DNA of 64,000 nucleotides from Eledone cirrhosa (Eukaryota). Both the position numbers and the translations under genes were made by a program. The notes beneath the pieces were generated by a model. The model was not told the DNA's origin. It saw only the letters and a program-made list of their open reading frames with translations, and searched no databases. Shown one piece after another: positions 1 to 64,000 of this stretch; within the stretch, counting starts at the first letter, position 1, and each line of letters starts with the position of its first letter. Location of the stretch: the NCBI GenBank assembly GCA_964016885.1, contig OZ024741.1, positions 380,246,001 to 380,310,000 on the forward strand. Direction: 5' to 3'.

Positions 1-1259
1 GTACTCCAATCATGTCAAATCATTATATGGGACGAATGTACTATGGCGCACAAAAAATCATTGGAAGCGCTTAATAATACACTAAAAGATTTGAAAGGAA
101 ATGAACAGCTCTTCGGTGGCACACTCATTTTATTGTCTGGTGATTTTCGACACACTCTACCAGTTATACCGCGATCAACACTCGCTGATGAGCTTAATGC
201 ATGTCTCAAATCATCAGTTTTATGGCGACACGTACAGAAATTAACTTTAAAAACCAATATGCGTGTACAACTACAAAATGATGCATCCGCTGAACGTTTC
301 ACAAAACAATTGCTGGATATTGGGAATGGGAAAATGGTAATCGATGAATCCACAAAATGTATGACATTGCCAACAAACTTCTGTAGAATCACGGCAACCA
401 GAGACGAACTGATTCACAAAGTTTTCCCAAATATCGCGCAGCATTAAAAAATCATCAGTGGCTCAATGCACGTGCTATATTAGCAGTCAAAAACAACGAT
501 GTCAATGCCATTAATTTCAGCATTCAAAACAAAATACCAGGCGAAGCGACAACGTATAAGTCCACCGATACTGTAATGAATCAAGACAAAATTATCAATT
601 ATCCAACTGAATTCTTGAATTCACTTGATTTGCCAGGCGTGCCACCGTACATTTTAACATTGAAAATTGGCGTGCCTATCATCCTTCTCCGAAACATCAA
701 TCCACCACAACTTTGCAACGGTACCAGGCTTTCAGTGAAAGAGATGATGAACAATATCATCGAAGCTACAATTTTAAATGGAAAATTAAAAGGAGAAGAT
801 GTACTGTTGTCACGCATCGCAATGATTCCGACAGATACGCCATTCGAATTCAAACGTTTGCAGTTTCCGGTGCGACTCGCCTTTGCAATGACTATCAACA
901 AAGCACAAGGACAATCGCTACAAGTGTGTGAACTAAATTTAGAAAATCCATGCTACTCACATGGACAGCTGTATGTGGCTTGCTCACACGTCGGTAAACC
1001 TTCTGATTTATTCGTGTACGCACCAGAAGGAAAAACAAAAAACATTGTGTATCCAAAAGCACTTCAGTAAAATAAATTAAATGTTCTTATAACGAGTTTT
1101 CTTTAAATTCATCAGTCATTCAGTCATTTAAAGATAAATGTTAAGATCTAAAAAATAGAAACTAAATTAGAGAAGTTTTTAAATAACGATAAAAATGTTA
1201 ATATTAATGTTTTCTAAATAAGCTTTTTAACACCGAGCGAAGCCGGGTAGCTCCGCTAG
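1..1259 (+). mobile_element. Helitron, 3' portion (PIF1-like helicase C-terminus and 3' terminus); runs off the window start
   Basis: ORFs 43-447 and 576-1070 carry PIF1/Helitron helicase motifs (FGGTLILLSGDFR, LKTNMRV, LLRNINPPQLCNGTRL, RLQFPVRLAFAMTINKAQGQSL, SHGQLYVA). A GC-rich subterminal segment at about 1232-1247 is followed by CTAG (1256-1259) and then T, the canonical CTRR|T end. Confidence 0.93.
43..1070 (+). pseudogene. Helitron RepHel helicase domain, frameshifted near 445
   Basis: The two ORFs lie in different frames. The gap reads as NHQWLNARAILAVKNNDV after a frameshift, matching the Helitron WL..RAILAPKN motif. Confidence 0.88.
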
Positions 1260-1379
<120 letters not shown>

Positions 1380-2249
1380 GCATGTGTTCCAGTTTAATTC
1401 ACCAAACCTTAAACAAGTACTATGTATATGTACAGTTCCTGTTCGTAATTTCAGTCTGATTCAATTCATATGTCATCCTATGAATAGGTTCCTGTCCTGA
1501 AAGACTAATAGAATGCAAATATGTATGTTGATTTTCAATTCTTACATAATAAACTTCATTAACTCTGCACAACTCATTCAGTATAAATCATTAGCATAGC
1601 TTTTGATAGGCATGAATTCATTTTAATTAGGACACTTTAATTAAACCAATTCAATCAAGTCTGAACAAATGGAAAAGTGTGTCTCTCCTGACTAAATTTA
1701 GGTAATATATTTATATATTCTTCAATAATTTCTGCAATATAATTTCTCTAGAACATTGTCAGAATATACATTTAAATAGTTAGAATTCCCATGACATCAA
1801 AACGCAGTCTATATACCTTAAACAAAGTTTACTTATTTTTATGAAATCAGGATGTCACTGTTTTGTCTTCTATATTTTAACTATTTAAGAGATGATGTCT
1901 TATGTTGGAAGTATTAAAACTGTTTAAATACATTTTTTAAATGTTTTTTGTATTTTATGAATTTCCTATGTAGAGTTCTATAAAAATAGAAAAAGATTGA
2001 AGAAAATATGAAATAATTAGTTTCCTTTTCCTATCCAAGTGGATTAATAAACATGTAATGGTCAAATATATTTCCTTCTTTCAGAACGAAATGAAACAAA
2101 ATTAGGATAGTTATGTCAGACCATCCCCCGACTTCATTAGTAAGTCCTCCTTCATGCCTTTATCAGGAATGCATTTGGGGCTCTCCTCTCTTCAAAGGGG
2201 TTCATTCTCATGAGGGGAAGAGAATACTTTGCAGATACCTTAAATCCAG

Positions 2250-2885
2250 TCGCAACAACATCAACTGATGTACATGAGGTGCATCTGGGAGCAATGGCTA
2301 ACCTCCTGTAGGCTGAGGTTACAAGAGTAATTGAAAATCTCAAATATGGCAAGGCTGCTGTGGAGAATGAAATTTAAATTGAGATGTTCATAGCCATACA
2401 TACAGAAGTTATTCTTTGACTGACATGTGTGTGATGGGTATCCTGGATCTCTGGAAAGGCATCTAAGTAATGTCAATCAGGATTGAAAATTGCAATTTTC
2501 GAAAAGAAGAAAAGAGAGAGTGCTCCAACTATAGAGGGATCTTCTATAAGTGATTAATGCAGTGAGCGATTTTAGCATTCAATAATGAACATGTCTCATG
2601 CCTAATTTATTCCTCTCTTGGTACAGCATCTCTCCTGTGAAATGTCTGGAAAAGGGATACAGGAATATTGTTTCATCTAAGCTAGCTGATAAACAGTGTG
2701 GTTTGTTCACCAAATGCAGCATAGCCAACCAAATATTTGCATTGCAGCAAGTCCCTGTGAAATCATGGAAGTATTGCCATGAGCTATATACTTGTTTGAT
2801 AGACCTTGAAAAGGCATATGACTAGTTTCCATGGGACCTTTTGTGAACGGTTCTGTCTGAGTATGAGATTGATGGGCATCTTATA
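2250..2885 (+). mobile_element. Degraded RTE-like LINE reverse transcriptase fragment
   Basis: Interrupted remnants: GKAA near 2350, CSNYRGI near 2520, and QCG...NQIFALQQ and CLIDLEKAYD in ORF 2598-2825. Confidence 0.7.
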
Positions 2886-3009
2886 TCTTCAAATATAATA
2901 TTTAAGACATTTGTTTGCACTCATAATGTCCTGTATTTGATCCTGCAGTGTGGCTTTTGTGGCAAGTGTCATTTACCATAGTCAGAGCCTGGTGTTGATC
3001 CAAGCCTTA

Positions 3010-3190
3010 TGAGTAAAATCAGGTAGATGGAAACAATTGGATGAACTGTATCTGTGATTCAAACGGCCAGTCTTTTCACACTCTCTGAGTATTAATTTAA
3101 GAGTACACATATCAGTGGAATGTTCAGCCACTTGCACATTAAATTCACAAGCAAGCTGCTCCGCTGATTGAACAACTGAAACATTCATCA
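3010..3190. repeat. Unclassified interspersed repeat, with a second diverged direct copy at about 3760-3945
   Basis: Shared colinear blocks gagtaaaa..aggtagatg, attggatgaa, ttcaaa.ggccagt, cacttg.acatt.aatt.acaagc.agctg. Confidence 0.65.
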
Positions 3191-4179
3191 TTGAAACCGA
3201 TTGAGGTCCATTCCATTATACACATTCGTACATCAACCAAAATTGCTATACTGCACCTGGTAATACCTTATCTTAATTAAATTACAAACTATGAATTGTA
3301 ACTGTAGATATCTTCCATATGATACAAAAATAGATTTATTCTTCATGTTGGCATATGAAGAGTGCTTTGCATTTGTGACAATTCAATCATTGTTGTGGTT
3401 CTTACAGCCTGGCCAAGTTTCTATATCAAGCAGCATGAATGAATTCATAGAATTTCCTTTGCTGACGTGTCTAACAAAATTTAATTAGGTCATTAGACTG
3501 CAGCCATTCTGGGGCATAACTTAAAAATCTTACTTTAGGTTATGATATCAACACCAGTACTTGTTTAGATGTTTTTTTAGTCTGGTATTCATTTCATCGA
3601 TCTCATTTCTTTAATTGCTAAGTTATCGGACATAAACAAAGACACCTACATACACACACACACACATACACACATATGTATATACAACAAGCTACCAACT
3701 AGTATCTACCTACCGAATTTCACTCATTTACCCAAACCTTATATCAAACTAAGTCATTTGAGTAAAACTAGGTAGATGAACCCTGTTTGGGAGCCTATTG
3801 GATGAATTACATCTGTAATTCAAAGGGCCAGTTTTTTCACACATTGAGTCACATGGGAATATCTGAGAATTACATTAAGATTACACGTATCTATGAAATG
3901 CTCAGTCACTTGTACATTGAATTTACAAGCCAGCTGTTCCATGTGGTTGCATAGGGAACTCCTCAACCATGCAAATATACTCGAGCCTGAATAGTTTTGA
4001 TAAATTAATAAGATAACTACAGTAGTTACATATGTGCCTAAAATATTTTAACTATCCCTTTTATATATATTACTAAATATCATGAGATGTTATAGAAGTA
4101 CAATCACCAGTTTGGGTTTATTTCTACTTTGTATGACATTCAACTATATATACATCTTGCTTGGCCAGAGAATAATATT

Positions 4180-4180
<1 letters not shown>

Positions 4181-4216
<36 letters not shown>

Positions 4217-4792
4217 CCGTTTTATGTCCGTTCTTCCACGCTAGCATTAGTTAGACGGGTTGTCCTTTTGTGGGCAGTGTCCGGTCGGCTGACCTTGTCT
4301 TGCTCATACAGGAACTGATTATGGCTTGATTTCTACAGCTAGATGCCCTTCCTAACACCAACCTCATTTACAGTGAGTGCTGGATGCTTTATTCCATGGC
4401 GCCTACACGTCCACTTTACAGTGTGAGCTGGGTGCTTTTTTTCCGTAGCACCTCCACAACCACTTTGCAGTGGGAGGGTGTGGGGCATATTGTCTATATG
4501 CTTCAGCTTTGGCTTGTACCCATGGGGATCAAGTTTTATGTATTACTGCGTGACGCCAGAGGTCACGGTCATGCGTCATCGCCTTTGAGAGGTAAGGTCG
4601 GCTTTTATCACCTCATCCCAGGTCTTCTTGGGTCCCCCCACTCCGCGGTTTCCATTGACTTCTAGTAGTGCTCTGCACCGTTTTATGCAGCTGTCATCCT
4701 TCATACGCATCACATGTCCATACCAACACAACCGCTTCTCCTGCACACATCATTTAATTCCTCTTATGCTCAGTCTCTCTCTCAGTTCATTT
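4181..4792 (-). mobile_element. RTE-clade LINE 3' end with (GAT)n tail
   Basis: The minus strand of about 4600-4790 translates to ELRERLSIRGI..VQEKRLCWYGHVMRM..PKKTWDEVIKADL, an RTE C-terminus. The tail is the (CAT)n run on + at 4181-4217. Confidence 0.8.
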
Positions 4793-6865
4793 TTATATGA
4801 ACACTAAATTTTTTCCATCATCAACATATTCAGCTCAACTACGATTATTTCAAAAACATAGGAAGTAGTCCAACCAAAGTTTTTATTATATAAATAGTCA
4901 ACCAACCCCTATTCGTACTTTAATCACCTGTTAATCCTATTACTAGGCACCACTCAATACATTTTACAAACTATGACAAAGGATATGGATCTAGTGAAGA
5001 TGGCTAAGGATGTTTGATAGTTTTATAATTATTTCCCTTGATTGCTAGAAGAGAACAACAGTATCTTAAACACAAAATGCTTTTCCTACGCCCCCACCCA
5101 TGTTTGTTTCTATTGTTGTTATCATTGATGTTTAAATCATTGGAGTTAAATCCCTTTTTTAATGTACATCTCTAATTTTTAGTTGTTATTTAGCCTAATT
5201 TTAATACTGAGTGAGCAATTCCAAAATGTCCCATCAGTGATAACCCCAGGGTTGATCCAGATAGAGTGTATCTTTATATATTATATCTGATGTGTCCTTC
5301 ACTTTTAGCATTGCAGAGGGTTATATGAGAAAGGTTTGATTGGTATCTATAGCAGTTAGAATGACCTTTTAAACGAGAACTTTTGTAGTTCAGTGTTCAT
5401 ACTTTCAGTGTTCTTGTATTTGTTGTTTAGTCACAGGCTAATTCTAACTGAACAGATCTATAGATATAAAAGACCTTCAAGATGTATTCATACCATCTTT
5501 TTTGAAGGGTAGCATTTGAAGAAGATAAGAGATGACATAGAAACTTTTTAATTGCCTGTTTTTTATTTTTTTTTATTTTGAAGTGGAATGGTACAGACTA
5601 CTTTTTTCCTCATATTAGTCCTAAAGGGAAGGGCTACACTCATAACCCTTTTATTTAGTGCCAATGAGGTTAAATTGGGAAAAGGTAAAAGTTATCCTTA
5701 GAGAAATGACCTAAACCTTGCAAACGAGTGAACTCCACTAAAAGGAACCAAGAGATCAGTTATTGGTATTTGGATGATGGATTAAATTTACCACCAAATT
5801 AAACTCTCTGGTATCAATCTGTTGAAATCAAGGGATGTAGTCAAATATTTTTGTAATGTTCCATGAAGTGTGAAAGTAAAGTATTACATTGACTTGATTA
5901 CCACATCAGTTCAGTGAACACTAACACTTTGATACCAAACAGCCTGGAACTGCTCCTGGTTTTGAGACTAAACTGTTTATTTCGAAGTGTTAATTAGCGT
6001 CATCATCATTGGTTTGTTTTTGACAACTTTTCCAAGCTGACGTACGTCGAACAAAAGTTTTTTGAGGCAATATTTCACCTACCTTGTTGTCATTGACACA
6101 TCTGGTCAGTTCTTATGACACGCAAGCATACATTGTTCATATTCTAAACCAGATATACTAGAAACTTTCCATCATAATTTTATAGAAAGAACACTTTGCT
6201 AAGTATTGAGAAACTTAATTATATTGAAAACCATCTCAAAATTCTTGATATTTTTTTGGAAATTACTACTGTAAGCATTTGCATTGTTGCACTTGGAAGT
6301 TTAAATTTATGATAAATACAGGTGGTGAGTTAATAAACTGAATTAAAAGTAGTGCATATTTGTTCATTCTTACATATTTTCATATGTGAATATAAATTAA
6401 CATCATTATCATGACTGTCTTCATCATTGTCACCATCATCATCATCATTGTCAAACAACTGGTGCAGTATTGTCAACATCATCATCATCATTGTACATGC
6501 TATAAATTAACATACCCAATACTTACCACTACCATCACCATCACCACTACTACCACCACCAGCAGAGTCATCCATATTCAATATCAATGTTGAAAGAAAG
6601 CCAGAGTGCAGAATTTTGTATATGAGATTATGTTTGAAGAATGATGAATGTGCTATAAAAAAAAATAATAATAGAATGACCCACAGATAATAAGTGCAAA
6701 CAATATAAGCCAGGATCTTCTGAAGTTTTTTGTTTTTTATTTGAACCATATCATAGGCCATAACATAAAAGACTAGACCTTTTAGTGGTGGAAAAAATGA
6801 CTGTAAAAAGTCATTTGAGGTCTGAATTTCAAAGGAAAAGAAAAGCAAGAATCTTACATCACTTG

Positions 6866-6972
<107 letters not shown>

Positions 6973-7120
6973 AAGGCAAGTCACAAGATGAGGAAGAATC
7001 GTATGTATTGGGTAAATCAGTGTTGAATGTATAAAAAATATTTGGAGAATTCTACTGGAGAGATAACTATACTTCACAAAATAAAGGCCCAATATTGACT
7101 AGATAGAAGACAGCTACTAT

Positions 7121-7300
7121 ACTGATTGGCAGTATCGGTAGAGGGTCAGACGCCATAATTTGCAGCACAGTTACATCCCTTTATGGACTGAGTTCAAATC
7201 CCGTTAACTTTGCCTTTTATCCTTATGGGGTCGATAAAATAAAGTACCAGTAATACACTGTGATAATTGCTGGCCTTGTGCGAAAAGTAGAAACAATTAT
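7121..7300 (+). mobile_element. tRNA-derived SINE with Nin/Deu-like core
   Basis: A-box-like tggcagtatcgg, B-box gagttcaaatcc, core actttgcctttt..ggggtcgataaaataaagtaccag, and tail ggccttgtgcgaaaagtagaaacaattatt. Confidence 0.85.
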
Positions 7301-8037
7301 TTCTGCCATGATTCTTATTAACAAATAGGATAAATATCTGCCATTTTGTATCATTTGGCTCTTACATCAGTGACCAACATTTTTATTCATCTCAAACTTT
7401 GTCATCAATTTGCATTACATTAAATAGGTGCTGTTGAAGTTCCTTATCACTACCAATTTAATTTACTTCCTTAACATCGCAAATATTTATTGAAATGGCA
7501 ACATCAAGTAATTCAACATTTTGGGGTTTAAGCAGCGTTATTATGCTTATGAAATATAGCCACTCTATATAGTCATCAACGATATCTATCAATAATTCCA
7601 GTCATTTAAAAATTGTGAAGGCCCCGAGTATTCCCATTTCCACAAAATCTAGCAAGTGAAAAAATTGATATAGGATTTATTGTGATACAAATATTTGTTA
7701 ATGGTGTGACTGGTTTGAAGTGTGAAATGATTTCAGAAATATTTATTTCCCCTCTGTATATCTCTTTACTTTTTATCACATTAAGGATAAGATAATGCAT
7801 AATAATGTTTCCTTCTGTTACACAAAATGAAGCCCAACGTGTGTAAGATTATCCATAACTCTGTAACAGTAAGGTATCATATCTGGTGCGTTGGATACAC
7901 ATTACCATGTAAGTAAGAACGTTTACAAGAAAATAAAAATGAGGTAGAAAGGACTGAAAGTAATATTTTGGGATGTGCACTTCATCTGACAGTTAAACAT
8001 TAGGGGCAGTAAAACTAATTCAGTTTAAATAAATAAT

Positions 8038-8222
8038 TGTTTCTACTTTAGGCACAAGGCCAGCAATTACCCAGTGCATTACTGGTACTTTATTTTATCG
8101 ACCCCATAAGGATGAAAGGCAAAGTCAACCTCGGCGGGATTTGAACTCAGATCGTAAAGGGACGTAATTATGCTGGAAAGCATGGCGTCCGACCCTCTAC
8201 CGATACTGCCAATCCACCGCCC
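8038..8222 (-). mobile_element. Full-length SINE (same family) with a 19-bp target-site duplication
   Basis: Reverse complement of the SINE; ttcagtttaaataaataat flanks it at 8019-8037 and 8223-8241. Confidence 0.92.
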
Positions 8223-9519
8223 TTCAGTTTAAATAAATAATATATGCTAAAACCTGCATTGAATACTCAAAGCTTCTTTCATTGATGATCTGTAACATAT
8301 GAGTAAATACATATACATTTAAGAGAGAGAAGGCACTTCACTCTGGAGGTGCATGTGATAATGTATTGATAAAATATACACTGTATATTCTGGAATGATA
8401 ACACAGGTACCAAAGAATATGTGCTCTATATACTCTATGAAAGCATTCCAAATATGAACATCTGAGCAAGATGATATCTGAACGACTTGTAGCCTTAGAC
8501 CATGACAATTCGTACCAGCATGGAAACTGGACATTAAAAATGATAGGTATATTAAACATATATATGATATGATAAACATAAGTATAAGAGTGAAGACTGT
8601 ATTACTATAGACATGCGATACAGAGGAAAGATGTCAGCTGGAAAAGAAGGAGACCCAGGGAGGCTGGGGACGAAGAGATGAAGCCCAACCTTAAGAAACT
8701 TAATTCATGACAGATTTGATAAAGGACCATGATGGCTAGCTCTATGTAACCTGACACATCCCTGGGTCTCTCTTTCTTAATAGTTATTCTAACCATCAGT
8801 GCACACACCCACCCCATCCATACCCCCTCCATATTCACTCTAGTTATCACTTTAGTTATCCCCCACTCAAAATACCTTAGATACCCATACAATATCATCT
8901 TATCTACACTCTCTACCCATGCCTAATCCACTGCCACTCTTTAGCTAATCTCTCCATCACTACATTTCCCCTCAATCCTGACACACTGGTAGGCAGCCCC
9001 CCCCCCCATCGACACACACATACACTACATACCACTCCATTCATGCTTGTATCTCAATTGCCAATTAAGTATACTCACCACCACTACATACCATCACCCT
9101 ATGCTATTAAAAGTCATCCTTTCCATCCTACTCATCACTTTGCCAAATGACACCACAATTACCATGCATCCATAACTTCATACTTGTCTTTCATCTCCTC
9201 ACAAGCTCTAACCCCAACAGATAGGAGAGAGCTCTTCAGTTAGGATAATAACCAGCATCATCTCTAGTGTTGGGAGCATGAACATGCACCTGGTATATCC
9301 TGTAAGGCTGATGAGGTTAGGAAGGGTACACTGCCGTAGCTACCATGCTGAAAGGGTTGAGGAGATCCTTTAGTTGTGTCAACAGTGTGAAAACCTCTCA
9401 AATGTTGATGATAGAAAACTTGTCAAATAAAAGGTTGAGAGGAGCTTTCAACTGTGTCAAGGGTATGACAACCACTGTACTGTTGATGGTTTACATGATA
9501 AATGAACCTAGTACATGTT

Positions 9520-9785
9520 GTAAAGTGGTTTGAGATAGAAAGGGCATTCAGCCATAAAAAAAGCTTTCCAAACAAAGGTTTGGGGACCCCTTCATTTTTT
9601 GTCAAAGACATGACAACTTCTCTCATGCCAGTATTACAATAACATGCATGTGATACCGATTTGGACTATATGCTGATCACTTGCCTGTCTGTGAGTCAGT
9701 AGCCGCACTTAAGTACTGACTCAGCCTGTAATTATCTGTTGCAACCCTTGCAGGCAGGGAAAGCGGATGTTAAATGTTGATGATA
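9520..9785 (+). mobile_element. Degraded RTE-associated repeat 3' end (related to the 4181-4400 tail)
   Basis: aagggcattcagccataaaaa and gggaaagcggatgttaaatgttgatgat resemble the reverse complement of motifs in 4200-4360. Confidence 0.5.
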
Positions 9786-11910
9786 TATACAAATGCTTTC
9801 ATGGTGGGCTTGTATTTAGAATACATTCAAATATGAAATGTATGAACTAGTCGAGGTCGCTCTGACCGATCTGGTCTCACACCATGACAAGCCATTCAAC
9901 ACATGGTACTATGGAGAACAAAGACAATGGTACATTGTAATGACATGCACACACACATATGTATACCAATATATATATATATATATAAGCACACACACAA
10001 ACACATATGTATTCTCAAAATAGGGTCCATTTTTTGTGATGTATCAAAAGATGCCATTCAGCAAGATTTTTAGCTAAGGTAATCATTACATCTAACACAA
10101 CCTTTCTTCAAATAAAAGTGTTGTGTCTTGCTTAGAATCTCTTCGTTTCTCCCACTCCGTCTTACATAGTTTCTTAATTGTGAACTTGCATAAGCAACGT
10201 TTGTCGATTTTATCAACACTTAGAATAGCCCTTTTGATTGTACTACTAAAGTATGTAAACCTGTCACTCCCTTTCAGTTATCAATATATTTTCCATGATT
10301 TATCTTGCAAATATCAATGCTGACATGCATTGTGAATATCAAAGCAAGAATCGCTATAAATCTAATAATTTCTGCTCTGTTCATAGCTATAAATATTATG
10401 TCACTATTTGATTTACTTTTCTGCTCAGGCTTATATTTGATGGAAATTATGCTTCCAAAGTATTCCATATAAAATATAAATATTTCTCAGTTAAAACTCT
10501 TCCATCTTTAAACTATATAGCACATATTTTAATCCTTTCATTATCATTACTATATTTCTAATATCATTGCATTTAAATAATGAAGAATTTAGAGGGCTCT
10601 ACAAAAGATTATTAATTTCATTATAAAGATCTTATTTGTAGCATAACTTTGCAAAAAGATTTGTATGTAAATTATATTGAAAGGTTTTATTGAAAATAGG
10701 AAGCCATTATATTGGTGTTTTTTTTTCATTAATCCAAGGACAAATATGGTTACAGGTACGACATCTCTTGTAGTTTCAACCAATAAGAAAAAAGATAAAC
10801 ATATCAGCATAAGCTTATTTTCTAATGCAGGGTTCTAGCATGGCACTACCCAAATGGCTAAAATTTGTAAAGGAATATATATTTGGAGAACAAATTTAAT
10901 ATTTCAGTACCATATTCCTAATGAAAGATACTACGTATGCTTTTCAATTAATTTTGAAAATAATCACAAATTTGGAGGGATTTAATTATATAACTAATAT
11001 TAATCTGATATAGGATGGGAGATAGCCACAACCATTAAAGTGTCGAATAAAATGCTTTGCAGCATTTAATCTAGGAACTTTACATTCTGACTTCAAATCC
11101 TGCCATGTTCAATATAATTGAATTTTCCCTCCCCTGAAATTGCTGTCATATCTACATTAATAATCATTATTAATCTGGTGTTTCAACAAGGATCCTTACA
11201 TAAAATTAATATGGACAGTTTTTAGATAAATTATTTAAAATATGCAACTCGGTATCATATAATCAGAGGTGGTTTCATATCAAAAATGTAAATAACATTT
11301 ACAGGAACCTATATGAAATCACATGAAATGATAAAGATATAGCAGGCATATTTCCTCTAAATCAGACCATAAAATCTTAACAAACAAAGTTTGTCAATAT
11401 ATGACCAAATATAATCCTACACGCACCATCTTGAAAATAGACAAAATGTCTTTGATCATAGGCACCAGGGATAAATAGCAACAACAATAAAAAACGACTG
11501 TTTAACTTGTCATGCTTAAAATAAAATATACCATAAATATGAAATATATAATTCCCAATGGAAATGATTATGATAGTCGATCACTATAAATTATAGTTGA
11601 GAAAATCTGATAAAATAGCCTTAGTAATGGATAAAAAGGGGACTGAGTCATCTCCAAGGAATCATGCCCCATATCTCTCAGATGCCAGTAGTACTTTATC
11701 TTATCTTTTCAACTATTATTTATAGATCAACTACTATTATGGTTAATTAGAATTTGAAATTTTCCCAATGTTTCTTTAGTAAACTGCTTTGTTTAAATAG
11801 AAAAAAAACTTTTTCAGAAACAAGAAAAATTTTTTTTATGAATAAGACAAGAACATTAAAACAGGATATTTTAAACAAACAATATACCTAAGCCGAATAA
11901 TAAGAATATA

Positions 11911-13107
11911 TGAGGGTAAGTCAAACATTATCTGCACATTTACCCTAACATATTTTTAGGTTTGTTACACTGCCTTCTGCTCATACGTGCTTATAGTTGG
12001 TACTATTGTAGTCATGTGATCGAGGTTTGTGTTTGGTTGCATCAGTTTTCTTGCTGCTCTTACAATGTAAACATGGCTGCATCACTATCAGTGTGCACCA
12101 AAGAGGGACAATAAGCATTGATCCAATTTCTCTTATTTGAAGGTGCGTCAGAGACTGAAATTCATCAGAGGCGTTTAACTCAATACAGTGACAGCACATT
12201 ATCATATAGAAGTGTGTATCATTGGGTTGAGAAGTTTTATGGTCGGACAAGTATAATTCACAAAGATAGAGTAGGATACCATCAAATTCCACCAATGACA
12301 AGAAGACTCGGGAAGGTCAAGAGATGGTAATAGAAAACGGATGAGCTATCATTGATGACATAGCATCTTCTCTGCAGATTAGCCCAGCTACCATACAGTA
12401 TGTGTGAGACGATTACTAAAAGAGCTTGCTGTACATCACACGTACAAATGTGTTGAGGTCTGCCAATGTTTACTTGACCTATAAAACCATGAAGGCGAAG
12501 AATTCTTTAGCAGAATAGTCACAGGAGATGAAACGTGGGTCCATCAACTATGAGCCAGAATTCAAAAAACCGAGTTTGGAATGGAAATATCCTGGCTCAC
12601 TAGAGTCAAAGAAATTAAAAACTCAATCTATAGCAGGAAAGTTGATGCTAACGATTTTTTGAAACTAAAAAGGGCCTATACTGACACACTACCTGGAAAA
12701 AAGGTTTATGATTAAAGCAATTTTCCCAAAATACCAAAGCCTATTGCTGAAGAAAGTTTTGTTGTTGCATAACATTTCACACTCACATGCAGCCGGCCAG
12801 ACCATTGAAAACCATTAATCGATTAAGTTTTGCATCGTCGAGTTATCATCTCATTGGACTACTCAAAAATGTTTTACAAGGTCGTTGATTTCCTACAGAT
12901 AAAGTAGTGCAGGAAGTGGTGCATAGATTGATGCGTGATAAAGCCAAAACTTCCTTGTGGGGATATGCAAGCTTGTGGACTGCTAGACCCGTGGTGCATT
13001 GAAATGGAAGGAGACTATGTAAAAATAATGATGTACTTCTTTGAACCCTGCTTTTGTGTAAAGAAATTGAAAAATCAAGAGTGTAGATAATATTTTACTT
13101 TCCCACG
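11911..13107 (+). mobile_element. Decayed mariner (Tc1/mariner) DNA transposon, about 1.2 kb
   Basis: TA-flanked imperfect TIRs (tgagggtaagtcaaacattatctgcac / gtgtagataatattttactttcccacg). Transposase remnants IQFLLFEG..SYRSVYHWVEKF, RIVTGDETWVH and AGKLMLTIF are broken by stops and frameshifts. Confidence 0.9.
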
Positions 13108-13140
13108 TATATATATACATTGTAATAATAATAGTAATAA

Positions 13141-13400
13141 TTGTTTCTACTTTTGGCACAAGGCCAGCAATTGTTCCAGTGTATTACTGGTACTTTATTT
13201 TATTGATCCCATAAGGATGAAAGGCAAAGTTAACCTCGGCGGGTTTTGAACTCAGACTATAAAGGGCTGTAACTCTTTGCTGCAAAGCATGGTGCCTGAC
13301 CCTCTACCGATACTGCCAATCCACCGCCATAATAATAATAATGGTTTCTACGTTTTGCACAAGGCCAGCAATTATCCCAGTGCATTACTGGCACTTTATC

Positions 13401-13438
<38 letters not shown>

Positions 13439-13626
13439 TGTTACTACTTTACGCACAAACCCAGCAATTATCCCAGTGTATTAGTGGTACTTTATTTTAT
13501 CGAACCCGTAAGGATGAAAGGCAGAGTTAACCTTGGCAAGATTTGAACTCAGACTATAAAGGGGCGTAACTCCTTGCCGCAAAGCAAGGCATCCGATCCT
13601 CTACCGATACTGTCAATCCACCGTCC
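13141..13626 (-). mobile_element. Tandem SINE cluster in (TAA)n: full copy 13141-13328, 3' fragment about 13343-13400, full copy 13438-13626
   Basis: Same SINE family; each unit is preceded on + by (TAA)n. Confidence 0.88.
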
Positions 13627-13630
13627 TTCT

Positions 13631-14262
13631 ATTACAAAATCAAAGCTGAAGACAAGTGGTACATTCATCGCCCTGAGGCTGTAACTAAAGGAGAAAAAGT
13701 AACAATTCTCTGGGATTTTCCTGTACATACTGACAGGACCATAAAAGCAAATAGACCTGACATCATTATAAAAGATCAACATAACAAGGTATGTTTGTTG
13801 ATAGATATGAGCATCCCACGTGATCTCAATATCGCGGCAAAAGAATTTGACAAGCTTCGAAAATATAAAGATCTGCTTATTGAAATTGAGAAAATGTGGC
13901 ACCTCAAGGCCGTTACAATACCAGTGATTGTGGGAGGACTGCGAATGATCAAGAAAGGAACAGAACAATATTTGCGAATGATTCCTGGTTTACCCTCTCT
14001 GCATGATGTGCAAAAAATTGTATTGACTGGTACTGCACACGTATTGAGAAGAGCACTATCTCTGTAAGATTGATATCTCTTGTATTTACATATGCATATG
14101 CACATGTGTATATATGTATATTGTTTTTTTTTATTTATTTTCTTTTTTTATTATAATCAATGTGTTGTATTAACTGGCTTACCAATGCACACTGTGAATT
14201 TATTTGCCTTAAGTGTCAGGAAGACACTCGGCATACATCTCGGAAACAATAATGAAAGAAAA
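13631..14262 (+). mobile_element. R4/Dong family C, 5'-truncated (RLE C-terminus and 3' UTR)
   Basis: NRPDIII..LIDMSIP..KLRKY RLE motifs (ORF 13795-14067 and upstream); colinear with 41442-42049; ends in TAA repeats. Confidence 0.9.
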
Positions 14263-14280
14263 TAATAATTATTATTATTA

Positions 14281-14350
14281 TTTCTACTTTTGGCACAAGG
14301 CCAGCAATTATGCCAGTACATTACTGGTACTTTATTTTATCGACCCCGTA
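14281..14350 (-). mobile_element. SINE 3' half fragment
   Basis: tttctacttttggcacaaggccagcaatt..ctggtactttattttatcgacccc. Confidence 0.8.
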
Positions 14351-14352
14351 AT

Positions 14353-14866
14353 AGGCATCGATTCAAACTAATCAATTTACCACAATCTGAGAAATGGTAT
14401 GAGTAGAACCCAGAGTTGGTGATAGAAAACGATCAAGTGAAGGTGCTATGGGATTTTAGGATACAGACGGGCAAGAAATTAGAACACAATAAGCCTGACC
14501 TGGTGGTTTTTAACAAGGGAAAAAGATTGAACCTGACTGTATTTGACACGAGAGTGCAAGAAAAGGAGAGGAGAAAATTAACCGATACCAGGATTTAAAT
14601 TGGGAGTTAAAAAGGATTTGGAACTGTCTTGTGATCAAGGTCATCACGATTGTCATAGGAGGACTAGGTACTATCTCAAAGAGTTTCCAAGGATGGTTAA
14701 AGAAGATTAGTCCAAATTCATTTTTTGGAACACTTCAAAAGGCATGTTTGTTGGGAACAGCAAGAAACCTCCGATATGTGCTGAATATCTGAGGCTGCAG
14801 GTAGTGGCTTGATATTCATTTCAATAAACTTTCCAGTTAAATAGCATCAATGACTGAGACTCGGAG

Positions 14867-14867
<1 letters not shown>
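14353..14867 (+). mobile_element. R4/Dong family A (diverged subfamily) 3' fragment, A0
   Basis: [22 protein letters not shown], the family A 3' UTR, then (TAA)n. Confidence 0.9.
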
Positions 14868-14941
<74 letters not shown>

Positions 14942-14942
14942 A

Positions 14943-15475
14943 AGTCTCATAAAATTTCGGATCCATATTATATTGTTATATCGCTCAAATATTCAATTTT
15001 GTATTATATATTTTGTATTCAAAAAAGAAAATAGTTATAAATGGAAGAAAACACCCTCTGTCTACACTATATAGAACGGTCAAATAACAGCAATTTCACA
15101 AAACACCAGAAACTTGATGCACCACCTACCCCGTCACACTAAATATAACAGCCAGATAACGGCAATTTCACCACCACCACCACCAATCCCAGCATCATAA
15201 TAATAATTACTATTATTATTGTCTCAAGTTTTAACAAAGTGTTTAATTCCAATTTTACGGCAATATGTCAACACAATATATATTAAACATACGCAACACA
15301 AACTCATAGATACTACATATCACAAAACTCAGTAACGACAACGCCACCGCCGCCACCACTCCATCCATCATTGCTACCACTATCCCATCACCGCCGCCAC
15401 CACTCCTTCATTGTTACAACCACTATTCCCATGTTAACTTAAGATAGGGGAAGGTGACGGTATCACTAGACAAGG
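14943..15475 (+). mobile_element. Isolated fragment of the family A 5' leader
   Basis: Colinear with 19695-20260 and 30165-30500 (ttcggatcc..atcgctcaaatattcaa, ctctgtctacactatatagaac, cagccagataacggcaatttcacc). Confidence 0.8.
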
Positions 15476-15783
15476 GAGAGGCTAACAAAAGATATAAATA
15501 GATTGACTTAGTGACCTGGCCACCGGCCAAACGTCAACAACTATGGCACTGCTGGCTCACCCCTTCCTCACCAACAATATAAAAATCAGCAGCACCACCA
15601 CCGACATAGCCAACAACAATAACAGGCACATTCAGCAAAAAGTATATTATATTATTGTAATGCACTGGGTGATTGCTGGCCTTGTGCCTGGAGTGGAGAC
15701 AATTATTAATAAATTCATTCTTAAGCTCACATTAAGGAACCACTCATGATAATAACAATTTAAAAAAAACAACAAAAAGAAAA

Positions 15784-18700
15784 CCCCGTGACCAAGAAAT
15801 ACCGGGATGGCGGCCGGCGGGGAATAGCCGTGTCTCTAGAGGAGGACGACCCCTCTAGTCTTGGTTGACACTCGTTCTAGAAGTGGTAACACGAAATGAT
15901 TACCCCTTGGCGGATAAGAATAAAACGCGACAAAATAAAGTAAATGTCTAATGATAAAATCTCATACCGGATCGGCCGTCACCCGGGTAAAAAAGGGCCG
16001 CCTCCCTCAGAGAGGAATCAGACTGGGGTCGAAAAAACAGCTAATGGTTCAAAACTTCCCATAACCGGAATACTCCTACTGTTGGCCCTCCATGCTCACC
16101 ATCAAGAAATCCAAAGAAAAAGAGAGAAACATGGTCGAGGGAAGATAATATAGAAGTCCTTGAGGCTTTCTACACTGCCATGTACTACCCATCAAATACA
16201 TCGAATACAGAACAGACATATATCAACTGGAAAAAGAAACATCCCGAAAATAGAGGCTATATTGACAGTAACAAACTAGCCAATATACGAAGAAATATTG
16301 TAAGAAAAAAGGTTACTAACTGATATAGAGATTGATCAGATCAAGCTATTAGCACAAAGTCAGCGAAGGGAAAATTAAACATGTGTCAGTGAAAACGAGG
16401 TAAATTGTAACCCTTCGAATCCCAGGGTTGGGGCGGAATCACTGGCAACAGAACAAATTAAAGAAAGGATCGAAAAAGTGGAGGGAGTGCATGCTCAAGA
16501 TGAAACTCCAAATGAAAATAATGAGATCGTAAATGATAAAGAAATGAATGAGAATGAACTTGCCAACTTGAAGGATGAAATTATGATCGAATGGATGAAA
16601 ATGAAAGAATCTGACATGGGGCAACGAGACACCCTCCCTAAGATCCAGAACTCCAAACAGAACCAAAAGATAATACACAAGACTAACATAATTCTCAAAA
16701 ATATTACCATCACAAACAAACTAAACATTACTGATATAAATCATCTCTATTATGCATCGGCTAAAGTCACCACTCACTTATGTGGAGTGAAGATGAAAAA
16801 ACAAAGGAATTCCCACAAGAAATCTACTTGGCAAGAGAACATCAATCGCCAAATAAACCTTCTCCGATCTGACATAGAAATTATAACAAACTATAAAGTA
16901 GGTGAACATGTTAAACAAACTAAACTTAGAAAATTGAAAAGAAAGTACAGTATAAAATCAACAAGTGACATAGACATGCTGATAGAAATAATCAAGCAAA
17001 AAGTGTCGGCCAAAGCTACTCGTATAAGGCGCTTTGAAAAACGATCTAGATTCTATAAGGACAATATGTTCAAAAACAACCAAACAAACTTCTACAGAAA
17101 AATTGGTAAGTCAACAATAACTGCTAAATCAATACCACCCAAGGAGGAAGTGCAAGAATTCTGGGAAAAGATCTGGGCCGAAGAAAAAGTTCATAACATA
17201 CATGCCACATGGATAGACAGACAAATGAAAGATACAGCTCACCTTGAGGAACAAATATGGTAAAATATAACAGTTGAACAGTTGCGCTTGGCTCTAAGAA
17301 AAACCAGCAAAAAATCCCCAGGAAAAGACAAAATACAAAATTTTTGGATAAATGCCTTCACAGAGTCTCATGAGCTGTTAGCCTAACTTTACAATGAAAT
17401 AGTTGACCTATTTCCCATTGAGCAGAAAGGGTGTAAGCGAGGCTCATATGGCTGTAAGGATCAGCTTTTGGTTAATAAAATGATACTGGAAGATTGTCAT
17501 AATAGACACAAAAATCTATCGATTGCTTGGATAGATTATAAAAAAGCATTCGATAGTTTACCACACAGTTGGATTGAAAAATGTTTAGAGATTTTCAAAA
17601 TATCCCCCGTTGTCAGGAGGTTTTTGTCATTCAGTATGAAGACATGGAAAACGACACTCCTTTTGAATAGTGAAACAAAATCACTGGAAGCTGGAGAAGT
17701 TAATATTCATTGTGGAATTTTTCAGGGTGACTCTTTATCACCGCTTTTATTCTGCATCGCACTTATACCATTAAGTAAAATGCTCAATGAAACAAAACAT
17801 GGATATAAAGTCTATGACAAAACCATTAATCACTTGTTCTACATGGATGACCTGAAACTATTTGCAGAAAATGATGAACAATTGCAAGGGCTATTACCCA
17901 CTGTGGAGCAGTTCAGTGATGACATTAAAATGGAGTTTGGACTAGAAAAATGCGCCAAAGCAACGTTCACCAGAGGAAAGCTGCTGAAGAGTTCAGACAT
18001 TAATCTTGATCGGGGGAACGTGATAAGAGAACTTGATCAAGAAAAAACTTACAAATATCTAGGTGTTTGTGAAGGAGACGGAATCAAGCACTCGACAATG
18101 AGGGAAAGGATAAGGAAGGAATGTTACCGCAGAGTAAGAGCAATCTTAAAAACGGAAATGAATGCAAGGAATAGGATCGACGCCATAAACACGCTTGCCA
18201 TACCAGTAGTAACCTCCAGTTACAATGTCATCAACTGGTCAAGCACAGAGATCCGTAGGCTCGATACAAAAATTCGAAAATTTTAACCATGCACAGAATG
18301 CATCACCCTAAGGCAGATATAGATAGAATATATCTCCCTAGGAAAGAAGGAGTACGTGGGTTAGTCCAGTTAGACATTGCGTTGAAATCTGCAACAACAG
18401 GATTGGATGATCAAACTCGTTTTGAAACACGAAAGCATCAAAAGATCATATTCCATTACAAAAGATGCACAAAGATACAGTAATGGACTACAAATTTCAG
18501 AAGTCCCATTTACTGCTGAAATGGAAAACACAGAAAAAGTAAAGCAGGTAAAAGTAACTGCAAAGAAAGAACAGCTACAGAAACTGGCTAAGAAATGGCA
18601 AGAAAAGCCTCTGTATGGAAAATACCCAGAAAGAGCTAACAATCCTGATGTTGACAAAACTTTAACCCATCAGTGGTTGGCATCCTCTGAACTGAAATCG

Positions 18701-19503
18701 GAGACTGAAGGACTGATTATATCAGCACAAGTTCAGTGTCTGCCAACAAAAAATTACCAAGCCAACATAATAAAAAATGGATGCAGCCCATTATGCCGTG
18801 TATGCAAAAAACAACCAGAGACCATTGACCATATAATTTCAATGTGCAGTCCTATAGCTCCAACCGAATACCTAAACAGGCATGACAGAGTTGCACAATA
18901 CATACATTGGATAATGTGTAAGCATTTTGACCTGCCCCATCAAAAGAATTGGTGGGAGCATCAACCACCTCCCATACTTGAAAAAGATCACATCTCAATC
19001 TTGTAGAACTTTAGCATCCAAAGAGACCGATAAATAGATGCAAATAGACCTGATATAATATTGAAGGACTTTAAAAAGAGGGTATGCCTGCTAATTGATA
19101 TGTCTGTTCCAATAGACAAGAATGTATCTATAAAAACATTTGAAAAATTGAGAAAGTATAAGGACCTGGAGATAGAAATTGGAAAAATGTGGAAATTGAG
19201 AACTAAAACAATACCAGCGGTTGTAGGCGCTCTGGGAATGATACCTAAGGGGTCTAATGATTACTTATCGCAAATCCCAGGAAACCCGCGTATATGAGAA
19301 ATACAAAAGATAGTACTAATTGGAACTGCCCATATACTAAGGAAGATTCTGTCAATATAAGTACATCACAAGTCTAAACACTAAAGATGCATGTGTGAGT
19401 ATGTATGTTCTTACTTGAACATGGCGGACCTTGTTGTCTGTTGAGGTCACTGGTTGTGACTTGGTGATAACTCGTATGAACATAAAGCAAGATAAATGCA
19501 ACT

Positions 19504-19504
<1 letters not shown>
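15784..19504 (+). mobile_element. R4/Dong family B, near full length, degraded (5' boundary uncertain)
   Basis: ORF pieces over 15944-19352: [30 protein letters not shown] (RT); CRVCKKQPETIDHIISMC, RHD, NRPDII, LIDMSVP, KLRKY (CCHC and RLE). Stops, frameshifts and an internal deletion near 17400. Ends in (TAA)n. Confidence 0.92.
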
Positions 19505-19562
<58 letters not shown>

Positions 19563-19565
19563 AAT

Positions 19566-22500
19566 GGGGAAGAAGCTGCACATGGTGGATGGAAGGTCGT
19601 GAAATCGCTCCCGTAAGTTTTGCTTTTTAACATATTTGAATCAATTGTGAAATAGCAATTCTTAGTACAAATGATACATAAGGCATGCGACTTGAGTCTC
19701 AGAAAAATTCGGATCCATAATATATTGTTATATCGCTCAAATATTCAATTTTGTATTATACATTTTATATTCAAAAAAGAAAATGGTTATAAATGGAAGA
19801 AAACACCCTCTGTCTACACTATATAGAACAGCCAAATAACAGCAATTTCACCAACACCAGAAACTAGATACACCACCTACCCCATTACCCCTCTGTGTAC
19901 ACTAAATACAACAGCCAGATAACGGCAATTTCACCACCACCACCACCAATCTCAGCATAATAATATTAATTACTATTATTATTGTCTCAAGTTTTCACAA
20001 AATGTTTAATTCCAATATTAAGTAAAAAAATGTCAACACATATACGCGACTAACCCCATAGATTCACCGATCAAACAAAAATACAGTCTATTCAACAAAA
20101 CTCAGTAACGACAACGCCATCACTACAGTCACCGCCGCTGCCACCCATCCATCATTACTACCACTATGCCATCACCGCGGCCACCACTCCTTCATTGCTA
20201 CCACCGCTATCCCCCCATTACCTTCTGTTAACTTACGAAAGGGGAAGGTGGCTAACACTAGACAACATTAATAAACAAGATTAATATTTAATTTTGGACC
20301 AGGAATGTTAGAGTTGAAAAGCAGAAAAATGGCAAAATGACTAAATAACTAAAGATAATTTCACCACCAACACCACCACCACTACCACGATGAAAACTCT
20401 GGTCAAATCGACTCAACCGCTATTTCTACTCCAACTTCAACACCATCACTACAGTACTACGATAACATCACCACCACCACTGCCTCATTATCGCTACCGC
20501 CGCTATTCTCTCCCACAACCTCCTGCTAGTTGCTGCAAGCACAGTACCGCGACCACCATCACCACCACTGCCTCATTATCACTACCGCCGCTATTCTCTC
20601 CCGCTACCCCCTGCTACATCGTAGTGTCCCCACTAAAAGAGGAAGGCATCAAAATATATAAATAGACTGAATTGATGACCCGGTCAAAATCAAAAAACCA
20701 AAAGTCAAAATCAAAGAAGCACAGCAACAACGAAAAACGTAAAGAAAAGAAAAATGAAGAGAAAAACAAACAGACGGACAGAGAAGGGAAGGGAAAAACT
20801 AAGTCAGACATTCAAATATTACATTACAATGAAACTTATGCTTATTCATTTTTTTTTTTTTGGGGGGGGGGGGGTTGCTTGTTTGTTTGTTTGTTTATTT
20901 ATGTTCGTCTACATCGTGATAATGCCACACAAAAATTACCGGAGATGATGAGGTCACCGGTGGTTATGTAACCATACATTCGCAAATCCTCGATAAGAGT
21001 GTTTAAATGTCGAACCTAAACAGTTCGAATAACGGTGAAATGGAGACTAGAATGTCATGTGACAGACTCTCACCCAACAGGTGCTTCCTGGCTCAGCAGC
21101 AGGGACCTGGCTGTCAACCAAATACTGCTGGTGTCGGAGGAGGAAGAAGAAGGAAAGGGAACAGAACCAACTGGACGAAAGAATTGAATAGAACTGTTAT
21201 GCAATGTTACCTGAAGGGTAACCCCAAGGAGAAAGGCTATAGGAAACGGATGCATAACATCTGGAACGAGATTGGTCTATTTAAATTAGATGAACAAAAA
21301 TTGGCCGGGCAGGCTCGGGTAATAAGAACTAATGGGTGGATAAGCGAGTTGGAACTGGAGGAACTGAGCAGAGAGATTAGCTTGGAGATGGAGAGTGGAG
21401 TATGCCAGGCAAACGAGCCAGTGGGAAATGAAGGTGAAGAGGTCGAGAGAACGGAGGAACCACCCGAAGCAGACAATGATCTGAATACTGAGATAAATAA
21501 TACCTGGAACAGAGATACGGCCACTGAGGAGATGAATGCTGACGGGCTAAGACAAGATTTGGTTGATATCCTAAACTTAGTGGTAGATGAATTGAACAAT
21601 GATAGTGGGAGACCTATGAACCTAAGATTTGTAGGCAGGAAAAAGGTGAAAGAAACAACAGCTAAGGTAAACAAAGTCATCCCATACCTTGAGGCCAGGT
21701 GCCTTCACAAGTGCAAAAATATCCTCAAAGCAACAGCAAATACGGTGCGGAAACTACTTGGTATAAAAGCGAGAGGAAACAACAGACAAGAAAGATCAGA
21801 GCCTTGGTGGAAGAAACGACTGAGTGGTCAAATCAGGGAAATGAGAAATAAAATTGGAAAGCTTGAGACCCTACTGAATGGGACACTAAAAAACATAGAC
21901 ACTAAAAATAGACTAGAAATAAAGTAAACACTAGGAGGAAAAAGCTAAATATTATCATAGAGGAACGGAAGCAACGCATTGTAGCAAAGAGTGCAAAAAT
22001 CAGGCGATACGAGAAGAGAGTCAGTCAGTATAGACAGAACCGCATGTTCGACAACAACCAGAAGATGCTGTTTGGACAGCTTGTTACAGGACGAACAGAA
22101 AGGATGCCAAAAGAAGTCACGTGGTACAAAGGACCAGTTACTTATTGATAAGATGGTAATGAGGAATTGCAAAAGGAGACACACTGGTCTTGCCATGGGA
22201 TGGATAGACTACAAAAAGGCATTTGACATGGTGCCTCATTCTTGGATCACCAAAAGCCTGGAGATCTTCAAGGTGGCAGATAATATCAGACAGTTGTTGG
22301 GCAAAAGTATGAAGTCCTGGGAAACAGAGTTAACATCAACTGGAGAATCCTTGGGAAGCGTGCAGATCAAGAGGGGTAACTTCCAGGGAGATAGTCTGTC
22401 CCCTCTGTTGTTTGTCCTTGCCATGATGCCCCTGACCAGTGTACTGCGAAGAGTGAGAGCAGGATACAGGTTGGGAAAGGGAGGGCTTACCATCAATCAC

Positions 22501-24020
22501 CTCCTCTTCATGGACGATCTTAAGCTCTTCGGGAAGAGTGAGAAGGAGTTGGATGTGCTTGTTGACACTGTCCGTATTTTCATCAATGATATATGTATGC
22601 AATTTGGTATTAGTAAGTGTGGAGTCATTGTGATGAAGAAGGGTATGTTGAGTAGAAGTAACGGAATCCAGGTACCAACCGGTGAGATGATAAAGGAAAT
22701 TGACTCTGAAGAAGGATACAAGTATTTGGGTGTTCTGGAGGCTGATGACATCAAGAATAAAAAAATGAAGGAATTGATAAGAACTGAATACATTCGGAGA
22801 GTAAGGAGCGTATTAAAGTCAGGTCTGAACAGTAGGAATGCCATAAGTGCAGTAAATTCCCGAGCTGTGTCTATTATTAGGTGCAGTGCGGGAATTCTGA
22901 GATGGAATGTTGCTGAACAAAAAGAAATGGATAGGAAGACTAGGAAGCAATTGACTATCTACAACATGTTCCATAACAGGAGTGATGTCGATAGACTCTA
23001 CTTAAGGAGATCTGAAGGTGGACGAGGTCTTATCAGCATAGAGGACTGTGTTCAGATGGAGAAAGACAACCTACACAAATACGTGACTGATAGTAAGGAG
23101 CCAATGCTCAGAACTGTACTGAAGGAGGGAACAATAGGCCAGGGGATGTCCAAGGAGGAAATAACATCAAGGAGAATGAGCAGCCTTCAGGAAAAATCCC
23201 TTCACAGTACCTCCTTTGAGAAAACTGAATTTAGAGATCCACAGACATGGAACTGGTTGAAAAGAGGAGACCTTAAAAAGGCTACAGAAGGAATGTTAAT
23301 GGCTGCGCAGGAGCAGGCCCTCAAAGCGAAGTGGTTGAAACACCATATTTACAAGGAGGAGGCTAGACCACTGTGCAGGATCTGTGGAGAGAGAGAGGAG
23401 ACTGTGACTCACATTGTATGCGAGTGTAAACACCTAGCCCAGACTCACTATAAGGGCTGGAGACATGATGTGATGGGCAGGGTGATCCACTGGCACCTAT
23501 GCAAAGTAAACAATTTACCACATTCTGAGAAGTGGTATGAGCATAAGCCAGAGTACGTGATAGAAAACGATCAGGTGAAGGTGCTGTGGGATTTTAGGAT
23601 ACAGACGGCGAAGAAACTGGAACACAATAGACCTGACCTGGTGGTTTTGGACAAAGAAAAAAGATCGTGCTTGATTGTGGATGTGGCCTGCCCATTCGAC
23701 ACGAGAATGCAAGAGAAGGAGAGGGAGAAAATTAACCGATACCAGGACTTAAAGTGGGAGGTAAAAAGGATTTCGAACTGCCATGAAGTCAAAGTGATCC
23801 CAATTGTCATAGGCGCACTAGGGACTATCTCAAAAAGTTTCCAGGATGCTTCAAGAAAATTGGCCCCTTCACGCTTTTTGGAACGCTTCAAAAGGCATGC
23901 TTGCTGGGAACAGCAAGAACCCTCCGATAAGTCCTGAATATCTGAGGCTGCAGGTAGTGGCTTGATATTCATTTCAAGAATCTTTCCAGTTAACTAACAT
24001 CAATGACTGAGATTCAAAGA
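19566..24020 (+). mobile_element. R4/Dong family A copy A1: about 1.4 kb leader plus ORF, with an internal deletion of about 0.5 kb near 22080
   Basis: (TAA)n on both sides; ORFs 21007-21927 and 21991-23937 are colinear with the 1130-aa ORF; FMDD, CCHC, RHD and PDLVV motifs present. Confidence 0.95.
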
Positions 24021-24298
24021 ATAATCATAATAGTAATAATAATAATAATAATATGTTTTTTTTATTAACCACAAGGGTTTACATAAAGTAGACATTAAGG
24101 ACAGTACAGGACAATACAGGACGGTACAAATGGGCATTTCTGCGTGTAAAAAAAACAGAGAATGAAATAAAATAACAAAGAAAAATTCCCCAATAGGGGG
24201 GAGACTTCCGAGGGACATTTGTTGAGAAAGGCCATTAAAAGACCACAGTGGCCCTGACCACCAGGGCAAGTGCACTCTCCCAGTTGTCCACCTTTAAT

Positions 24299-27200
24299 TT
24301 ACAGACACATACTCAGAGTAGGCCCATTCATTCAGGAGATACTTGCTTCTCTCACCCATCTTTCAACAAAATGCTGGGAAGAGAGCACTTCCCTCTCTAC
24401 CCTGATTTTCCTTTTCAGATGAAATTTGAAAAAGTTAATCAGGGCATCACCGAAGAGGTAAGTTCTCGTCTTCAGCACTTTCAAACGTGTCCTCCATACT
24501 ATCTCTTTCGCCATGGCCACCAGACAGATAAAAACTGCCTGCCCTTCCCGGCTAAAGTAAGGGGGCGGGGCAATTCTCACGATGGACTCAGCTGATAGCT
24601 GGATCCGTCCTACACGTGACAGCAGGTGTTCGACATAAACCCACAAGTCAGCAATGCTCGGACACTGGACGAGTGCGTGCAGGACGGTTTCGTCGCCCTG
24701 TGCGCATCTCGGACATGCCGGGCTGACGGCACCTCCATGCCTGTAAAGTTTATCCCGACCTGGCAAAGCACCCCGGTAGCACTGCCAGGCAAAGGGATTT
24801 CTGGAAGTTGTCCATAGGCCCCGGCCCGAAAGTCCTTCCGAAGAGATTGGCTAGTTAATTTTCGTTGACGCCTAGAGTTTCTCCAAGTACGTCGTCGCTC
24901 TTCCCCTCCACTAATCCCCTATAGAACGCCAAGGTGGAGTTTCCACCGATCACATTGCCCGATTGGTTGAGGCCTGTGAGCGCCTGAAGACATTCCAGTC
25001 TCCAAGCGCTCCCTCTCGGTCTTCGCTTGACCTAGGACTGCAGCTCCGTCAAGGAGACGAGCTGGGGAAAAACGTGTCTAGCAAACGGCGACCACACCTG
25101 ATCACCGTCGAGGAAGAGGTGGAGATGTCGTAGCCTGAGCGCGTGTCTGCGCATCATCAGCCACGGCATGCCCAGCCCTCCACGTAGCGGGTGTTGATAG
25201 CAGATGGACTGCCTGACCATCGGAGCGCGTCCTTTCCACAAGAAGCGAAAGAGCAAACGCTCCAGCGCAGTCAGGCGGGGCTTAGGACAAGGTAGGACGG
25301 TCAGGCGGTAGTAGATGACGGACGCGATGTACGCGTTAGCCACCTCCGCTCGACCTTTCACGGATAGCTTCCTCTCGGCCCATTTCTGGGTGAGAGAAGC
25401 CACCCTGCTCGTCACCTCGTCCCAGTTTTTGTCCGTCAGGAGGTCTGGACCGAACCAGACCCCTAGCAATTTAACCGGTCCGTCCGTACAGCGCCCGACG
25501 ACGCTGTTGGACGGCATGGACCTGCCTCTCCAGGTGCCGAGCTGCAGGCCCACTGACTTTTTCTGGTTGATCATTGCTCCTGTCACCTCTTCGTATTCTC
25601 TTAGTATAGTGCCGATCGCCTCGATGTGTTTGGCGTTCGACACCACTACGGTGACATCGTCGGCATATGCTGACACGGATCTTCCGCATCCGAGTTCGCG
25701 CGGGACCCCCCTCAACGACTCCAGTTTGTGCAGTAATGGCTCGAGAGTCAATACGTACAATAGGGACGAGAGGGGACATCCTTGGCGGACCGAGCGCATG
25801 ATGTTGAACGGTTCCGGAAGGTGACCGTTCACTCTCACTACAGAGCAGATGTCACTGTGCATGGCAGCAATCCAGCCTCTGAAGACGGGCCCAAAGCCAG
25901 CCGCCCGCAGGACTGCCGCTAGGTAACGATGGTCGACCCTATCGAAGGCTTTCGACAGATCTAAATTGATCAAAGACCCACCCGTGCCAGCTTCCCTAGC
26001 TACCCTCTCTACGATGTATCGCATGAGGTGGAGGTTGTCGTGGATGGATCTGTCGGGAATGGCGCATGTCTGTGCCTCTCCCACCAGACCACCAACGACA
26101 AGCGCCAACCTCTTTGCTAGCACCTTGGCCAAAATCTTGAACTCTGTGTTTAGCACAGTTATGGGCCTAAAATGATCTATGTTATCCCCCTTGTTCGGAT
26201 CCTTTCTCAGCAGCGCCACCGCTCCTCGGCTCACAGAGCTGGGAATCCTCCCGTTCTGTTGCCAGTTGCAGTAGACGTCCGCCAACAGGCCTCCGAACAA
26301 GTTTGGCATTTGTACGTAAAGTTCATAGGGCAGACCATCCAAACCAGGCGATTTACTCCTTGCGAAACTAGTCATTGCATCCCGTACTTCAGCGGTTGTT
26401 ATCGGCTTTTCGCAACACTCCGCCTCAGTGGCCGAAAGCCGCGGCAGTCCGTCGAGGTAGACACTAAAGTCAATCCCTCGATCCGGCCCGCCACTGCCCC
26501 CGAAAAGTTGAGCGAAGTGTCGCTGAAAAGATTCACACATTTGCCTGGGATCGAGTAGCATGCGCCCGTCGTGGTCCACCAAAGACCGGATCGTGGCTTT
26601 GTTGCCACGACGCGCCTGCGCCACTCGGGCCCGTTGAACGGCTTTCGTCCCCTCGTGTCTGAGAGCACGCACCCTAGCCCTGACAACGCAGCCTTCGTGC
26701 TTTGCATTGAAGAATTGGTCAAGGGCCAATTTCGACCACAAGTACGTCGGTCGCGATGCCTTTGCTAAGCGCCTCATCTAATTGTCTAACTAATTCTCCC
26801 TCTGCTCTATTTTTCTCTATTGCTAAAGTCTTACTAAACCTAATGGACTCTATTCTAATTGCTCTTTTCAGAGCAAACCACCACTTGTTGTTGACGATGG
26901 CCCCCGTCAACGCCCGCTTAACTAGTTCGCTAATCCGGTCTCTATAGGCCTTGCACGCTGGTAAGGACCCGTTTAGCTTCCAGTAGCCGGGTCCTCGTCT
27001 ATGAAGCCTATCTAAGTCAAGCACACAGATCACGAATTTGTGGTCCGTGTAGCTGACTATCTTGAATTGTGGACAGCCTATGCTAGACCTATCTATTTCC
27101 CTACAAAATACTCTATGTAGATATGATCTGGATGACCCTATGCGATTTGTCCAAGTCCACATTGGTACATTCGGGAAATTTATTCGGTACCTGTCAGACA

Positions 27201-27720
27201 GTTCAAAACGTCTGAGCAGGTTGGTGAGACTCTTGCACCTTCCTTCCCTATCCACTAATCCCACACAATCCCAGCGTGCATCTAAGATCCCGTTCCAGTC
27301 GCCCACTAACTCTAAAGAGCGGGACGTTCCAAGAAAGGTCTCCAGACGCCGGAAGAAATCAGGCCGCCCTGCTCCTGTCAGGGCATAGACGGCCACTAAC
27401 CTGAAAGCTTGCTCGTCTCGGGTGGTCACGTCCAGCACCACCAACTTACCTTCTGGGTCCAGGAAGATGGCCCGTATGGCAAGATCCAAACCTCTCCGAA
27501 AAATCACAGCAACTCCTCCCCCCGATCCCGGACGGCTGAAAGATGCGTACACATCGTAGCCGCCGAAGATCGGTGCGAAAGCCTGTGCTTCGGAGATTCT
27601 GGTCTCGCTGATGGCCACTACATCTATGTTTAGTGGCCTGAGGTCGTTGAGCAGGTGGCCCTGCTTCCATGACGACCCCAAGCCACGCGCATTTATGCTG
27701 CCTATTCTGAGTGAGGTCAT
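24299..27720 (-). pseudogene. T1 ORF2 (AP endonuclease, reverse transcriptase, Zn finger), disrupted
   Basis: APE motifs SINARGL, AISET, GDWN, TDHK. RT motifs KSPGLDGLPYE, FRPITVLNTEFKILAK, DLSKAFDRVDH, RQGCPLS, YADD. C-terminal CPRC..ETVLHALVQC. Frameshift near 26730; stop at 25032 where copy T2 has Trp. Confidence 0.93.
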
Positions 27721-27754
27721 GTTGAAAAGGAGTGGAAAAGATGGGAAAGACCAC

Positions 27755-29754
27755 TTACCTTACTTCTCGTAGGGGAAGGACGGTTTTTCCATCCTTTTCA
27801 CTGCTTGTGGCCTCCTCAGGAAGGATGTCCTTATAAATCCTCCTGGAGAGTGCTTGTCGGAAGTCTCCGATGTCTTTGGGGAATTTTTTTTTTAGTGTCA
27901 TGTACGTTTTCTGTGTGATGCGAGTGATTTGTATGTGTGGAGGTGGTGTGAATTTTGCGGTTGTTGTGTAGTCTTTTTCTGTGATGCTGGTGTTGTGTTG
28001 GATGTAGTGTAATAATTGCTTGTTGTTCAAATTTAATGCTGTGTAGTGTATATCGTTTTGGTTGTTTTGTTTTGTTTGCGTTTGTGGTGGGTTTGTTTCT
28101 GTTTCGCATTTTGGTGACTTTTGTGGTGTAGGTGATGGTGGTGTTGGGGTTAATGATGGTGATGGTGTTGGTGTTTGGGTTGATGGGGTTGGTGATGCTG
28201 GTGTGGATGGTGGCATATCTGTCCTAACTTTTTTGTTTCTTAGTTTATTTGTTTCCATCTGTATTTTGTTTTTGGAGGGGGAAGGAAGAGAATTTTTTCT
28301 TTTTTGGTTTCTTTTTTTTTCCTGATACCGTTTCCCACTCCTCGTCGTCACAATCTGTCTCCAGTTGTGATAGGCCGGGGAGTGGAAAATCCTCCACAGG
28401 CGTTAGTTTTGGTTGTGGCGTGGTGGCTGGTGTAGGCCGTGGTGCTAGTTCTGAAGCGTTGGGTGGTGGTGGTGTTGGTTTTGCTGGTGGTATTGGTGGT
28501 GTTGGTTTTGCTACTGCTGCTGGGGTTGTTGCTGTTATAGTTGCTTCTGTTGTTGCTGCTACAGTTGTTGCTGCCATCTCTGCTACTGGTGGTGTTGATG
28601 GTTGTGTCACTGGGGTGGGTAGGAGAGGTGGCCTCAACCTTTTAGCCTGAGGGCAGAAAGCCCCTAGGTGGGTTCCTTCACCACAAACGACACACCTAGG
28701 TCTTCTGCCCTCGACAATTACCGTGAGGTGGCTGCCGTCAGTGAGGTCTATTACCTCTGGGATCTCCTCAATGCTTTTTTGGTCCGCTTGGATCAGGAGC
28801 TCCATCCCAGATCCGGACCAGTTCTCCTGCTTTTCTTTTGCTATTGCTATTATCTTTGTGTTGGCTTCGATGCCGGCGAGGACAGCCGCTATTAGCCAGG
28901 GAATTTCGATGGCCGGTGGAACGTGGGTCATCCTGATCTTTACGAGTCTCTGGCCACAATAGCTTGGGACGAGTGTGAAGTCGTCACTTCTTAATGGGGC
29001 CATGGAGGGTTCTCTAGCCTCCTCTGGTGTTTCAAAGAACACGTCCACGGTTCCATACTTTTGCCCACGTCTGATGTGGGTTTTTCTTGCCCACACATGT
29101 CCCAAAGCTTTTTGGATTTGGGACTCGGATGCCCGTTCCACTCGGCGCGATTTTACATTTATTGTTCGATACGACACGGTGCATAGGCGCCGATGCTCCA
29201 TTTTATTTGGTGGGGGGGTGAGGCTGACCCTGTACCCATCTTTCTTTACCATTGGTTTGGCATTTTCTAAATCCTCCTGAGTTACCGTAAATGCTTTGAA
29301 CTGTTTTGCTACTCTGGCGAAACTGAGGGTGGTTTTTATAATGTCATTGTTGTTGTTGTTGCTATCGTTATTTGTGTTAATATTAATTTTAGTTTTCAGT
29401 TGTGGTGGTGGTGACGTCAGTCGTCTTTGGTGGGGAAGAGCCCATTTTGCTTGATTTCATTTCGACATCACGAGTTAATTTATTTTTTTCTTCTTTTGTT
29501 TCTGTTGTCGCGGTGGTGGTGGTGGGGGGGGGGGGGGTTGTCGCGGTGGTGGTGGTGGTGGAGGCTTTAACACCTGCAGTCATTGGTAATGGCGGGAAAT
29601 GAATGTCTGCCTGAGACAAATTTAAAATATTGCTACTGCTTATATTTTTTGTAGTGTTGGCAAACGTAGTAACATTTACAATGGTGGTGTCGGTGTGAGG
29701 TGTTAATATGTGAGAAAGGCTTTCAGCTGCTTGGTGCAGTGGTGAATTAGCCAT
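27755..29754 (-). pseudogene. T1 ORF1 (nucleic-acid-binding, CCHC knuckle, Pro/Thr-rich), frameshifted
   Basis: Pieces 29389-29754, 28245-29252 (RCVVCGEGTHLGAFC = Cx2Cx4Hx4C) and 27755-28351 are colinear in copy T2. One break is in an A-run near 28310. Confidence 0.82.
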
Positions 29755-29962
29755 TTTTTTTCAAAGAAATGTTTTGATAATCAAAAAAGTTTAAATTTTG
29801 GGCACAAGGCCCCAATCTTTTTGGGTGTCCTTTTCGGAAAACAATGTATGTGCGCTTATAAACAGTTAACAATAAAATTTTCCATAAATGACAATTTTTA
29901 ACAAACGGAAATAACAAACCTTTGCGGAGCTCACGATGATACGATTTACTACGTAGGTCGAC

Positions 29963-30036
<74 letters not shown>
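29963..30036. repeat. (TAA)n tract between the T1 5' end and the A2 5' end
   Basis: Directly visible; representative of the many TAA tracts at element junctions. Confidence 0.98.
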
Positions 30037-33000
30037 GGGAAGAAGACGCACGAGGTGGCGGAGGTCATGAAATCGCTCCCGTAAGTTTTGAATTTTTAAC
30101 ATATTTAAATCATTTGTGAAATAACAACTCTTAGTACAAATGCTACGTAAAGCAGCCGGCTTGAGCCCCAAAAAATTCGGACCAAAAATATATTGTTATA
30201 AGGCTCAAATATTCAAATATTCAACTTTGTATTGTACACTGTATATCCAAAAAAGAAAATGGCTATAAATGGAAGAAGAAGCCCCCCCCCCTCCTCTCCT
30301 CTGTCTACACTATATAGAACAGCCAAACTCACCAACACCAGAAACTAGGTACACCACCCACCTCATCACCTGTGTACACTAAACACAACAGCCAGATAAC
30401 GGCAATTTCACCACTACCGCTCACTACTGCCATCATTACCACCACTATCCCATCACCACTCCTTCACACCTTCACTGCTACCACCGCTACAACACCATCA
30501 CCACAGTAATACGATCACATCGCCACCACCACTACCTCGGTATCGACATCACCACCACCACTGTCTCAGTATCGCTACCGCCGCCATTCCTCCACTCTTC
30601 AAGCTGGCTGCTGCCACCACATTATAGAATTCCTACTAATAAAAAAGAGGAAGGCATCAAAATAAATATATAGATAGACTCAAAAGAAAAAAGAAAAAAC
30701 AAACAACAAACCAAAGCAGCACAGCAACAACAGCAAAAAACGTGAAAAACAAACAGAGAAAAACAAAAACAAAAAACGTAAAGAAAATAAGAATGAAAAG
30801 AGAAGCAGGCAGACGGACAGAGAAGAGGGGGGAAAAACTAAAACTAAAAAAACAAAAACTAAGTCAGACATTCGAACACTACGTTACAATGAAACTTATG
30901 CTTATTCGTTTTTGGGGCCCTTTCTGCCTGTGTGTTTGTTTGTTTATGTGTCTTCGTATACAGCGTGGTGATAATGCCACACAAGGGCCAAGTGGAACGG
31001 CGAATCCACAGATGGCTATGTAACCATACATTCGCCAATCCTCGATAAGAGTGTTTAAATATCAAACATAAACAGTTCGAATAACGGTGAAATGGAGACT
31101 AGAACGTCATGTGACAGACTCTCACCCAACAGGTGCCCCCTGGTTCAGCAGCAGGAACCTGACTGTCAACCAAATACTGCTGATGTTGGAGGAAGAAGAA
31201 GAAGGAAAGGGGCTAGAACCAACTGGACTAAAGAATTGAATAGAACTGTTATGCAATGTTACCTGAAACGTAACCCCAAGGGGAGGGGCTACAGGAGACG
31301 GATGCATAACATCTGGAACGAGATTGGTCTATTTAAATTAGATGAACAAAAATTGGCCGGGCAGGCTCGGGTAATAAGAACTAATGGGTGGATAAGCGAG
31401 CTGGAACTGGAGGAACTGAGCAGAGAGAATGGCTTGGAGATGGCGGGTGTAGTATGCCAGACAAGCGAGCCAGTGGGAAATGAAGGTGAAGAGGTCCTGA
31501 GAACGGAGGAACCACCCGAAGCAGACAATGATCTGAATACTGAGATAAATAATACCTGGAACAGAGATACGGCCACTGAGGAGATGAATGCTGACGGGCT
31601 AGGACAAGATTCGGTTGACATCCTAAATTTAGTGGTAGATGAATTGAACAATGATAGTGGGAGACCTATGAACCTAAGATTTGTAGACAGGAAAAAGTTA
31701 AAAGAAACAACAGCTAAGGTAAACAAAGTCATCCCATACCTTGAGGCGAGGAGCCTTCACCAGTGCAACAATATCCTCAAAGCAACAGCAAATACGGTGA
31801 GGAGACTACTTGGTATAAAAGCGAGAGGAAACAACAGACAAGAAAGAGCAGAGCCTTGGTGGAAGAAACGACTGAGTGGTCAAATCGGGGAAATGAGAAA
31901 TGACATAGGAAAGCTTGAGTCACTACTGAATGGGACACTAAAAAACATAGGCACTAAAAATAGACTGGAAATAAAGTACAAAACTAGGAGGAAAAAGCTA
32001 AATATTATCATAGAGGAACTGAAGCAACGCATTGTAGCAAAGAGTGCAAAAATCAGGCGATACGAGAACAGAGTCAGTCAGTATAAACAGAACCGCATGT
32101 TCGACAACAACCAGAAGATGCTGTTTGGACAGCTTGAGGGGAAAGAAAGAGGCAACGACTTGATCCCTGAGGCGGAACAAACTAAAACATTCCGGAGATG
32201 AATATGGGAGGAGGATGTTAAACATAATGACCAGGCAGTGTGGATTGAGACAGTACAAAAGGAGATTAGTGAACAGGCACGCCAACAAGCTGATTTGAGT
32301 ATCACAGTTGAAACTCTTAAGGGGCAGGCCAAAAAACTAACCAACTGGAAATCACCTGGCCCAGATGGTGTGCAGGGGTATTGGATTAAAAACATAACAT
32401 CCCTCCACCCGAAACTGACAACCATGTTCAATGACTACTTGATGTCAGGTGAGGTACCAGAGTGGTTAACAAAAGGTACCACAGTTCTGATAATGAAAGA
32501 CCGAACCAAGGGTAATGATGTTACCAACTATAGATCTATCACATGTCTGTCCGTAATGTGGAAACTGTTGACAAGCATTATGTCTAAGGAAATCTACCAT
32601 CACCTCCACACAAACAACTTGTTACCGGACGAACAGAAAGGATGCCAAAAGAAGTCACGTGGTACAAAGGACCAGTTACTTATTGATAAGATGGTAATGA
32701 GGAATTGCAAGTGGAGACACACTGGTCTTGCCATGGGATAGATAGACTACAAAAAGGCATTTGAAATGGTGCCTCATTCTTGGATCACCAAAAGCCTGGA
32801 GATCTTCAAGGTGGCAGATAACATCAGGCAGTTGTTGGGCAAAAGTATGAAGTCCTGGGAAACAGAGTTAACATCAACTGGAGAATCCTTGGGAAGCGTG
32901 AAGATCAAGAGAGGTATCTTCCAGGGATATAGTCTGTCCCCTCTGTTGTTTGTACTTGCCCTGATGCCCCTGACCAGTGTACTGCGAAAAGTGAGAGCAG

Positions 33001-34558
33001 GATACAGGTTGGGAAAGGGAGGGCTTACCATCAATCCCTCCTCTTCATGGACGATCTTAAGCTCTTCGGGAAGAGTGAGAAGGAGTTGGATGTGCTTGTT
33101 GACACTGTCCGTATTTTCAGCAATGATATATGTATACAATTTGGTAGTAGTAAGTGTGGAGTCATTGTGATGAGGAGGGGTAAGTTGAGCAGAAGTAACG
33201 GAATCCAGATACCAACAGGTGAGATGATAAAAGAAATTGACTCTGAGGAAGGATACAAGTATTTGGGCGTTCTGGAGGCTGATGACATAAAGAACAAAAA
33301 AATGAAGGAATTGTTAAGAACTGAATACATTCGGAGAGTAAGGAGCGTATTGAAGTCACATCTGAACAGCAGAAATGCCATAAGCGCAGTAAATTCCCGA
33401 GCTGTGTCTATTATTAGGTACAGTGCGGGAATTCTGAGATGGAATGTTGCTGAACAAAAAGAAATGGATAGGAAGACTAGGAAGCTATTGACTATCTACA
33501 ACATGTTCCACAAGAGGAGTGATGTCGATAGACTCTACCTAAGGAGATCTGAGGGTGGAAGAGGTCTTATCAGCATAGAGGACTGTGTTCAGATGGAGAA
33601 AAACAACCTATACAAATACGTGACCTATAGTAAGGAGCCAATGCTCAGAACTGTACTGAAGGAGGGGACAGTAGGCCAGGGGATGTCCAAGGAGGAAATG
33701 ACATCAAGGAGGAAGAGCAGCCTACAGGGAAAATCCCTTCATAGTACCTTCTTTGAGAAAACTGAATTTAGAGATCCACAGACATGGAACTGGTTGAGAA
33801 GAGGAGACCTCAAAAAGGCTACAGAAGGAATGCTAATGGCTGCGCAGGAGCAGGCCCTCAAAGCGAAGTGGTTGAAGCACCATATTTACAAGGAGGAGGC
33901 TAGCCCACTGTGCAGGATCTGTGGAGAGAGAGAGGAGACTGTGGCTCACATTGTGTCCGAGTGTAAACACCTAGCCCAGACCCACTATAAGGGCTGGAGA
34001 CACGATGTGATGGGCAGGGTGATCCACTGGCACCTGTACAAAGTAAACAATTTACCACACTCTGAGAAATGGTATGAGCATAGGCCAGAGGCGGTGATGG
34101 AGAACAATCAGGAGAAGGTGCTGTGGGATTTTAGGATACAGAGGGACAAAAAACTGAAACACAATAGACCTGACCTGGTGGTTGTGGACAAAGAAAAAAG
34201 ATCGTGTCTGATTGTGGATGTGGCCTGCCCTTTCGACACGAGAGTGCAAGAGAAGGAGAGGGAGAAAATTAACCGATACCAGGACCTAAAGTGGGAGGTA
34301 AAAAGGATTTGGAACTGCCATGAAGTCAAAGTGATCCCGATTGTCATAGGCGCACTGGGGACTATCTCCAAAAGTTTCCAGGGATGGTTAAAGAAAATCG
34401 GCCCCGTCACGCTTTTTGGAACGCTTCAAAAGGCATGCTTGCTTGGAACAGCAAGAACCCTCCGATACGTCCTGAATATCTGAGGCTGCAGGTAGTGGCT
34501 TGATATTCATTCCAACGAACTTTCCAGTTAACCAACATCAATGACTGAGATTCAAGGA
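30037..34558 (+). mobile_element. R4/Dong family A copy A2, full length with about 1 kb leader, ORF disrupted
   Basis: Starts gggaagaag like A1; ORF pieces 31092-32201, 32238-32741, 32766-33170 and 33047-34483. Confidence 0.95.
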
Positions 34559-34593
34559 ATAACAACAATATTAATAATAATAATAATAATAAT

Positions 34594-37500
34594 AAATCCT
34601 CGATAAGAGTGTTTAAATGTCCAACCTAAACAGTTTGAATAACGGTGAAATGGAGACTAGAATGTCATGTGACAGACTCTCACCCAACAGGTGCTCCCTG
34701 GCTCAGCAGCAGGGACCTGGCTGTCAACCAAATACTGCTGGTGTCGGAGGAAGAAGAAGAAGGAAAGGGACCAGAACCAACTGGACGAAAGAATTGAATA
34801 GAACTGTTATGCAATGTTACCTGAAGAGTAACGCCAAGGAGAAGAGCTATAGGAAAATGAGGCATAACATCTGGAACGAGATTGGTCTATTTAAATTAGA
34901 TGAACAAAAATTGGCCGGTCAGGCTCGGGTAATAAGAACTAATGGGTGGATAAGCGAACTGGAACTGGAGGAACTGGGCAGAGAGATTAGCTTGGAGATG
35001 GAGGGTGGAGTATGCCAGGCAAACGAGCCAGTGGGAAATGAAGGTGAAGAGGTCGAGAGAACGGAGGAACCACCCGAAACAGACAATGATCTGAATGCTG
35101 AGATAAACAATACCTGGAACAGAGATACGGCCACTGAGGAGATGAATGCTGACGGGCTAGGACAAGATTTGGTAGATATCCTAAACTTAGTGGTAGAAGA
35201 ATTGAACAATGATAGTGGGAGACCTATGAACCTAAGATTTGTAGACAGGAAAAAGTTAAAAGAAACAACAGCTAAGGTAAACAAAGTCATGCCATACTTT
35301 GAGGCGAGGAGCCTTCACCAGTGCAACAATATCCTCAAAGCAAGAGCAAATACGGTGAGGAAACTACTTGGTATAAAAGCGAGAGGAAACAACAGACAAG
35401 AAAGAGCAGAGCCTTGGTGGAAGAAACGACTGAGTGGTCAAATCAGGGAAATGAGAAATGACATTGGAAAGCTTGAGTCCCTACTGAATGGGACACTAAA
35501 AAATATAGACACTAAAAATAAACTGGAAATAAATTACAAAACTAGGAGGAAAAAGCTAAATATTATCATAGAGGAACTGAAGCAACGTATTGTAGCAAAG
35601 AGTGCAAAAATCAGGCGATACGAGAACAGAGTCAGCCAGTATAGACAGAACCGCATGTTTGACAACAACCAGAAGATGCTGTTTGGACAGCTTGAAGGGA
35701 AAGAAAGAGGCAACGACTTGATCCCTGAGGCGGAACATACTAAAACATTCCGGAGAGGAATATGGGAGGAAGATGTTAAACATAATGACCAGGCAGTGTG
35801 GATTGAGACAGTACAAAAGGAGATTAGTGAACAGGCACGCCAACAAGCTGATTTGAGTATCACAGTTGAAACTCTTAAGGGGCAGGCCAAAAAACTAACC
35901 AACTGGAAATCACCAGGCCCAGATGGTGTGCAGGAGTATTGGATTAAAAACATAACATCCCTCCACCCGAAACTGACAACCATGTTCAATGACTGCTTGA
36001 TGTCAGGTGAGGTACCAGAGTGGTTGACAAAAGGTACCACAGTTCTGATAATGAAAGACCGAACCAAGGGTAATGATGTTACCAACTATAGATCTATCAC
36101 ATGTCTGTCCGTAATGTGGAAACTGTAGACAAGCATTATGTCTGAGGAAATCTACCATCACCTCCACACAAACAACTTGTTACCGGACGAACAGAAAGGA
36201 TGCCAAAAGAAGTCACGTGGTACAAAGGACCAGTTACTTATTGATAAGATGGTAATGAGGAATTGCAAGTGGAGACACACTGGTCTTGCCATGGGATGGA
36301 TAGAATACAAAAAGGCATTTGAAATGGTGCCTCATTCTTGGATCACCAAAAGCCTGGAGATCTTCAAGGTGGCAGATAACATCAGGCAGTTGTTGGGCAA
36401 AAGTATGAAGTCCTGGGAAACAGAGTTAACATCAACTGGAGAATCCTTGGGAAGCGTGAAGATCAAGAGAGGTATCTTCCAGGGATATAGTCTGTCCCCT
36501 CTGTTGTTTGTACTTGCCCTGATGCCCCTGACCAGTGTACTGCGAAAAGTGAGAGCAGGATACAGGTTGGGAAAGGGAGGGCTTACCATCAATCACCTCC
36601 TCTTCATGGACGATCTTAAGCTCTTCGGGAAGAGTGAGAAGGAGTTGGATGTGCTTGTTGACACTGTCCGTATTTTCAGCAATGATATATGTATACAATT
36701 TGGTAGTAGTAAGTGTGGATTCATTGTGATGAGGAGGGGTAAGTTGAGCAGAAGTAACGGAATCCAGATACCAACAGGTGAGATGATAAAAGAAATTGAC
36801 TCTGAGGAAGGATACAAGTATTTGGGCGTTCTGGAGGCTGATGACATCAAGAACAAAAAAATGAAGGAATTGATAAGAACTGAATACCTTCGGAGAGTAA
36901 GGAGCGTATTGAAGTCACATCTGGACATAAGGAATGCCATAAGTGCAGTAAATTCCCGAGCTGTGTCTATTATTAGGTACAGTGCAGGAATTCTGAGATG
37001 GAATGTTGCTGAACAAAAATAAATGGATAGGAAGACTAGGAAGCTATTGACTATCTACAATACGTTCCACAAGAGGAGTGATCTCGATAGACTCTACTTA
37101 AGGAGATCTGAAGGTGGAAGAGGTCTTATCAGCATAGAGGACTGTGTCCAGATGGAGAAAAATAACCTACACAAATACGTGACTGATAGTAAGGAGCCAA
37201 TGCTCAGAACTGTACTGAAGGAGGGGACAATAGGCCAGGGGATGTCCAAGGAGGAAATACATCAAGGAGAAAGAGCAGCCTTCAGGAAAAATCCCTTCAT
37301 AGTACCTCCTTTGAAAAAACTGAATTTAGAGATCCACAGACATGGAACTGGTTGAAAAGAGGAGACCTTAAAAAGGCTACAGAAGGAATGTTAATGGCTG
37401 CGCAGGAGCAGGCCCTCAAAACGAAGTGGTTGAAGCACCACAATTACAAGGAGGAGGCTAGCCCACTGTGCAGGATCTGTGGAGAGAGAGGAGACTGTGG

Positions 37501-38114
37501 CTCACATTGTATCCGAGTGTAAACACCTAGCCCAGACTCACTGTAAGGGCTGGAGACATGATGTGATGGGCAGGGTGATCCACTGGCACCTATGCAAAGT
37601 AAACAATTTACCACATTCTTAGAAGTGGTATGAGTATAAGCCAGAGTCGGTGATATAAAACGATCAGGTGAAGGTCCTGTGGGATTTTAGGATACAGACG
37701 GCCAAGAAACTGGAACACAATAGACCTGACCTGGTGGTTTTGGACAAAGAAAAAATATCGTGTCTGATTGTGGATGTGGCCTGCCCATTTGACACGAGAG
37801 TGCAAGAGAAGGAAAGCGAGAAAATTAACCGATACCAGGACTTAAAGCGGGACGTAAAAAGGATTTGGAACTGCCATGAAGTCAAAGTGATCCCAATTGT
37901 CATAGGCGCACTAGGGACTATCTCAAAAAGTTTCCAGGGATGGTTAAAGAAAATTGGCCCCTTCACGCTTTTTGGAACGCTTCAAAAGGCATGCTTGCTG
38001 GGAACAGCAAGAACCCTCCAATACGTCCTGAATATCTGAGGCTGCAGGTAGTGGCTTGATATTCATTTCAACAAACTTTCCAGTTAACTAACATCAATGA
38101 CTGAGACTCAAAAA
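34594..38114 (+). mobile_element. R4/Dong family A copy A3, leaderless, whole ORF region but disrupted
   Basis: Starts (TAA)n-aaatcctcgataagag; ORF pieces 34617-36128, 36138-37022, 37023-37355 and 37668-38039. Confidence 0.95.
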
Positions 38115-38131
38115 ATAATAATAATAATAAT

Positions 38132-41100
38132 GCCAGCAAATGCACTACCCACAGAGCCGAGGATCTTTCCATGTACGTCCAATACCATGCGTAACGCAAG
38201 CATGTACTGCAAGATTAACAAATAAAAATGAATACACAATACCAAATCGCTTTTCCTATGGTTAATCAGGAAGCGCGTCCCTCAGGAAGATGCCAACTTG
38301 AGATCGAAAAGTCCTCCTCTGGCACAAACCCTTCTCCAATTATGGACCTGAATGGGATCAGGGATTGCCCCAACTCGAGCCGTCCAGATCCACCACCCAA
38401 ACCACCTCAAAAAGAAAAACCTAAAAGGATGAAATGGACCCGAGAAGAGTATAAAGAAGTAATATATGCATATTACTATGCATTAGGTAAGCCATCACAA
38501 GACAGACACACTTTAAATTCCTACAAAATCTGGAAAACTCGGAATCAAGCTAGCAGACATGATATGCATGGAAATAAGTTGGCAAATGTAAGTAGGTTTA
38601 TCTTCAGAAATAATAGACTCACATACACAGAATTAATTGCGATCAAGCAGGCTGTGAAGAATGACATAAACACAAATGATGAAAGAACTGAAGAATCTCC
38701 TGGAGATAGTAACCAGTCACAAGTCTTTACTGATAGACATCCATCTGACAAAATCACAAATAGGTTTGTAGAAATGAGAAGGCCTATTGAACCCGCTGAA
38801 AATAGCCAGGAAAGGGACTTAGAAACAGTAATTGAAAACCAAATATCTGCTGAAGAACACAGGTAGACTATGAAGGAATTAAAGCAAAAAATACTGAATG
38901 ACCTTGCAGTAATAAGACATTCTAGTATAAATGATAGAGAACTACTTCAAAAACTCCCAAATACAATCCAAAATAGAAAACAAATAATGATTGGTAATTC
39001 TGTGACAAAAGAAATCTTAGAAGAACTAGAACCTGATCTTACTGAGTTAAATGAAATCATTTATGTATCTGCTAGAGTAATTGAAACAAGTTGTTTACCA
39101 CAAAAAAAAAAACAAAAAAAAGTCAAACCTTCGAGGTAAACCAATTTGGAGGAGTAGAATCGAAAGGGAGATTGACGTAATGAGAGGAGAAATATCTTTA
39201 TTGAGTGAGTTAACCGCTGGAAATGATATATAGAGCCAAGAAGGTAAGAAAGCTAAATAGAAAATATGGCCCATCTTCTAGAGAAACAATAGTTTCAACA
39301 AAAGAATCTCTGAAACAAAAAGTCCAAGTAAAAGCCCAACGAATTTGTAGATTGGAGAAGCAAAACAACTTCTATGGGCAAAATAAGTTGTTCTCATCCA
39401 ATGCCAAGTCATTTTATAGAGAAGTAGGGAAGAAAAAAATAATTATTGAAGGCCATAGAATAAGTTGAAAACTTCTGGAGTAAGATTTGGAGTGATGAGA
39501 AGACATATACTGCTAATGTAGATTGGATTAGTCACCTGGAAAAATCCTACACAAATTTAGAAGAACAGGCGTGGAAAGACATCTCTATAGCGGACTTAAG
39601 GACAGCACTCAATAAATATCATAAATGGAAATCTCCCGGTAGAGACAGGGTGCCAAATTTCTGGCTTTCCTCACTCCCATGCACTCACAATATATTGGTC
39701 AAGCAGTTTAATGGAATTATGAAAGATCCAAAAAATACACCCGATTGGATAGCAACTGGCATTACCTACCTTCTACTAAAGAATAACAAAACCAAAGATC
39801 CAAACAACTATCAGCCCATAACCTGCTTGTCCACCACTCATAAACTATTAACCTCTATTCTCATGGAAAAAGCATACGTGTTTTTGGAGGAGAACAATCT
39901 TTTTCCCATTGAACAAAAGGTTTGCCGACGAGGTTCATATGGTTGCAAAGATCAACTTTTGATTAATTGTATGATCCTTGAAAACTCATAATAAACACAG
40001 AAATCTCAATTCTGAATGGATTGATTATAAAAAAGCCTTTGACAGCATACCGCACTCATGGGTTCTGAAATCACTGGACATCTTCAAAATCTTACCTGTG
40101 ATCTCAAACTTTGTGAAGCACAATATGTCATTATGGAACACAATTCTCCAATTGTCTCATTCCACTGTGGTACTGTGCTCTAGGAATATAAACATCAACT
40201 GTGGTATATTCCAGGGTGACTCACTTTCACCCTTGCTTTTCTGCATAGCTTTAATACCCTTACACCAGAGCTTAATAAAACAGTGTACGGTTATAGAATT
40301 GACAACAAAACAATAAGCCACCTATTTTATATGGATGATTTGAAGCTATATTGCAAAGATAATGACGAACTGGAAGGCCTTTTTCGGACAGTAAAAACGT
40401 TTAACGATGACATCAGGATGGAGTTTGGACTTGAAAAGTGTGCAAAAGCCACTTTTAAAAAGGGGAAGCTTGTCCACTCAGACTCAGTTGAATTGGATGC
40501 TGAAACAATCATAAAGGAAGTTGAGCAGGACAAACCTATAAATACTTAGGGATTAATGGGGGCTCTGGAATACAGCATGCAAGTATGAAAGAGAGGATAA
40601 GGAAAGAATGTTACAGGAGAGTACATGCAGTTCTAAGATCAGAACTAAACACTCGTAACAAGGTGCCAGCCATACATTCCTTGGCCGTCTCAGTTCTCAC
40701 TTATAGCTTTGATGTGTTGAACTGGAATATGAGTGAAATCAAATGAATCGACACCAAAGTCTGTAAGCTACTGACCTATAATAGGATACACCACCCAAAA
40801 GCAGATGTGGATTGTCTTTACCTTCCTAGAACTCAAGGAGGCCGTGGCCTGATCCAATTTGAACTTGCTTACAAGACCACCATCATTGGACTGGCCAAAT
40901 ACCTTGAAACAACTAACGACTGTATGCTGAAACTTGTTGAAAAGCATGAGAGAAGTAAGAAGCTTCATTCTATATTGAAGGAAAGCAAAAAATATGCTAC
41001 TGATCTCATGCTGATCTCAGGCTGGACAGACTAAAGAAACTGTTGCAAGTGATGCTGCTAGGCACATAAAATCACTGGCAAAAGCAAAAGGGCAAGGACA

Positions 41101-42049
41101 ATTAGCATCAAATTGGGAGCAGAATCCTCTGCATGGCAAATATGTGGCCCGTAGCAAATAAGCTGATGTTGACCAAAAGCACACCCATCAGTGGCCATGT
41201 AGTTCAGGGCTAAAGGCAGAGAGTGAAGGCTTCAGCTTAACTGCCCAAGATCAAAGCTTATTGACTTGTAATTACCAGACCAATGTGATGAGAAACGGAA
41301 TAAACACAAAGTGCCGATTCTGCAATGCTGGGGTTGAAACAGTGGATCACTTAGTATCTCTGTGTAAAGTTTTAGCACCAGTAGAATACAAATATAGACA
41401 TGGCAGAGTTGGCCAATATCTACATTGGGTAATATGTCGGCATTACAAAATCAAAGCTGAAGATAAGAGGTACAATCATAACTCTGAGGCTGTAACTGAA
41501 GGAGAAAAAGTAACAATTCTCTGGGACTTTCGTGTACATACTGACAGGACCATAAAAGCATTTGACCTGACATCATTATAAAAGATCAACATAACAAGGT
41601 GTGTTTGTTGATAGATATGAGCATCCCATGTGATCACAATATCGCGGCAAAAGAATTTGACAAGCTACGAAAATATAATGATCTGCTTATTGAAATGGAA
41701 AAAATGTGGCACCTCAAGGCCGTTACAATACTAATGATGGTGGGAGGACTGGGAATGATCAAGCAAGGAACAGAACAATATTTGCGAATGATTCCTGGTT
41801 TACCCTCTCTGCACGAGGTGCAAAAAATTGTTTTGACTGGTACTGCACACGTATTGAGAAGAGCACTATCTCTGTAAGATTGATATCCCTCCTTGTATTT
41901 ACATATGTATACTGTTATTTTTGTTTTTGTTTTTTAATTATAATCAATGTGCTGTATTAACTGGCTTACCAATGCACACTGTGAATTTATTTGCCCTATG
42001 TGTCAGGAAGACACTCGGCATATATCTCAGAAACAATAATGAAAGAAAA
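38132..42049 (+). mobile_element. R4/Dong family C, near full length, heavily degraded
   Basis: N-terminal KWTREEYKEVIYAYY motif; RT motifs [21 protein letters not shown]; CRFCNAGVETVDHLVSLC; LIDMSIP, KLRKY; TAA tracts on both sides. Confidence 0.93.
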
Positions 42050-42076
42050 TAAATATAACAATAATAATAATAATAA

Positions 42077-42268
42077 TTGTTTCTTATATAGGCACAAGGC
42101 CAGTAATTTTTGGGGGAAGGGAAAGTCGATTAAATCGAGCCCAGTGCGTGACTGGTACTTTATTTTATCGACCCCGTAAGGATGAAAGGCAAAGTTAACC
42201 TCGGCGGGATTTGAACCCACAGTGGCAAGGGCCGTAACTCTGCGTCAATGCATGGCGTCCGACACTCT
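42077..42268 (-). mobile_element. SINE in the (TAA)n tail of family C
   Basis: Core ctggtactttattttatcgaccccgtaaggatgaaaggcaaagttaacctcggcgggatttgaacc. Confidence 0.88.
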
Positions 42269-43339
42269 ATATATGTGCATTGAGCACATTATCCTTTATA
42301 CAGGAAAGTATGTCCTTTTTGGCCACATGCCTGCTCTGATTGAATTCATTGTAGACATAACAATCCCATATTTTTGTATGTCAAGTTCTACATCAGTTAT
42401 GGGTAAACAGCAGCCTGTTTTAATTTCTGAATGGCACAACTGTTGAAAAAGTGTCTTGAATTGTTATGGAAGTGCATATTACCTTATGTGGTCCATTGCG
42501 AAAAATGTTGCCCATACCTGATCTTTATTTTAATGTATTTCCTTTATTTAAAAATGGTAAGGTGATGTTTGGAGCAGATTTAATTGTTATTTCTAACAGT
42601 TCAAGCGACCAGCTAGAATTTCATCTCATAGTCCATATACTATATCATATCTTTGTGTGTGTCTGTGTGTGCGAATGTGTGTGTTTATGCCATTATTGGC
42701 TTATTTGATTTGACTTGTAGTAATCTAAATGACATTTAATAAAACTTGTCTACATTAAGTTGATTTATCAAAATACATTAATCAGAAATATTTTTAATAT
42801 TCATTTAACCTTTTTGTGACTATATTTTAAAAATGAAATGAATGGCTTATCTGTTTTATATCTTTATGAAAATCAAGAATTCATAAAAATTGAGTGCAAA
42901 ATTAAAACTTTTTCCTTCCAGCAGTATAAGCCTCAGTTTCACCAAAGTCTTGTGCATGTAATGTGGAAGACAGAAAGTGGAGAAACTTCTCGTATGTGTG
43001 AGTGTGTGTATGTATATATTTAAATATGTGTGTATGTATGTGAAAAGTCAACTAGGAAAAACAACACACAAAAACAATACAGAACAATGATGGTATATAT
43101 TAGATTTATGCTTGATATAGTAAGAAAAGTATATTTATGTTTCAGATGTGAGTCATTCATTGAAAAATAGAATGAGTAATAGTAAAAATACGAGCATGTT
43201 GTTTTTTTTTCGCCTGAAAAGACTCTGTGTGTCTTTAGTCTCCCATTTTGTACATATATATATATATATCGAATGTAGAAAAGTAACACATGAGTTGATA
43301 TATATAAAAACAAATAGTAGAAAGGAAAAAGATCCTTTC

Positions 43340-44236
43340 AGTAGAAAATGTTGAAGAGATTTTTTTTTCAGGAAGATATCAAAACATTAATTTATTTACA
43401 ATACCGGTTTCAGCATTAAATGCATTGTCAATTGCGGAAATGCAGAATATTGTTAAGTTGCAAATTTGTACAAATAGTGATAATAATAATGAAGAAAATG
43501 AATATATAATGGGGAAGAAAAATTAATTTTCACATACATATTCATTCAGAGAAGAGAGGTCATTTCTCTGTCCATCCTACTCCGCTTATAGTTTCCTTGT
43601 GACAGGTAGTAGGAGAGGGTAGAGGGGAGAGGAGAAGAGGAAGGAGGAGTGTTGGTAGGCTGCTGTGAGAAACCCTTTGAGAAGTGGATACAATTTCTAG
43701 CTGGGATTGGTTTGAAAGGCTGGCTGACCTTAGAGTCGACCGGGTAGGGGTGATTGCTTCTAAAAATATCTATCTTCCTGTCCTAGTACCTGTCACAACC
43801 AAGCTATAAGCAGATTAGGATGGACAGAGAAATGACCTTTCTTCTCTGAATGAACATGTATGTGAAAATTAATTTTCTTCGCCTTTTTATTTTCATTTTC
43901 TTCATTATTATTATTTTGGCAGTACCGGTAGAGAGTTGAACACCATGCTTTGCAGCATAGTTACGGCCCTTTATGATCTGGGTTCAAATCCTGCCGAGGT
44001 AAACTTTGCCTTTCATCCTTACGGGGTCGATAAAATAAAGTACCAGTAATGCACTGGGTAATTGCTGGCCTTGTGCCAAAATTAGAAACAATTATTATTA
44101 TCACTATTTGTAAAAATATGCAACTTAATATTCTGCATATCCACAATTGACAATGCATTTAATGTTGAAACCGGTTTTGTAATTAAATTAATGTGGTGAT
44201 ATCTTACTGAAAAAAATCTCTTCAACATTTTCTACT
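43340..44236. mobile_element. Inverted repeat of about 280 bp per arm (43340-43615 vs 43783-44236), probable Penelope-like pseudo-LTR remnant
   Basis: The arms are diverged reverse complements, each with a degenerate hammerhead-like motif. The right arm is interrupted by a SINE. No coding remnant was recognised. Confidence 0.65.
43916..44090 (+). mobile_element. SINE inserted in a (TTA)n run of the inverted-repeat arm
   Basis: Near-complete SINE flanked by attattattat (43904-43914, 44091-44101). The left arm shows the empty site. Confidence 0.92.
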
Positions 44237-44422
44237 AAATAATTTTTTCCTTTTAACTATTTGTTTATATATCTGTTCACATGCCAACATAAGAGTAAGA
44301 ATGAAGGGTTCATTCTACTGACATGGCTATAAAATTGAGGCTTGTTTGTATAATTGCAAACAAATCGAATGGTATTATTAATATTCGAAAACCTCAGATT
44401 ACATTTATTATACATATATATA

Positions 44423-44500
44423 TAGAGTGTCCCTAAAAATGTATACACACTTTTATTTGACTGCTTTTGAAATGTGTATACTTTGTTTTGGGACATCATG
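44423..44500. mobile_element. Tiny TA-flanked Tc1/mariner-type MITE
   Basis: Imperfect TIRs tagagtgtccctaaaaatgtatacac / gtgtatactttgttttgggacatcatg; related copy at 47084-47162. Confidence 0.7.
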
Positions 44501-44563
44501 TATGTATATATATATATATATGGAGGAAATTATAGTTTACTTGAAGCATTGAGTAGTGAGGTG

Positions 44564-45813
44564 TAAACATTTGGAGTTAGAAGGCCAAAACAATGCAGGT
44601 ATGGATATAGAATATAAATACAAATGCAAAAGATATTGCTGACAATTAGTCTTTTACCTTAAATTTATTTGAATATCCTTTATTTTCGAGATAATATCTC
44701 TTCTTCGGAGGGAAGTAAAGGGGTTAATCCAGTGTTCTAATTAGCTTGCCAAGTAATGCTGACAGGAAATAGTATAGAAATTCCATTCTATTTCTAATGT
44801 CAAAGAGAGAAGGTTAAGTGGATAAAGGGTTGTCTCCCTTTAAAAAGGGTTTGAACATATATGTCTAAGTATGTGTGGGAGAATACGTGAAGGTGTAAGC
44901 ATGCGTGTGTGTGTGTGTGTGTGTGAGTGTGAGAGGATATGTTTATATGCAAATGTGGGGGCTAGATGCTCTATCATGTTAAAACTGGTCTATGTGTGTG
45001 TGCATGTGTGAGAGAATAAGTGAAGGTGTAAGCGTGCGCGTGCATGCGTGTGTGTGTGAGATAGTACGTGGAGGTGTAAGTGTGGGCCTAGGTGCTCTAT
45101 CATGTTAAAAATTGGGTGTTGAGTTTGAGTCTGTTATTGATTGGTGGTAGTGTTTTGTCTATAATTAGTGCTTCTTTAATTCTAAGATTGCCGAGGATTC
45201 TTTCCTTAGTTTCTATCCTAACTATTATGTTTTTGTTGGTGTTTTTGCATTTCACTAGGTGTTTCTTAAATGAGGAAGCATTAGTGTTGAGGTGTTCTTT
45301 TATTCTAATGTGAAGTGGTCTGGTGATGCTACGTATGTAGAAATTGCTGCATTACACCATCACCTATTCTCTCACACACACATACACACACATAGACCAG
45401 TTTTATCATGGTAGAGCATCTAGCCCCCACATTTACATATAAACATATCCTCTCACACACACGCACGCATACGCACGCACACACGCATGCTTACACCTTC
45501 ACGTATTCTCCCACACACACTTAGACATACATGTCCAAACCCCTTTTAAAGGGGGACAACTCTTTATCCACCTAACCTTCACTATTCGACATTAGAAATA
45601 TAATGGAATTTCTATACTAGTTCCTGTCAGCATGACTTGGCAAGTTAATTAGAACACTGGATTAACCCCTTTACTTCCCTCCGAAGAAGAGATATTATCT
45701 TGAAAATTAAGGATATTCAAATAAATTTAAGGTGAAAGCAATATCTTTGGCATTTGTAATTATATTCTATATCCATACCTGCATTGTTTTGGCCTTCTAA
45801 CTCCAAACGTTTA
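44564..45813 (-). mobile_element. Penelope-like element remnant: GIY-YIG C-terminus between inverted pseudo-LTRs of about 450 bp
   Basis: 44564-45020 and 45364-45813 are reverse complements and enclose a GIY-YIG coding fragment. Confidence 0.88.
45100..45351 (-). pseudogene. PLE GIY-YIG endonuclease fragment (83 aa, no start codon, absent from the ORF track)
   Basis: Manual translation: CSNFYIRSITRPLHIRIKEHL...KHLVKC...LRIKEALIIDKTLPPINNR. This matches the YIG..T.R.L..R..EH...E...I....P.IN pattern, with YIG changed to YIR. Confidence 0.85.
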
Positions 45814-47083
45814 TATATATATATATATAATTCAATTTAGGAGAAAAAGATCAAAGATTTTATAGTTCAAATCATTTTATTAATTTCTATGTCTGTTTTG
45901 AAATATCGAAATGTAATTGCAAATATCAATAACAATTTCTAGATTAATTCATTCATTAATAAAATCAACAAACATTGCAATCCCATTTCACAAATCTTCT
46001 CAGGAAATACATGTTAGATTTGGAGAATAAATGTCCCAATTACCAGGCAGACATGTGATAATAAGCAAATTAAAAACATAAACTGAACAGAAATATTAAG
46101 CAAGGCAATGAAAAACAATAATGCTTAGCATTATGCAACATGATTTTAGCAACAAAAATGTATAAGGTGTTGAGGATGATACGTTCACATGCTCTAATTA
46201 CCATTCATGAATGCAAACGTAAGTATATTATATAATTACAGAATGCTAACTTCTCATAGCGTGTTCATTTGAATATGTAACATACGTTTTCAAATACTAC
46301 TTTTAGACTAGACATGATAATCACTATATTAATGTGGTGAAACATTATTTGCAGTATTAAGATTATTCAAAGGATTTGTACTTTGACAAGAGTAAGTCTT
46401 ACTCCTAGTTTTCCAAGAAGTTGTTTTGGTAGAGCTAGATATATTGTCTCATATAAAATTAAACTTAATCAGTTTTTCACAGTTACTAGAGATGGGACAC
46501 CTTAAAGTAGGTGTTGTTGAGACATATATATCATATTTGCCACCCTATGGGATGCACTTTAAGAAAAAAAAAACGATAAAAACCATTACCTGCCTTCAAT
46601 CACCTATGGGAAGCCAAACAGAGGGTGATGACAAACAAGGCTAAACAAATTTAGTTTTTATTACTTATAGAGTAATACAATACAATTTATACAAACAAAA
46701 TTATGTTAAACTTATAGTATAACTTATATAGAAGTTTCTGAAAAAAACTACAATATCATTTAAAATAAATTTATGTAGAAATGTACTAAAATTGTTTTTC
46801 TAAAAATCTCCTTGTAAAGCCAATTATAGGAAGGGACATCAAATAGGACAGAAAATAAGTATATGTATATAAATAAGTTTAAGAGACTGTTTTTTCTCAT
46901 GCAAAAATCATTACCATTAATATATGTTGTAGTAGTCTTTGCGGTAGTCTCTGAAAGCTTCATGTTACTACATGCTCCGTAAGCCTTCTTTACATATGTA
47001 TATGATCTTCTCTATGCTCACAATTGTGTCTATGTTTATTTCTGTAACATAGTACTTTTGTCAAAAAGAGAAGATTGACAATA

Positions 47084-47162
47084 CAGAGTGACCGCAAAAA
47101 TTGTATACCCACTTCAACAACATTCTAATAAATATGTGTATACATTTTGGGGGGACACCCTT
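47084..47162. mobile_element. Tiny Tc1/mariner-type MITE, second copy
   Basis: TA-cagagtgaccgcaaaaattgtatac..gtgtatacattttggggggacaccctt-TA. Confidence 0.65.
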
Positions 47163-47760
47163 TATAAGAAAACAATTGAAAGAAATAATTATGAGGGTCG
47201 GTATGATCAATTGAGTCAAGATAGTGTTCCAGTGAAGCCACAGTCTAATGACTGCATGTAATAAACAAATAAAAGAATATCAAATGTACTAAATGCTAAC
47301 TTGTAAAAAAACGTTTTGCTAATATCTATGAAGTGATTATTTACAAAGTTCATTGAATAAAAAAACCTACTTATAATGAAATTTAATCCTATTTGTATAC
47401 TATATTTTTTATAGTCTAGAGTTAAAAGATATTTTGATGTACTGTTATTATTTTAGTACTACTTTCAGACATGAATATTTAATTTCTAATTGATTTACAA
47501 TTTAGAGGCATTATCAATAATTTTATTAATATAGATGGAAATTTGTTTAATTATTGATGTTTTGCAATATTTTTGCTTTATTTAACAATCATATGACTTG
47601 AAATTATATTATATTATGTTATATTATATTACATGATAATATAAAAATAAAAACAGAAACGGACAAAATGTAAATTTTATTAAATATGTTAGACATTATT
47701 TGAGGTCAAAACCAACCAGGTTGAATAAAAAGAAATAAAAAATATTAATAATAATAATAA

Positions 47761-47978
47761 TTGTTTCTAATTTAGGCCAGCAATTCGAAAATTTGAAGGG
47801 GAGTGTAAAGTTGATTGAATCGACTCCATGCATTACTGGTGCTTTAATTATTGACCCCGTAAGGATGAAAGGCAAAGCTTAACCTTGGCAGGATTTCAAC
47901 TCAGAATGTAAACGGCCCTAACACTATGCTGCAAAGCATTGTGTCTGATGCTCTACTGAAACTACCAATCCACCGCCC
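47761..47978 (-). mobile_element. SINE within (TAA)n
   Basis: Same core and head (ccaatccaccgccc on +); TAA repeats on both sides. Confidence 0.87.
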
Positions 47979-48037
47979 TAATAATAATAATAATAATAAT
48001 TTTAAAAAAAAGAAAAATAATAATAATAATAATAATT

Positions 48038-50523
48038 AGGCGATACGAGTCAGTATAGATAGAACTGCATGTTTGACAACAACCAGAAGATGTTGTTTGG
48101 ACAGCTTGAAGAGAAAGAAAGAGGCAACGACTTGATCCCTGAGGCGCAACAAACTAAGACATTTTGGAGAGGAATATGGGAGCCGGATGTTACACATAAT
48201 GACCAGACAGTGTGGATTGAGACAGTACAAAAGGAGATTAGTGAACAGGCACACCAACAAACTGATTTGAGTATCACAGTTGAAACTGTTAAGGGGCAGG
48301 CCAAGAAACTAACCAACTGGAAATCACCAGGCCCAGATGGGTATTGGATTAAAAATATAACATCCCTCCACCCGAAACTGACAACCATGTTCAATGACTG
48401 CTTGATGTTAGGTGATTTACCAGAGTGGTTGACAAAAGGTACCACAGTCCTGGTAATGAAAGACCGAATCAAGGGAAATGATGTTACCAACTATAGACCT
48501 ATCACATGTCTGTCCGTAATGTGGAAACTGTTGACAAGCATTGTGTCTGAGGAAATCTACCATCACCTCCACACAAACAACTTGTTACGGGACGAAAAGA
48601 AAAGGATGCCGAAAGAACTCCTGTGGTACAAAGGACCAGTTACTTATTGATAAGATGGTAATGAGGAATTGCAAGAGGACACACACTGGTCTTGCCATGG
48701 AATGGATAGACTACAAAAAGGCGTTTGAGATGGTGCCTCATTCTTGGTTCACCAAAAGCCTAGAGATCTTCAAGGTGGCAGATAACATCAGACAGTTGTT
48801 GAGCAAAAGTATGAAGTCCTGGAAAACAGAGTTAACCTCGGGCGGAGAATCCTTGGGAGGCGTGAAGATCAAGAGAGGTATCTTCCAAGGAGAGAGTCTG
48901 TGCCCTTTATTGTTTGTCCTTGCCCTGATGCCCTGATCATTACACTGCGAAAAATGAGAGCAGGATACAAGTTGGGAAAGGGAGAGCTTACCATCAATCA
49001 CCTCCTCTTCATGGACGATCATAAGCTCTTCTGGAAGAGTGAGAAGTAGTTGGATGTGCTTGCTGACACTGTCCGTATTTTCATCAATGATATATGTATG
49101 CAATTTGGTATTAGTAAATGTGGAGTCCTTGTGATGAAGAGGGGTAAATTGAGCAGAAGCAACAGAATCCAGGTACCAACAGGTGAGATGTTAAAGAAAA
49201 TTGCCACTGAAGAAGGATACAAGTATTTGGGTATTCTGGAGGCTGATGACATGAAGAACAAAAAAAATGAAGGAATTGATAAGATCTGAAAACATTCGGA
49301 GAGTAAGAGAGCGTATTAAAGTTACATCTGAACGGTAGGAATGTAATAAGTGCAGTAAATTCCCGAGCTGTGTCTATTATTAGGTACAGTGCGGGAATTC
49401 TGAGATGGAATGTTGCTGAACACAAAGAAATGGATAGGAAGACTAGGAAGCTATTGACTATCTACAACATGTTCCACAAGAGGAGTGATGTCGATAGACT
49501 CTACTTCAGGAGATCTGAAGGTGGAAGAGGTCTTATCAGCATAGAGGACTGTGTTCAGATGGAGAAAAACAACCTACACAAATATGTGGCTGATAGTAAG
49601 GAGCCAATGCTCAGAACTGTACTGAAGAAGGGGACAATAGGCCAGGGGATGTCCAAGGAGGAAATACCATCAAGGAGAAAGAGCAGCCTTCAGGAAAAAT
49701 CCTTTCATAATACCTTCTTTGAGAAAACTGAATTCAGAGATCCACAGACATGGAACTGGTTGAAAAGAGGAGACCTTAAAAAGGCTACAGAAGGAATGTT
49801 AATGGCTGCGCAAGAGCAGGCCCTCAAAACGAAGTGGGTGAAACGCCATATTTACAAGGAGGAGGCTAGTTCACTGTGTAGGATCTGTGGAGAGAGAGAG
49901 GAGACTGTGGCTCACATTGTATCCGAGTGTAAACACCTAGCCCAGACTCACTATAAGGGCTGGAGACATTATGTGATGGGCAGGGTGATCCACTGGCACC
50001 TATGCAAAGTAAACAATTTACCACATTCTGAGAAGTGGTATGAGTATAAGCCAGAGTCAGTGATAGAAAACGATCAGGTCAAGGTGCTGTGGGATTTTAG
50101 GATACAGACGGCCAAGAAACTGGAACACTATAGACCTGACCTGGTGGTTTTGGACAAAGAAAAAATACCGTGTCTGATTGTGGATGTGGCCTGCCCATTT
50201 GACACGAGAGTGCAAGAGAAGGAAAGAGAGAAAATTAACCGATACCAGGACTTAAAGTGGGAGGTAAAAAGGATTTCGAACTGCCATGAAGTCAAAGTGA
50301 TCCCAATTGTCATAGGCGCACTAGGGACTATCTCAAAAAGTTTCCAGGATGCTTAAAGAAAATTGGCCCCTTCACGCTTTTTGGAACGCTTCAAAAGGCA
50401 TGCTTGCTGGGAACAGCAAGAACACTCCGATACGTCCTGAATATCTAAGGCTGCAGGTAGTGGCTTGATATTCATTTCAAGAAACTTTCCAGTTAACTAA
50501 CATCAATGACTGAGATTCAAAGA
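48038..50523 (+). mobile_element. R4/Dong family A copy A4, 5'-truncated and disrupted
   Basis: ORF pieces 48069-48650, 48541-48936, 49050-49289 and 49370-50356. Confidence 0.95.
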
Positions 50524-50555
50524 ATAATCATAATAGTAATAATAATAATAATAAT

Positions 50556-53500
50556 ATGTTTTTTTTATTAACCACAAGGGTTTACATAAAGTAGACATTA
50601 AGGACAGTACAGGACAATACAGGACGGTACAAATGGGCATTTCTGCGTGTAAAAAAAACAGAGGATGAAATAAAATAACAAAGAAAAATTCCCCAATAGG
50701 GGGGAGGCTTCCGAGGGACATTTGTGGAGAAAGCCCATTAAAAGACCACAGTGGCCCTGACCACCAGGGCAAGTGCCTCTCCCAGTTTTCCACCTTTAAT
50801 TTACAGACACATACTCAGAGAAGGCCCATTCATTCGGGACATATTTGCTTCTCTCACCCATCTTTCAACAAAATGCTGGGAAGAGAGCACTTCCCTCTCT
50901 GCCCTGATTTTCCTTTTCAGATGAAATTTGAAAAAGTTAATCAGGGCATCACCGAAGAGGTAAGTGCTCATCTTCAGCCCTTTCAAACGTGTCCACCATA
51001 CTATCTCTTTCGCCATGGCCACCAGACAGATAAAAACTGCCTGCCCTTCCCGGCTAAAGGAAGAGGGTGGGGCAATCCTCACGATGGACTCAGCTGATAG
51101 CTGGATCCGTCCTACACGTGACAGCAGGTGTTCGACATAAACCCACAAGTCAGTAATCCTCGGACACTGGACGAGTGCGTACAGGACGGTTTCGTCGGAC
51201 TGTGGGCATCTCGGACATGCCCCGCTGACGGCACGTCCATGCCTGTCGAGTTTATCCCGAACTGGCAAAGCTCCACGGTAGCACTGCCAGGCCAGGGATT
51301 TCTGGAAGTTGTCCATAGGCCCCGGCCCGAAAGTCCTTCCTAAGAGATTGGTTAGTTGATTTTCGTCGACGCCTAGAATTTCTCCAAGTACGTCGTCGCT
51401 CTTACCCTCCACTAATCCCCTATAGAACGCCAAGGTGGAGTTTCCACCGATCACATTGCCCGATTGGTCGAGGGCTGTGAGCGCCTGAAGACATTCCAGT
51501 CTCCAAGCGCTCCCTCTCGGTCTTCGCTTGACCCAGGACTGCAGCTCCGTCAAGGAGACGAGCTGGGGAAAAACGTGTCTAGCAAATGGCGACCACACCT
51601 GATCACCGTCGAGGAAGAGGTGGAGATGTCGTAGCCTGAGCGCGTGTCTGCGCATCATCAGCCACGGCATGCCCAGCCCTCCACGTAGCGGGTGTTGACA
51701 GCAGATGGACCTCCTGATCATCGGAGCGCGTCCCTTCAATAAGAAGCGAAAGAGCAAACGCTCCAGCGCAGTCAGGCGGGGCTTAGGACAAGGTAGGACG
51801 GTCAGGCGGTAGTAGATGACGGACGCGATGTACGCGTTAGCCACCTCCGCTCGACCTTTCACGGATAGCTTCCTCTCGGCCCATTTCTGGGTGAGAGAAG
51901 CCACCCAGCTCGTCACCTCGTCCCAGTTTTTGTCCGTCTTGAGGTCTGGACCGAACCAGACCCCTAGCAATTTAACCGGTCCGTCCGTCCCGCGCCCAAC
52001 GACGCTGTTGGACGGCATGGACCTGCCTCTCCAGGTGCCGAGCTGCAGGCCCACTGACTTTTCCTGGTTGATCATTGCTCCTGTCACCTCTTCGTATTCT
52101 CTTAGTATAGTGCCGATCGCCTCGATGTGTTTGGCGTTCGACACCACTACGGTGACATCGTCGGCATATGCTGACACGGATCTTCCGCATCCTAGTTCAC
52201 GCAGGACCCCCCCTCAACGTCTCCGGTTTGTGCAATAATGGCTCGAGAGTCAATACGTACAATAGGGACGAGAGGGGACATCCTTGGCGGACCGAGCGCA
52301 TGAAGTTGAACGGTTCCGAAAGGTGACCGTTCCCTCTCACTACAGAGCAGATGTCGCTGTGCATGGCAGCGATCCAGCCTCTGAAGACGGGCCCAAAGCC
52401 AGCCGCCCTCAGGACTGCCGCTAGGTAACGATGGTCGACCCTATCGAAGGCTTTCGACTGATCTAAATTGATCAAAGACCCACCCGTGCCATGTTCCCTA
52501 GCTACCCTCTCTACGATATATCGCATGAGGTGGAGGTTGTCGTGGATGGATCTGTCTGGAATGGCGCATGTCTGTGCCTCTCCCACCAGACCACCAACGA
52601 CAAGCGCCAACCTCTTTGCTAGCACCTTGGCCAAAATCTTGAACTCTGTGTTTAGCAGAGTTATGGGCCTAAAATTATCTATGTTATCCCCCTTGTTCGG
52701 ATCATTTCTCAGCAGCGCCACCGCTCCTCGGCTCACAGAGCTGGGAATTCTCCAGCTGAGCGAAGTGTCGCTGAAAAGCTTCCCACATTTGCCCGGGATC
52801 GAATAGCATGCGCCCGTCGTGGTCCACCAAAGACCGGATCGTGGCTTTGTTGCCACGACGCGCCTCCGCCACTCGGACCCATTGAACGGCTTTCGTCCCC
52901 TCGTGTCTGAGAGCACGCACCCTAGCTCTGACAACGCAGCCTACGTGCTTTTCATTGAAGAATTGGTCAAGGGTCAATTTCGCCGCAATTACGTCGGTCG
53001 CGATGCCTTTGCTAAGCGCCTCGTCTAATTTTCTAACTAATTCTCCCTCTGCTCTATTTTTCTCTATTGCTAAAGTCTTACTACACCTAATGGAATCTAT
53101 TCTAATTGCTCTTTTTGAAGATGGCCCCCGTCAACGCCCGCTTAACTAGTTCGCTAATCCGGTTTCTGTAGGCCTTGCGCGCTGGTAAGGACGCGTTTAG
53201 CTTCCAGTAGCCGGGTCCTCGTCTATGAAGCCTATCTAAGTCAAGCACACAGATCACGAATTTGTGGTCCGTGTAGCCTACTATCTTGAATTGTGGACAG
53301 CTTATACTAGACCTATCTATTTCCCTACAAAATACTCTATCTAGATATGATCTGGATGACCCTATGCGATTTGTCCAAGTCCACATTGGTACATTCGGGA
53401 AATCCATTCGGTACCTGTCAGACAGTTCAAAACGCCTGAGCAGGTTGCTGAGACTCTTGCACCCTCCTTCCCTATCCACTAATCACACACAATCCCAGCG

Positions 53501-56171
53501 TGCATCTAAGATCCCGTTCCAGTTGCCCACTAACACTAAAGAGCGGGACGTTCCAAGAAAGGTCTCCAGACGCCGGAAGAAATCAGGCCGCCCTGCTCCT
53601 GTCAGGGCATAGACGCCCACTAACCTGAAAGCTTGCCCATCTCCGCTGGTCACGTCCAGCACCACCAGCTTACCTTCTCTTCTGGGTCCAGGAATATGGC
53701 CCGTATGGCAAGATCCAAACCTCTACGAAAAAGCACAGCAACTCCTCCCCCCGATCCCGGACGGCTGGGAGATGCGTACACATCGTAGCTGCCGAAGGTC
53801 GGTGCGAAGGCCCGAGCTTCGGAGATTCTGGTCTCGCTGATGGCCACTACATCTATGTTTAATGACCTGAGGTCGTTGAGCAGGTGGCCCTGCTTCCATG
53901 ACGACCCCAAGCCACGCGCATTTATGCTGCCTATTCTGAGTGAGGTCATGTTGAAAAGGAGTGGAAAAGATGGGAAAGACCACTTACCTTACTTCTCGTA
54001 GGGGAAGGACGGTTTTTCCATCCATTTCACTGCTTGTGGCCTGCTCAGGAAGGATGTCCTTATAAATCCTCCTGGAAAGTGCTTGTCGGAAAGCTCCGAT
54101 GTCTTTGGGGAATTTTTGTTTTAGTGTCATGTACGTTTTCTGTGTGATGCGAGTGATTTGTATGTGTGGAGGTGGTGTGAATTTTGGGATTGTTGTGTAG
54201 TCTTTTTCTGTGATGCTGGTGTTGTGTTTGATGTAGTGTAATAATTGCTTGTTGTTCAAATTTAATGCTGTGTAGTGTGTATCGTTTTGGTTGTTTTGTT
54301 TTGTTTGCGTTTGTTGTGGGCTTGTTTCTGATTCGCATTTTGGTGACTTTTGTGGTGTAGGTGATGGTGGTGTTGGGGTTAATGATGGTGATGGTGTTGG
54401 TGTTTGGGTTGATGGGGTTGGTGATGCTGGAGTGGATGGTGGCATATCTGTCCTAACTTTTTTGTTTGTTAATTTATTTGTTTCCCTCTGTATTTTGTTT
54501 TTGGAGGGGGAAGGAAGAGAATTTTTTTCTTTTTTGGTTTCTTCTTTTTTTTCCTGATACCGTTTCCCATTCCTCGTCGTCTCAATCTGTCTCCAGTTAT
54601 GATAGGCCGGGGAGTGGAAAATCCTCCACAGGCGTTAGATTTGGTTGTGGCGTGGTGGATGGTGTAGGCGCTGGTGCTAGTTCTGAAGCGTTGGGTGGTG
54701 GCAGTGTTGGTTTTGCTGGTGGTGGTGGTGTTGGTTTTGCTACTGTTGCTGGGGTTGTTGCTTTTATAGTTGCTTCTGTCGTTGCTGCTACAGTTGTTGC
54801 TGCCATCTCTGCTACTGGTGGTGTTGATGGTTGTGCAACTGGTGTGGGTAGGAGAGGTGGCCTCAACCTTTTAGCCTGAGGGCAGAAAGCCCTTAGGTGG
54901 GTTCCTTCACCACAAACGACACACCTAGGCCTTCTTGCTCGACAATTACGGTGAGGTGGCTGCCGTCAGTGAGGTCTATTACCTCTGGGATCTCCTCAAT
55001 GCTTCTTTGGTCCGCTTGGATCAGGAGCTCCATCCCAGATCCGGACCAGTTCTCCTGCTTTTCTTTTGCTATTGCTATTATCTTTGTGTTGGCTTCGATG
55101 CCGGCGAGGACGGCCACTATTAGCCAGGGAATTTCGATGGCCGGTGGAACGTGGGTCACCCTGATCTTTACGAGTCTCTGGCCACAATAGCTTGGGACGT
55201 GTGTGAAGTCGTCACTTCTTAATGGGGCCATGGAGTGTTCTCTAGCCTCCTCTGGTGTTTCAAAGAACACGTTCACGGTTCCATACTTCTACCCACGTCT
55301 GATGTGGGTTTTTCTTGCCCACAAATGTCCCAAAGCTTTTTGGATTTGGGACTCGGATGCCCGTTCCACTCGGCGCGATTTTACATTTATTGTTCGATAC
55401 GACACAGTGCATAGGCGCCGATGCTCCATTTTATTAGGTGGGGGGTGAGGCTGGCCCTGTACCCATCTTTCTTTACCATTTGTTTGGCATTTTCTAAATC
55501 CTCCTGAGTTACCGTAAATGCTTCGAACTGTTTTGCTACTCTGGCAAAACTCAGGGTGGTTTTTTAATGTCATTGTTGTTGTTGTTGCTATCGTTATTTT
55601 TGTTATTATTAATTTTAGTTTCAGTTGTGGTGGTGGTGACGTCAGTGAAATTCTGTTTGGGAGAGTCCATTTTTGTTGAAAATATTTCGACATCACGAGT
55701 TGATTTATTTTTTCCTTTTGTTTCTGTTGTCGCGGTGGTGGGAGGGGGGTGTTGTCGCGGTGGTGGTGGTGGCGGCTTTAACACCTGCAGTTATTGGTAA
55801 TGGCGGGAAATGAATGTCTGCCTGAGACAGATTTAAAATATTGCTAGTGCTTAAATTGTGTGTGTTGGCAGACGTAATATCATTTACAATGGTGGTGTCG
55901 GTGTGAGGTGTTAATTTGTGAGAAAGGCTTTCAGCTGCTTGGTGCAGTGGTGAATTAGCCATTTTTTTTTCAAAGAAATTTTTTGATAATCATAAAAGTT
56001 TAAATTTTGGGCACAAGACACCAATCTTTTGGGGTGTCCTTTTCGGAAAACAATGTATGTGCGCTTATATATAGTTAACAATAAAATTTTCCATAAATGG
56101 CAATTTTTTACACACGGAAATAACAAACCTTTGCGGAGCTCACGATGACACGATTTACTACGTAGGTCGCC
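50556..56171 (-). mobile_element. Tx1/L1-clade element copy T2, both ends present, internal deletion of about 250 bp near 52753
   Basis: Colinear with T1; ORF2 pieces from 53949 to 50801 (YADD in 50801-52177) and ORF1 pieces from 55962 to 53984. Confidence 0.95.
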
Positions 56172-56205
<34 letters not shown>

Positions 56206-56225
56206 TTAATAATAATAATAATAAT

Positions 56226-57430
56226 AAATCCTCGATAAGAGTGTTTAAATGTCCAACCTAAACAGTTCGAATAACGGTGAAATGGACACTAGAATGTCAT
56301 GTGACAGACTCTCACCCAACAGGTGCTCCCTGTCTCAGCAGCAGGGACCTGGCTGTCAACCAAATACTGCTGGTGTTGGAGGAAGAAGGAGAAGGAAAGG
56401 GACCAATCTCTAAGTAGATCTGAGGGTGGAAGAGGTCTTATCAGCATAGAGGACTGTGTTCAGATGGAGAAAAACAACCTATACAAATACGTGACCTATA
56501 GTAAGGAGCCAATGCTCAGAACTGTACTGAAGGAGGGGACAGTAGGCCAGGGGATGTCCAAAGAGGAAATAACATCAAGGAGGAAGAGCAGCCTTCAGGG
56601 AAAATCCCTTCATAGTACCTTCTTTGAGAAAACTGAATTTAGAGATCCACAGACATGGAACTGGTTGAGAAGAGGGGACCTCAAAAAGGCTACAGAAGGA
56701 ATGCTAATGGCTGCGCAGGAGCAGGCCCTCAAAGCGAAGTGGTTGAAGCACCATATTTACAAGGAGGAGGCTAGCCCACTGTGCAGGATCTGTGGAGAGA
56801 GAGAGGAGACTGTGGCTCACATTGTGTCCGAGTGTAAACACCTAGCCCAGACCCACTATAAGGGCTGGAGACACGATGTGATGGGCAGGGTGATCCACTG
56901 GCACCTGTACAAAAGTAAACAATTTACCACACTCTGAGAAATGGTATGAGCATAGGCCAGAGGCGGTGATGGAGAACAATCAGGTGAAGGTGCTGTGGGA
57001 TTTTAGGATACAGAGGGACAAAAAACTGAAACACAATAGACCTGACCTGGTGGTTGTGGACAAAGAAAAAAGATCGTGTCTGATTGTGGATGTGGCCTGC
57101 CCGTTCGACACGAGAGTGCAAGAGAAGGAGAGGGAGAAAATTAACCGATACCAGGACCTAAAGTGGGAGGTGAAAAGGATTTGGAACTGCCATGAAGTCA
57201 AAGTGATCCCGATTGTCATAGGCGCACTGGGGACTATCTCCAAAGGTTTCCAGGGATGGTTAAAGAAAATCGGCCCCTTCACGCTTTTTGGAACGCTTCA
57301 AAAGGCATGCTTGCTTGGAACAGCAAGAACCCTCCGATACGTCCTGAATATCTGAGGCTGCAGGTAGTGGCTTGATATTCAATCCAACGGACTTTCCAGT
57401 TAACCAACATCAATGACTGAGATTCAAGGA
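56226..57430 (+). mobile_element. R4/Dong family A copy A5, internally deleted (about 2.3 kb missing near 56405)
   Basis: The first ~180 bp of the leaderless form is fused to the [11 protein letters not shown] region. Confidence 0.93.
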
Positions 57431-57450
57431 ATAACAACAATAATAATAAT

Positions 57451-57937
57451 AAATCCTCGATAAGAGTGTTTAAATGTCCAACCTAAACAGTTCGAATAAC
57501 GGTGAAATGGACACTAGAATGTCATGTGACAGACTCTCACCCAACAGGTGCTCCCTGGCTCAGCAGCAGGGACCTGGCTGTCAACCAAATACTGCTGGTG
57601 CCGGTGGAAGAAGAAGAGAAAAGGGACCAGAACCAACTGGACGAAAGAGTTGAATAGAACTGTTATGCAATGTTACCTGAAGAGTAACCCCAAGGAGAAA
57701 GGCTATAGGAAAAGGATGCATAACATCTGGAACGAGATCGGTCCTATCTCAAAATGTTTCCAGGATGGTTAAAGAAAATTGGCCCCGCCCCGCTTTTTGG
57801 AACACTTCAAAATGCATGCTTGCTGGGAACAGCAAGAACTCTCCGATACGTCCTGAATATCTGAGGCTGCAGGTAGTGGCTTGATATTCATTTCAACAAA
57901 CTTTTCAGTTAACTAACTTCAATGATTGAGACTCAAA

Positions 57938-57939
<2 letters not shown>
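57451..57939 (+). mobile_element. R4/Dong family A copy A6, about 490 bp, internally deleted (about 3 kb missing near 57743)
   Basis: The leaderless 5' end is joined at gagatcggtc|ctatctcaaa to the last ~200 bp of the element. Confidence 0.92.
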
Positions 57940-57993
<54 letters not shown>

Positions 57994-57996
<3 letters not shown>

Positions 57997-60900
57997 TAAA
58001 CATACATTCGCCAATCCTCGATAAGAGTGTTTAAATATCGAACATAAACAGTTCGAATAACGGTGAAATGGAGACTAGAACGTCATGTGACAGACTCTCA
58101 CCCAACAGGTGCCCCCTGGCTCAGCAGCAGGAACCTGACTGTCAACCAAATACTGCTGATGTTGGAGGAAGAAGAAGAAGGAAAGGGGCCAGAACCAACT
58201 GGACGAAAGAATTGAATAGAACTGTTATGCAATGCTACCTGAAAAGTAACCCCAAGGAGAGGGGCTACAGGAGACGGATGCATAACATCTGGAACGAGAT
58301 TGGTTTATTTAAATTAGATGAACAAAAATTGGCCGGGCAGGCTCGGGTAATAAGAACTAATGGGTGGATAAGCGAGCTGGAACTGGAGGAACTGAGCAGA
58401 GAGAATGGCTTGGAGATGGCGGGTGTAGTATGCCAGACAAGCGAGCCGGCGGGAAATGAAGGTGAGGAGGTCCTGAGAACGGAGGAACCACCCGAAGCAG
58501 ACAATGATCTGAATACTGAGATAAATAATACCTGGAACAGAGATACGGCCACTGAGGAGATGAATGCTGACGGGCTAGGACAAGATACGGTTGACATCCT
58601 AAATTTAGTGGTAGATGAGTTGAACAATGATAGTGGGAGACCTATGAATCTAAGATTTGTAGACAGGAAAAAGTTAAAAGAAACAACAGCTAAGGTAAAC
58701 AAAGTCATCCCATACCTTGAGGCGAGGAGTCTTCACCAGTGCAACAATATCCTCAAAGCAACAGCAAATACGGTGAGGAAACTACTTGGTATAAAAGCGA
58801 GAGGAAACAACAGACAAGAAAGAGCAGAGCCGTGGTGGAAGAAGCGACTGAGTGGGCAAATCGAGGAAATGAGAAATGACATAGGAAAGCTTGAGTCACT
58901 ACTGAATGGGACACTAAAAAACATAGGCACTAAAAATAGACTGGAAATAAAATACAAAACTAGGAGTAAAAAGCTAAATATTATCATAGAGGAATTGAAG
59001 CAACGCATTGTAGCAAAGAGTGCCAAAATCAGGCGATACGAGAACAGAGTCAGTCAGTATAAACAGAACCGCATGTTCGACAACAACCAGAAGATGCTGT
59101 TTGGACAGCTTGAGGGGAAAGAAAGAGGCAACGACTTGGTCCCTGGGGCGGAACAAGCTAAAACATTCTGGAGAGGAATATGGGAGCAGGATGTTAGACA
59201 CAATGCCCAGGCAGGGTGGATTGAGACAGTACAGAGGGAGATCGGTGAGCAGGCACAGCAACAGACTGATTTGAGTATCACAGTTGAAACTCTTAAGGGG
59301 CAAGCCAAAAAACTAACCAACTGGAAATCACCAGGCCCAGATGGTGTGCAGGGGTATTGGATTAAACATTTAACATCCCTCCACCCGAAGCTGACGGCCA
59401 TGTTCAATGACTGCTTGGTGTCGGGTGAGGTGCCAGAGTGGTTGACAAAAGGTACCACAGTTCTGATAATGAAAGACCGAATCAAGGGTAATGATGTTAC
59501 CAACTATAGACCTATCACATGTCTGCCCGTAATGTGGAAACTGTTGACGAGCATTGTGTCTGAGGAAATCTACCATCACCTCCACACAAACAACTTGTTG
59601 CCGGACGAACAGAAAGGATGCCGAAAGAAGTCACGTGGTACAAAGGACCAGTTGCTTATTGATAAGATGGTAATGGGGAATTGCAGGAGGAGACACACTG
59701 ATCTTGCCATGGGATGGATAGACTACAGAAAGGCATTTGACATGGTGCCTCATTCCTGGATCACCAAAAGCCTGGAGATCTTCAGGGTGGCAGATAACAT
59801 CAGACAGTTGCTGGGCAGGAGTATGGGGTCCTGGGAGACAGAGTTGACATCAACTGGAGTATCCTTGGGAAGCGTGAAGATCAAGAGAGGTATCTTCCAG
59901 GGAGATAGCCTGTCCCCTCTGTTGTTTGTCCTTGCCCTGATGCCCTTGACCATTATGCTGCGAAAAGTGAGAGCAGGATACAAGCTGGGAAGGGGAGAGC
60001 TTACCATCAATCACCTCCTCTTCATGGACGATCTTAAGCTCTTCGGGAAAAGTGAGAAGGAGTTGGATGTGCTTGTTGACACTGTCCGTATTTTCAGCAG
60101 TGATATATGTATGCAGTTTGGTATTGGTAAATGTGGAGTCATTGTGATGAGGAGGGGTAGGTTGAGCAGAAGTAACGGGATCCAGATACCAACAGGTGAG
60201 ATGATAAAGGAAATTGACTCTGAGGAAGGATACAAGTATTTGGGCGTTCTGGAGGCTGATGGCATAAAGAACAAAAAAATGAAGGAATTGTTAAGAACTG
60301 AATACATTCGGAGAGTAAGGAGCGTATTGAAGTCACATCTGAACAGCAGAAATGCCATAAGCGCAGTAAATTCCCGAGCTGTGTCTATTATTAGGTACAG
60401 TGCGGGAATTCTGAGATGGAATGTTGCTGAACAAAAAGAAATGGATAGGAAGACTAGGAAGATATTGACTATCTACAACATGTTCCACAAGAGGAGTGAT
60501 GTCGATAGACTCTACCTAAGGAGATCTGAGGGTGGAAGAGGTCTTATCAGCATAGAGGACTGTGTTCAGATGGAGAAAAACAACCTATACAAATACGTGA
60601 CCTATAGTAAGGAGCCAATGCTCAGAGCTGTACTGAAGGAGGGGACAGTAGGCCAGGGGATATCCAAGGAGGAAATAACATCAAGGAGGAAGAGCAGCCT
60701 TAAGGGAAAATCCCTTCATAGTACCTTCTTTGAGAAAACTGAATTTAGAGATCCACAGACATGGAACTGGTTGAGAAGAGGAGACCTCAAAAAGGCTACA
60801 GAAGGAATGCTAATGGCTGCGCAGGAGCAGGCCCTCAAAACGAAGTGGTTGAAGCACCATATCTACAAGGAGGAGGCTAGCCCACTGTGCAGGATCTGTG

Positions 60901-61535
60901 GAGAGAGAGAGGAGACTGTGGCTCACATTGTGTCCGAGTGTAAACACCTAGCCCAGACCCACTATAAGGGCTGGAGACACGATGTGATGGGCAGGGTGAT
61001 CCACTGGCACCTGTGCAAAGTAAACAATCTACCACATTCTGAGAAATGGTATGAGCATAGGCCAGAGGCGGTGATGGAGAACAGTCAGGTGAAGGTGCTG
61101 TGGGATTTTAGGATACAGACGGACAAAAAACTGGAACACAATAGACCTCACCTGGTGGTTGTGGACAAAGAAAAAAGATCGTGCCTGATTGTGGATGTGG
61201 CCTGCCCGTTCGACACGAGAGTGCAAGAGAAGGAGAGGGAGAAAATTAACCGATACCAGGACCTAAAGTGGGAGGTGAAAAGGATTTGGAACTGCCATGA
61301 AGTCAAAGTGATCCCGATTGTCATAGGCGCACTGGGGACTATCTCCAAAGGTTTCCAGGGATGGTTAAAGAAAATCGGCCCCTTCACGCTTTTTGGAACG
61401 CTTCAAAAGGCATGCTTGCTTGGAACGGCAAGAACCCTCCGATACGTCCTGAATATCTGAGGCTGCAGGTAGTGGCTTGATATTCAATCCAACGGACTTT
61501 CCAGTTAACCAACATCAATGACTGAGATTCAAGGA
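57994..61535 (+). mobile_element. R4/Dong family A copy A7, leaderless, ORF uninterrupted
   Basis: (TAA)n on both sides; contains ORF 58068-61460. Confidence 0.96.
58068..61460 (+). CDS. R4/Dong-clade retrotransposon protein, 1130 aa (N-terminal domain, RT, CCHC, restriction-like endonuclease)
   Basis: N-terminal WTKELN..EQKLAGQARVIRTNGW; RT motifs WKSPGPDG, YRPITCLP, DYRKAFD, QGDSLSP, FMDD, YKYLG; [21 protein letters not shown]; RLE P(H)LVVVD..DVACP..KINRY. Confidence 0.95.
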   Translation: METRTSCDRLSPNRCPLAQQQEPDCQPNTADVGGRRRRKGARTNWTKELNRTVMQCYLKSNPKERGYRRRMHNIWNEIGLFKLDEQKLAGQARVIRTNGWISELELEELSRENGLEMAGVVCQTSEPAGNEGEEVLRTEEPPEADNDLNTEINNTWNRDTATEEMNADGLGQDTVDILNLVVDELNNDSGRPMNLRFVDRKKLKETTAKVNKVIPYLEARSLHQCNNILKATANTVRKLLGIKARGNNRQERAEPWWKKRLSGQIEEMRNDIGKLESLLNGTLKNIGTKNRLEIKYKTRSKKLNIIIEELKQRIVAKSAKIRRYENRVSQYKQNRMFDNNQKMLFGQLEGKERGNDLVPGAEQAKTFWRGIWEQDVRHNAQAGWIETVQREIGEQAQQQTDLSITVETLKGQAKKLTNWKSPGPDGVQGYWIKHLTSLHPKLTAMFNDCLVSGEVPEWLTKGTTVLIMKDRIKGNDVTNYRPITCLPVMWKLLTSIVSEEIYHHLHTNNLLPDEQKGCRKKSRGTKDQLLIDKMVMGNCRRRHTDLAMGWIDYRKAFDMVPHSWITKSLEIFRVADNIRQLLGRSMGSWETELTSTGVSLGSVKIKRGIFQGDSLSPLLFVLALMPLTIMLRKVRAGYKLGRGELTINHLLFMDDLKLFGKSEKELDVLVDTVRIFSSDICMQFGIGKCGVIVMRRGRLSRSNGIQIPTGEMIKEIDSEEGYKYLGVLEADGIKNKKMKELLRTEYIRRVRSVLKSHLNSRNAISAVNSRAVSIIRYSAGILRWNVAEQKEMDRKTRKILTIYNMFHKRSDVDRLYLRRSEGGRGLISIEDCVQMEKNNLYKYVTYSKEPMLRAVLKEGTVGQGISKEEITSRRKSSLKGKSLHSTFFEKTEFRDPQTWNWLRRGDLKKATEGMLMAAQEQALKTKWLKHHIYKEEASPLCRICGEREETVAHIVSECKHLAQTHYKGWRHDVMGRVIHWHLCKVNNLPHSEKWYEHRPEAVMENSQVKVLWDFRIQTDKKLEHNRPHLVVVDKEKRSCLIVDVACPFDTRVQEKEREKINRYQDLKWEVKRIWNCHEVKVIPIVIGALGTISKGFQGWLKKIGPFTLFGTLQKACLLGTARTLRYVLNI

Positions 61536-61546
61536 ATAACAATAAC

Positions 61547-61584
<38 letters not shown>

Positions 61585-61585
<1 letters not shown>

Positions 61586-61761
61586 TGTTTCTACTTTAGG
61601 TACAAGGCCAGCAAGTACTCAGTACATTACTGGTACTTTATTTTATCGACCCTGTAAGGAGGAAAGGCAAAGTTATCCTCGGCTGGATTAGAACTCAGAC
61701 TGTAAAGGGACGTAACTATGCTAGAAAGCATGGCATCGAACCCTCTACCGATACTGCCAAT
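61585..61761 (-). mobile_element. SINE in the (TAA)n tail of A7
   Basis: Same SINE family; its head is clipped where it meets A8. Confidence 0.87.
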
Positions 61762-61763
61762 TA

Positions 61764-62031
61764 ATGGGAGTTAAAAAGGATTTGGAACTGCCATGGGATC
61801 AAGGTCGTCCTGATTGTCATAGGAGCACTAGGTACTATCTCAAGGAGTATCCAAGGATGGTTAATGAAGATTAGTCCAGCCCAACTTTTCGGAATACTTC
61901 AAAAGGCATGCTTGCTGGGAACAGCAATAAACCTCTGATACGTCCTGAATATCTGAGGCTGCAGGTAGCGGCTTGATATTTATTCCAACAAATTTTCCAG
62001 TTAAATAACATCAATGACTGAGGCTCAAAGA
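61764..62031 (+). mobile_element. R4/Dong family A (diverged subfamily) 3' fragment, A8
   Basis: Shares variants with A0 (gggagttaaaaagg, gaagattagtcc) and carries the family A 3' UTR. Confidence 0.88.
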
Positions 62032-62033
62032 AC

Positions 62034-62068
<35 letters not shown>

Positions 62069-62070
<2 letters not shown>

Positions 62071-64000
62071 CTTTCTTTATTAACCACAAGGGTTTACATA
62101 AAGTAGACATTAAGGACAGTACAGGACAATACAGGACGGTACAAATGGGCATTTCTGCGTGTAAAAAACAAGAAACGGAGTATGTAATAATAGAACAATG
62201 AAAAAATTTCCCAATAGGTGGGAGACTTACGAGGGACATTCGTGGAGAAAGCCCATTAAAAAGCCACAGTGACCCTGACCACCAGAACAAGTGCCCTCTC
62301 CCAGTTTTCCACCTTTAATTTACAGACACATACACAGAGTAGGCCCATTCACTCGGGCCATTCTTGCCTCTCTCACCCATCTTTCAACAAAATGCTGGGA
62401 AGAGTGCACTTCCCTTTCTACCCTGATTTTCCTTTTCAAATGAAATTTGAAAATGTTAATCAGGGCATCACCGAAGAGGTAAGTGCTCGTCTTCAGACCT
62501 TTCTAACGTGTCCACCATACTATCTCTTTCGCCATGGCAACCAGACAGATAAAAACTGCCTGCCATTCCAGGCTAAAGGAAGAGGGCGGGGCAATCCTCA
62601 CGATGGACTCAGCTGATAGCTAGATCCGTCCTACACGCGACAGCAGGTGTTCGACATAAACTCACAAGTCAGCAATGCTCGGACACTGGACGAGTGCGTG
62701 CTGGATGGTTTCGTCGCCCTGCTCGCATCTCGGACATGCCCGGCTGACGGCACCTCCATGCCTGTAGAGTTTATCCCGAACTGGCAAAGCTCCTCGGTAG
62801 CACTGCCAGACCAGGGATTTCTGGAAGTTGTCCGTAGGCCCCGGCCCGAAAGTTCTTCCGAAGAGATTGGCTAGTTGATTTGAGTCGACGCCTAGAGTTT
62901 CCCCAAGTACGTCGTCGTTCTTCCCCTCCACTAATCCTCTATAGAACGCCAAGGTGGAGTTTCCACCGATCACATTGCCCGATTGGTCGAGGGCTGTGAG
63001 TGCCTGAAGACATTCCAGTTTCGAAGCGCTCCCTCTCGGTCTCCGCTTGACCCAGGAATGCAGCTCCGTCAAGGAGACGAGCTGGGGAAAGACGCGTCTA
63101 GCAAACGGAGACCACACCTGATCACCGTTGAGGAAGACGTGGGGATGTCGTAGCCTGAGCGCGTGTCTGCGCATCATCAGCCACCACATTCCCAGCCCTC
63201 CACGTAGCGGTTGTTGATAGCAGATTGACCACCTGACCATCGGAGACGTCCCTTACACAAAGCGAAAGAGAAAACGCTCCAGGGCAATCAGGTGGGGCTT
63301 AGGACAAGGTACGACTGTCAGGCGGTAGTAGATGATGGACGCGATATACGCGTTAGGTACCTCCGCTCGACCCTTCAGGGATAGCTACCTCTCGGCCCAT
63401 TTCTGGGTGAGAGAAGCCACCTTGCTCGTCACCTCGTCCCAGTTTTTGTCCGTCTGCAGATCCGGACCGAACCAGACCCCGATCAATATAACCGGTCCGT
63501 CCGTCCAGCGCCCGACGACGCTGTTGGACGGCATGGACCTGCCTCTCAAGGTGCCGAGCTGCAGGCCCACGGACTTTTCCTGGTTGATCATTAATCTTGT
63601 CACTGCTTCGTATTTTCTTAGTGTAGGGCCGATCACCTCGATGTGAATGGCGTTCGACACCACTAAGTTGACATCGTCCGCATATGCTGACAAGGATCTT
63701 TCGCATCCTAGTTCGCGCGGAACCTTGCTCAACGTCTCCAGTTTGTGCAGTAATGACTCGAGAGTCAATACGTACAATAGGGACGAGAGGGGACATCCAT
63801 GGCGGACCGAGCGCATGATGTTGAACGGTTCCGAAAGGTGACCGTTCACTCTCACCACAGAGCAGATGTCGCTGTGAATGCCAGCGATACAGCTCTGAAG
63901 ACGGGCCCAAATCCAGCCGCCCTCAGGACTGCCGCTAGTTAACGATGGTCGACCCTATCGAAAGCATTCGACTGATCTAAATTTATCAAGGACCCACCCG
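62069..64000 (-). mobile_element. Tx1/L1-clade element copy T3, 3' part (continues beyond the window), more diverged
   Basis: RHGCPLS and SAYADDV in ORF 63385-63858, CPRC..ETIQHALVQC, and a 3' UTR colinear with T1 and T2. Confidence 0.94.

Follow-up and report, generated by a model that had tools for sequence, protein, structure and literature searches.

What lets unrelated retroelements stack end to end in a microsatellite, each kind facing one way? The question is raised by a window of 64,000 nt (the whole stretch of DNA that was analysed) from Eledone cirrhosa (GCA_964016885.1, OZ024741.1, positions 380,246,001-380,310,000, forward strand). The original prediction held that at least five element types are chained here through (TAA)n tracts, with Dong elements on the TAA strand and a Tx1-like LINE and SINEs facing the other way. 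As far as the cited excerpts go, Dong/R4 elements target (TAA)n in insects, molluscs, and cnidarians (PMC7998251, PMC3812793), and in octopus both Dong-R4 and L1-Tx1 elements are abundant and were active recently (PMC13282606). Our analysis makes it very probable that Dong families A, B, and C and the unrelated Tx1-like LINE use the same (TAA)n tracts on opposite strands, by way of opposite nicks, with growth of chains.

A copy inventory based on self-BLAST, TRF, and annotation against natural reference copies resolved positions 13123-64000 into two chains, one at 13123-42270 and one that starts at 47746 and runs on past the window to about 76220. The share taken up by elements and tracts is 0.997 for 13123-42270 and 0.993 for 47746-64000, versus 0.047 for the 5.5 kb of non-chain DNA between the chains (42271-47745) and 0.039 for positions 1-13122; there are therefore two chains, not one. 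The idea that one microsatellite seeded the whole 51 kb thus fails, and the window holds two seed tracts. The chaining and the polarity stand: Dong A, B, and C, the Tx1-like LINE, and the SINE are all present, and 12 of 12 Dong copies or fragments (starts as tabulated, plus 57453) lie on the plus strand, with 3 of 3 Tx1-like copies and 7 of 7 chain SINEs on the minus strand. A TAA tract is clear ahead of 9 of the 12 Dong 5′ ends; those at 14354 and 61765 retain 5-7 bp of it and that at 13631 none. A single (TTA)5 on the plus strand within chain 1 (14268-14282) sits at a SINE tail, and a SINE in the gap (43916-44094, plus strand) has TTA on its own sense side. The outer flanks of chain 1 carry a 13/15 direct repeat, equalled in 599 of 20,000 random controls; none was found across the outer flanks of chain 2.

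Features of the two chains and the gap between them (window positions)
Feature	Position	Strand	Remarks
Three stacked tRNA-head SINEs	13138..13623	-	Chain 1 left end; TAA tracts between; 13138-13328 full, 13339-13403 3′ part, 13435-13623 full
Dong C 3′ fragment	13631..14265	+	RLE region and 3′ UTR; 5′ junction without TAA
SINE 3′ fragment	14277..14351	-	
Old Dong A 3′ fragment	14354..14866	+	83% to reference copy; TAA tract 14867-14943 next
Dong B, nearly full length, ORF broken	14944..19504	+	RT, CCHC, PD-D/ExK; lacks first ~130 nt of the 5′ leader common to Dong A
Dong A, full length	19566..24033	+	Internal deletion ~0.5 kb
Tx1-like LINE, full length	24053..29962	-	ORF1; AP endonuclease, RT, zf-RVT; (ATT)n both sides
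Dong A, full length	30037..34571	+	Head to head with Tx1 across (TAA)24
Dong A, 5′ truncated	34596..38115	+	Truncated at element position ~1001
Dong C, ORF broken	38131..42061	+	
SINE, second subtype	42078..42269	-	Chain 1 right end
Gap, non-chain DNA	42270..47745	.	Two inverted-repeat elements
SINE, second subtype	47761..47978	-	Chain 2 left end
Duplicate of Dong A plus Tx1 unit 19566-29962	48037..56171	.	5′-truncated Dong A 48037-50536 (+), full Tx1 50556-56171 (-); imperfect tract same in both units
Dong A patchwork	56228..57951	+	Duplicated from 33539-34887 and 34569-34773, plus 3′ piece; two extra internal pieces start at 56410 and 57744
Dong A	57995..61548	+	Open 1141-aa frame 58035-61460; candidate Myb-like N terminus, RT, CCHC, RLE; RLE motif PD reads PH
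SINE inside Dong A tail tract	61586..61763	-	
Old Dong A 3′ fragment	61765..62035	+	84%
Third Tx1-like copy, 3′ part	62070..64000	-	Continues to about 68040, stops at another TAA tract

The Dong frames are single ORFs with a reverse transcriptase (RT; RVT_1, E 5.8e-23) followed by a CCHC motif and a PD-(D/E)xK restriction-like endonuclease (RLE), the CCHC and PD motifs being present in families A, B, and C. R2 proteins are the top PDB matches (E 3e-29), neither the 1141-aa A frame nor the 1185-aa B frame has an AP endonuclease (Exo_endo_phos) match, and (TAA)n lies on the sense strand, all as in the Dong/R4 clade; homologs at 50-70% identity carry uninformative names. Invariant W56 and W86 mark an N-terminal, confidently predicted helical domain (residues 51-115) whose fold scores Z 5-6 against many Myb/SANT domains, no better than unrelated rows, and the N terminus has no Pfam match and no Foldseek match at E 0.001. 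There are at least three Dong families, 34-59% identical to each other in protein. Dong A and B share 34% protein identity, yet their 5′ leaders are about 90% identical over 700 nt; Rfam found no ribozyme family in the leader, only chance microRNA-type matches in AT repeats.

The Tx1-like LINE has ORF1 and an ORF2 with AP endonuclease, RT, and zf-RVT. Its endonuclease matches L1 endonuclease structures (E 1e-4 to 1e-3), and in an RT tree built without a curated Tx1 reference it is separate from plant L1 and joins a group (97/98) of fish elements plus a fungal protein that bears the name "transposon TX1". Several subfamilies exist, at 80-96% DNA identity. A sister family uses (TATC)n instead; a PDB search with its endonuclease gave no match, and a weak ORF1 zf-CCHC match (E 0.08) was found in this family only, with none in four ATT-family frames. 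In the literature searched, a scope that stops short of Repbase and Kojima & Fujiwara 2004, we found neither an (ATT)n- nor a (TATC)n-targeting Tx1 family.

We examined junctions genome-wide; the searches return best-scoring, hence young, copies. The counts of tract junctions by strand include 3′ tails; they and the counts of truncated junctions leave out window loci, refetched duplicates (L002-L021 and L032-L051), L141, and identical junctions. From the truncated set, continuation pieces and matches of <85% identity or <150 bp were dropped as well, and many full-length Tx1 starts with them. ATTATTATT directly precedes 1542 of 1,655 exact matches to full-length Tx1 5′ ends, above the >20% of flanks of one type that Kojima takes as target specificity (PMC4494074, from excerpts). 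Among sampled full-length copies, a tract stood at 29 of 30 Tx1 and 30 of 30 Dong A 5′ ends. Exact matching alone finds about 480 Dong A ends; among the first 100 matches listed, 60 have the strict tract pattern, and of the 40 misses we inspected 20, 15 of them with TAA within 30 bp and none with TTA. At 5′-truncated junctions a strict 12-bp tract is present in 34/54 Dong A, 17/26 Dong B, and 8/16 Tx1 cases, never on the wrong strand, and absent from 20/54, 9/26, and 8/16; some of the latter have a short or imperfect tract or added bases, others none. Dong C, scored by eye, has a tract at 17 of 23 visible 5′ junctions. A tract occurs by chance within 24 bp upstream of 73 (TTA) or 52 (TAA) per 60,000 random genomic positions.

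Tabulated relative to TAA, orientation outside the window is not random. Dong tract junctions are on the plus strand in 166/167 cases (159/159 at targeted loci, 7/8 at random ones), Tx1 junctions on the minus strand in 132/132 (129/129 and 3/3), and SINE junctions on the minus strand in 55/59 targeted and 9/10 random cases. Departures from this are confined to five SINE junctions (L103, L256) and a Dong 5′ inversion at L255. Marked repeat units occur on both sides of four hand-picked Tx1 copies (loci L165, L166, and L167), as a target duplication whose length is blurred by slippage; locus L186 has no such repeat. Polarity is nearly absolute per tract, and the repeat is kept on both sides, as had been proposed.

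The tRNA-type SINE is another matter. It is short, has no ORF, and carries A and B boxes at nt 11-22 and 76-84; neither ARAGORN nor Rfam found a tRNA in its head. With window loci, refetched duplicates, L141, and identical junctions left out, target duplications were seen in 46 of 81 copies; those of 8-22 bp start with ATTAT in 36/42 and are preceded by C or T in 39/42. Only 4 of the 81 copies lie in tracts (3/52 random, 1/29 searched) versus 254 of 1,649 Y|ATTAT sites (15.4%), fewer than expected (binomial p 0.003). The SINE is thus not the tract-targeting member it had been taken for: it is no repeat specialist, and Y|ATTAT, five matching letters, suffices; tracts are therefore open to it, in Tx1 polarity, but are not preferred. 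Its 3′ end shares a motif with that of Tx1 and is identical to it at 15-17 of 25 positions, ungapped, a level reached by 8-66 of 200,000 random 25-mers. Judging from this sequence likeness, the SINE is likely copied by this Tx1 lineage, its far weaker specificity leaving room for another, unseen partner LINE.

Alternatively, a few insertions, duplicated locally, could have supplied most of the chain growth, with polarity inherited and not repeatedly chosen. Tx1 copies 24053 and 50556 are indeed sisters (99/93) with one imperfect tract in common, Dong A pieces 33557 and 56428 are sisters (88/96) on short branches, and one Dong 5′ junction (the truncation at ~1001) has four matches genome-wide, three of them inside the window. 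Because of such duplication the window holds at most 9 independent Dong and 2 independent Tx1 events, and its 12 and 3 copies cannot be counted as independent evidence, as they had been. However, hundreds of unlinked loci that differ in their flanks show the same polarity, and the divergent Dong families and several of the Tx1 subfamilies described above take part. Moreover, the fourth junction match, on C2 at 299.6 Mb, shows that the same truncation point can recur independently. As the main cause, local duplication is refuted by the unlinked loci and seems to us improbable; as a contributing cause it stands. Position 1001 was rejected as a favoured Dong start (truncation points elsewhere are scattered, and the junction occurs four times genome-wide), as was distant transfer of the Dong plus Tx1 unit (the duplicated Tx1 pair has a sister, L182, whose flank differs). 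That the repeat is merely a 3′ tail, with 5′ tracts being neighbors' tails or the element's own 5′ end, is hardly credible, even though every family has the repeat at its end and a neighbor's tail accounts for many 5′ tracts: copies cut at scattered positions still begin at tracts, many 5′ tracts adjoin unique DNA, and marked units are duplicated across Tx1 copies. Landing in a neighbor's tail in 50-90% of cases, against a background of about 0.1%, is itself targeting. It is equally hard to believe that the long chain is an assembly artifact. Assembly is difficult where tandem repeats reach 93-99% identity, but the window has no N and lies inside a 416-Mb contig, most copies are 2-17% apart with private indels, and many other loci carry shorter chains built in the same way. 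Comparing 55900-58300 with three contig sets and one RAD-seq run yielded only short pieces from many copies, which neither support nor question the assembly. The elements are also clustered, as predicted: on C1 (1-94.6 Mb), 11 Tx1 pairs lie within 15 kb versus 2.3 under the null (0/5000 shuffles), and 6 of 22 Dong ends lie near a Tx1, all opposite (null 1.1; 2/5000). Close Tx1 pairs are opposite in 2/11 cases, one a tractless inverted join and one in neighboring opposite-polarity tracts.

We therefore favor targeting of one repeat from both strands, with opposite orientation likely because target-primed reverse transcription starts from opposite-strand nicks. The Dong RLE would nick the TTA strand and the Tx1 AP endonuclease the TAA strand, at 5′-ATAAT/R-3′, and the RNA tail, (UAA)n or (AUU)n, would pair with the freed 3′ end. 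Every insertion would turn one tract into two, so that later copies could land at the junctions and chains could grow; since the repeat persists on either side, insertions likely accumulate into chains that span tens of kilobases. Block duplication, by template jumps on read-through RNA or by DNA recombination, would add to a chain, and a SINE tail may seed new tracts, with the SINE at 42078..42269 a possible founder of chain 1. The nick strand is the putative cause of orientation, judged from sequence; the same polarity would be expected if it were set by the RNA tail pairing with the nicked strand.

For the Tx1 lineage, the RNA tail, read through from the donor's flanking microsatellite, might itself pick repeat and strand, the endonuclease being weakly specific at AT/R steps. 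We consider this possible, if unlikely. In ORF2 the (ATT)n and (TATC)n families share 66% identity; they are sisters in a 100/100 clade that includes P0001, and their predicted target-contact hairpin loops, whose position we take from L1 work, are almost equal (WTNRIGSSRSYLDR versus WANRSGSSRSYLDR). Both have AATAAA about 8-10 nt ahead of the tract, and the SINE, with a five-letter tail, shows strong preference over about five letters only, versus 12 for the LINE. Yet about 40% of sites differ between the two endonuclease domains, no target-switched copy was seen (30/30 TTA-family 3′ ends enter ATT-type sequence), and swapping the endonuclease alters SART1/TRAS1 specificity (PMC7265360, from excerpts). 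A fuller version is doubtful: that in the Tx1 lineage the target is written in RNA, so that a near-unchanged endonuclease serves the (ATT)n and (TATC)n families and the SINE, and TAA tracts are self-multiplying sinks with Dong on the opposite strand. If it were true, Tx1 specificity would be reprogrammable by a change of tail, with the target inherited from the read-through repeat, and TAA tracts would account for part of the genome's transposon hotspots.

Targeting from both strands means that two unrelated classes of nuclease have converged on a single dispersed microsatellite, and at genome scale: exact matching alone counts over 1600 full-length Tx1 ends. This offers a tangible way for transposon hotspots to form, and likewise the long chains that hamper assembly and annotation, and the ATT/TATC sister pair with the SINE is a natural experiment on the shares of endonuclease and RNA-DNA pairing in LINE target choice. 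Dong's TAA target and the sharing of one repeat in opposite directions were already known, and every ingredient has precedent, so known biology is extended, not overturned. The comparisons that follow rest on excerpts of the cited sources. Like Dong of Bombyx mori, DongAg, DongBg, and ostracod Dong1/2, the Dong elements here have a single ORF, RT, CCHC, C-terminal RLE, and a (TAA)n target; unlike them, they occupy tracts as three to four divergent families, together with an opposite-facing AP-endonuclease LINE. Kibi targets (TC)n, Koshi (TTC)n, and crocodilian Tx1 (TTCC)n/(TTTC)n (PMC4494074); two ORFs, AP endonuclease-RT, repeat on both sides, and fixed orientation are common to these and our LINE, whereas the targets here are (ATT)n and, for the sister family, (TATC)n. 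Crocodilian SINEU, mobilized by Tx1-Mar, is less specific than Tx1 and inserts in tandem (PMC4494074); our SINE likewise probably follows a target-specific Tx1 with weaker specificity, but in place of snRNA heads and poly(A) tails its head is of tRNA type and its 3′ sequence is Tx1-like over about 25 nt. TRAS and SART enter Bombyx telomeric (TTAGG)n in opposite orientations and build arrays (PMC7265360, PMC10088271): there, too, two families share one short repeat in opposite directions, but both are R1-clade AP-endonuclease elements at telomeres, whereas here unrelated nucleases, RLE and AP endonuclease, meet in a dispersed microsatellite.

Self-comparison and annotation of the window revealed two chains joined through (TAA)n tracts (table). 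All 12 Dong copies lie on the + strand, and the 3 Tx1-like copies and 7 chain SINEs lie on the − strand. The original prediction derived the whole array from one microsatellite, but the window contains two seeds, split by the nearly uncovered gap. The window spans C2 380246001-380310000 in an assembly of 3.0 Gb, and natural copies served as element references throughout. The host is presumably an octopus-like cephalopod, judging by the SINE and by the mix of elements described for Octopus vulgaris (PMC13282606).

Features in and around the window (L numbers, loci elsewhere in the genome, G000)
Feature	Position	Observation
Chain 1	13123-42270	Covered 0.997 by elements and tracts
Chain 2	47746 to ~76220	Covered 0.993 within window
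Inter-chain gap	Between chains 1 and 2	Covered 0.047
Chain 2 beyond window	68062-76220 (window-equivalent; L091, L092; G000 C2)	Two further Tx1 subfamilies and a Dong-like RLE fragment, all in the chain's polarity
Long inverted-repeat element (MITE-like or foldback)	43302-44272 (gap)	One arm holds a SINE
Long inverted-repeat element (MITE-like or foldback)	44564-45813 (gap)	
Direct repeat around chain 1	13108-13122, 42268-42282	13/15
PIF1-type helicase fragments	1-1070	E 5e-29 and 4e-16
Dong A/B 5' leader	14944-15473, 19566-20965, 30037-31017; L175	~90% identical across 700 nt
Tx1 subfamily with other 5' UTR/ORF1 region	L220 2481-4754 and seven more loci	Same ORF2; starts at (ATT)n
Sister Tx1-like family	L232, L258-L282, L313-L332	In (TATC)n; ORF2 66% identical, 3' motif similar

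Dong A, B, and C each encode a reverse transcriptase (RT), a CCHC finger, and a PD-(D/E)xK nuclease, share 34 to 59% protein identity, and have R2 proteins as their closest relatives with a solved structure. A small predicted helical domain at the N terminus is Myb/SANT-like, though not decisively. Dong A and B have their leader in common despite 34% protein identity, which suggests leader or promoter exchange between the families. The Tx1-like element carries ORF1 and an ORF2 with AP endonuclease, RT, and zf-RVT domains; in an RT tree built without a curated Tx1 reference, it joins L1-type elements, separate from plant L1. The SINE (∼190 nt) has A and B boxes. In 600 kb of evenly spaced samples, AAT tracts of at least 5 units make up 0.1% of the genome, Dong 1.3%, Tx1-like elements 2.4%, and the SINE 1.7%. 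In the chain 2 extension, the fourth Dong-like RLE fragment is 32 to 38% identical to A and B, and one of the Tx1 subfamilies differs at its 5' end, which again follows ATT. The helicase fragments are presumably a Helitron remnant.

The tract could have been merely a tail, but it stands at the 5' ends as well. Exact genome-wide matches to the Tx1 5' 23-mer are directly preceded by ATTATTATT in 1542/1655 cases. Sampled full-length Tx1 starts had ATT before 30/30 and a tract before 29/30, and a TAA tract preceded 30/30 full-length Dong A starts. A Dong A 21-mer gave 480 genome-wide matches, and the strict tract pattern gave 302 rows, double counts included; 60 of the first 100 matches listed had this pattern, and among 20 of the 40 misses inspected, TAA lay within 30 bp in 15, TTA in 0, and neither in 5. 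A strict 12-bp tract also preceded truncated junctions of Dong A (34/54), Dong B (17/26), and Tx1 (8/16), never on the wrong strand, against a background of 73 and 52 of 60000 positions; Dong C, judged by eye, had a tract at 17/23. Because truncated copies begin at tracts as well, a 5' repeat borne by the element is excluded. Beside Dong, TAA tracts frequently pass into (GAA)n; short extra or repeated bases also occur at some Dong 5' ends (L350, L352, L137, and L013). Ends of other elements likewise adjoin TAA tracts on the Dong side, at L136, L142, and L130 and in clusters of the tract-junction survey, which suggests that these tracts serve additional families.

The arrangement is genuine and occurs throughout the genome; for the LINEs, both target and polarity hold as first proposed. 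We surveyed 262 tracts at targeted loci and 50 at random loci; the counts take in 3' tails, which give no independent support for targeting. Dong lay on the TAA strand at 159/159 and 7/8 junctions, respectively, Tx1 on the opposite strand at 129/129 and 3/3, and the SINE on Tx1's side at 55/59 and 9/10. The exceptions were one Dong 5' inversion (L255), which resembles twin priming, and SINEs at two sites of tangled structure. Polarity is a property of each tract and not of the region, because two opposite-sense chains lie only 1 kb apart at C1 88.47 Mb (L336-L337). At C1 46.02 Mb (L335), two Tx1 copies form an inverted join without a tract. Clustering is real: among listed matches in C1 1-94.6 Mb, 11 Tx1 pairs lay ≤15 kb apart versus 2.3 expected, and 6/22 Dong starts lay near a Tx1 start versus 1.1 expected, opposite in 6/6.

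Within the window, the orientations of 12 Dong and 3 Tx1 copies are all as described, but the counts are inflated by duplication. The Tx1 copies at 24053 and 50556 are sisters (support 99/93, the Tx1 bootstrap not being settled) and have in common one imperfect tract adjoining Dong A; short branches likewise pair the Dong A piece at 33557 with its sister at 56428. Three copies have an identical start base and common private changes, and 3/4 genome matches to their start junction fall within the window. Independent events therefore number at most 9 for Dong and 2 for Tx1. The blocks could have been copied either by reverse-transcriptase jumps on read-through RNA or by DNA recombination. The direct repeat that encloses the whole 29-kb chain 1, a level reached by 599/20000 random controls, is only suggestive of growth from within the tail of the 42078 SINE.

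At four Tx1 copies, marked tract units recur on either side, which shows duplication of the target at insertion; the copy at L186 has no marked unit repeated on both sides. Target-primed reverse transcription starts with a nick in the strand that opposes the element's sense, so the predicted nick of Dong lies in the TTA strand and that of Tx1 in the TAA strand. By the SINE sites, the latter would fall at 5'-ATAAT/R-3', which resembles the L1 pyrimidine/purine step. Each insertion would leave two tracts, and this would explain the chains.

In the main rival, repeat and strand would be chosen by pairing of the RNA tail rather than by the enzyme. In its favor, the sister family resides in (TATC)n instead, with a near-identical predicted hairpin loop. 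Its 5' junctions, discovery and reference copies included, show a strict TATC tract in 15/20 and GATA in 0/20; the 3' flanks are biased, since the query took in part of the tail. One copy (L315) has an open ORF2 of 1153 aa. Against tail pairing, PMC7265360 reports that endonuclease swaps move SART1 to TRAS1 sites.

The SINE had been counted among the tract-targeting elements but proved to be a passenger with a five-letter site: a tract lay on the 5' side of 3/52 random and 1/29 searched copies. Target duplications of 8 to 22 bp were identified in 46 copies; 42, read from the first base, start with ATTAT in 36/42 and are preceded by C or T in 39/42. Such C/T plus ATTAT sites fall in tracts in 254/1649 cases, and the SINE is, if anything, underrepresented there (p 0.003). 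Over the final 25 nt of the SINE, 15 to 17 positions agree with Tx1 3' ends without gaps, a level reached by 8 to 66 of 200000 random 25-mers. Past the element end, five letters are well conserved for the SINE versus at least twelve for the LINE. Judging by these matching 3' ends and site lengths, the SINE is likely copied with the machinery of this Tx1 lineage on a shorter site. A likely SINE insertion hot spot is the ATTA site at ∼1926 in Tx1 ORF1, where three copies (L163, L179, L196) hold SINEs with differing 5' truncations and duplications of 12 to 19 bp.

Searches of the literature returned no report of Tx1 elements targeting (ATT)n or (TATC)n, or of RLE and APE elements on opposite strands of one microsatellite, although Repbase, supplements, or two further key papers may include entries of either kind. 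In the portions consulted, Dong-R4 and L1-Tx1 are abundant in Octopus vulgaris (PMC13282606), octopus studies describe hotspots without naming targets, and octopus SINE papers name no Tx1 partner (PMC4758252, PMC4824008, PMC8869645). The TAA target of Dong is established (PMC7998251, PMC3812793), Tx1 elements target other microsatellites (PMC4494074), and TRAS and SART have telomeric repeats in common, inserting in opposite directions (PMC10088271, PMC7265360). SINEU likewise uses Tx1-Mar with a shorter site (PMC4494074).

Follow-up and report, generated by a model that had tools for sequence, protein, structure and literature searches.

Can two unrelated kinds of LINE be aimed at the same trinucleotide repeat from opposite strands? 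The question is raised by 64,000 nucleotides of Eledone cirrhosa DNA (contig OZ024741.1, positions 380,246,001 to 380,310,000, forward strand), hereafter the window. Here T1, a LINE copy on the minus strand, lies between two Dong-type elements on the plus strand, with (AAT)n at either end. A first-pass annotation had read T1 and its relatives T2 and T3 as an APE-type Tx1 element apparently specific for (TTA)n, the repeat used by the restriction-like endonuclease (RLE) element Dong. Target-specific LINEs illustrate how retrotransposons can be steered to places where they do no harm, and they are studied as models for targeted gene insertion. An APE and an unrelated restriction-like nuclease that use one trinucleotide repeat from opposite strands would be a natural paired system, in which one can ask which protein or RNA features set the choice of sequence and of strand.

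Anatomy and kinship of the element

The features of T1 and its surroundings are collected in Table 1. The placement of T1 on the minus strand stands; its 3′ boundary, first set at 24053, moves 2 nt inwards on the evidence of the family-wide junction.

Table 1. Elements and repeats of the window, in window coordinates
Feature	Positions	Strand	Description	Basis
Dong-type (RLE) LINE	20794..24019	plus	(TAA)n tail received T1; ORF 21991-23937 with RT and R2-like endonuclease region	
T1 3′ flank, imperfect (AAT)n	24020..24054		tail of the left-hand Dong-type copy; adjoins T1 3′ end	same imperfections beside T2
T1	24055..29962	minus	full-length dead Tx1-like LINE, family A, 5,908 nt; ends ...GGTTAATAAAAAAAAC	ends read, domain search
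T1 3′ UTR	24055..24301	minus	ends in short AACC/GGTT stem, AATAAA, ..AAC	
T1 ORF2 C-terminal part, zf-RVT motif	24302..24766	minus	zf-RVT 26 bits	
T1 ORF2 reverse transcriptase part	25032..26777	minus	RVT_1 E 4.1e-29	
T1 ORF2 start and APE endonuclease domain	26719..27720	minus	Exo_endo_phos E 1.2e-6	
T1 ORF1 remnants	27755..29754	minus	three pieces: 29389-29754, 28245-29252, 27755-28351	
T1 5′ UTR	29755..29962	minus	~208 nt, starts GTCGACCTACG, family form GGCGACCTACG	first ORF1 ATG at 29754
T1 5′ flank microsatellite	29963..30036		perfect (AAT)24.7, (ATT)n on element strand; adjoins T1 5′ end	TRF and sequence
Next Dong-type copy	30037..34595	plus	5′ end GGGAAGAAGACGCACGAGG abuts repeat on T1 5′ side; 3′ end with (AAT)n	
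T2	50558..56171	minus	duplicate of T1 insertion, 5,614 nt, more decayed than T1; bordered by (AAT)n at 50523-50557 and 56172-56227	
(AAT)12 at T3 3′ junction	62034..62069		perfect	
T3	62070..64000	minus	3′ part of independent copy, cut by window end	

The Pfam domains of ORF2 come in the order expected of the APE type to which the element had been assigned: an N-terminal Exo_endo_phos, then RVT_1 and a C-terminal zf-RVT. In T1 this ORF is spread over three frames, so that at least two frameshifts have occurred, and the zf-RVT match falls slightly below the curated cut-off. An intact genomic copy encodes an ORF2 of 1,139 aa, with Exo_endo_phos at residues 22-210 (E 6.9e-14), RVT_1 at 511-754 (E 1e-28) and zf-RVT at 974-1026 (E 9.3e-8, 33 bits). 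The endonuclease domain aligns to L1 endonuclease structures. Upstream of ORF2 lies ORF1, of 689-707 aa in family B, which is a sister family of A with a different 5′ half. ORF1 matches no Pfam family, and a conserved 200-aa core of the family ORF1 carries a CX2CX4HX4C knuckle. Members of the Tx1 clade have two ORFs, the first with a nucleic-acid-binding module that is a CCHC knuckle in many of them, and this layout is present here. For the T1 3′ end the fold is unremarkable (z -1.05). The family tail reads AATAAAGAAA(A/T/G)C, without poly(A); the short A-run noted earlier at the 3′ end does exist in T1 and T2, as a change private to these two copies rather than a feature of the family.

The best named relative of the element is the Xenopus laevis Transposon TX1 149 kDa protein (YTX2_XENLA; 325 bits, E 3e-91), with 29% identity over 83% of ORF2. 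Human L1 ORF2p scores 185 bits, aligned over residues 5-855, and Xenopus Tx1 against L1 scores 263 bits. These bit scores favour the proposed Tx1 affinity and would fit the element and Tx1 as sisters; membership of the Tx1 clade is a putative assignment, drawn from bit scores together with the order of the domains.

Microsatellite-specific Tx1 LINEs are known from vertebrates, namely Kibi and Koshi in teleost fish and crocodilian families in (TTCC)n/(TTTC)n, as described in PMC4494074. Like the present element, a putative member of their Tx1 group, they are APE-type and insert in one type of microsatellite, but their targets are pyrimidine-rich rather than (ATT)n/(TAA)n, the comparison with Kibi and Koshi being one of published descriptions. 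The vertebrate Tx1-type proteins are only ~29% identical to the element, whose host is a cephalopod. Tx1L of Xenopus laevis shares the APE-RT-zinc domain order and site-specific insertion, but its target is the DNA transposon Tx1D and not a microsatellite (PMC4494074). Repeat annotations of octopus genomes include L1-Tx1 families (PMC13282606, PMC8967140). The kind of element is itself known; (ATT)n/(TAA)n is a target variant that we did not find described for the Tx1 group, a search of the literature, with Repbase and Dfam outside it, having turned up no TAA- or TTA-specific Tx1 member.

The repeat at the junctions

In the window the microsatellite adjoins both ends of T1 and of T2, as first observed, and T3 has it at a separate 3′ junction. 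T1 and T2 are 94-96% identical. Their imperfect 3′ flank, AATAATCATAATAGT(AAT)6AT, is the same letter for letter and so is an odd junction, and they are therefore a single insertion, duplicated later, as had been supposed; past the 5′ repeat their flanks are unlike each other. T3 is 91% identical to T1, with a junction of its own and a different tail variant (..AAAGC), and the window thus holds two independent events, the number first proposed.

Genome-wide, a 21-base motif of the element 3′ end occurs 9,671 times (4,969 + 4,702), and the reversed 21-mer, our control, does not occur. We sampled 100 position-ordered 3′-end copies along 44 Mb of contig 1. The terminal base of the element is C in 95 of them, and the 3′ flank begins with ATTAT in 92, with ATTATT in 90 and with exact (ATT)4 in 80. 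In 200 kb of control DNA, by comparison, (ATT)4 follows 61 of 400,000 position-strands (0.015%), and TTA/TAA tracts make up 0.17% of bases. At the 3′ junction (ATT)4 is thus enriched ~5,000-fold over random positions, and the association with (TTA)n goes well beyond chance. Among the 30 best-scoring ends of each kind, the repeat comes next at 30 of 30 3′ ends and precedes 29 of 30 5′ ends.

The 5′ ends tell the same story. An ATT repeat stands directly upstream of all 39 full-length copies of family A, to which T1 belongs, with at least four perfect adjacent units in 36 and an imperfect tract in three, and of all 24 family B 5′ ends. Every full-length 5′ end in the sample (63/63, families A and B) hence abuts the repeat. 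Specificity for (TTA)n, as the first-pass annotation had it, extends to both ends genome-wide, and these flanks are ATT repeat rather than diverse sequence. By the rule of PMC4494074, a LINE family is target-specific when a single sequence makes up over 20% of the flanks, a share that is easily exceeded here. The junctions keep to one phase, ATT|G...C|ATT. The flanking tracts have medians of 12 units upstream (range 4-27) and 13.5 units downstream, and beyond the upstream tracts the sequence is diverse among full-length copies. No empty site was seen; the flanks suggest that a repeat was present before each insertion.

Could the repeat be the element's own 3′ tail, with sites otherwise unselected? 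LINEs with simple-repeat tails all show the repeat at the 3′ end, and of the 37 sampled copies other than full-length A or B, about half combine a long 3′ tract with a lack of ATT repeat at the upstream break. In these 37 the ATT repeat is found at the end of the T1 likeness in only ~9; in the remainder the break adjoins different sequence, for instance (CTT)n, unique DNA or TAACCC repeats. Family boundaries, SINE-like bodies and later insertions or deletions may account for some of these breaks. Two observations speak against an own tail: the repeat directly before all 63 full-length 5′ ends, with diverse sequence further out, and six insertions outside repeats (L083, L087, L114, L115, L118 and L122) that have 0-2 ATT units and lack a long tail, so that the tail is not merely carried by the element. 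We regard this account as extremely improbable. The Drosophila I factor, which has a TAA-repeat 3′ tail (PMC3747384), is like the element in its trinucleotide A/T repeat at the 3′ end, but has TAA on the sense strand where the element has ATT, found before its 5′ end too. A tail-only LINE of the I-factor type is contradicted by the 63 upstream repeats.

Nor is spread as DNA a likely source of the pattern, that is, tandem or segmental duplication and unequal exchange in microsatellite arrays instead of targeted retrotransposition. Single cases exist: the T1/T2 duplication took along 8 kb of flank, L020 and L021 have their flanks in common, and numerous copies are spaced ~6 kb apart. However, the thousands of motif matches, a sample that spans 44 Mb, copies on at least 14 contigs and the diversity of unique flanks all argue against it, as do head-to-tail arrays that combine families A, B, C and D, which duplication could not produce. 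As a general account it is contradicted, with a probability close to nil, and its validity is limited to isolated cases like T1/T2.

ATT targeting is a strong preference and not an absolute specificity. Exact (ATT)4 is missing from 20 of the 100 3′ flanks, and 8 lack even ATTAT; L097 is inserted in (ACT)n. Insertions outside repeats show short duplications starting with ATTAT (7 bp in L114 and L115, 16 bp in L122). ATT flanks are absent from remote relatives found on metagenome contigs (25-53% identity). In a rival view the endonuclease would have only a relaxed, L1-like preference for T^A steps in AT-rich DNA, and the ATT excess would come from the many such steps in each tract, RNA-primer pairing and repeat growth after insertion, with no sequence-specific nuclease having evolved. 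The off-target copies, those at short ATTAT sites included, and the incomplete 3′ flanks suit this idea, and the T^A junction rule concerns the very step that the L1 endonuclease cuts. Set against it are the ~5,000-fold enrichment, a strict strand choice, and the fact that other AT-rich repeats, e.g. (AT)n, neighbour copies but are not insertion points. We consider it unlikely.

A possible mechanism

We think it probable that an abundant APE-type Tx1-like lineage occupies (ATT)n/(AAT)n in one orientation, likely by way of a T^A nick in the AAT strand and pairing between AUU RNA and primer. The endonuclease would recognise the ATT/TAA repeat and nick its AAT strand between T and A. Both strand breaks would fall at the single TpA step of the repeat, 5′-AAT^AAT on the bottom strand and 5′-ATT^ATT on the top strand. 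The target duplication would then consist of whole ATT units, and so would be invisible. A conserved AATAAA, 6 nt before the element end, may cause the RNA to be cleaved within the downstream repeat, which would give the transcript a terminus of AUU units able to anneal to an ...AAT-3′ primer. Every insertion would leave repeat on either side, so that targets are regenerated and arrays grow.

A useful comparison is mammalian L1, whose endonuclease nicks 5′-TTTT^AA and whose poly(A) pairs with the T-rich primer. The suggested logic is the same, a T^A nick and pairing of the primer 3′ end with a repeat at the RNA 3′ end, but the element would use an AUU repeat instead of poly(A) and is largely confined to one microsatellite. 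Unlike L1 copies, which are mostly truncated, about 60 of the 100 sampled copies are full-length. An uninterrupted ORF2 of 1,139 aa is kept in 14 of the 100, and a 1,152-aa open frame in about half of 75 scored protein matches (36 counted). This is a large family, intact in part, with base-exact junctions, and the AAT^AAT nick is a prediction.

A repeat shared with Dong-type LINEs

The plus-strand neighbours of T1 match R2 reverse transcriptase and an R2 endonuclease region and end, after their sense 3′ end, in (TAA)n, in agreement with their first identification as RLE-type Dong. (TAA)n is the target of Dong in most insects, molluscs and cnidarians (PMC7998251). Across 60 loci scored with a strict motif, Dong ends are inverted relative to the Tx1-like copies in 12 cases vs 1 direct. 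Beyond the downstream tract, the neighbour in the 100 sampled copies is an inverted Dong 3′ end in ~30, a 5′ end of family A in 12 or of family B in 6, and some other recurring element in 13.

These neighbours bear on a further alternative, in which both repeats travel with the element: a transcript would span the upstream to the downstream tract, any ATTAT site would serve for landing, and the location in a microsatellite would be mere appearance. Co-transcription with the target is common among site-specific LINEs. Given the 92 flanks that start with ATTAT, a short site might be enough, and the flanking tracts are longer than those of the control DNA (~7 units on average; 17 tracts, 345 bases). 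However, no target duplication was found outside the repeats, the longest word common to the outer flanks averaging 4.12 vs 4.13 in mismatched pairs (n=34), the upstream tract varies in size, and the ~30 downstream tracts beside inverted Dong copies are the pre-existing tails of those copies. We judge this alternative very unlikely.

Dong, an RLE-type LINE of the R4 clade, and the element have the same duplex target and lie in the same arrays within the window. Dong, however, carries its restriction-like endonuclease C-terminal to the RT, where the element has an N-terminal APE, and has the opposite polarity on the repeat. The likeness is one of convergence on the target, not of kinship. A single ORF, with its endonuclease C-terminal to the RT, and (TAA)n after the sense-strand 3′ end mark the R4/Dong clade, and the plus-strand neighbours fit this description; T1 as a member of R4/Dong is ruled out by its N-terminal APE and the ATT on its sense strand. 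From the inverted orientation it follows that the element would prime on the strand opposite to that of Dong, and Dong would use the same duplex from the other strand.

A wider reading, which we hold with confidence and doubt in about equal measure, would make this octopod APE-LINE lineage a strand-specific (ATT)n homer. It would comprise at least two mosaic autonomous families and probable short riders, ~10^4 copies, mostly full-length, or ~1% of the genome by extrapolation. The T^A nick rule and the AUU RNA end would explain both junctions, and the lineage would share its repeat niche with the unrelated Dong, and regenerate it, from the opposite strand. If true, it would provide the first Tx1 member specific for TAA/ATT, as well as the first instance of a repeat occupied by both APE and RLE retrotransposons. 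The family also explains part of the genome structure, namely long mixed LINE arrays strung on ATT repeats, which in cephalopods are a complication for assembly, for microsatellite markers and for repeat annotation.

The 5′ end of the Dong-type copy that follows T1 recurs, inverted, beside ATT tracts at L132, L210 and L216. A mixed LINE/ATT array of this kind occupies most of the window.

The LINE copies of the window and their Dong-type neighbours

The window hosts three minus-strand copies of a Tx1-like LINE, which we call T1, T2 and T3. In ORF2 of T1, an APE endonuclease domain (Exo_endo_phos, E 1.2e-6) and a reverse transcriptase (RVT_1, E 4.1e-29) are followed by a zf-RVT motif at the C-terminus; since this ORF is spread over three frames, the copy is dead. 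A perfect (AAT)24.7 at 29963-30036 adjoins the 5′ end of T1 (GTCGACCTACG), and an imperfect (AAT)n at 24020-24054 adjoins its 3′ end.

Copies of the LINE in the window, with the parts of T1
Feature	Position	Strand	Description
T1	24055-29962	minus	non-LTR retrotransposon, 5,908 nt
T1 leader		minus	208 nt
T1 ORF1 remnants	27755-29754	minus	
T2	50558-56171	minus	LINE copy, 94-96% identity to T1
T3	62070 to window end	minus	LINE copy, 91% identity to T1

The imperfect 3′ flank is identical in T1 and T2, and the two have an irregular junction in common, therefore they represent a single insertion, duplicated afterwards along with some of its surroundings. The duplicated stretch at 22076-26251 matches 48577-52753, and the sequence past the 5′ repeat differs. 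T3 has a junction of its own and a tail variant unlike that of T1 and T2. Thus there are two independent insertion events in the window, as the first-pass annotation had proposed.

The remainder of the region is mostly plus-strand elements, which are (AAT)n-ended at 24053, 34595, 38131, 50556, 57452, 61585 and 62069. Their ORF matches R2 proteins, with a reverse transcriptase followed by a restriction-like endonuclease region (PDB 9nl3, residues 1049-1118). This combination, together with a (TAA)n tail, identifies them as elements of the Dong/R4 type, and (TAA)n is the target given for Dong/R4 in insects, molluscs and cnidarians in extracts of PMC7998251. T1 is inverted relative to these elements; the repeat that holds it separates the 3′ end of one Dong copy from the 5′ end (GGGAAGAAGACG) of the next. 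A strict motif search of the first 60 loci found Dong ends inverted 12 times and direct once. The earlier proposal that the LINE is convergent with the RLE-type Dong elements on this repeat is upheld, and priming on the opposite strand would follow from this orientation.

The direct case, L102 (G000:C1:24836874-24843324), has a Dong 3′ end and (AAT)n directly upstream of a 257-nt LINE 3′ fragment in equal orientation. The fragment is followed by (ATT)n, so the repeat is inverted across it; this is a single such case. The stack of elements also reaches left of the reported region, as window positions 13402-20214 hold more TAA/AAT tracts (13402, 14867 and 19505) flanked by pieces with 82-90% identity to the Dong-type copies.

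The repeat at the 3′ and 5′ ends across the assembly

In the 3.0 Gb assembly that contains the window, all 30 best matches to the last 300 nt of T1 are directly followed by TTA/ATT repeats, with copy-specific sequence beyond. In order to avoid ranking copies by their likeness to T1 we also used a 21-base motif of the 3′ end, which occurs 9,671 times genome-wide (reversed control, 0). The first 100 of these places, in order on contig 1, form our sample. The final C of the LINE is present in 95 of the sampled copies, and the 3′ flank opens with an exact (ATT)4 in 80/100, ATTATT in 90/100 and ATTAT in 92/100. In control sequence (200 kb at round coordinates on 8 contigs) (ATT)4 follows 61 of 400,000 position-strands, and TTA/TAA tracts make up 0.17% of the bases. 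Extrapolating from the motif occurrences, the lineage would make up roughly 1% of the genome.

It is the 5′ ends that decide whether the repeat is a target or a tail. Among the 30 best matches to the first 300 nt of T1, the repeat stands directly before the 5′ end in all but one, L040 (29/30). The presence of the repeat at both ends, which the first-pass annotation described for T1 and T2, thus holds across the genome. The family of T1, family A (start GGCGACCTACG), contributes 39 full-length copies to the sample, every one with ATT-type repeats directly upstream; at least four perfect units adjoin 36 of these, and the tract is imperfect in the other 3. A sister family, B, matches T1 at ~94% identity over ORF2 and the 3′ UTR, beginning at T1 nt 2161, a short way upstream of ORF2. 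The leader and ORF1 that make up the first 2.2 kb of family B (start GAATGCCATGG) are unrelated to T1 in DNA. At least four perfect ATT units precede each of 24 family B 5′ ends (21 sampled copies and 3 downstream neighbours). The junction phase is common to both families, ATT|G at the 5′ end and C|ATT at the 3′ end.

The median tract length is 12 units upstream and 13.5 units downstream (34 full-length copies). We sought a duplication outside the tracts and found none in the 25-nt outer flanks of 34 copies, where the longest common word averages 4.12 nt versus 4.13 nt for mismatched pairs. As the outer flanks are no more alike than mismatched pairs, the mobile unit does not carry the repeats within a larger duplication. 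No empty site was seen for the LINE insertions.

The ORF1s of families A and B have a common 200-aa core (only 54% protein identity) with a CX2CX4HX4C knuckle; neither has a match in Pfam. The mosaic of the two families (L098, L099, L110, L113 and L223 against T1, window 27802-29962) suggests that LINE families have recombined or exchanged modules. About 60 of the 100 sampled copies on contig 1 are full-length, which for a LINE is an unusually large proportion.

A further 37 sampled copies fall outside the full-length members of both families, and ATT repeats are found where the likeness to T1 ends in only about 9 of these. The others adjoin (CTT)n (L106 and L109 have it at the 5′ break), unique DNA or TAACCC repeats (telomere-like, at the 5′ break of L130). 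In several, the likeness stops at recurring places, namely T1 nt 2239-2283, where ORF2 begins in more divergent families, and nt 5532-5546. Rather than truncations, these probably represent short non-autonomous derivatives or the limits of families. Recurring units of ~350-380 nt in L076, L194, L100 and L122 begin at T1 nt 5532-5546, consist solely of the last ~350 nt of the LINE and are preceded by sequence other than ATT. They may be a non-autonomous derivative, or else the tail of a SINE that has taken over the 3′ end of the LINE.

Insertions outside repeats, arrays and a possible mechanism

A few copies are inserted elsewhere. L114 and L115 lie outside repeats, with a 7-bp duplication (ATTATAT), as does L122, with a 16-bp duplication (ATTATTGTTGTTGGTG), and L097 lies inside (ACT)n. 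None of these four has a long ATT tail. The insertions outside repeats are informative, and count as further support for targeting.

Past the downstream tract, the neighbours in the sample include ~30 inverted Dong 3′ ends, 12 family A starts and 6 family B starts. Mixed head-to-tail arrays of this kind require that independent insertions into one tract took place repeatedly. In 13/100 cases the neighbour is the start of one of two other recurring elements, so the ATT repeat serves further families as well. One starts with GGTCTAAGCGGACG directly after the tract (3/100; L095, L127 and L130), the other with ACAGTTGCATTTATCTTGC (10/100, including L082, L125, L131, L194, L198 and L205). In the 5′ flanks, one repeat family ending in an ATT tract, on the strand of the LINE, is found at L121, L123 and L060 (..GCACTGTACACAATATTTC), and another at L073, L118, L126 and L127 (..AAAGTAGAAACA). 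Both are candidate SINE partners.

The (ATT)n/(AAT)n duplex has one TpA step per unit, common to both strands. A downstream flank starting with ATT would imply a bottom-strand primer ending in ...AAT-3′, and so a nick at 5′-AAT^AAT. An upstream flank ending in ATT would place the top-strand break at 5′-ATT^ATT. A single rule, a cut at T^A, could therefore account for both junction phases, and T^A is the step cut by the L1 endonuclease. The target duplication would then comprise whole ATT units and be invisible, which would help to account for flanking tracts longer than those of the control (~7 units on average).

The family tail, AATAAAGAAA(A/T/G)C, carries a poly(A) signal 6 nt from its end. 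With the signal in this position, the RNA would be cleaved within the downstream repeat and acquire an AUU end, which could pair with the primer in the way that the poly(A) of L1 does. Under this inferred mechanism the specificity may lie in the nuclease, in the RNA-primer pairing or in both. Just before AATAAA there is a 4-bp stem, AACC/GGTT (window 24057-24075, minus strand). In a variant tail found in L091 and L101 (CCCTGTGGCCAATAAA) the stem is GGCC/GGCC, and these two compensatory pairs hint at a small conserved 3′ hairpin. The fold of the last 147 nt of T1 is not unusual (z -1.05).

Relationships of the LINE and targets of the Tx1 clade

Sequence-specific targets are well described for the Tx1 clade. 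Extracts of PMC4494074 list the DNA transposon Tx1D, U2 snRNA genes (Keno), (TC)n (Kibi), (TTC)n (Koshi) and, in crocodilians, (TTCC)n, (TTTC)n and several transposons. A search of the full-text literature found no TAA/TTA-specific Tx1. As far as that literature goes, the LINE represents a new target type in a clade known for target specificity, convergent with Dong on its repeat but using the other strand. It is no new principle. L1-Tx1 elements are reported to be widespread in molluscs (PMC10294476), and in octopus genomes L1-Tx1 and Dong-R4 families are listed as abundant and recently active; the extracts reporting this (PMC13282606, PMC8967140 and PMC9115989) contain no statement of their targets.

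An intact ORF2 of 1,139 aa, with APE, RT and zf-RVT domains, is present in a genomic copy, L065. It is closest to an unnamed protein (79% identity) and to one from Argonauta hians (69%). Next come a large unnamed group at ~40% and then vertebrate proteins at ~29%, which include a Polyodon YTX2 protein and, at 325 bits (E 3e-91), the Xenopus laevis Transposon TX1 149 kDa protein. Human L1 ORF2p scores 185 bits against L065 ORF2 and 263 bits against Xenopus Tx1. A Tx1 affinity fits this triangle of bit scores, which is not a tree. Overall, the first-pass annotation is borne out in what it observed and in nearly all of its interpretation.

ORF2 is uninterrupted in 14 of the 100 sampled copies, and five of these, all family B, keep an ORF1 of 689-707 aa. 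A 1,152-aa open frame is found in about half of 75 scored protein matches. Judging by these frames, the lineage appears to have been active recently. Contigs from four other organisms cover the 3′ 850 nt of T1 at 85-99% likeness; they end at the repeat edge near 24069, and so reveal no flanking sequence and no empty sites. The ESM Atlas gave only unnamed RT/APE clusters, with no taxa. One scan of metagenome contigs yielded 31 relative loci at 21-53% identity; no ATT flanks were seen in the 14 that were inspected, a result of little weight, as single contigs cannot define a target. Among these metagenome relatives, L157 is poly(A)-ended and L162 carries (AT)27.
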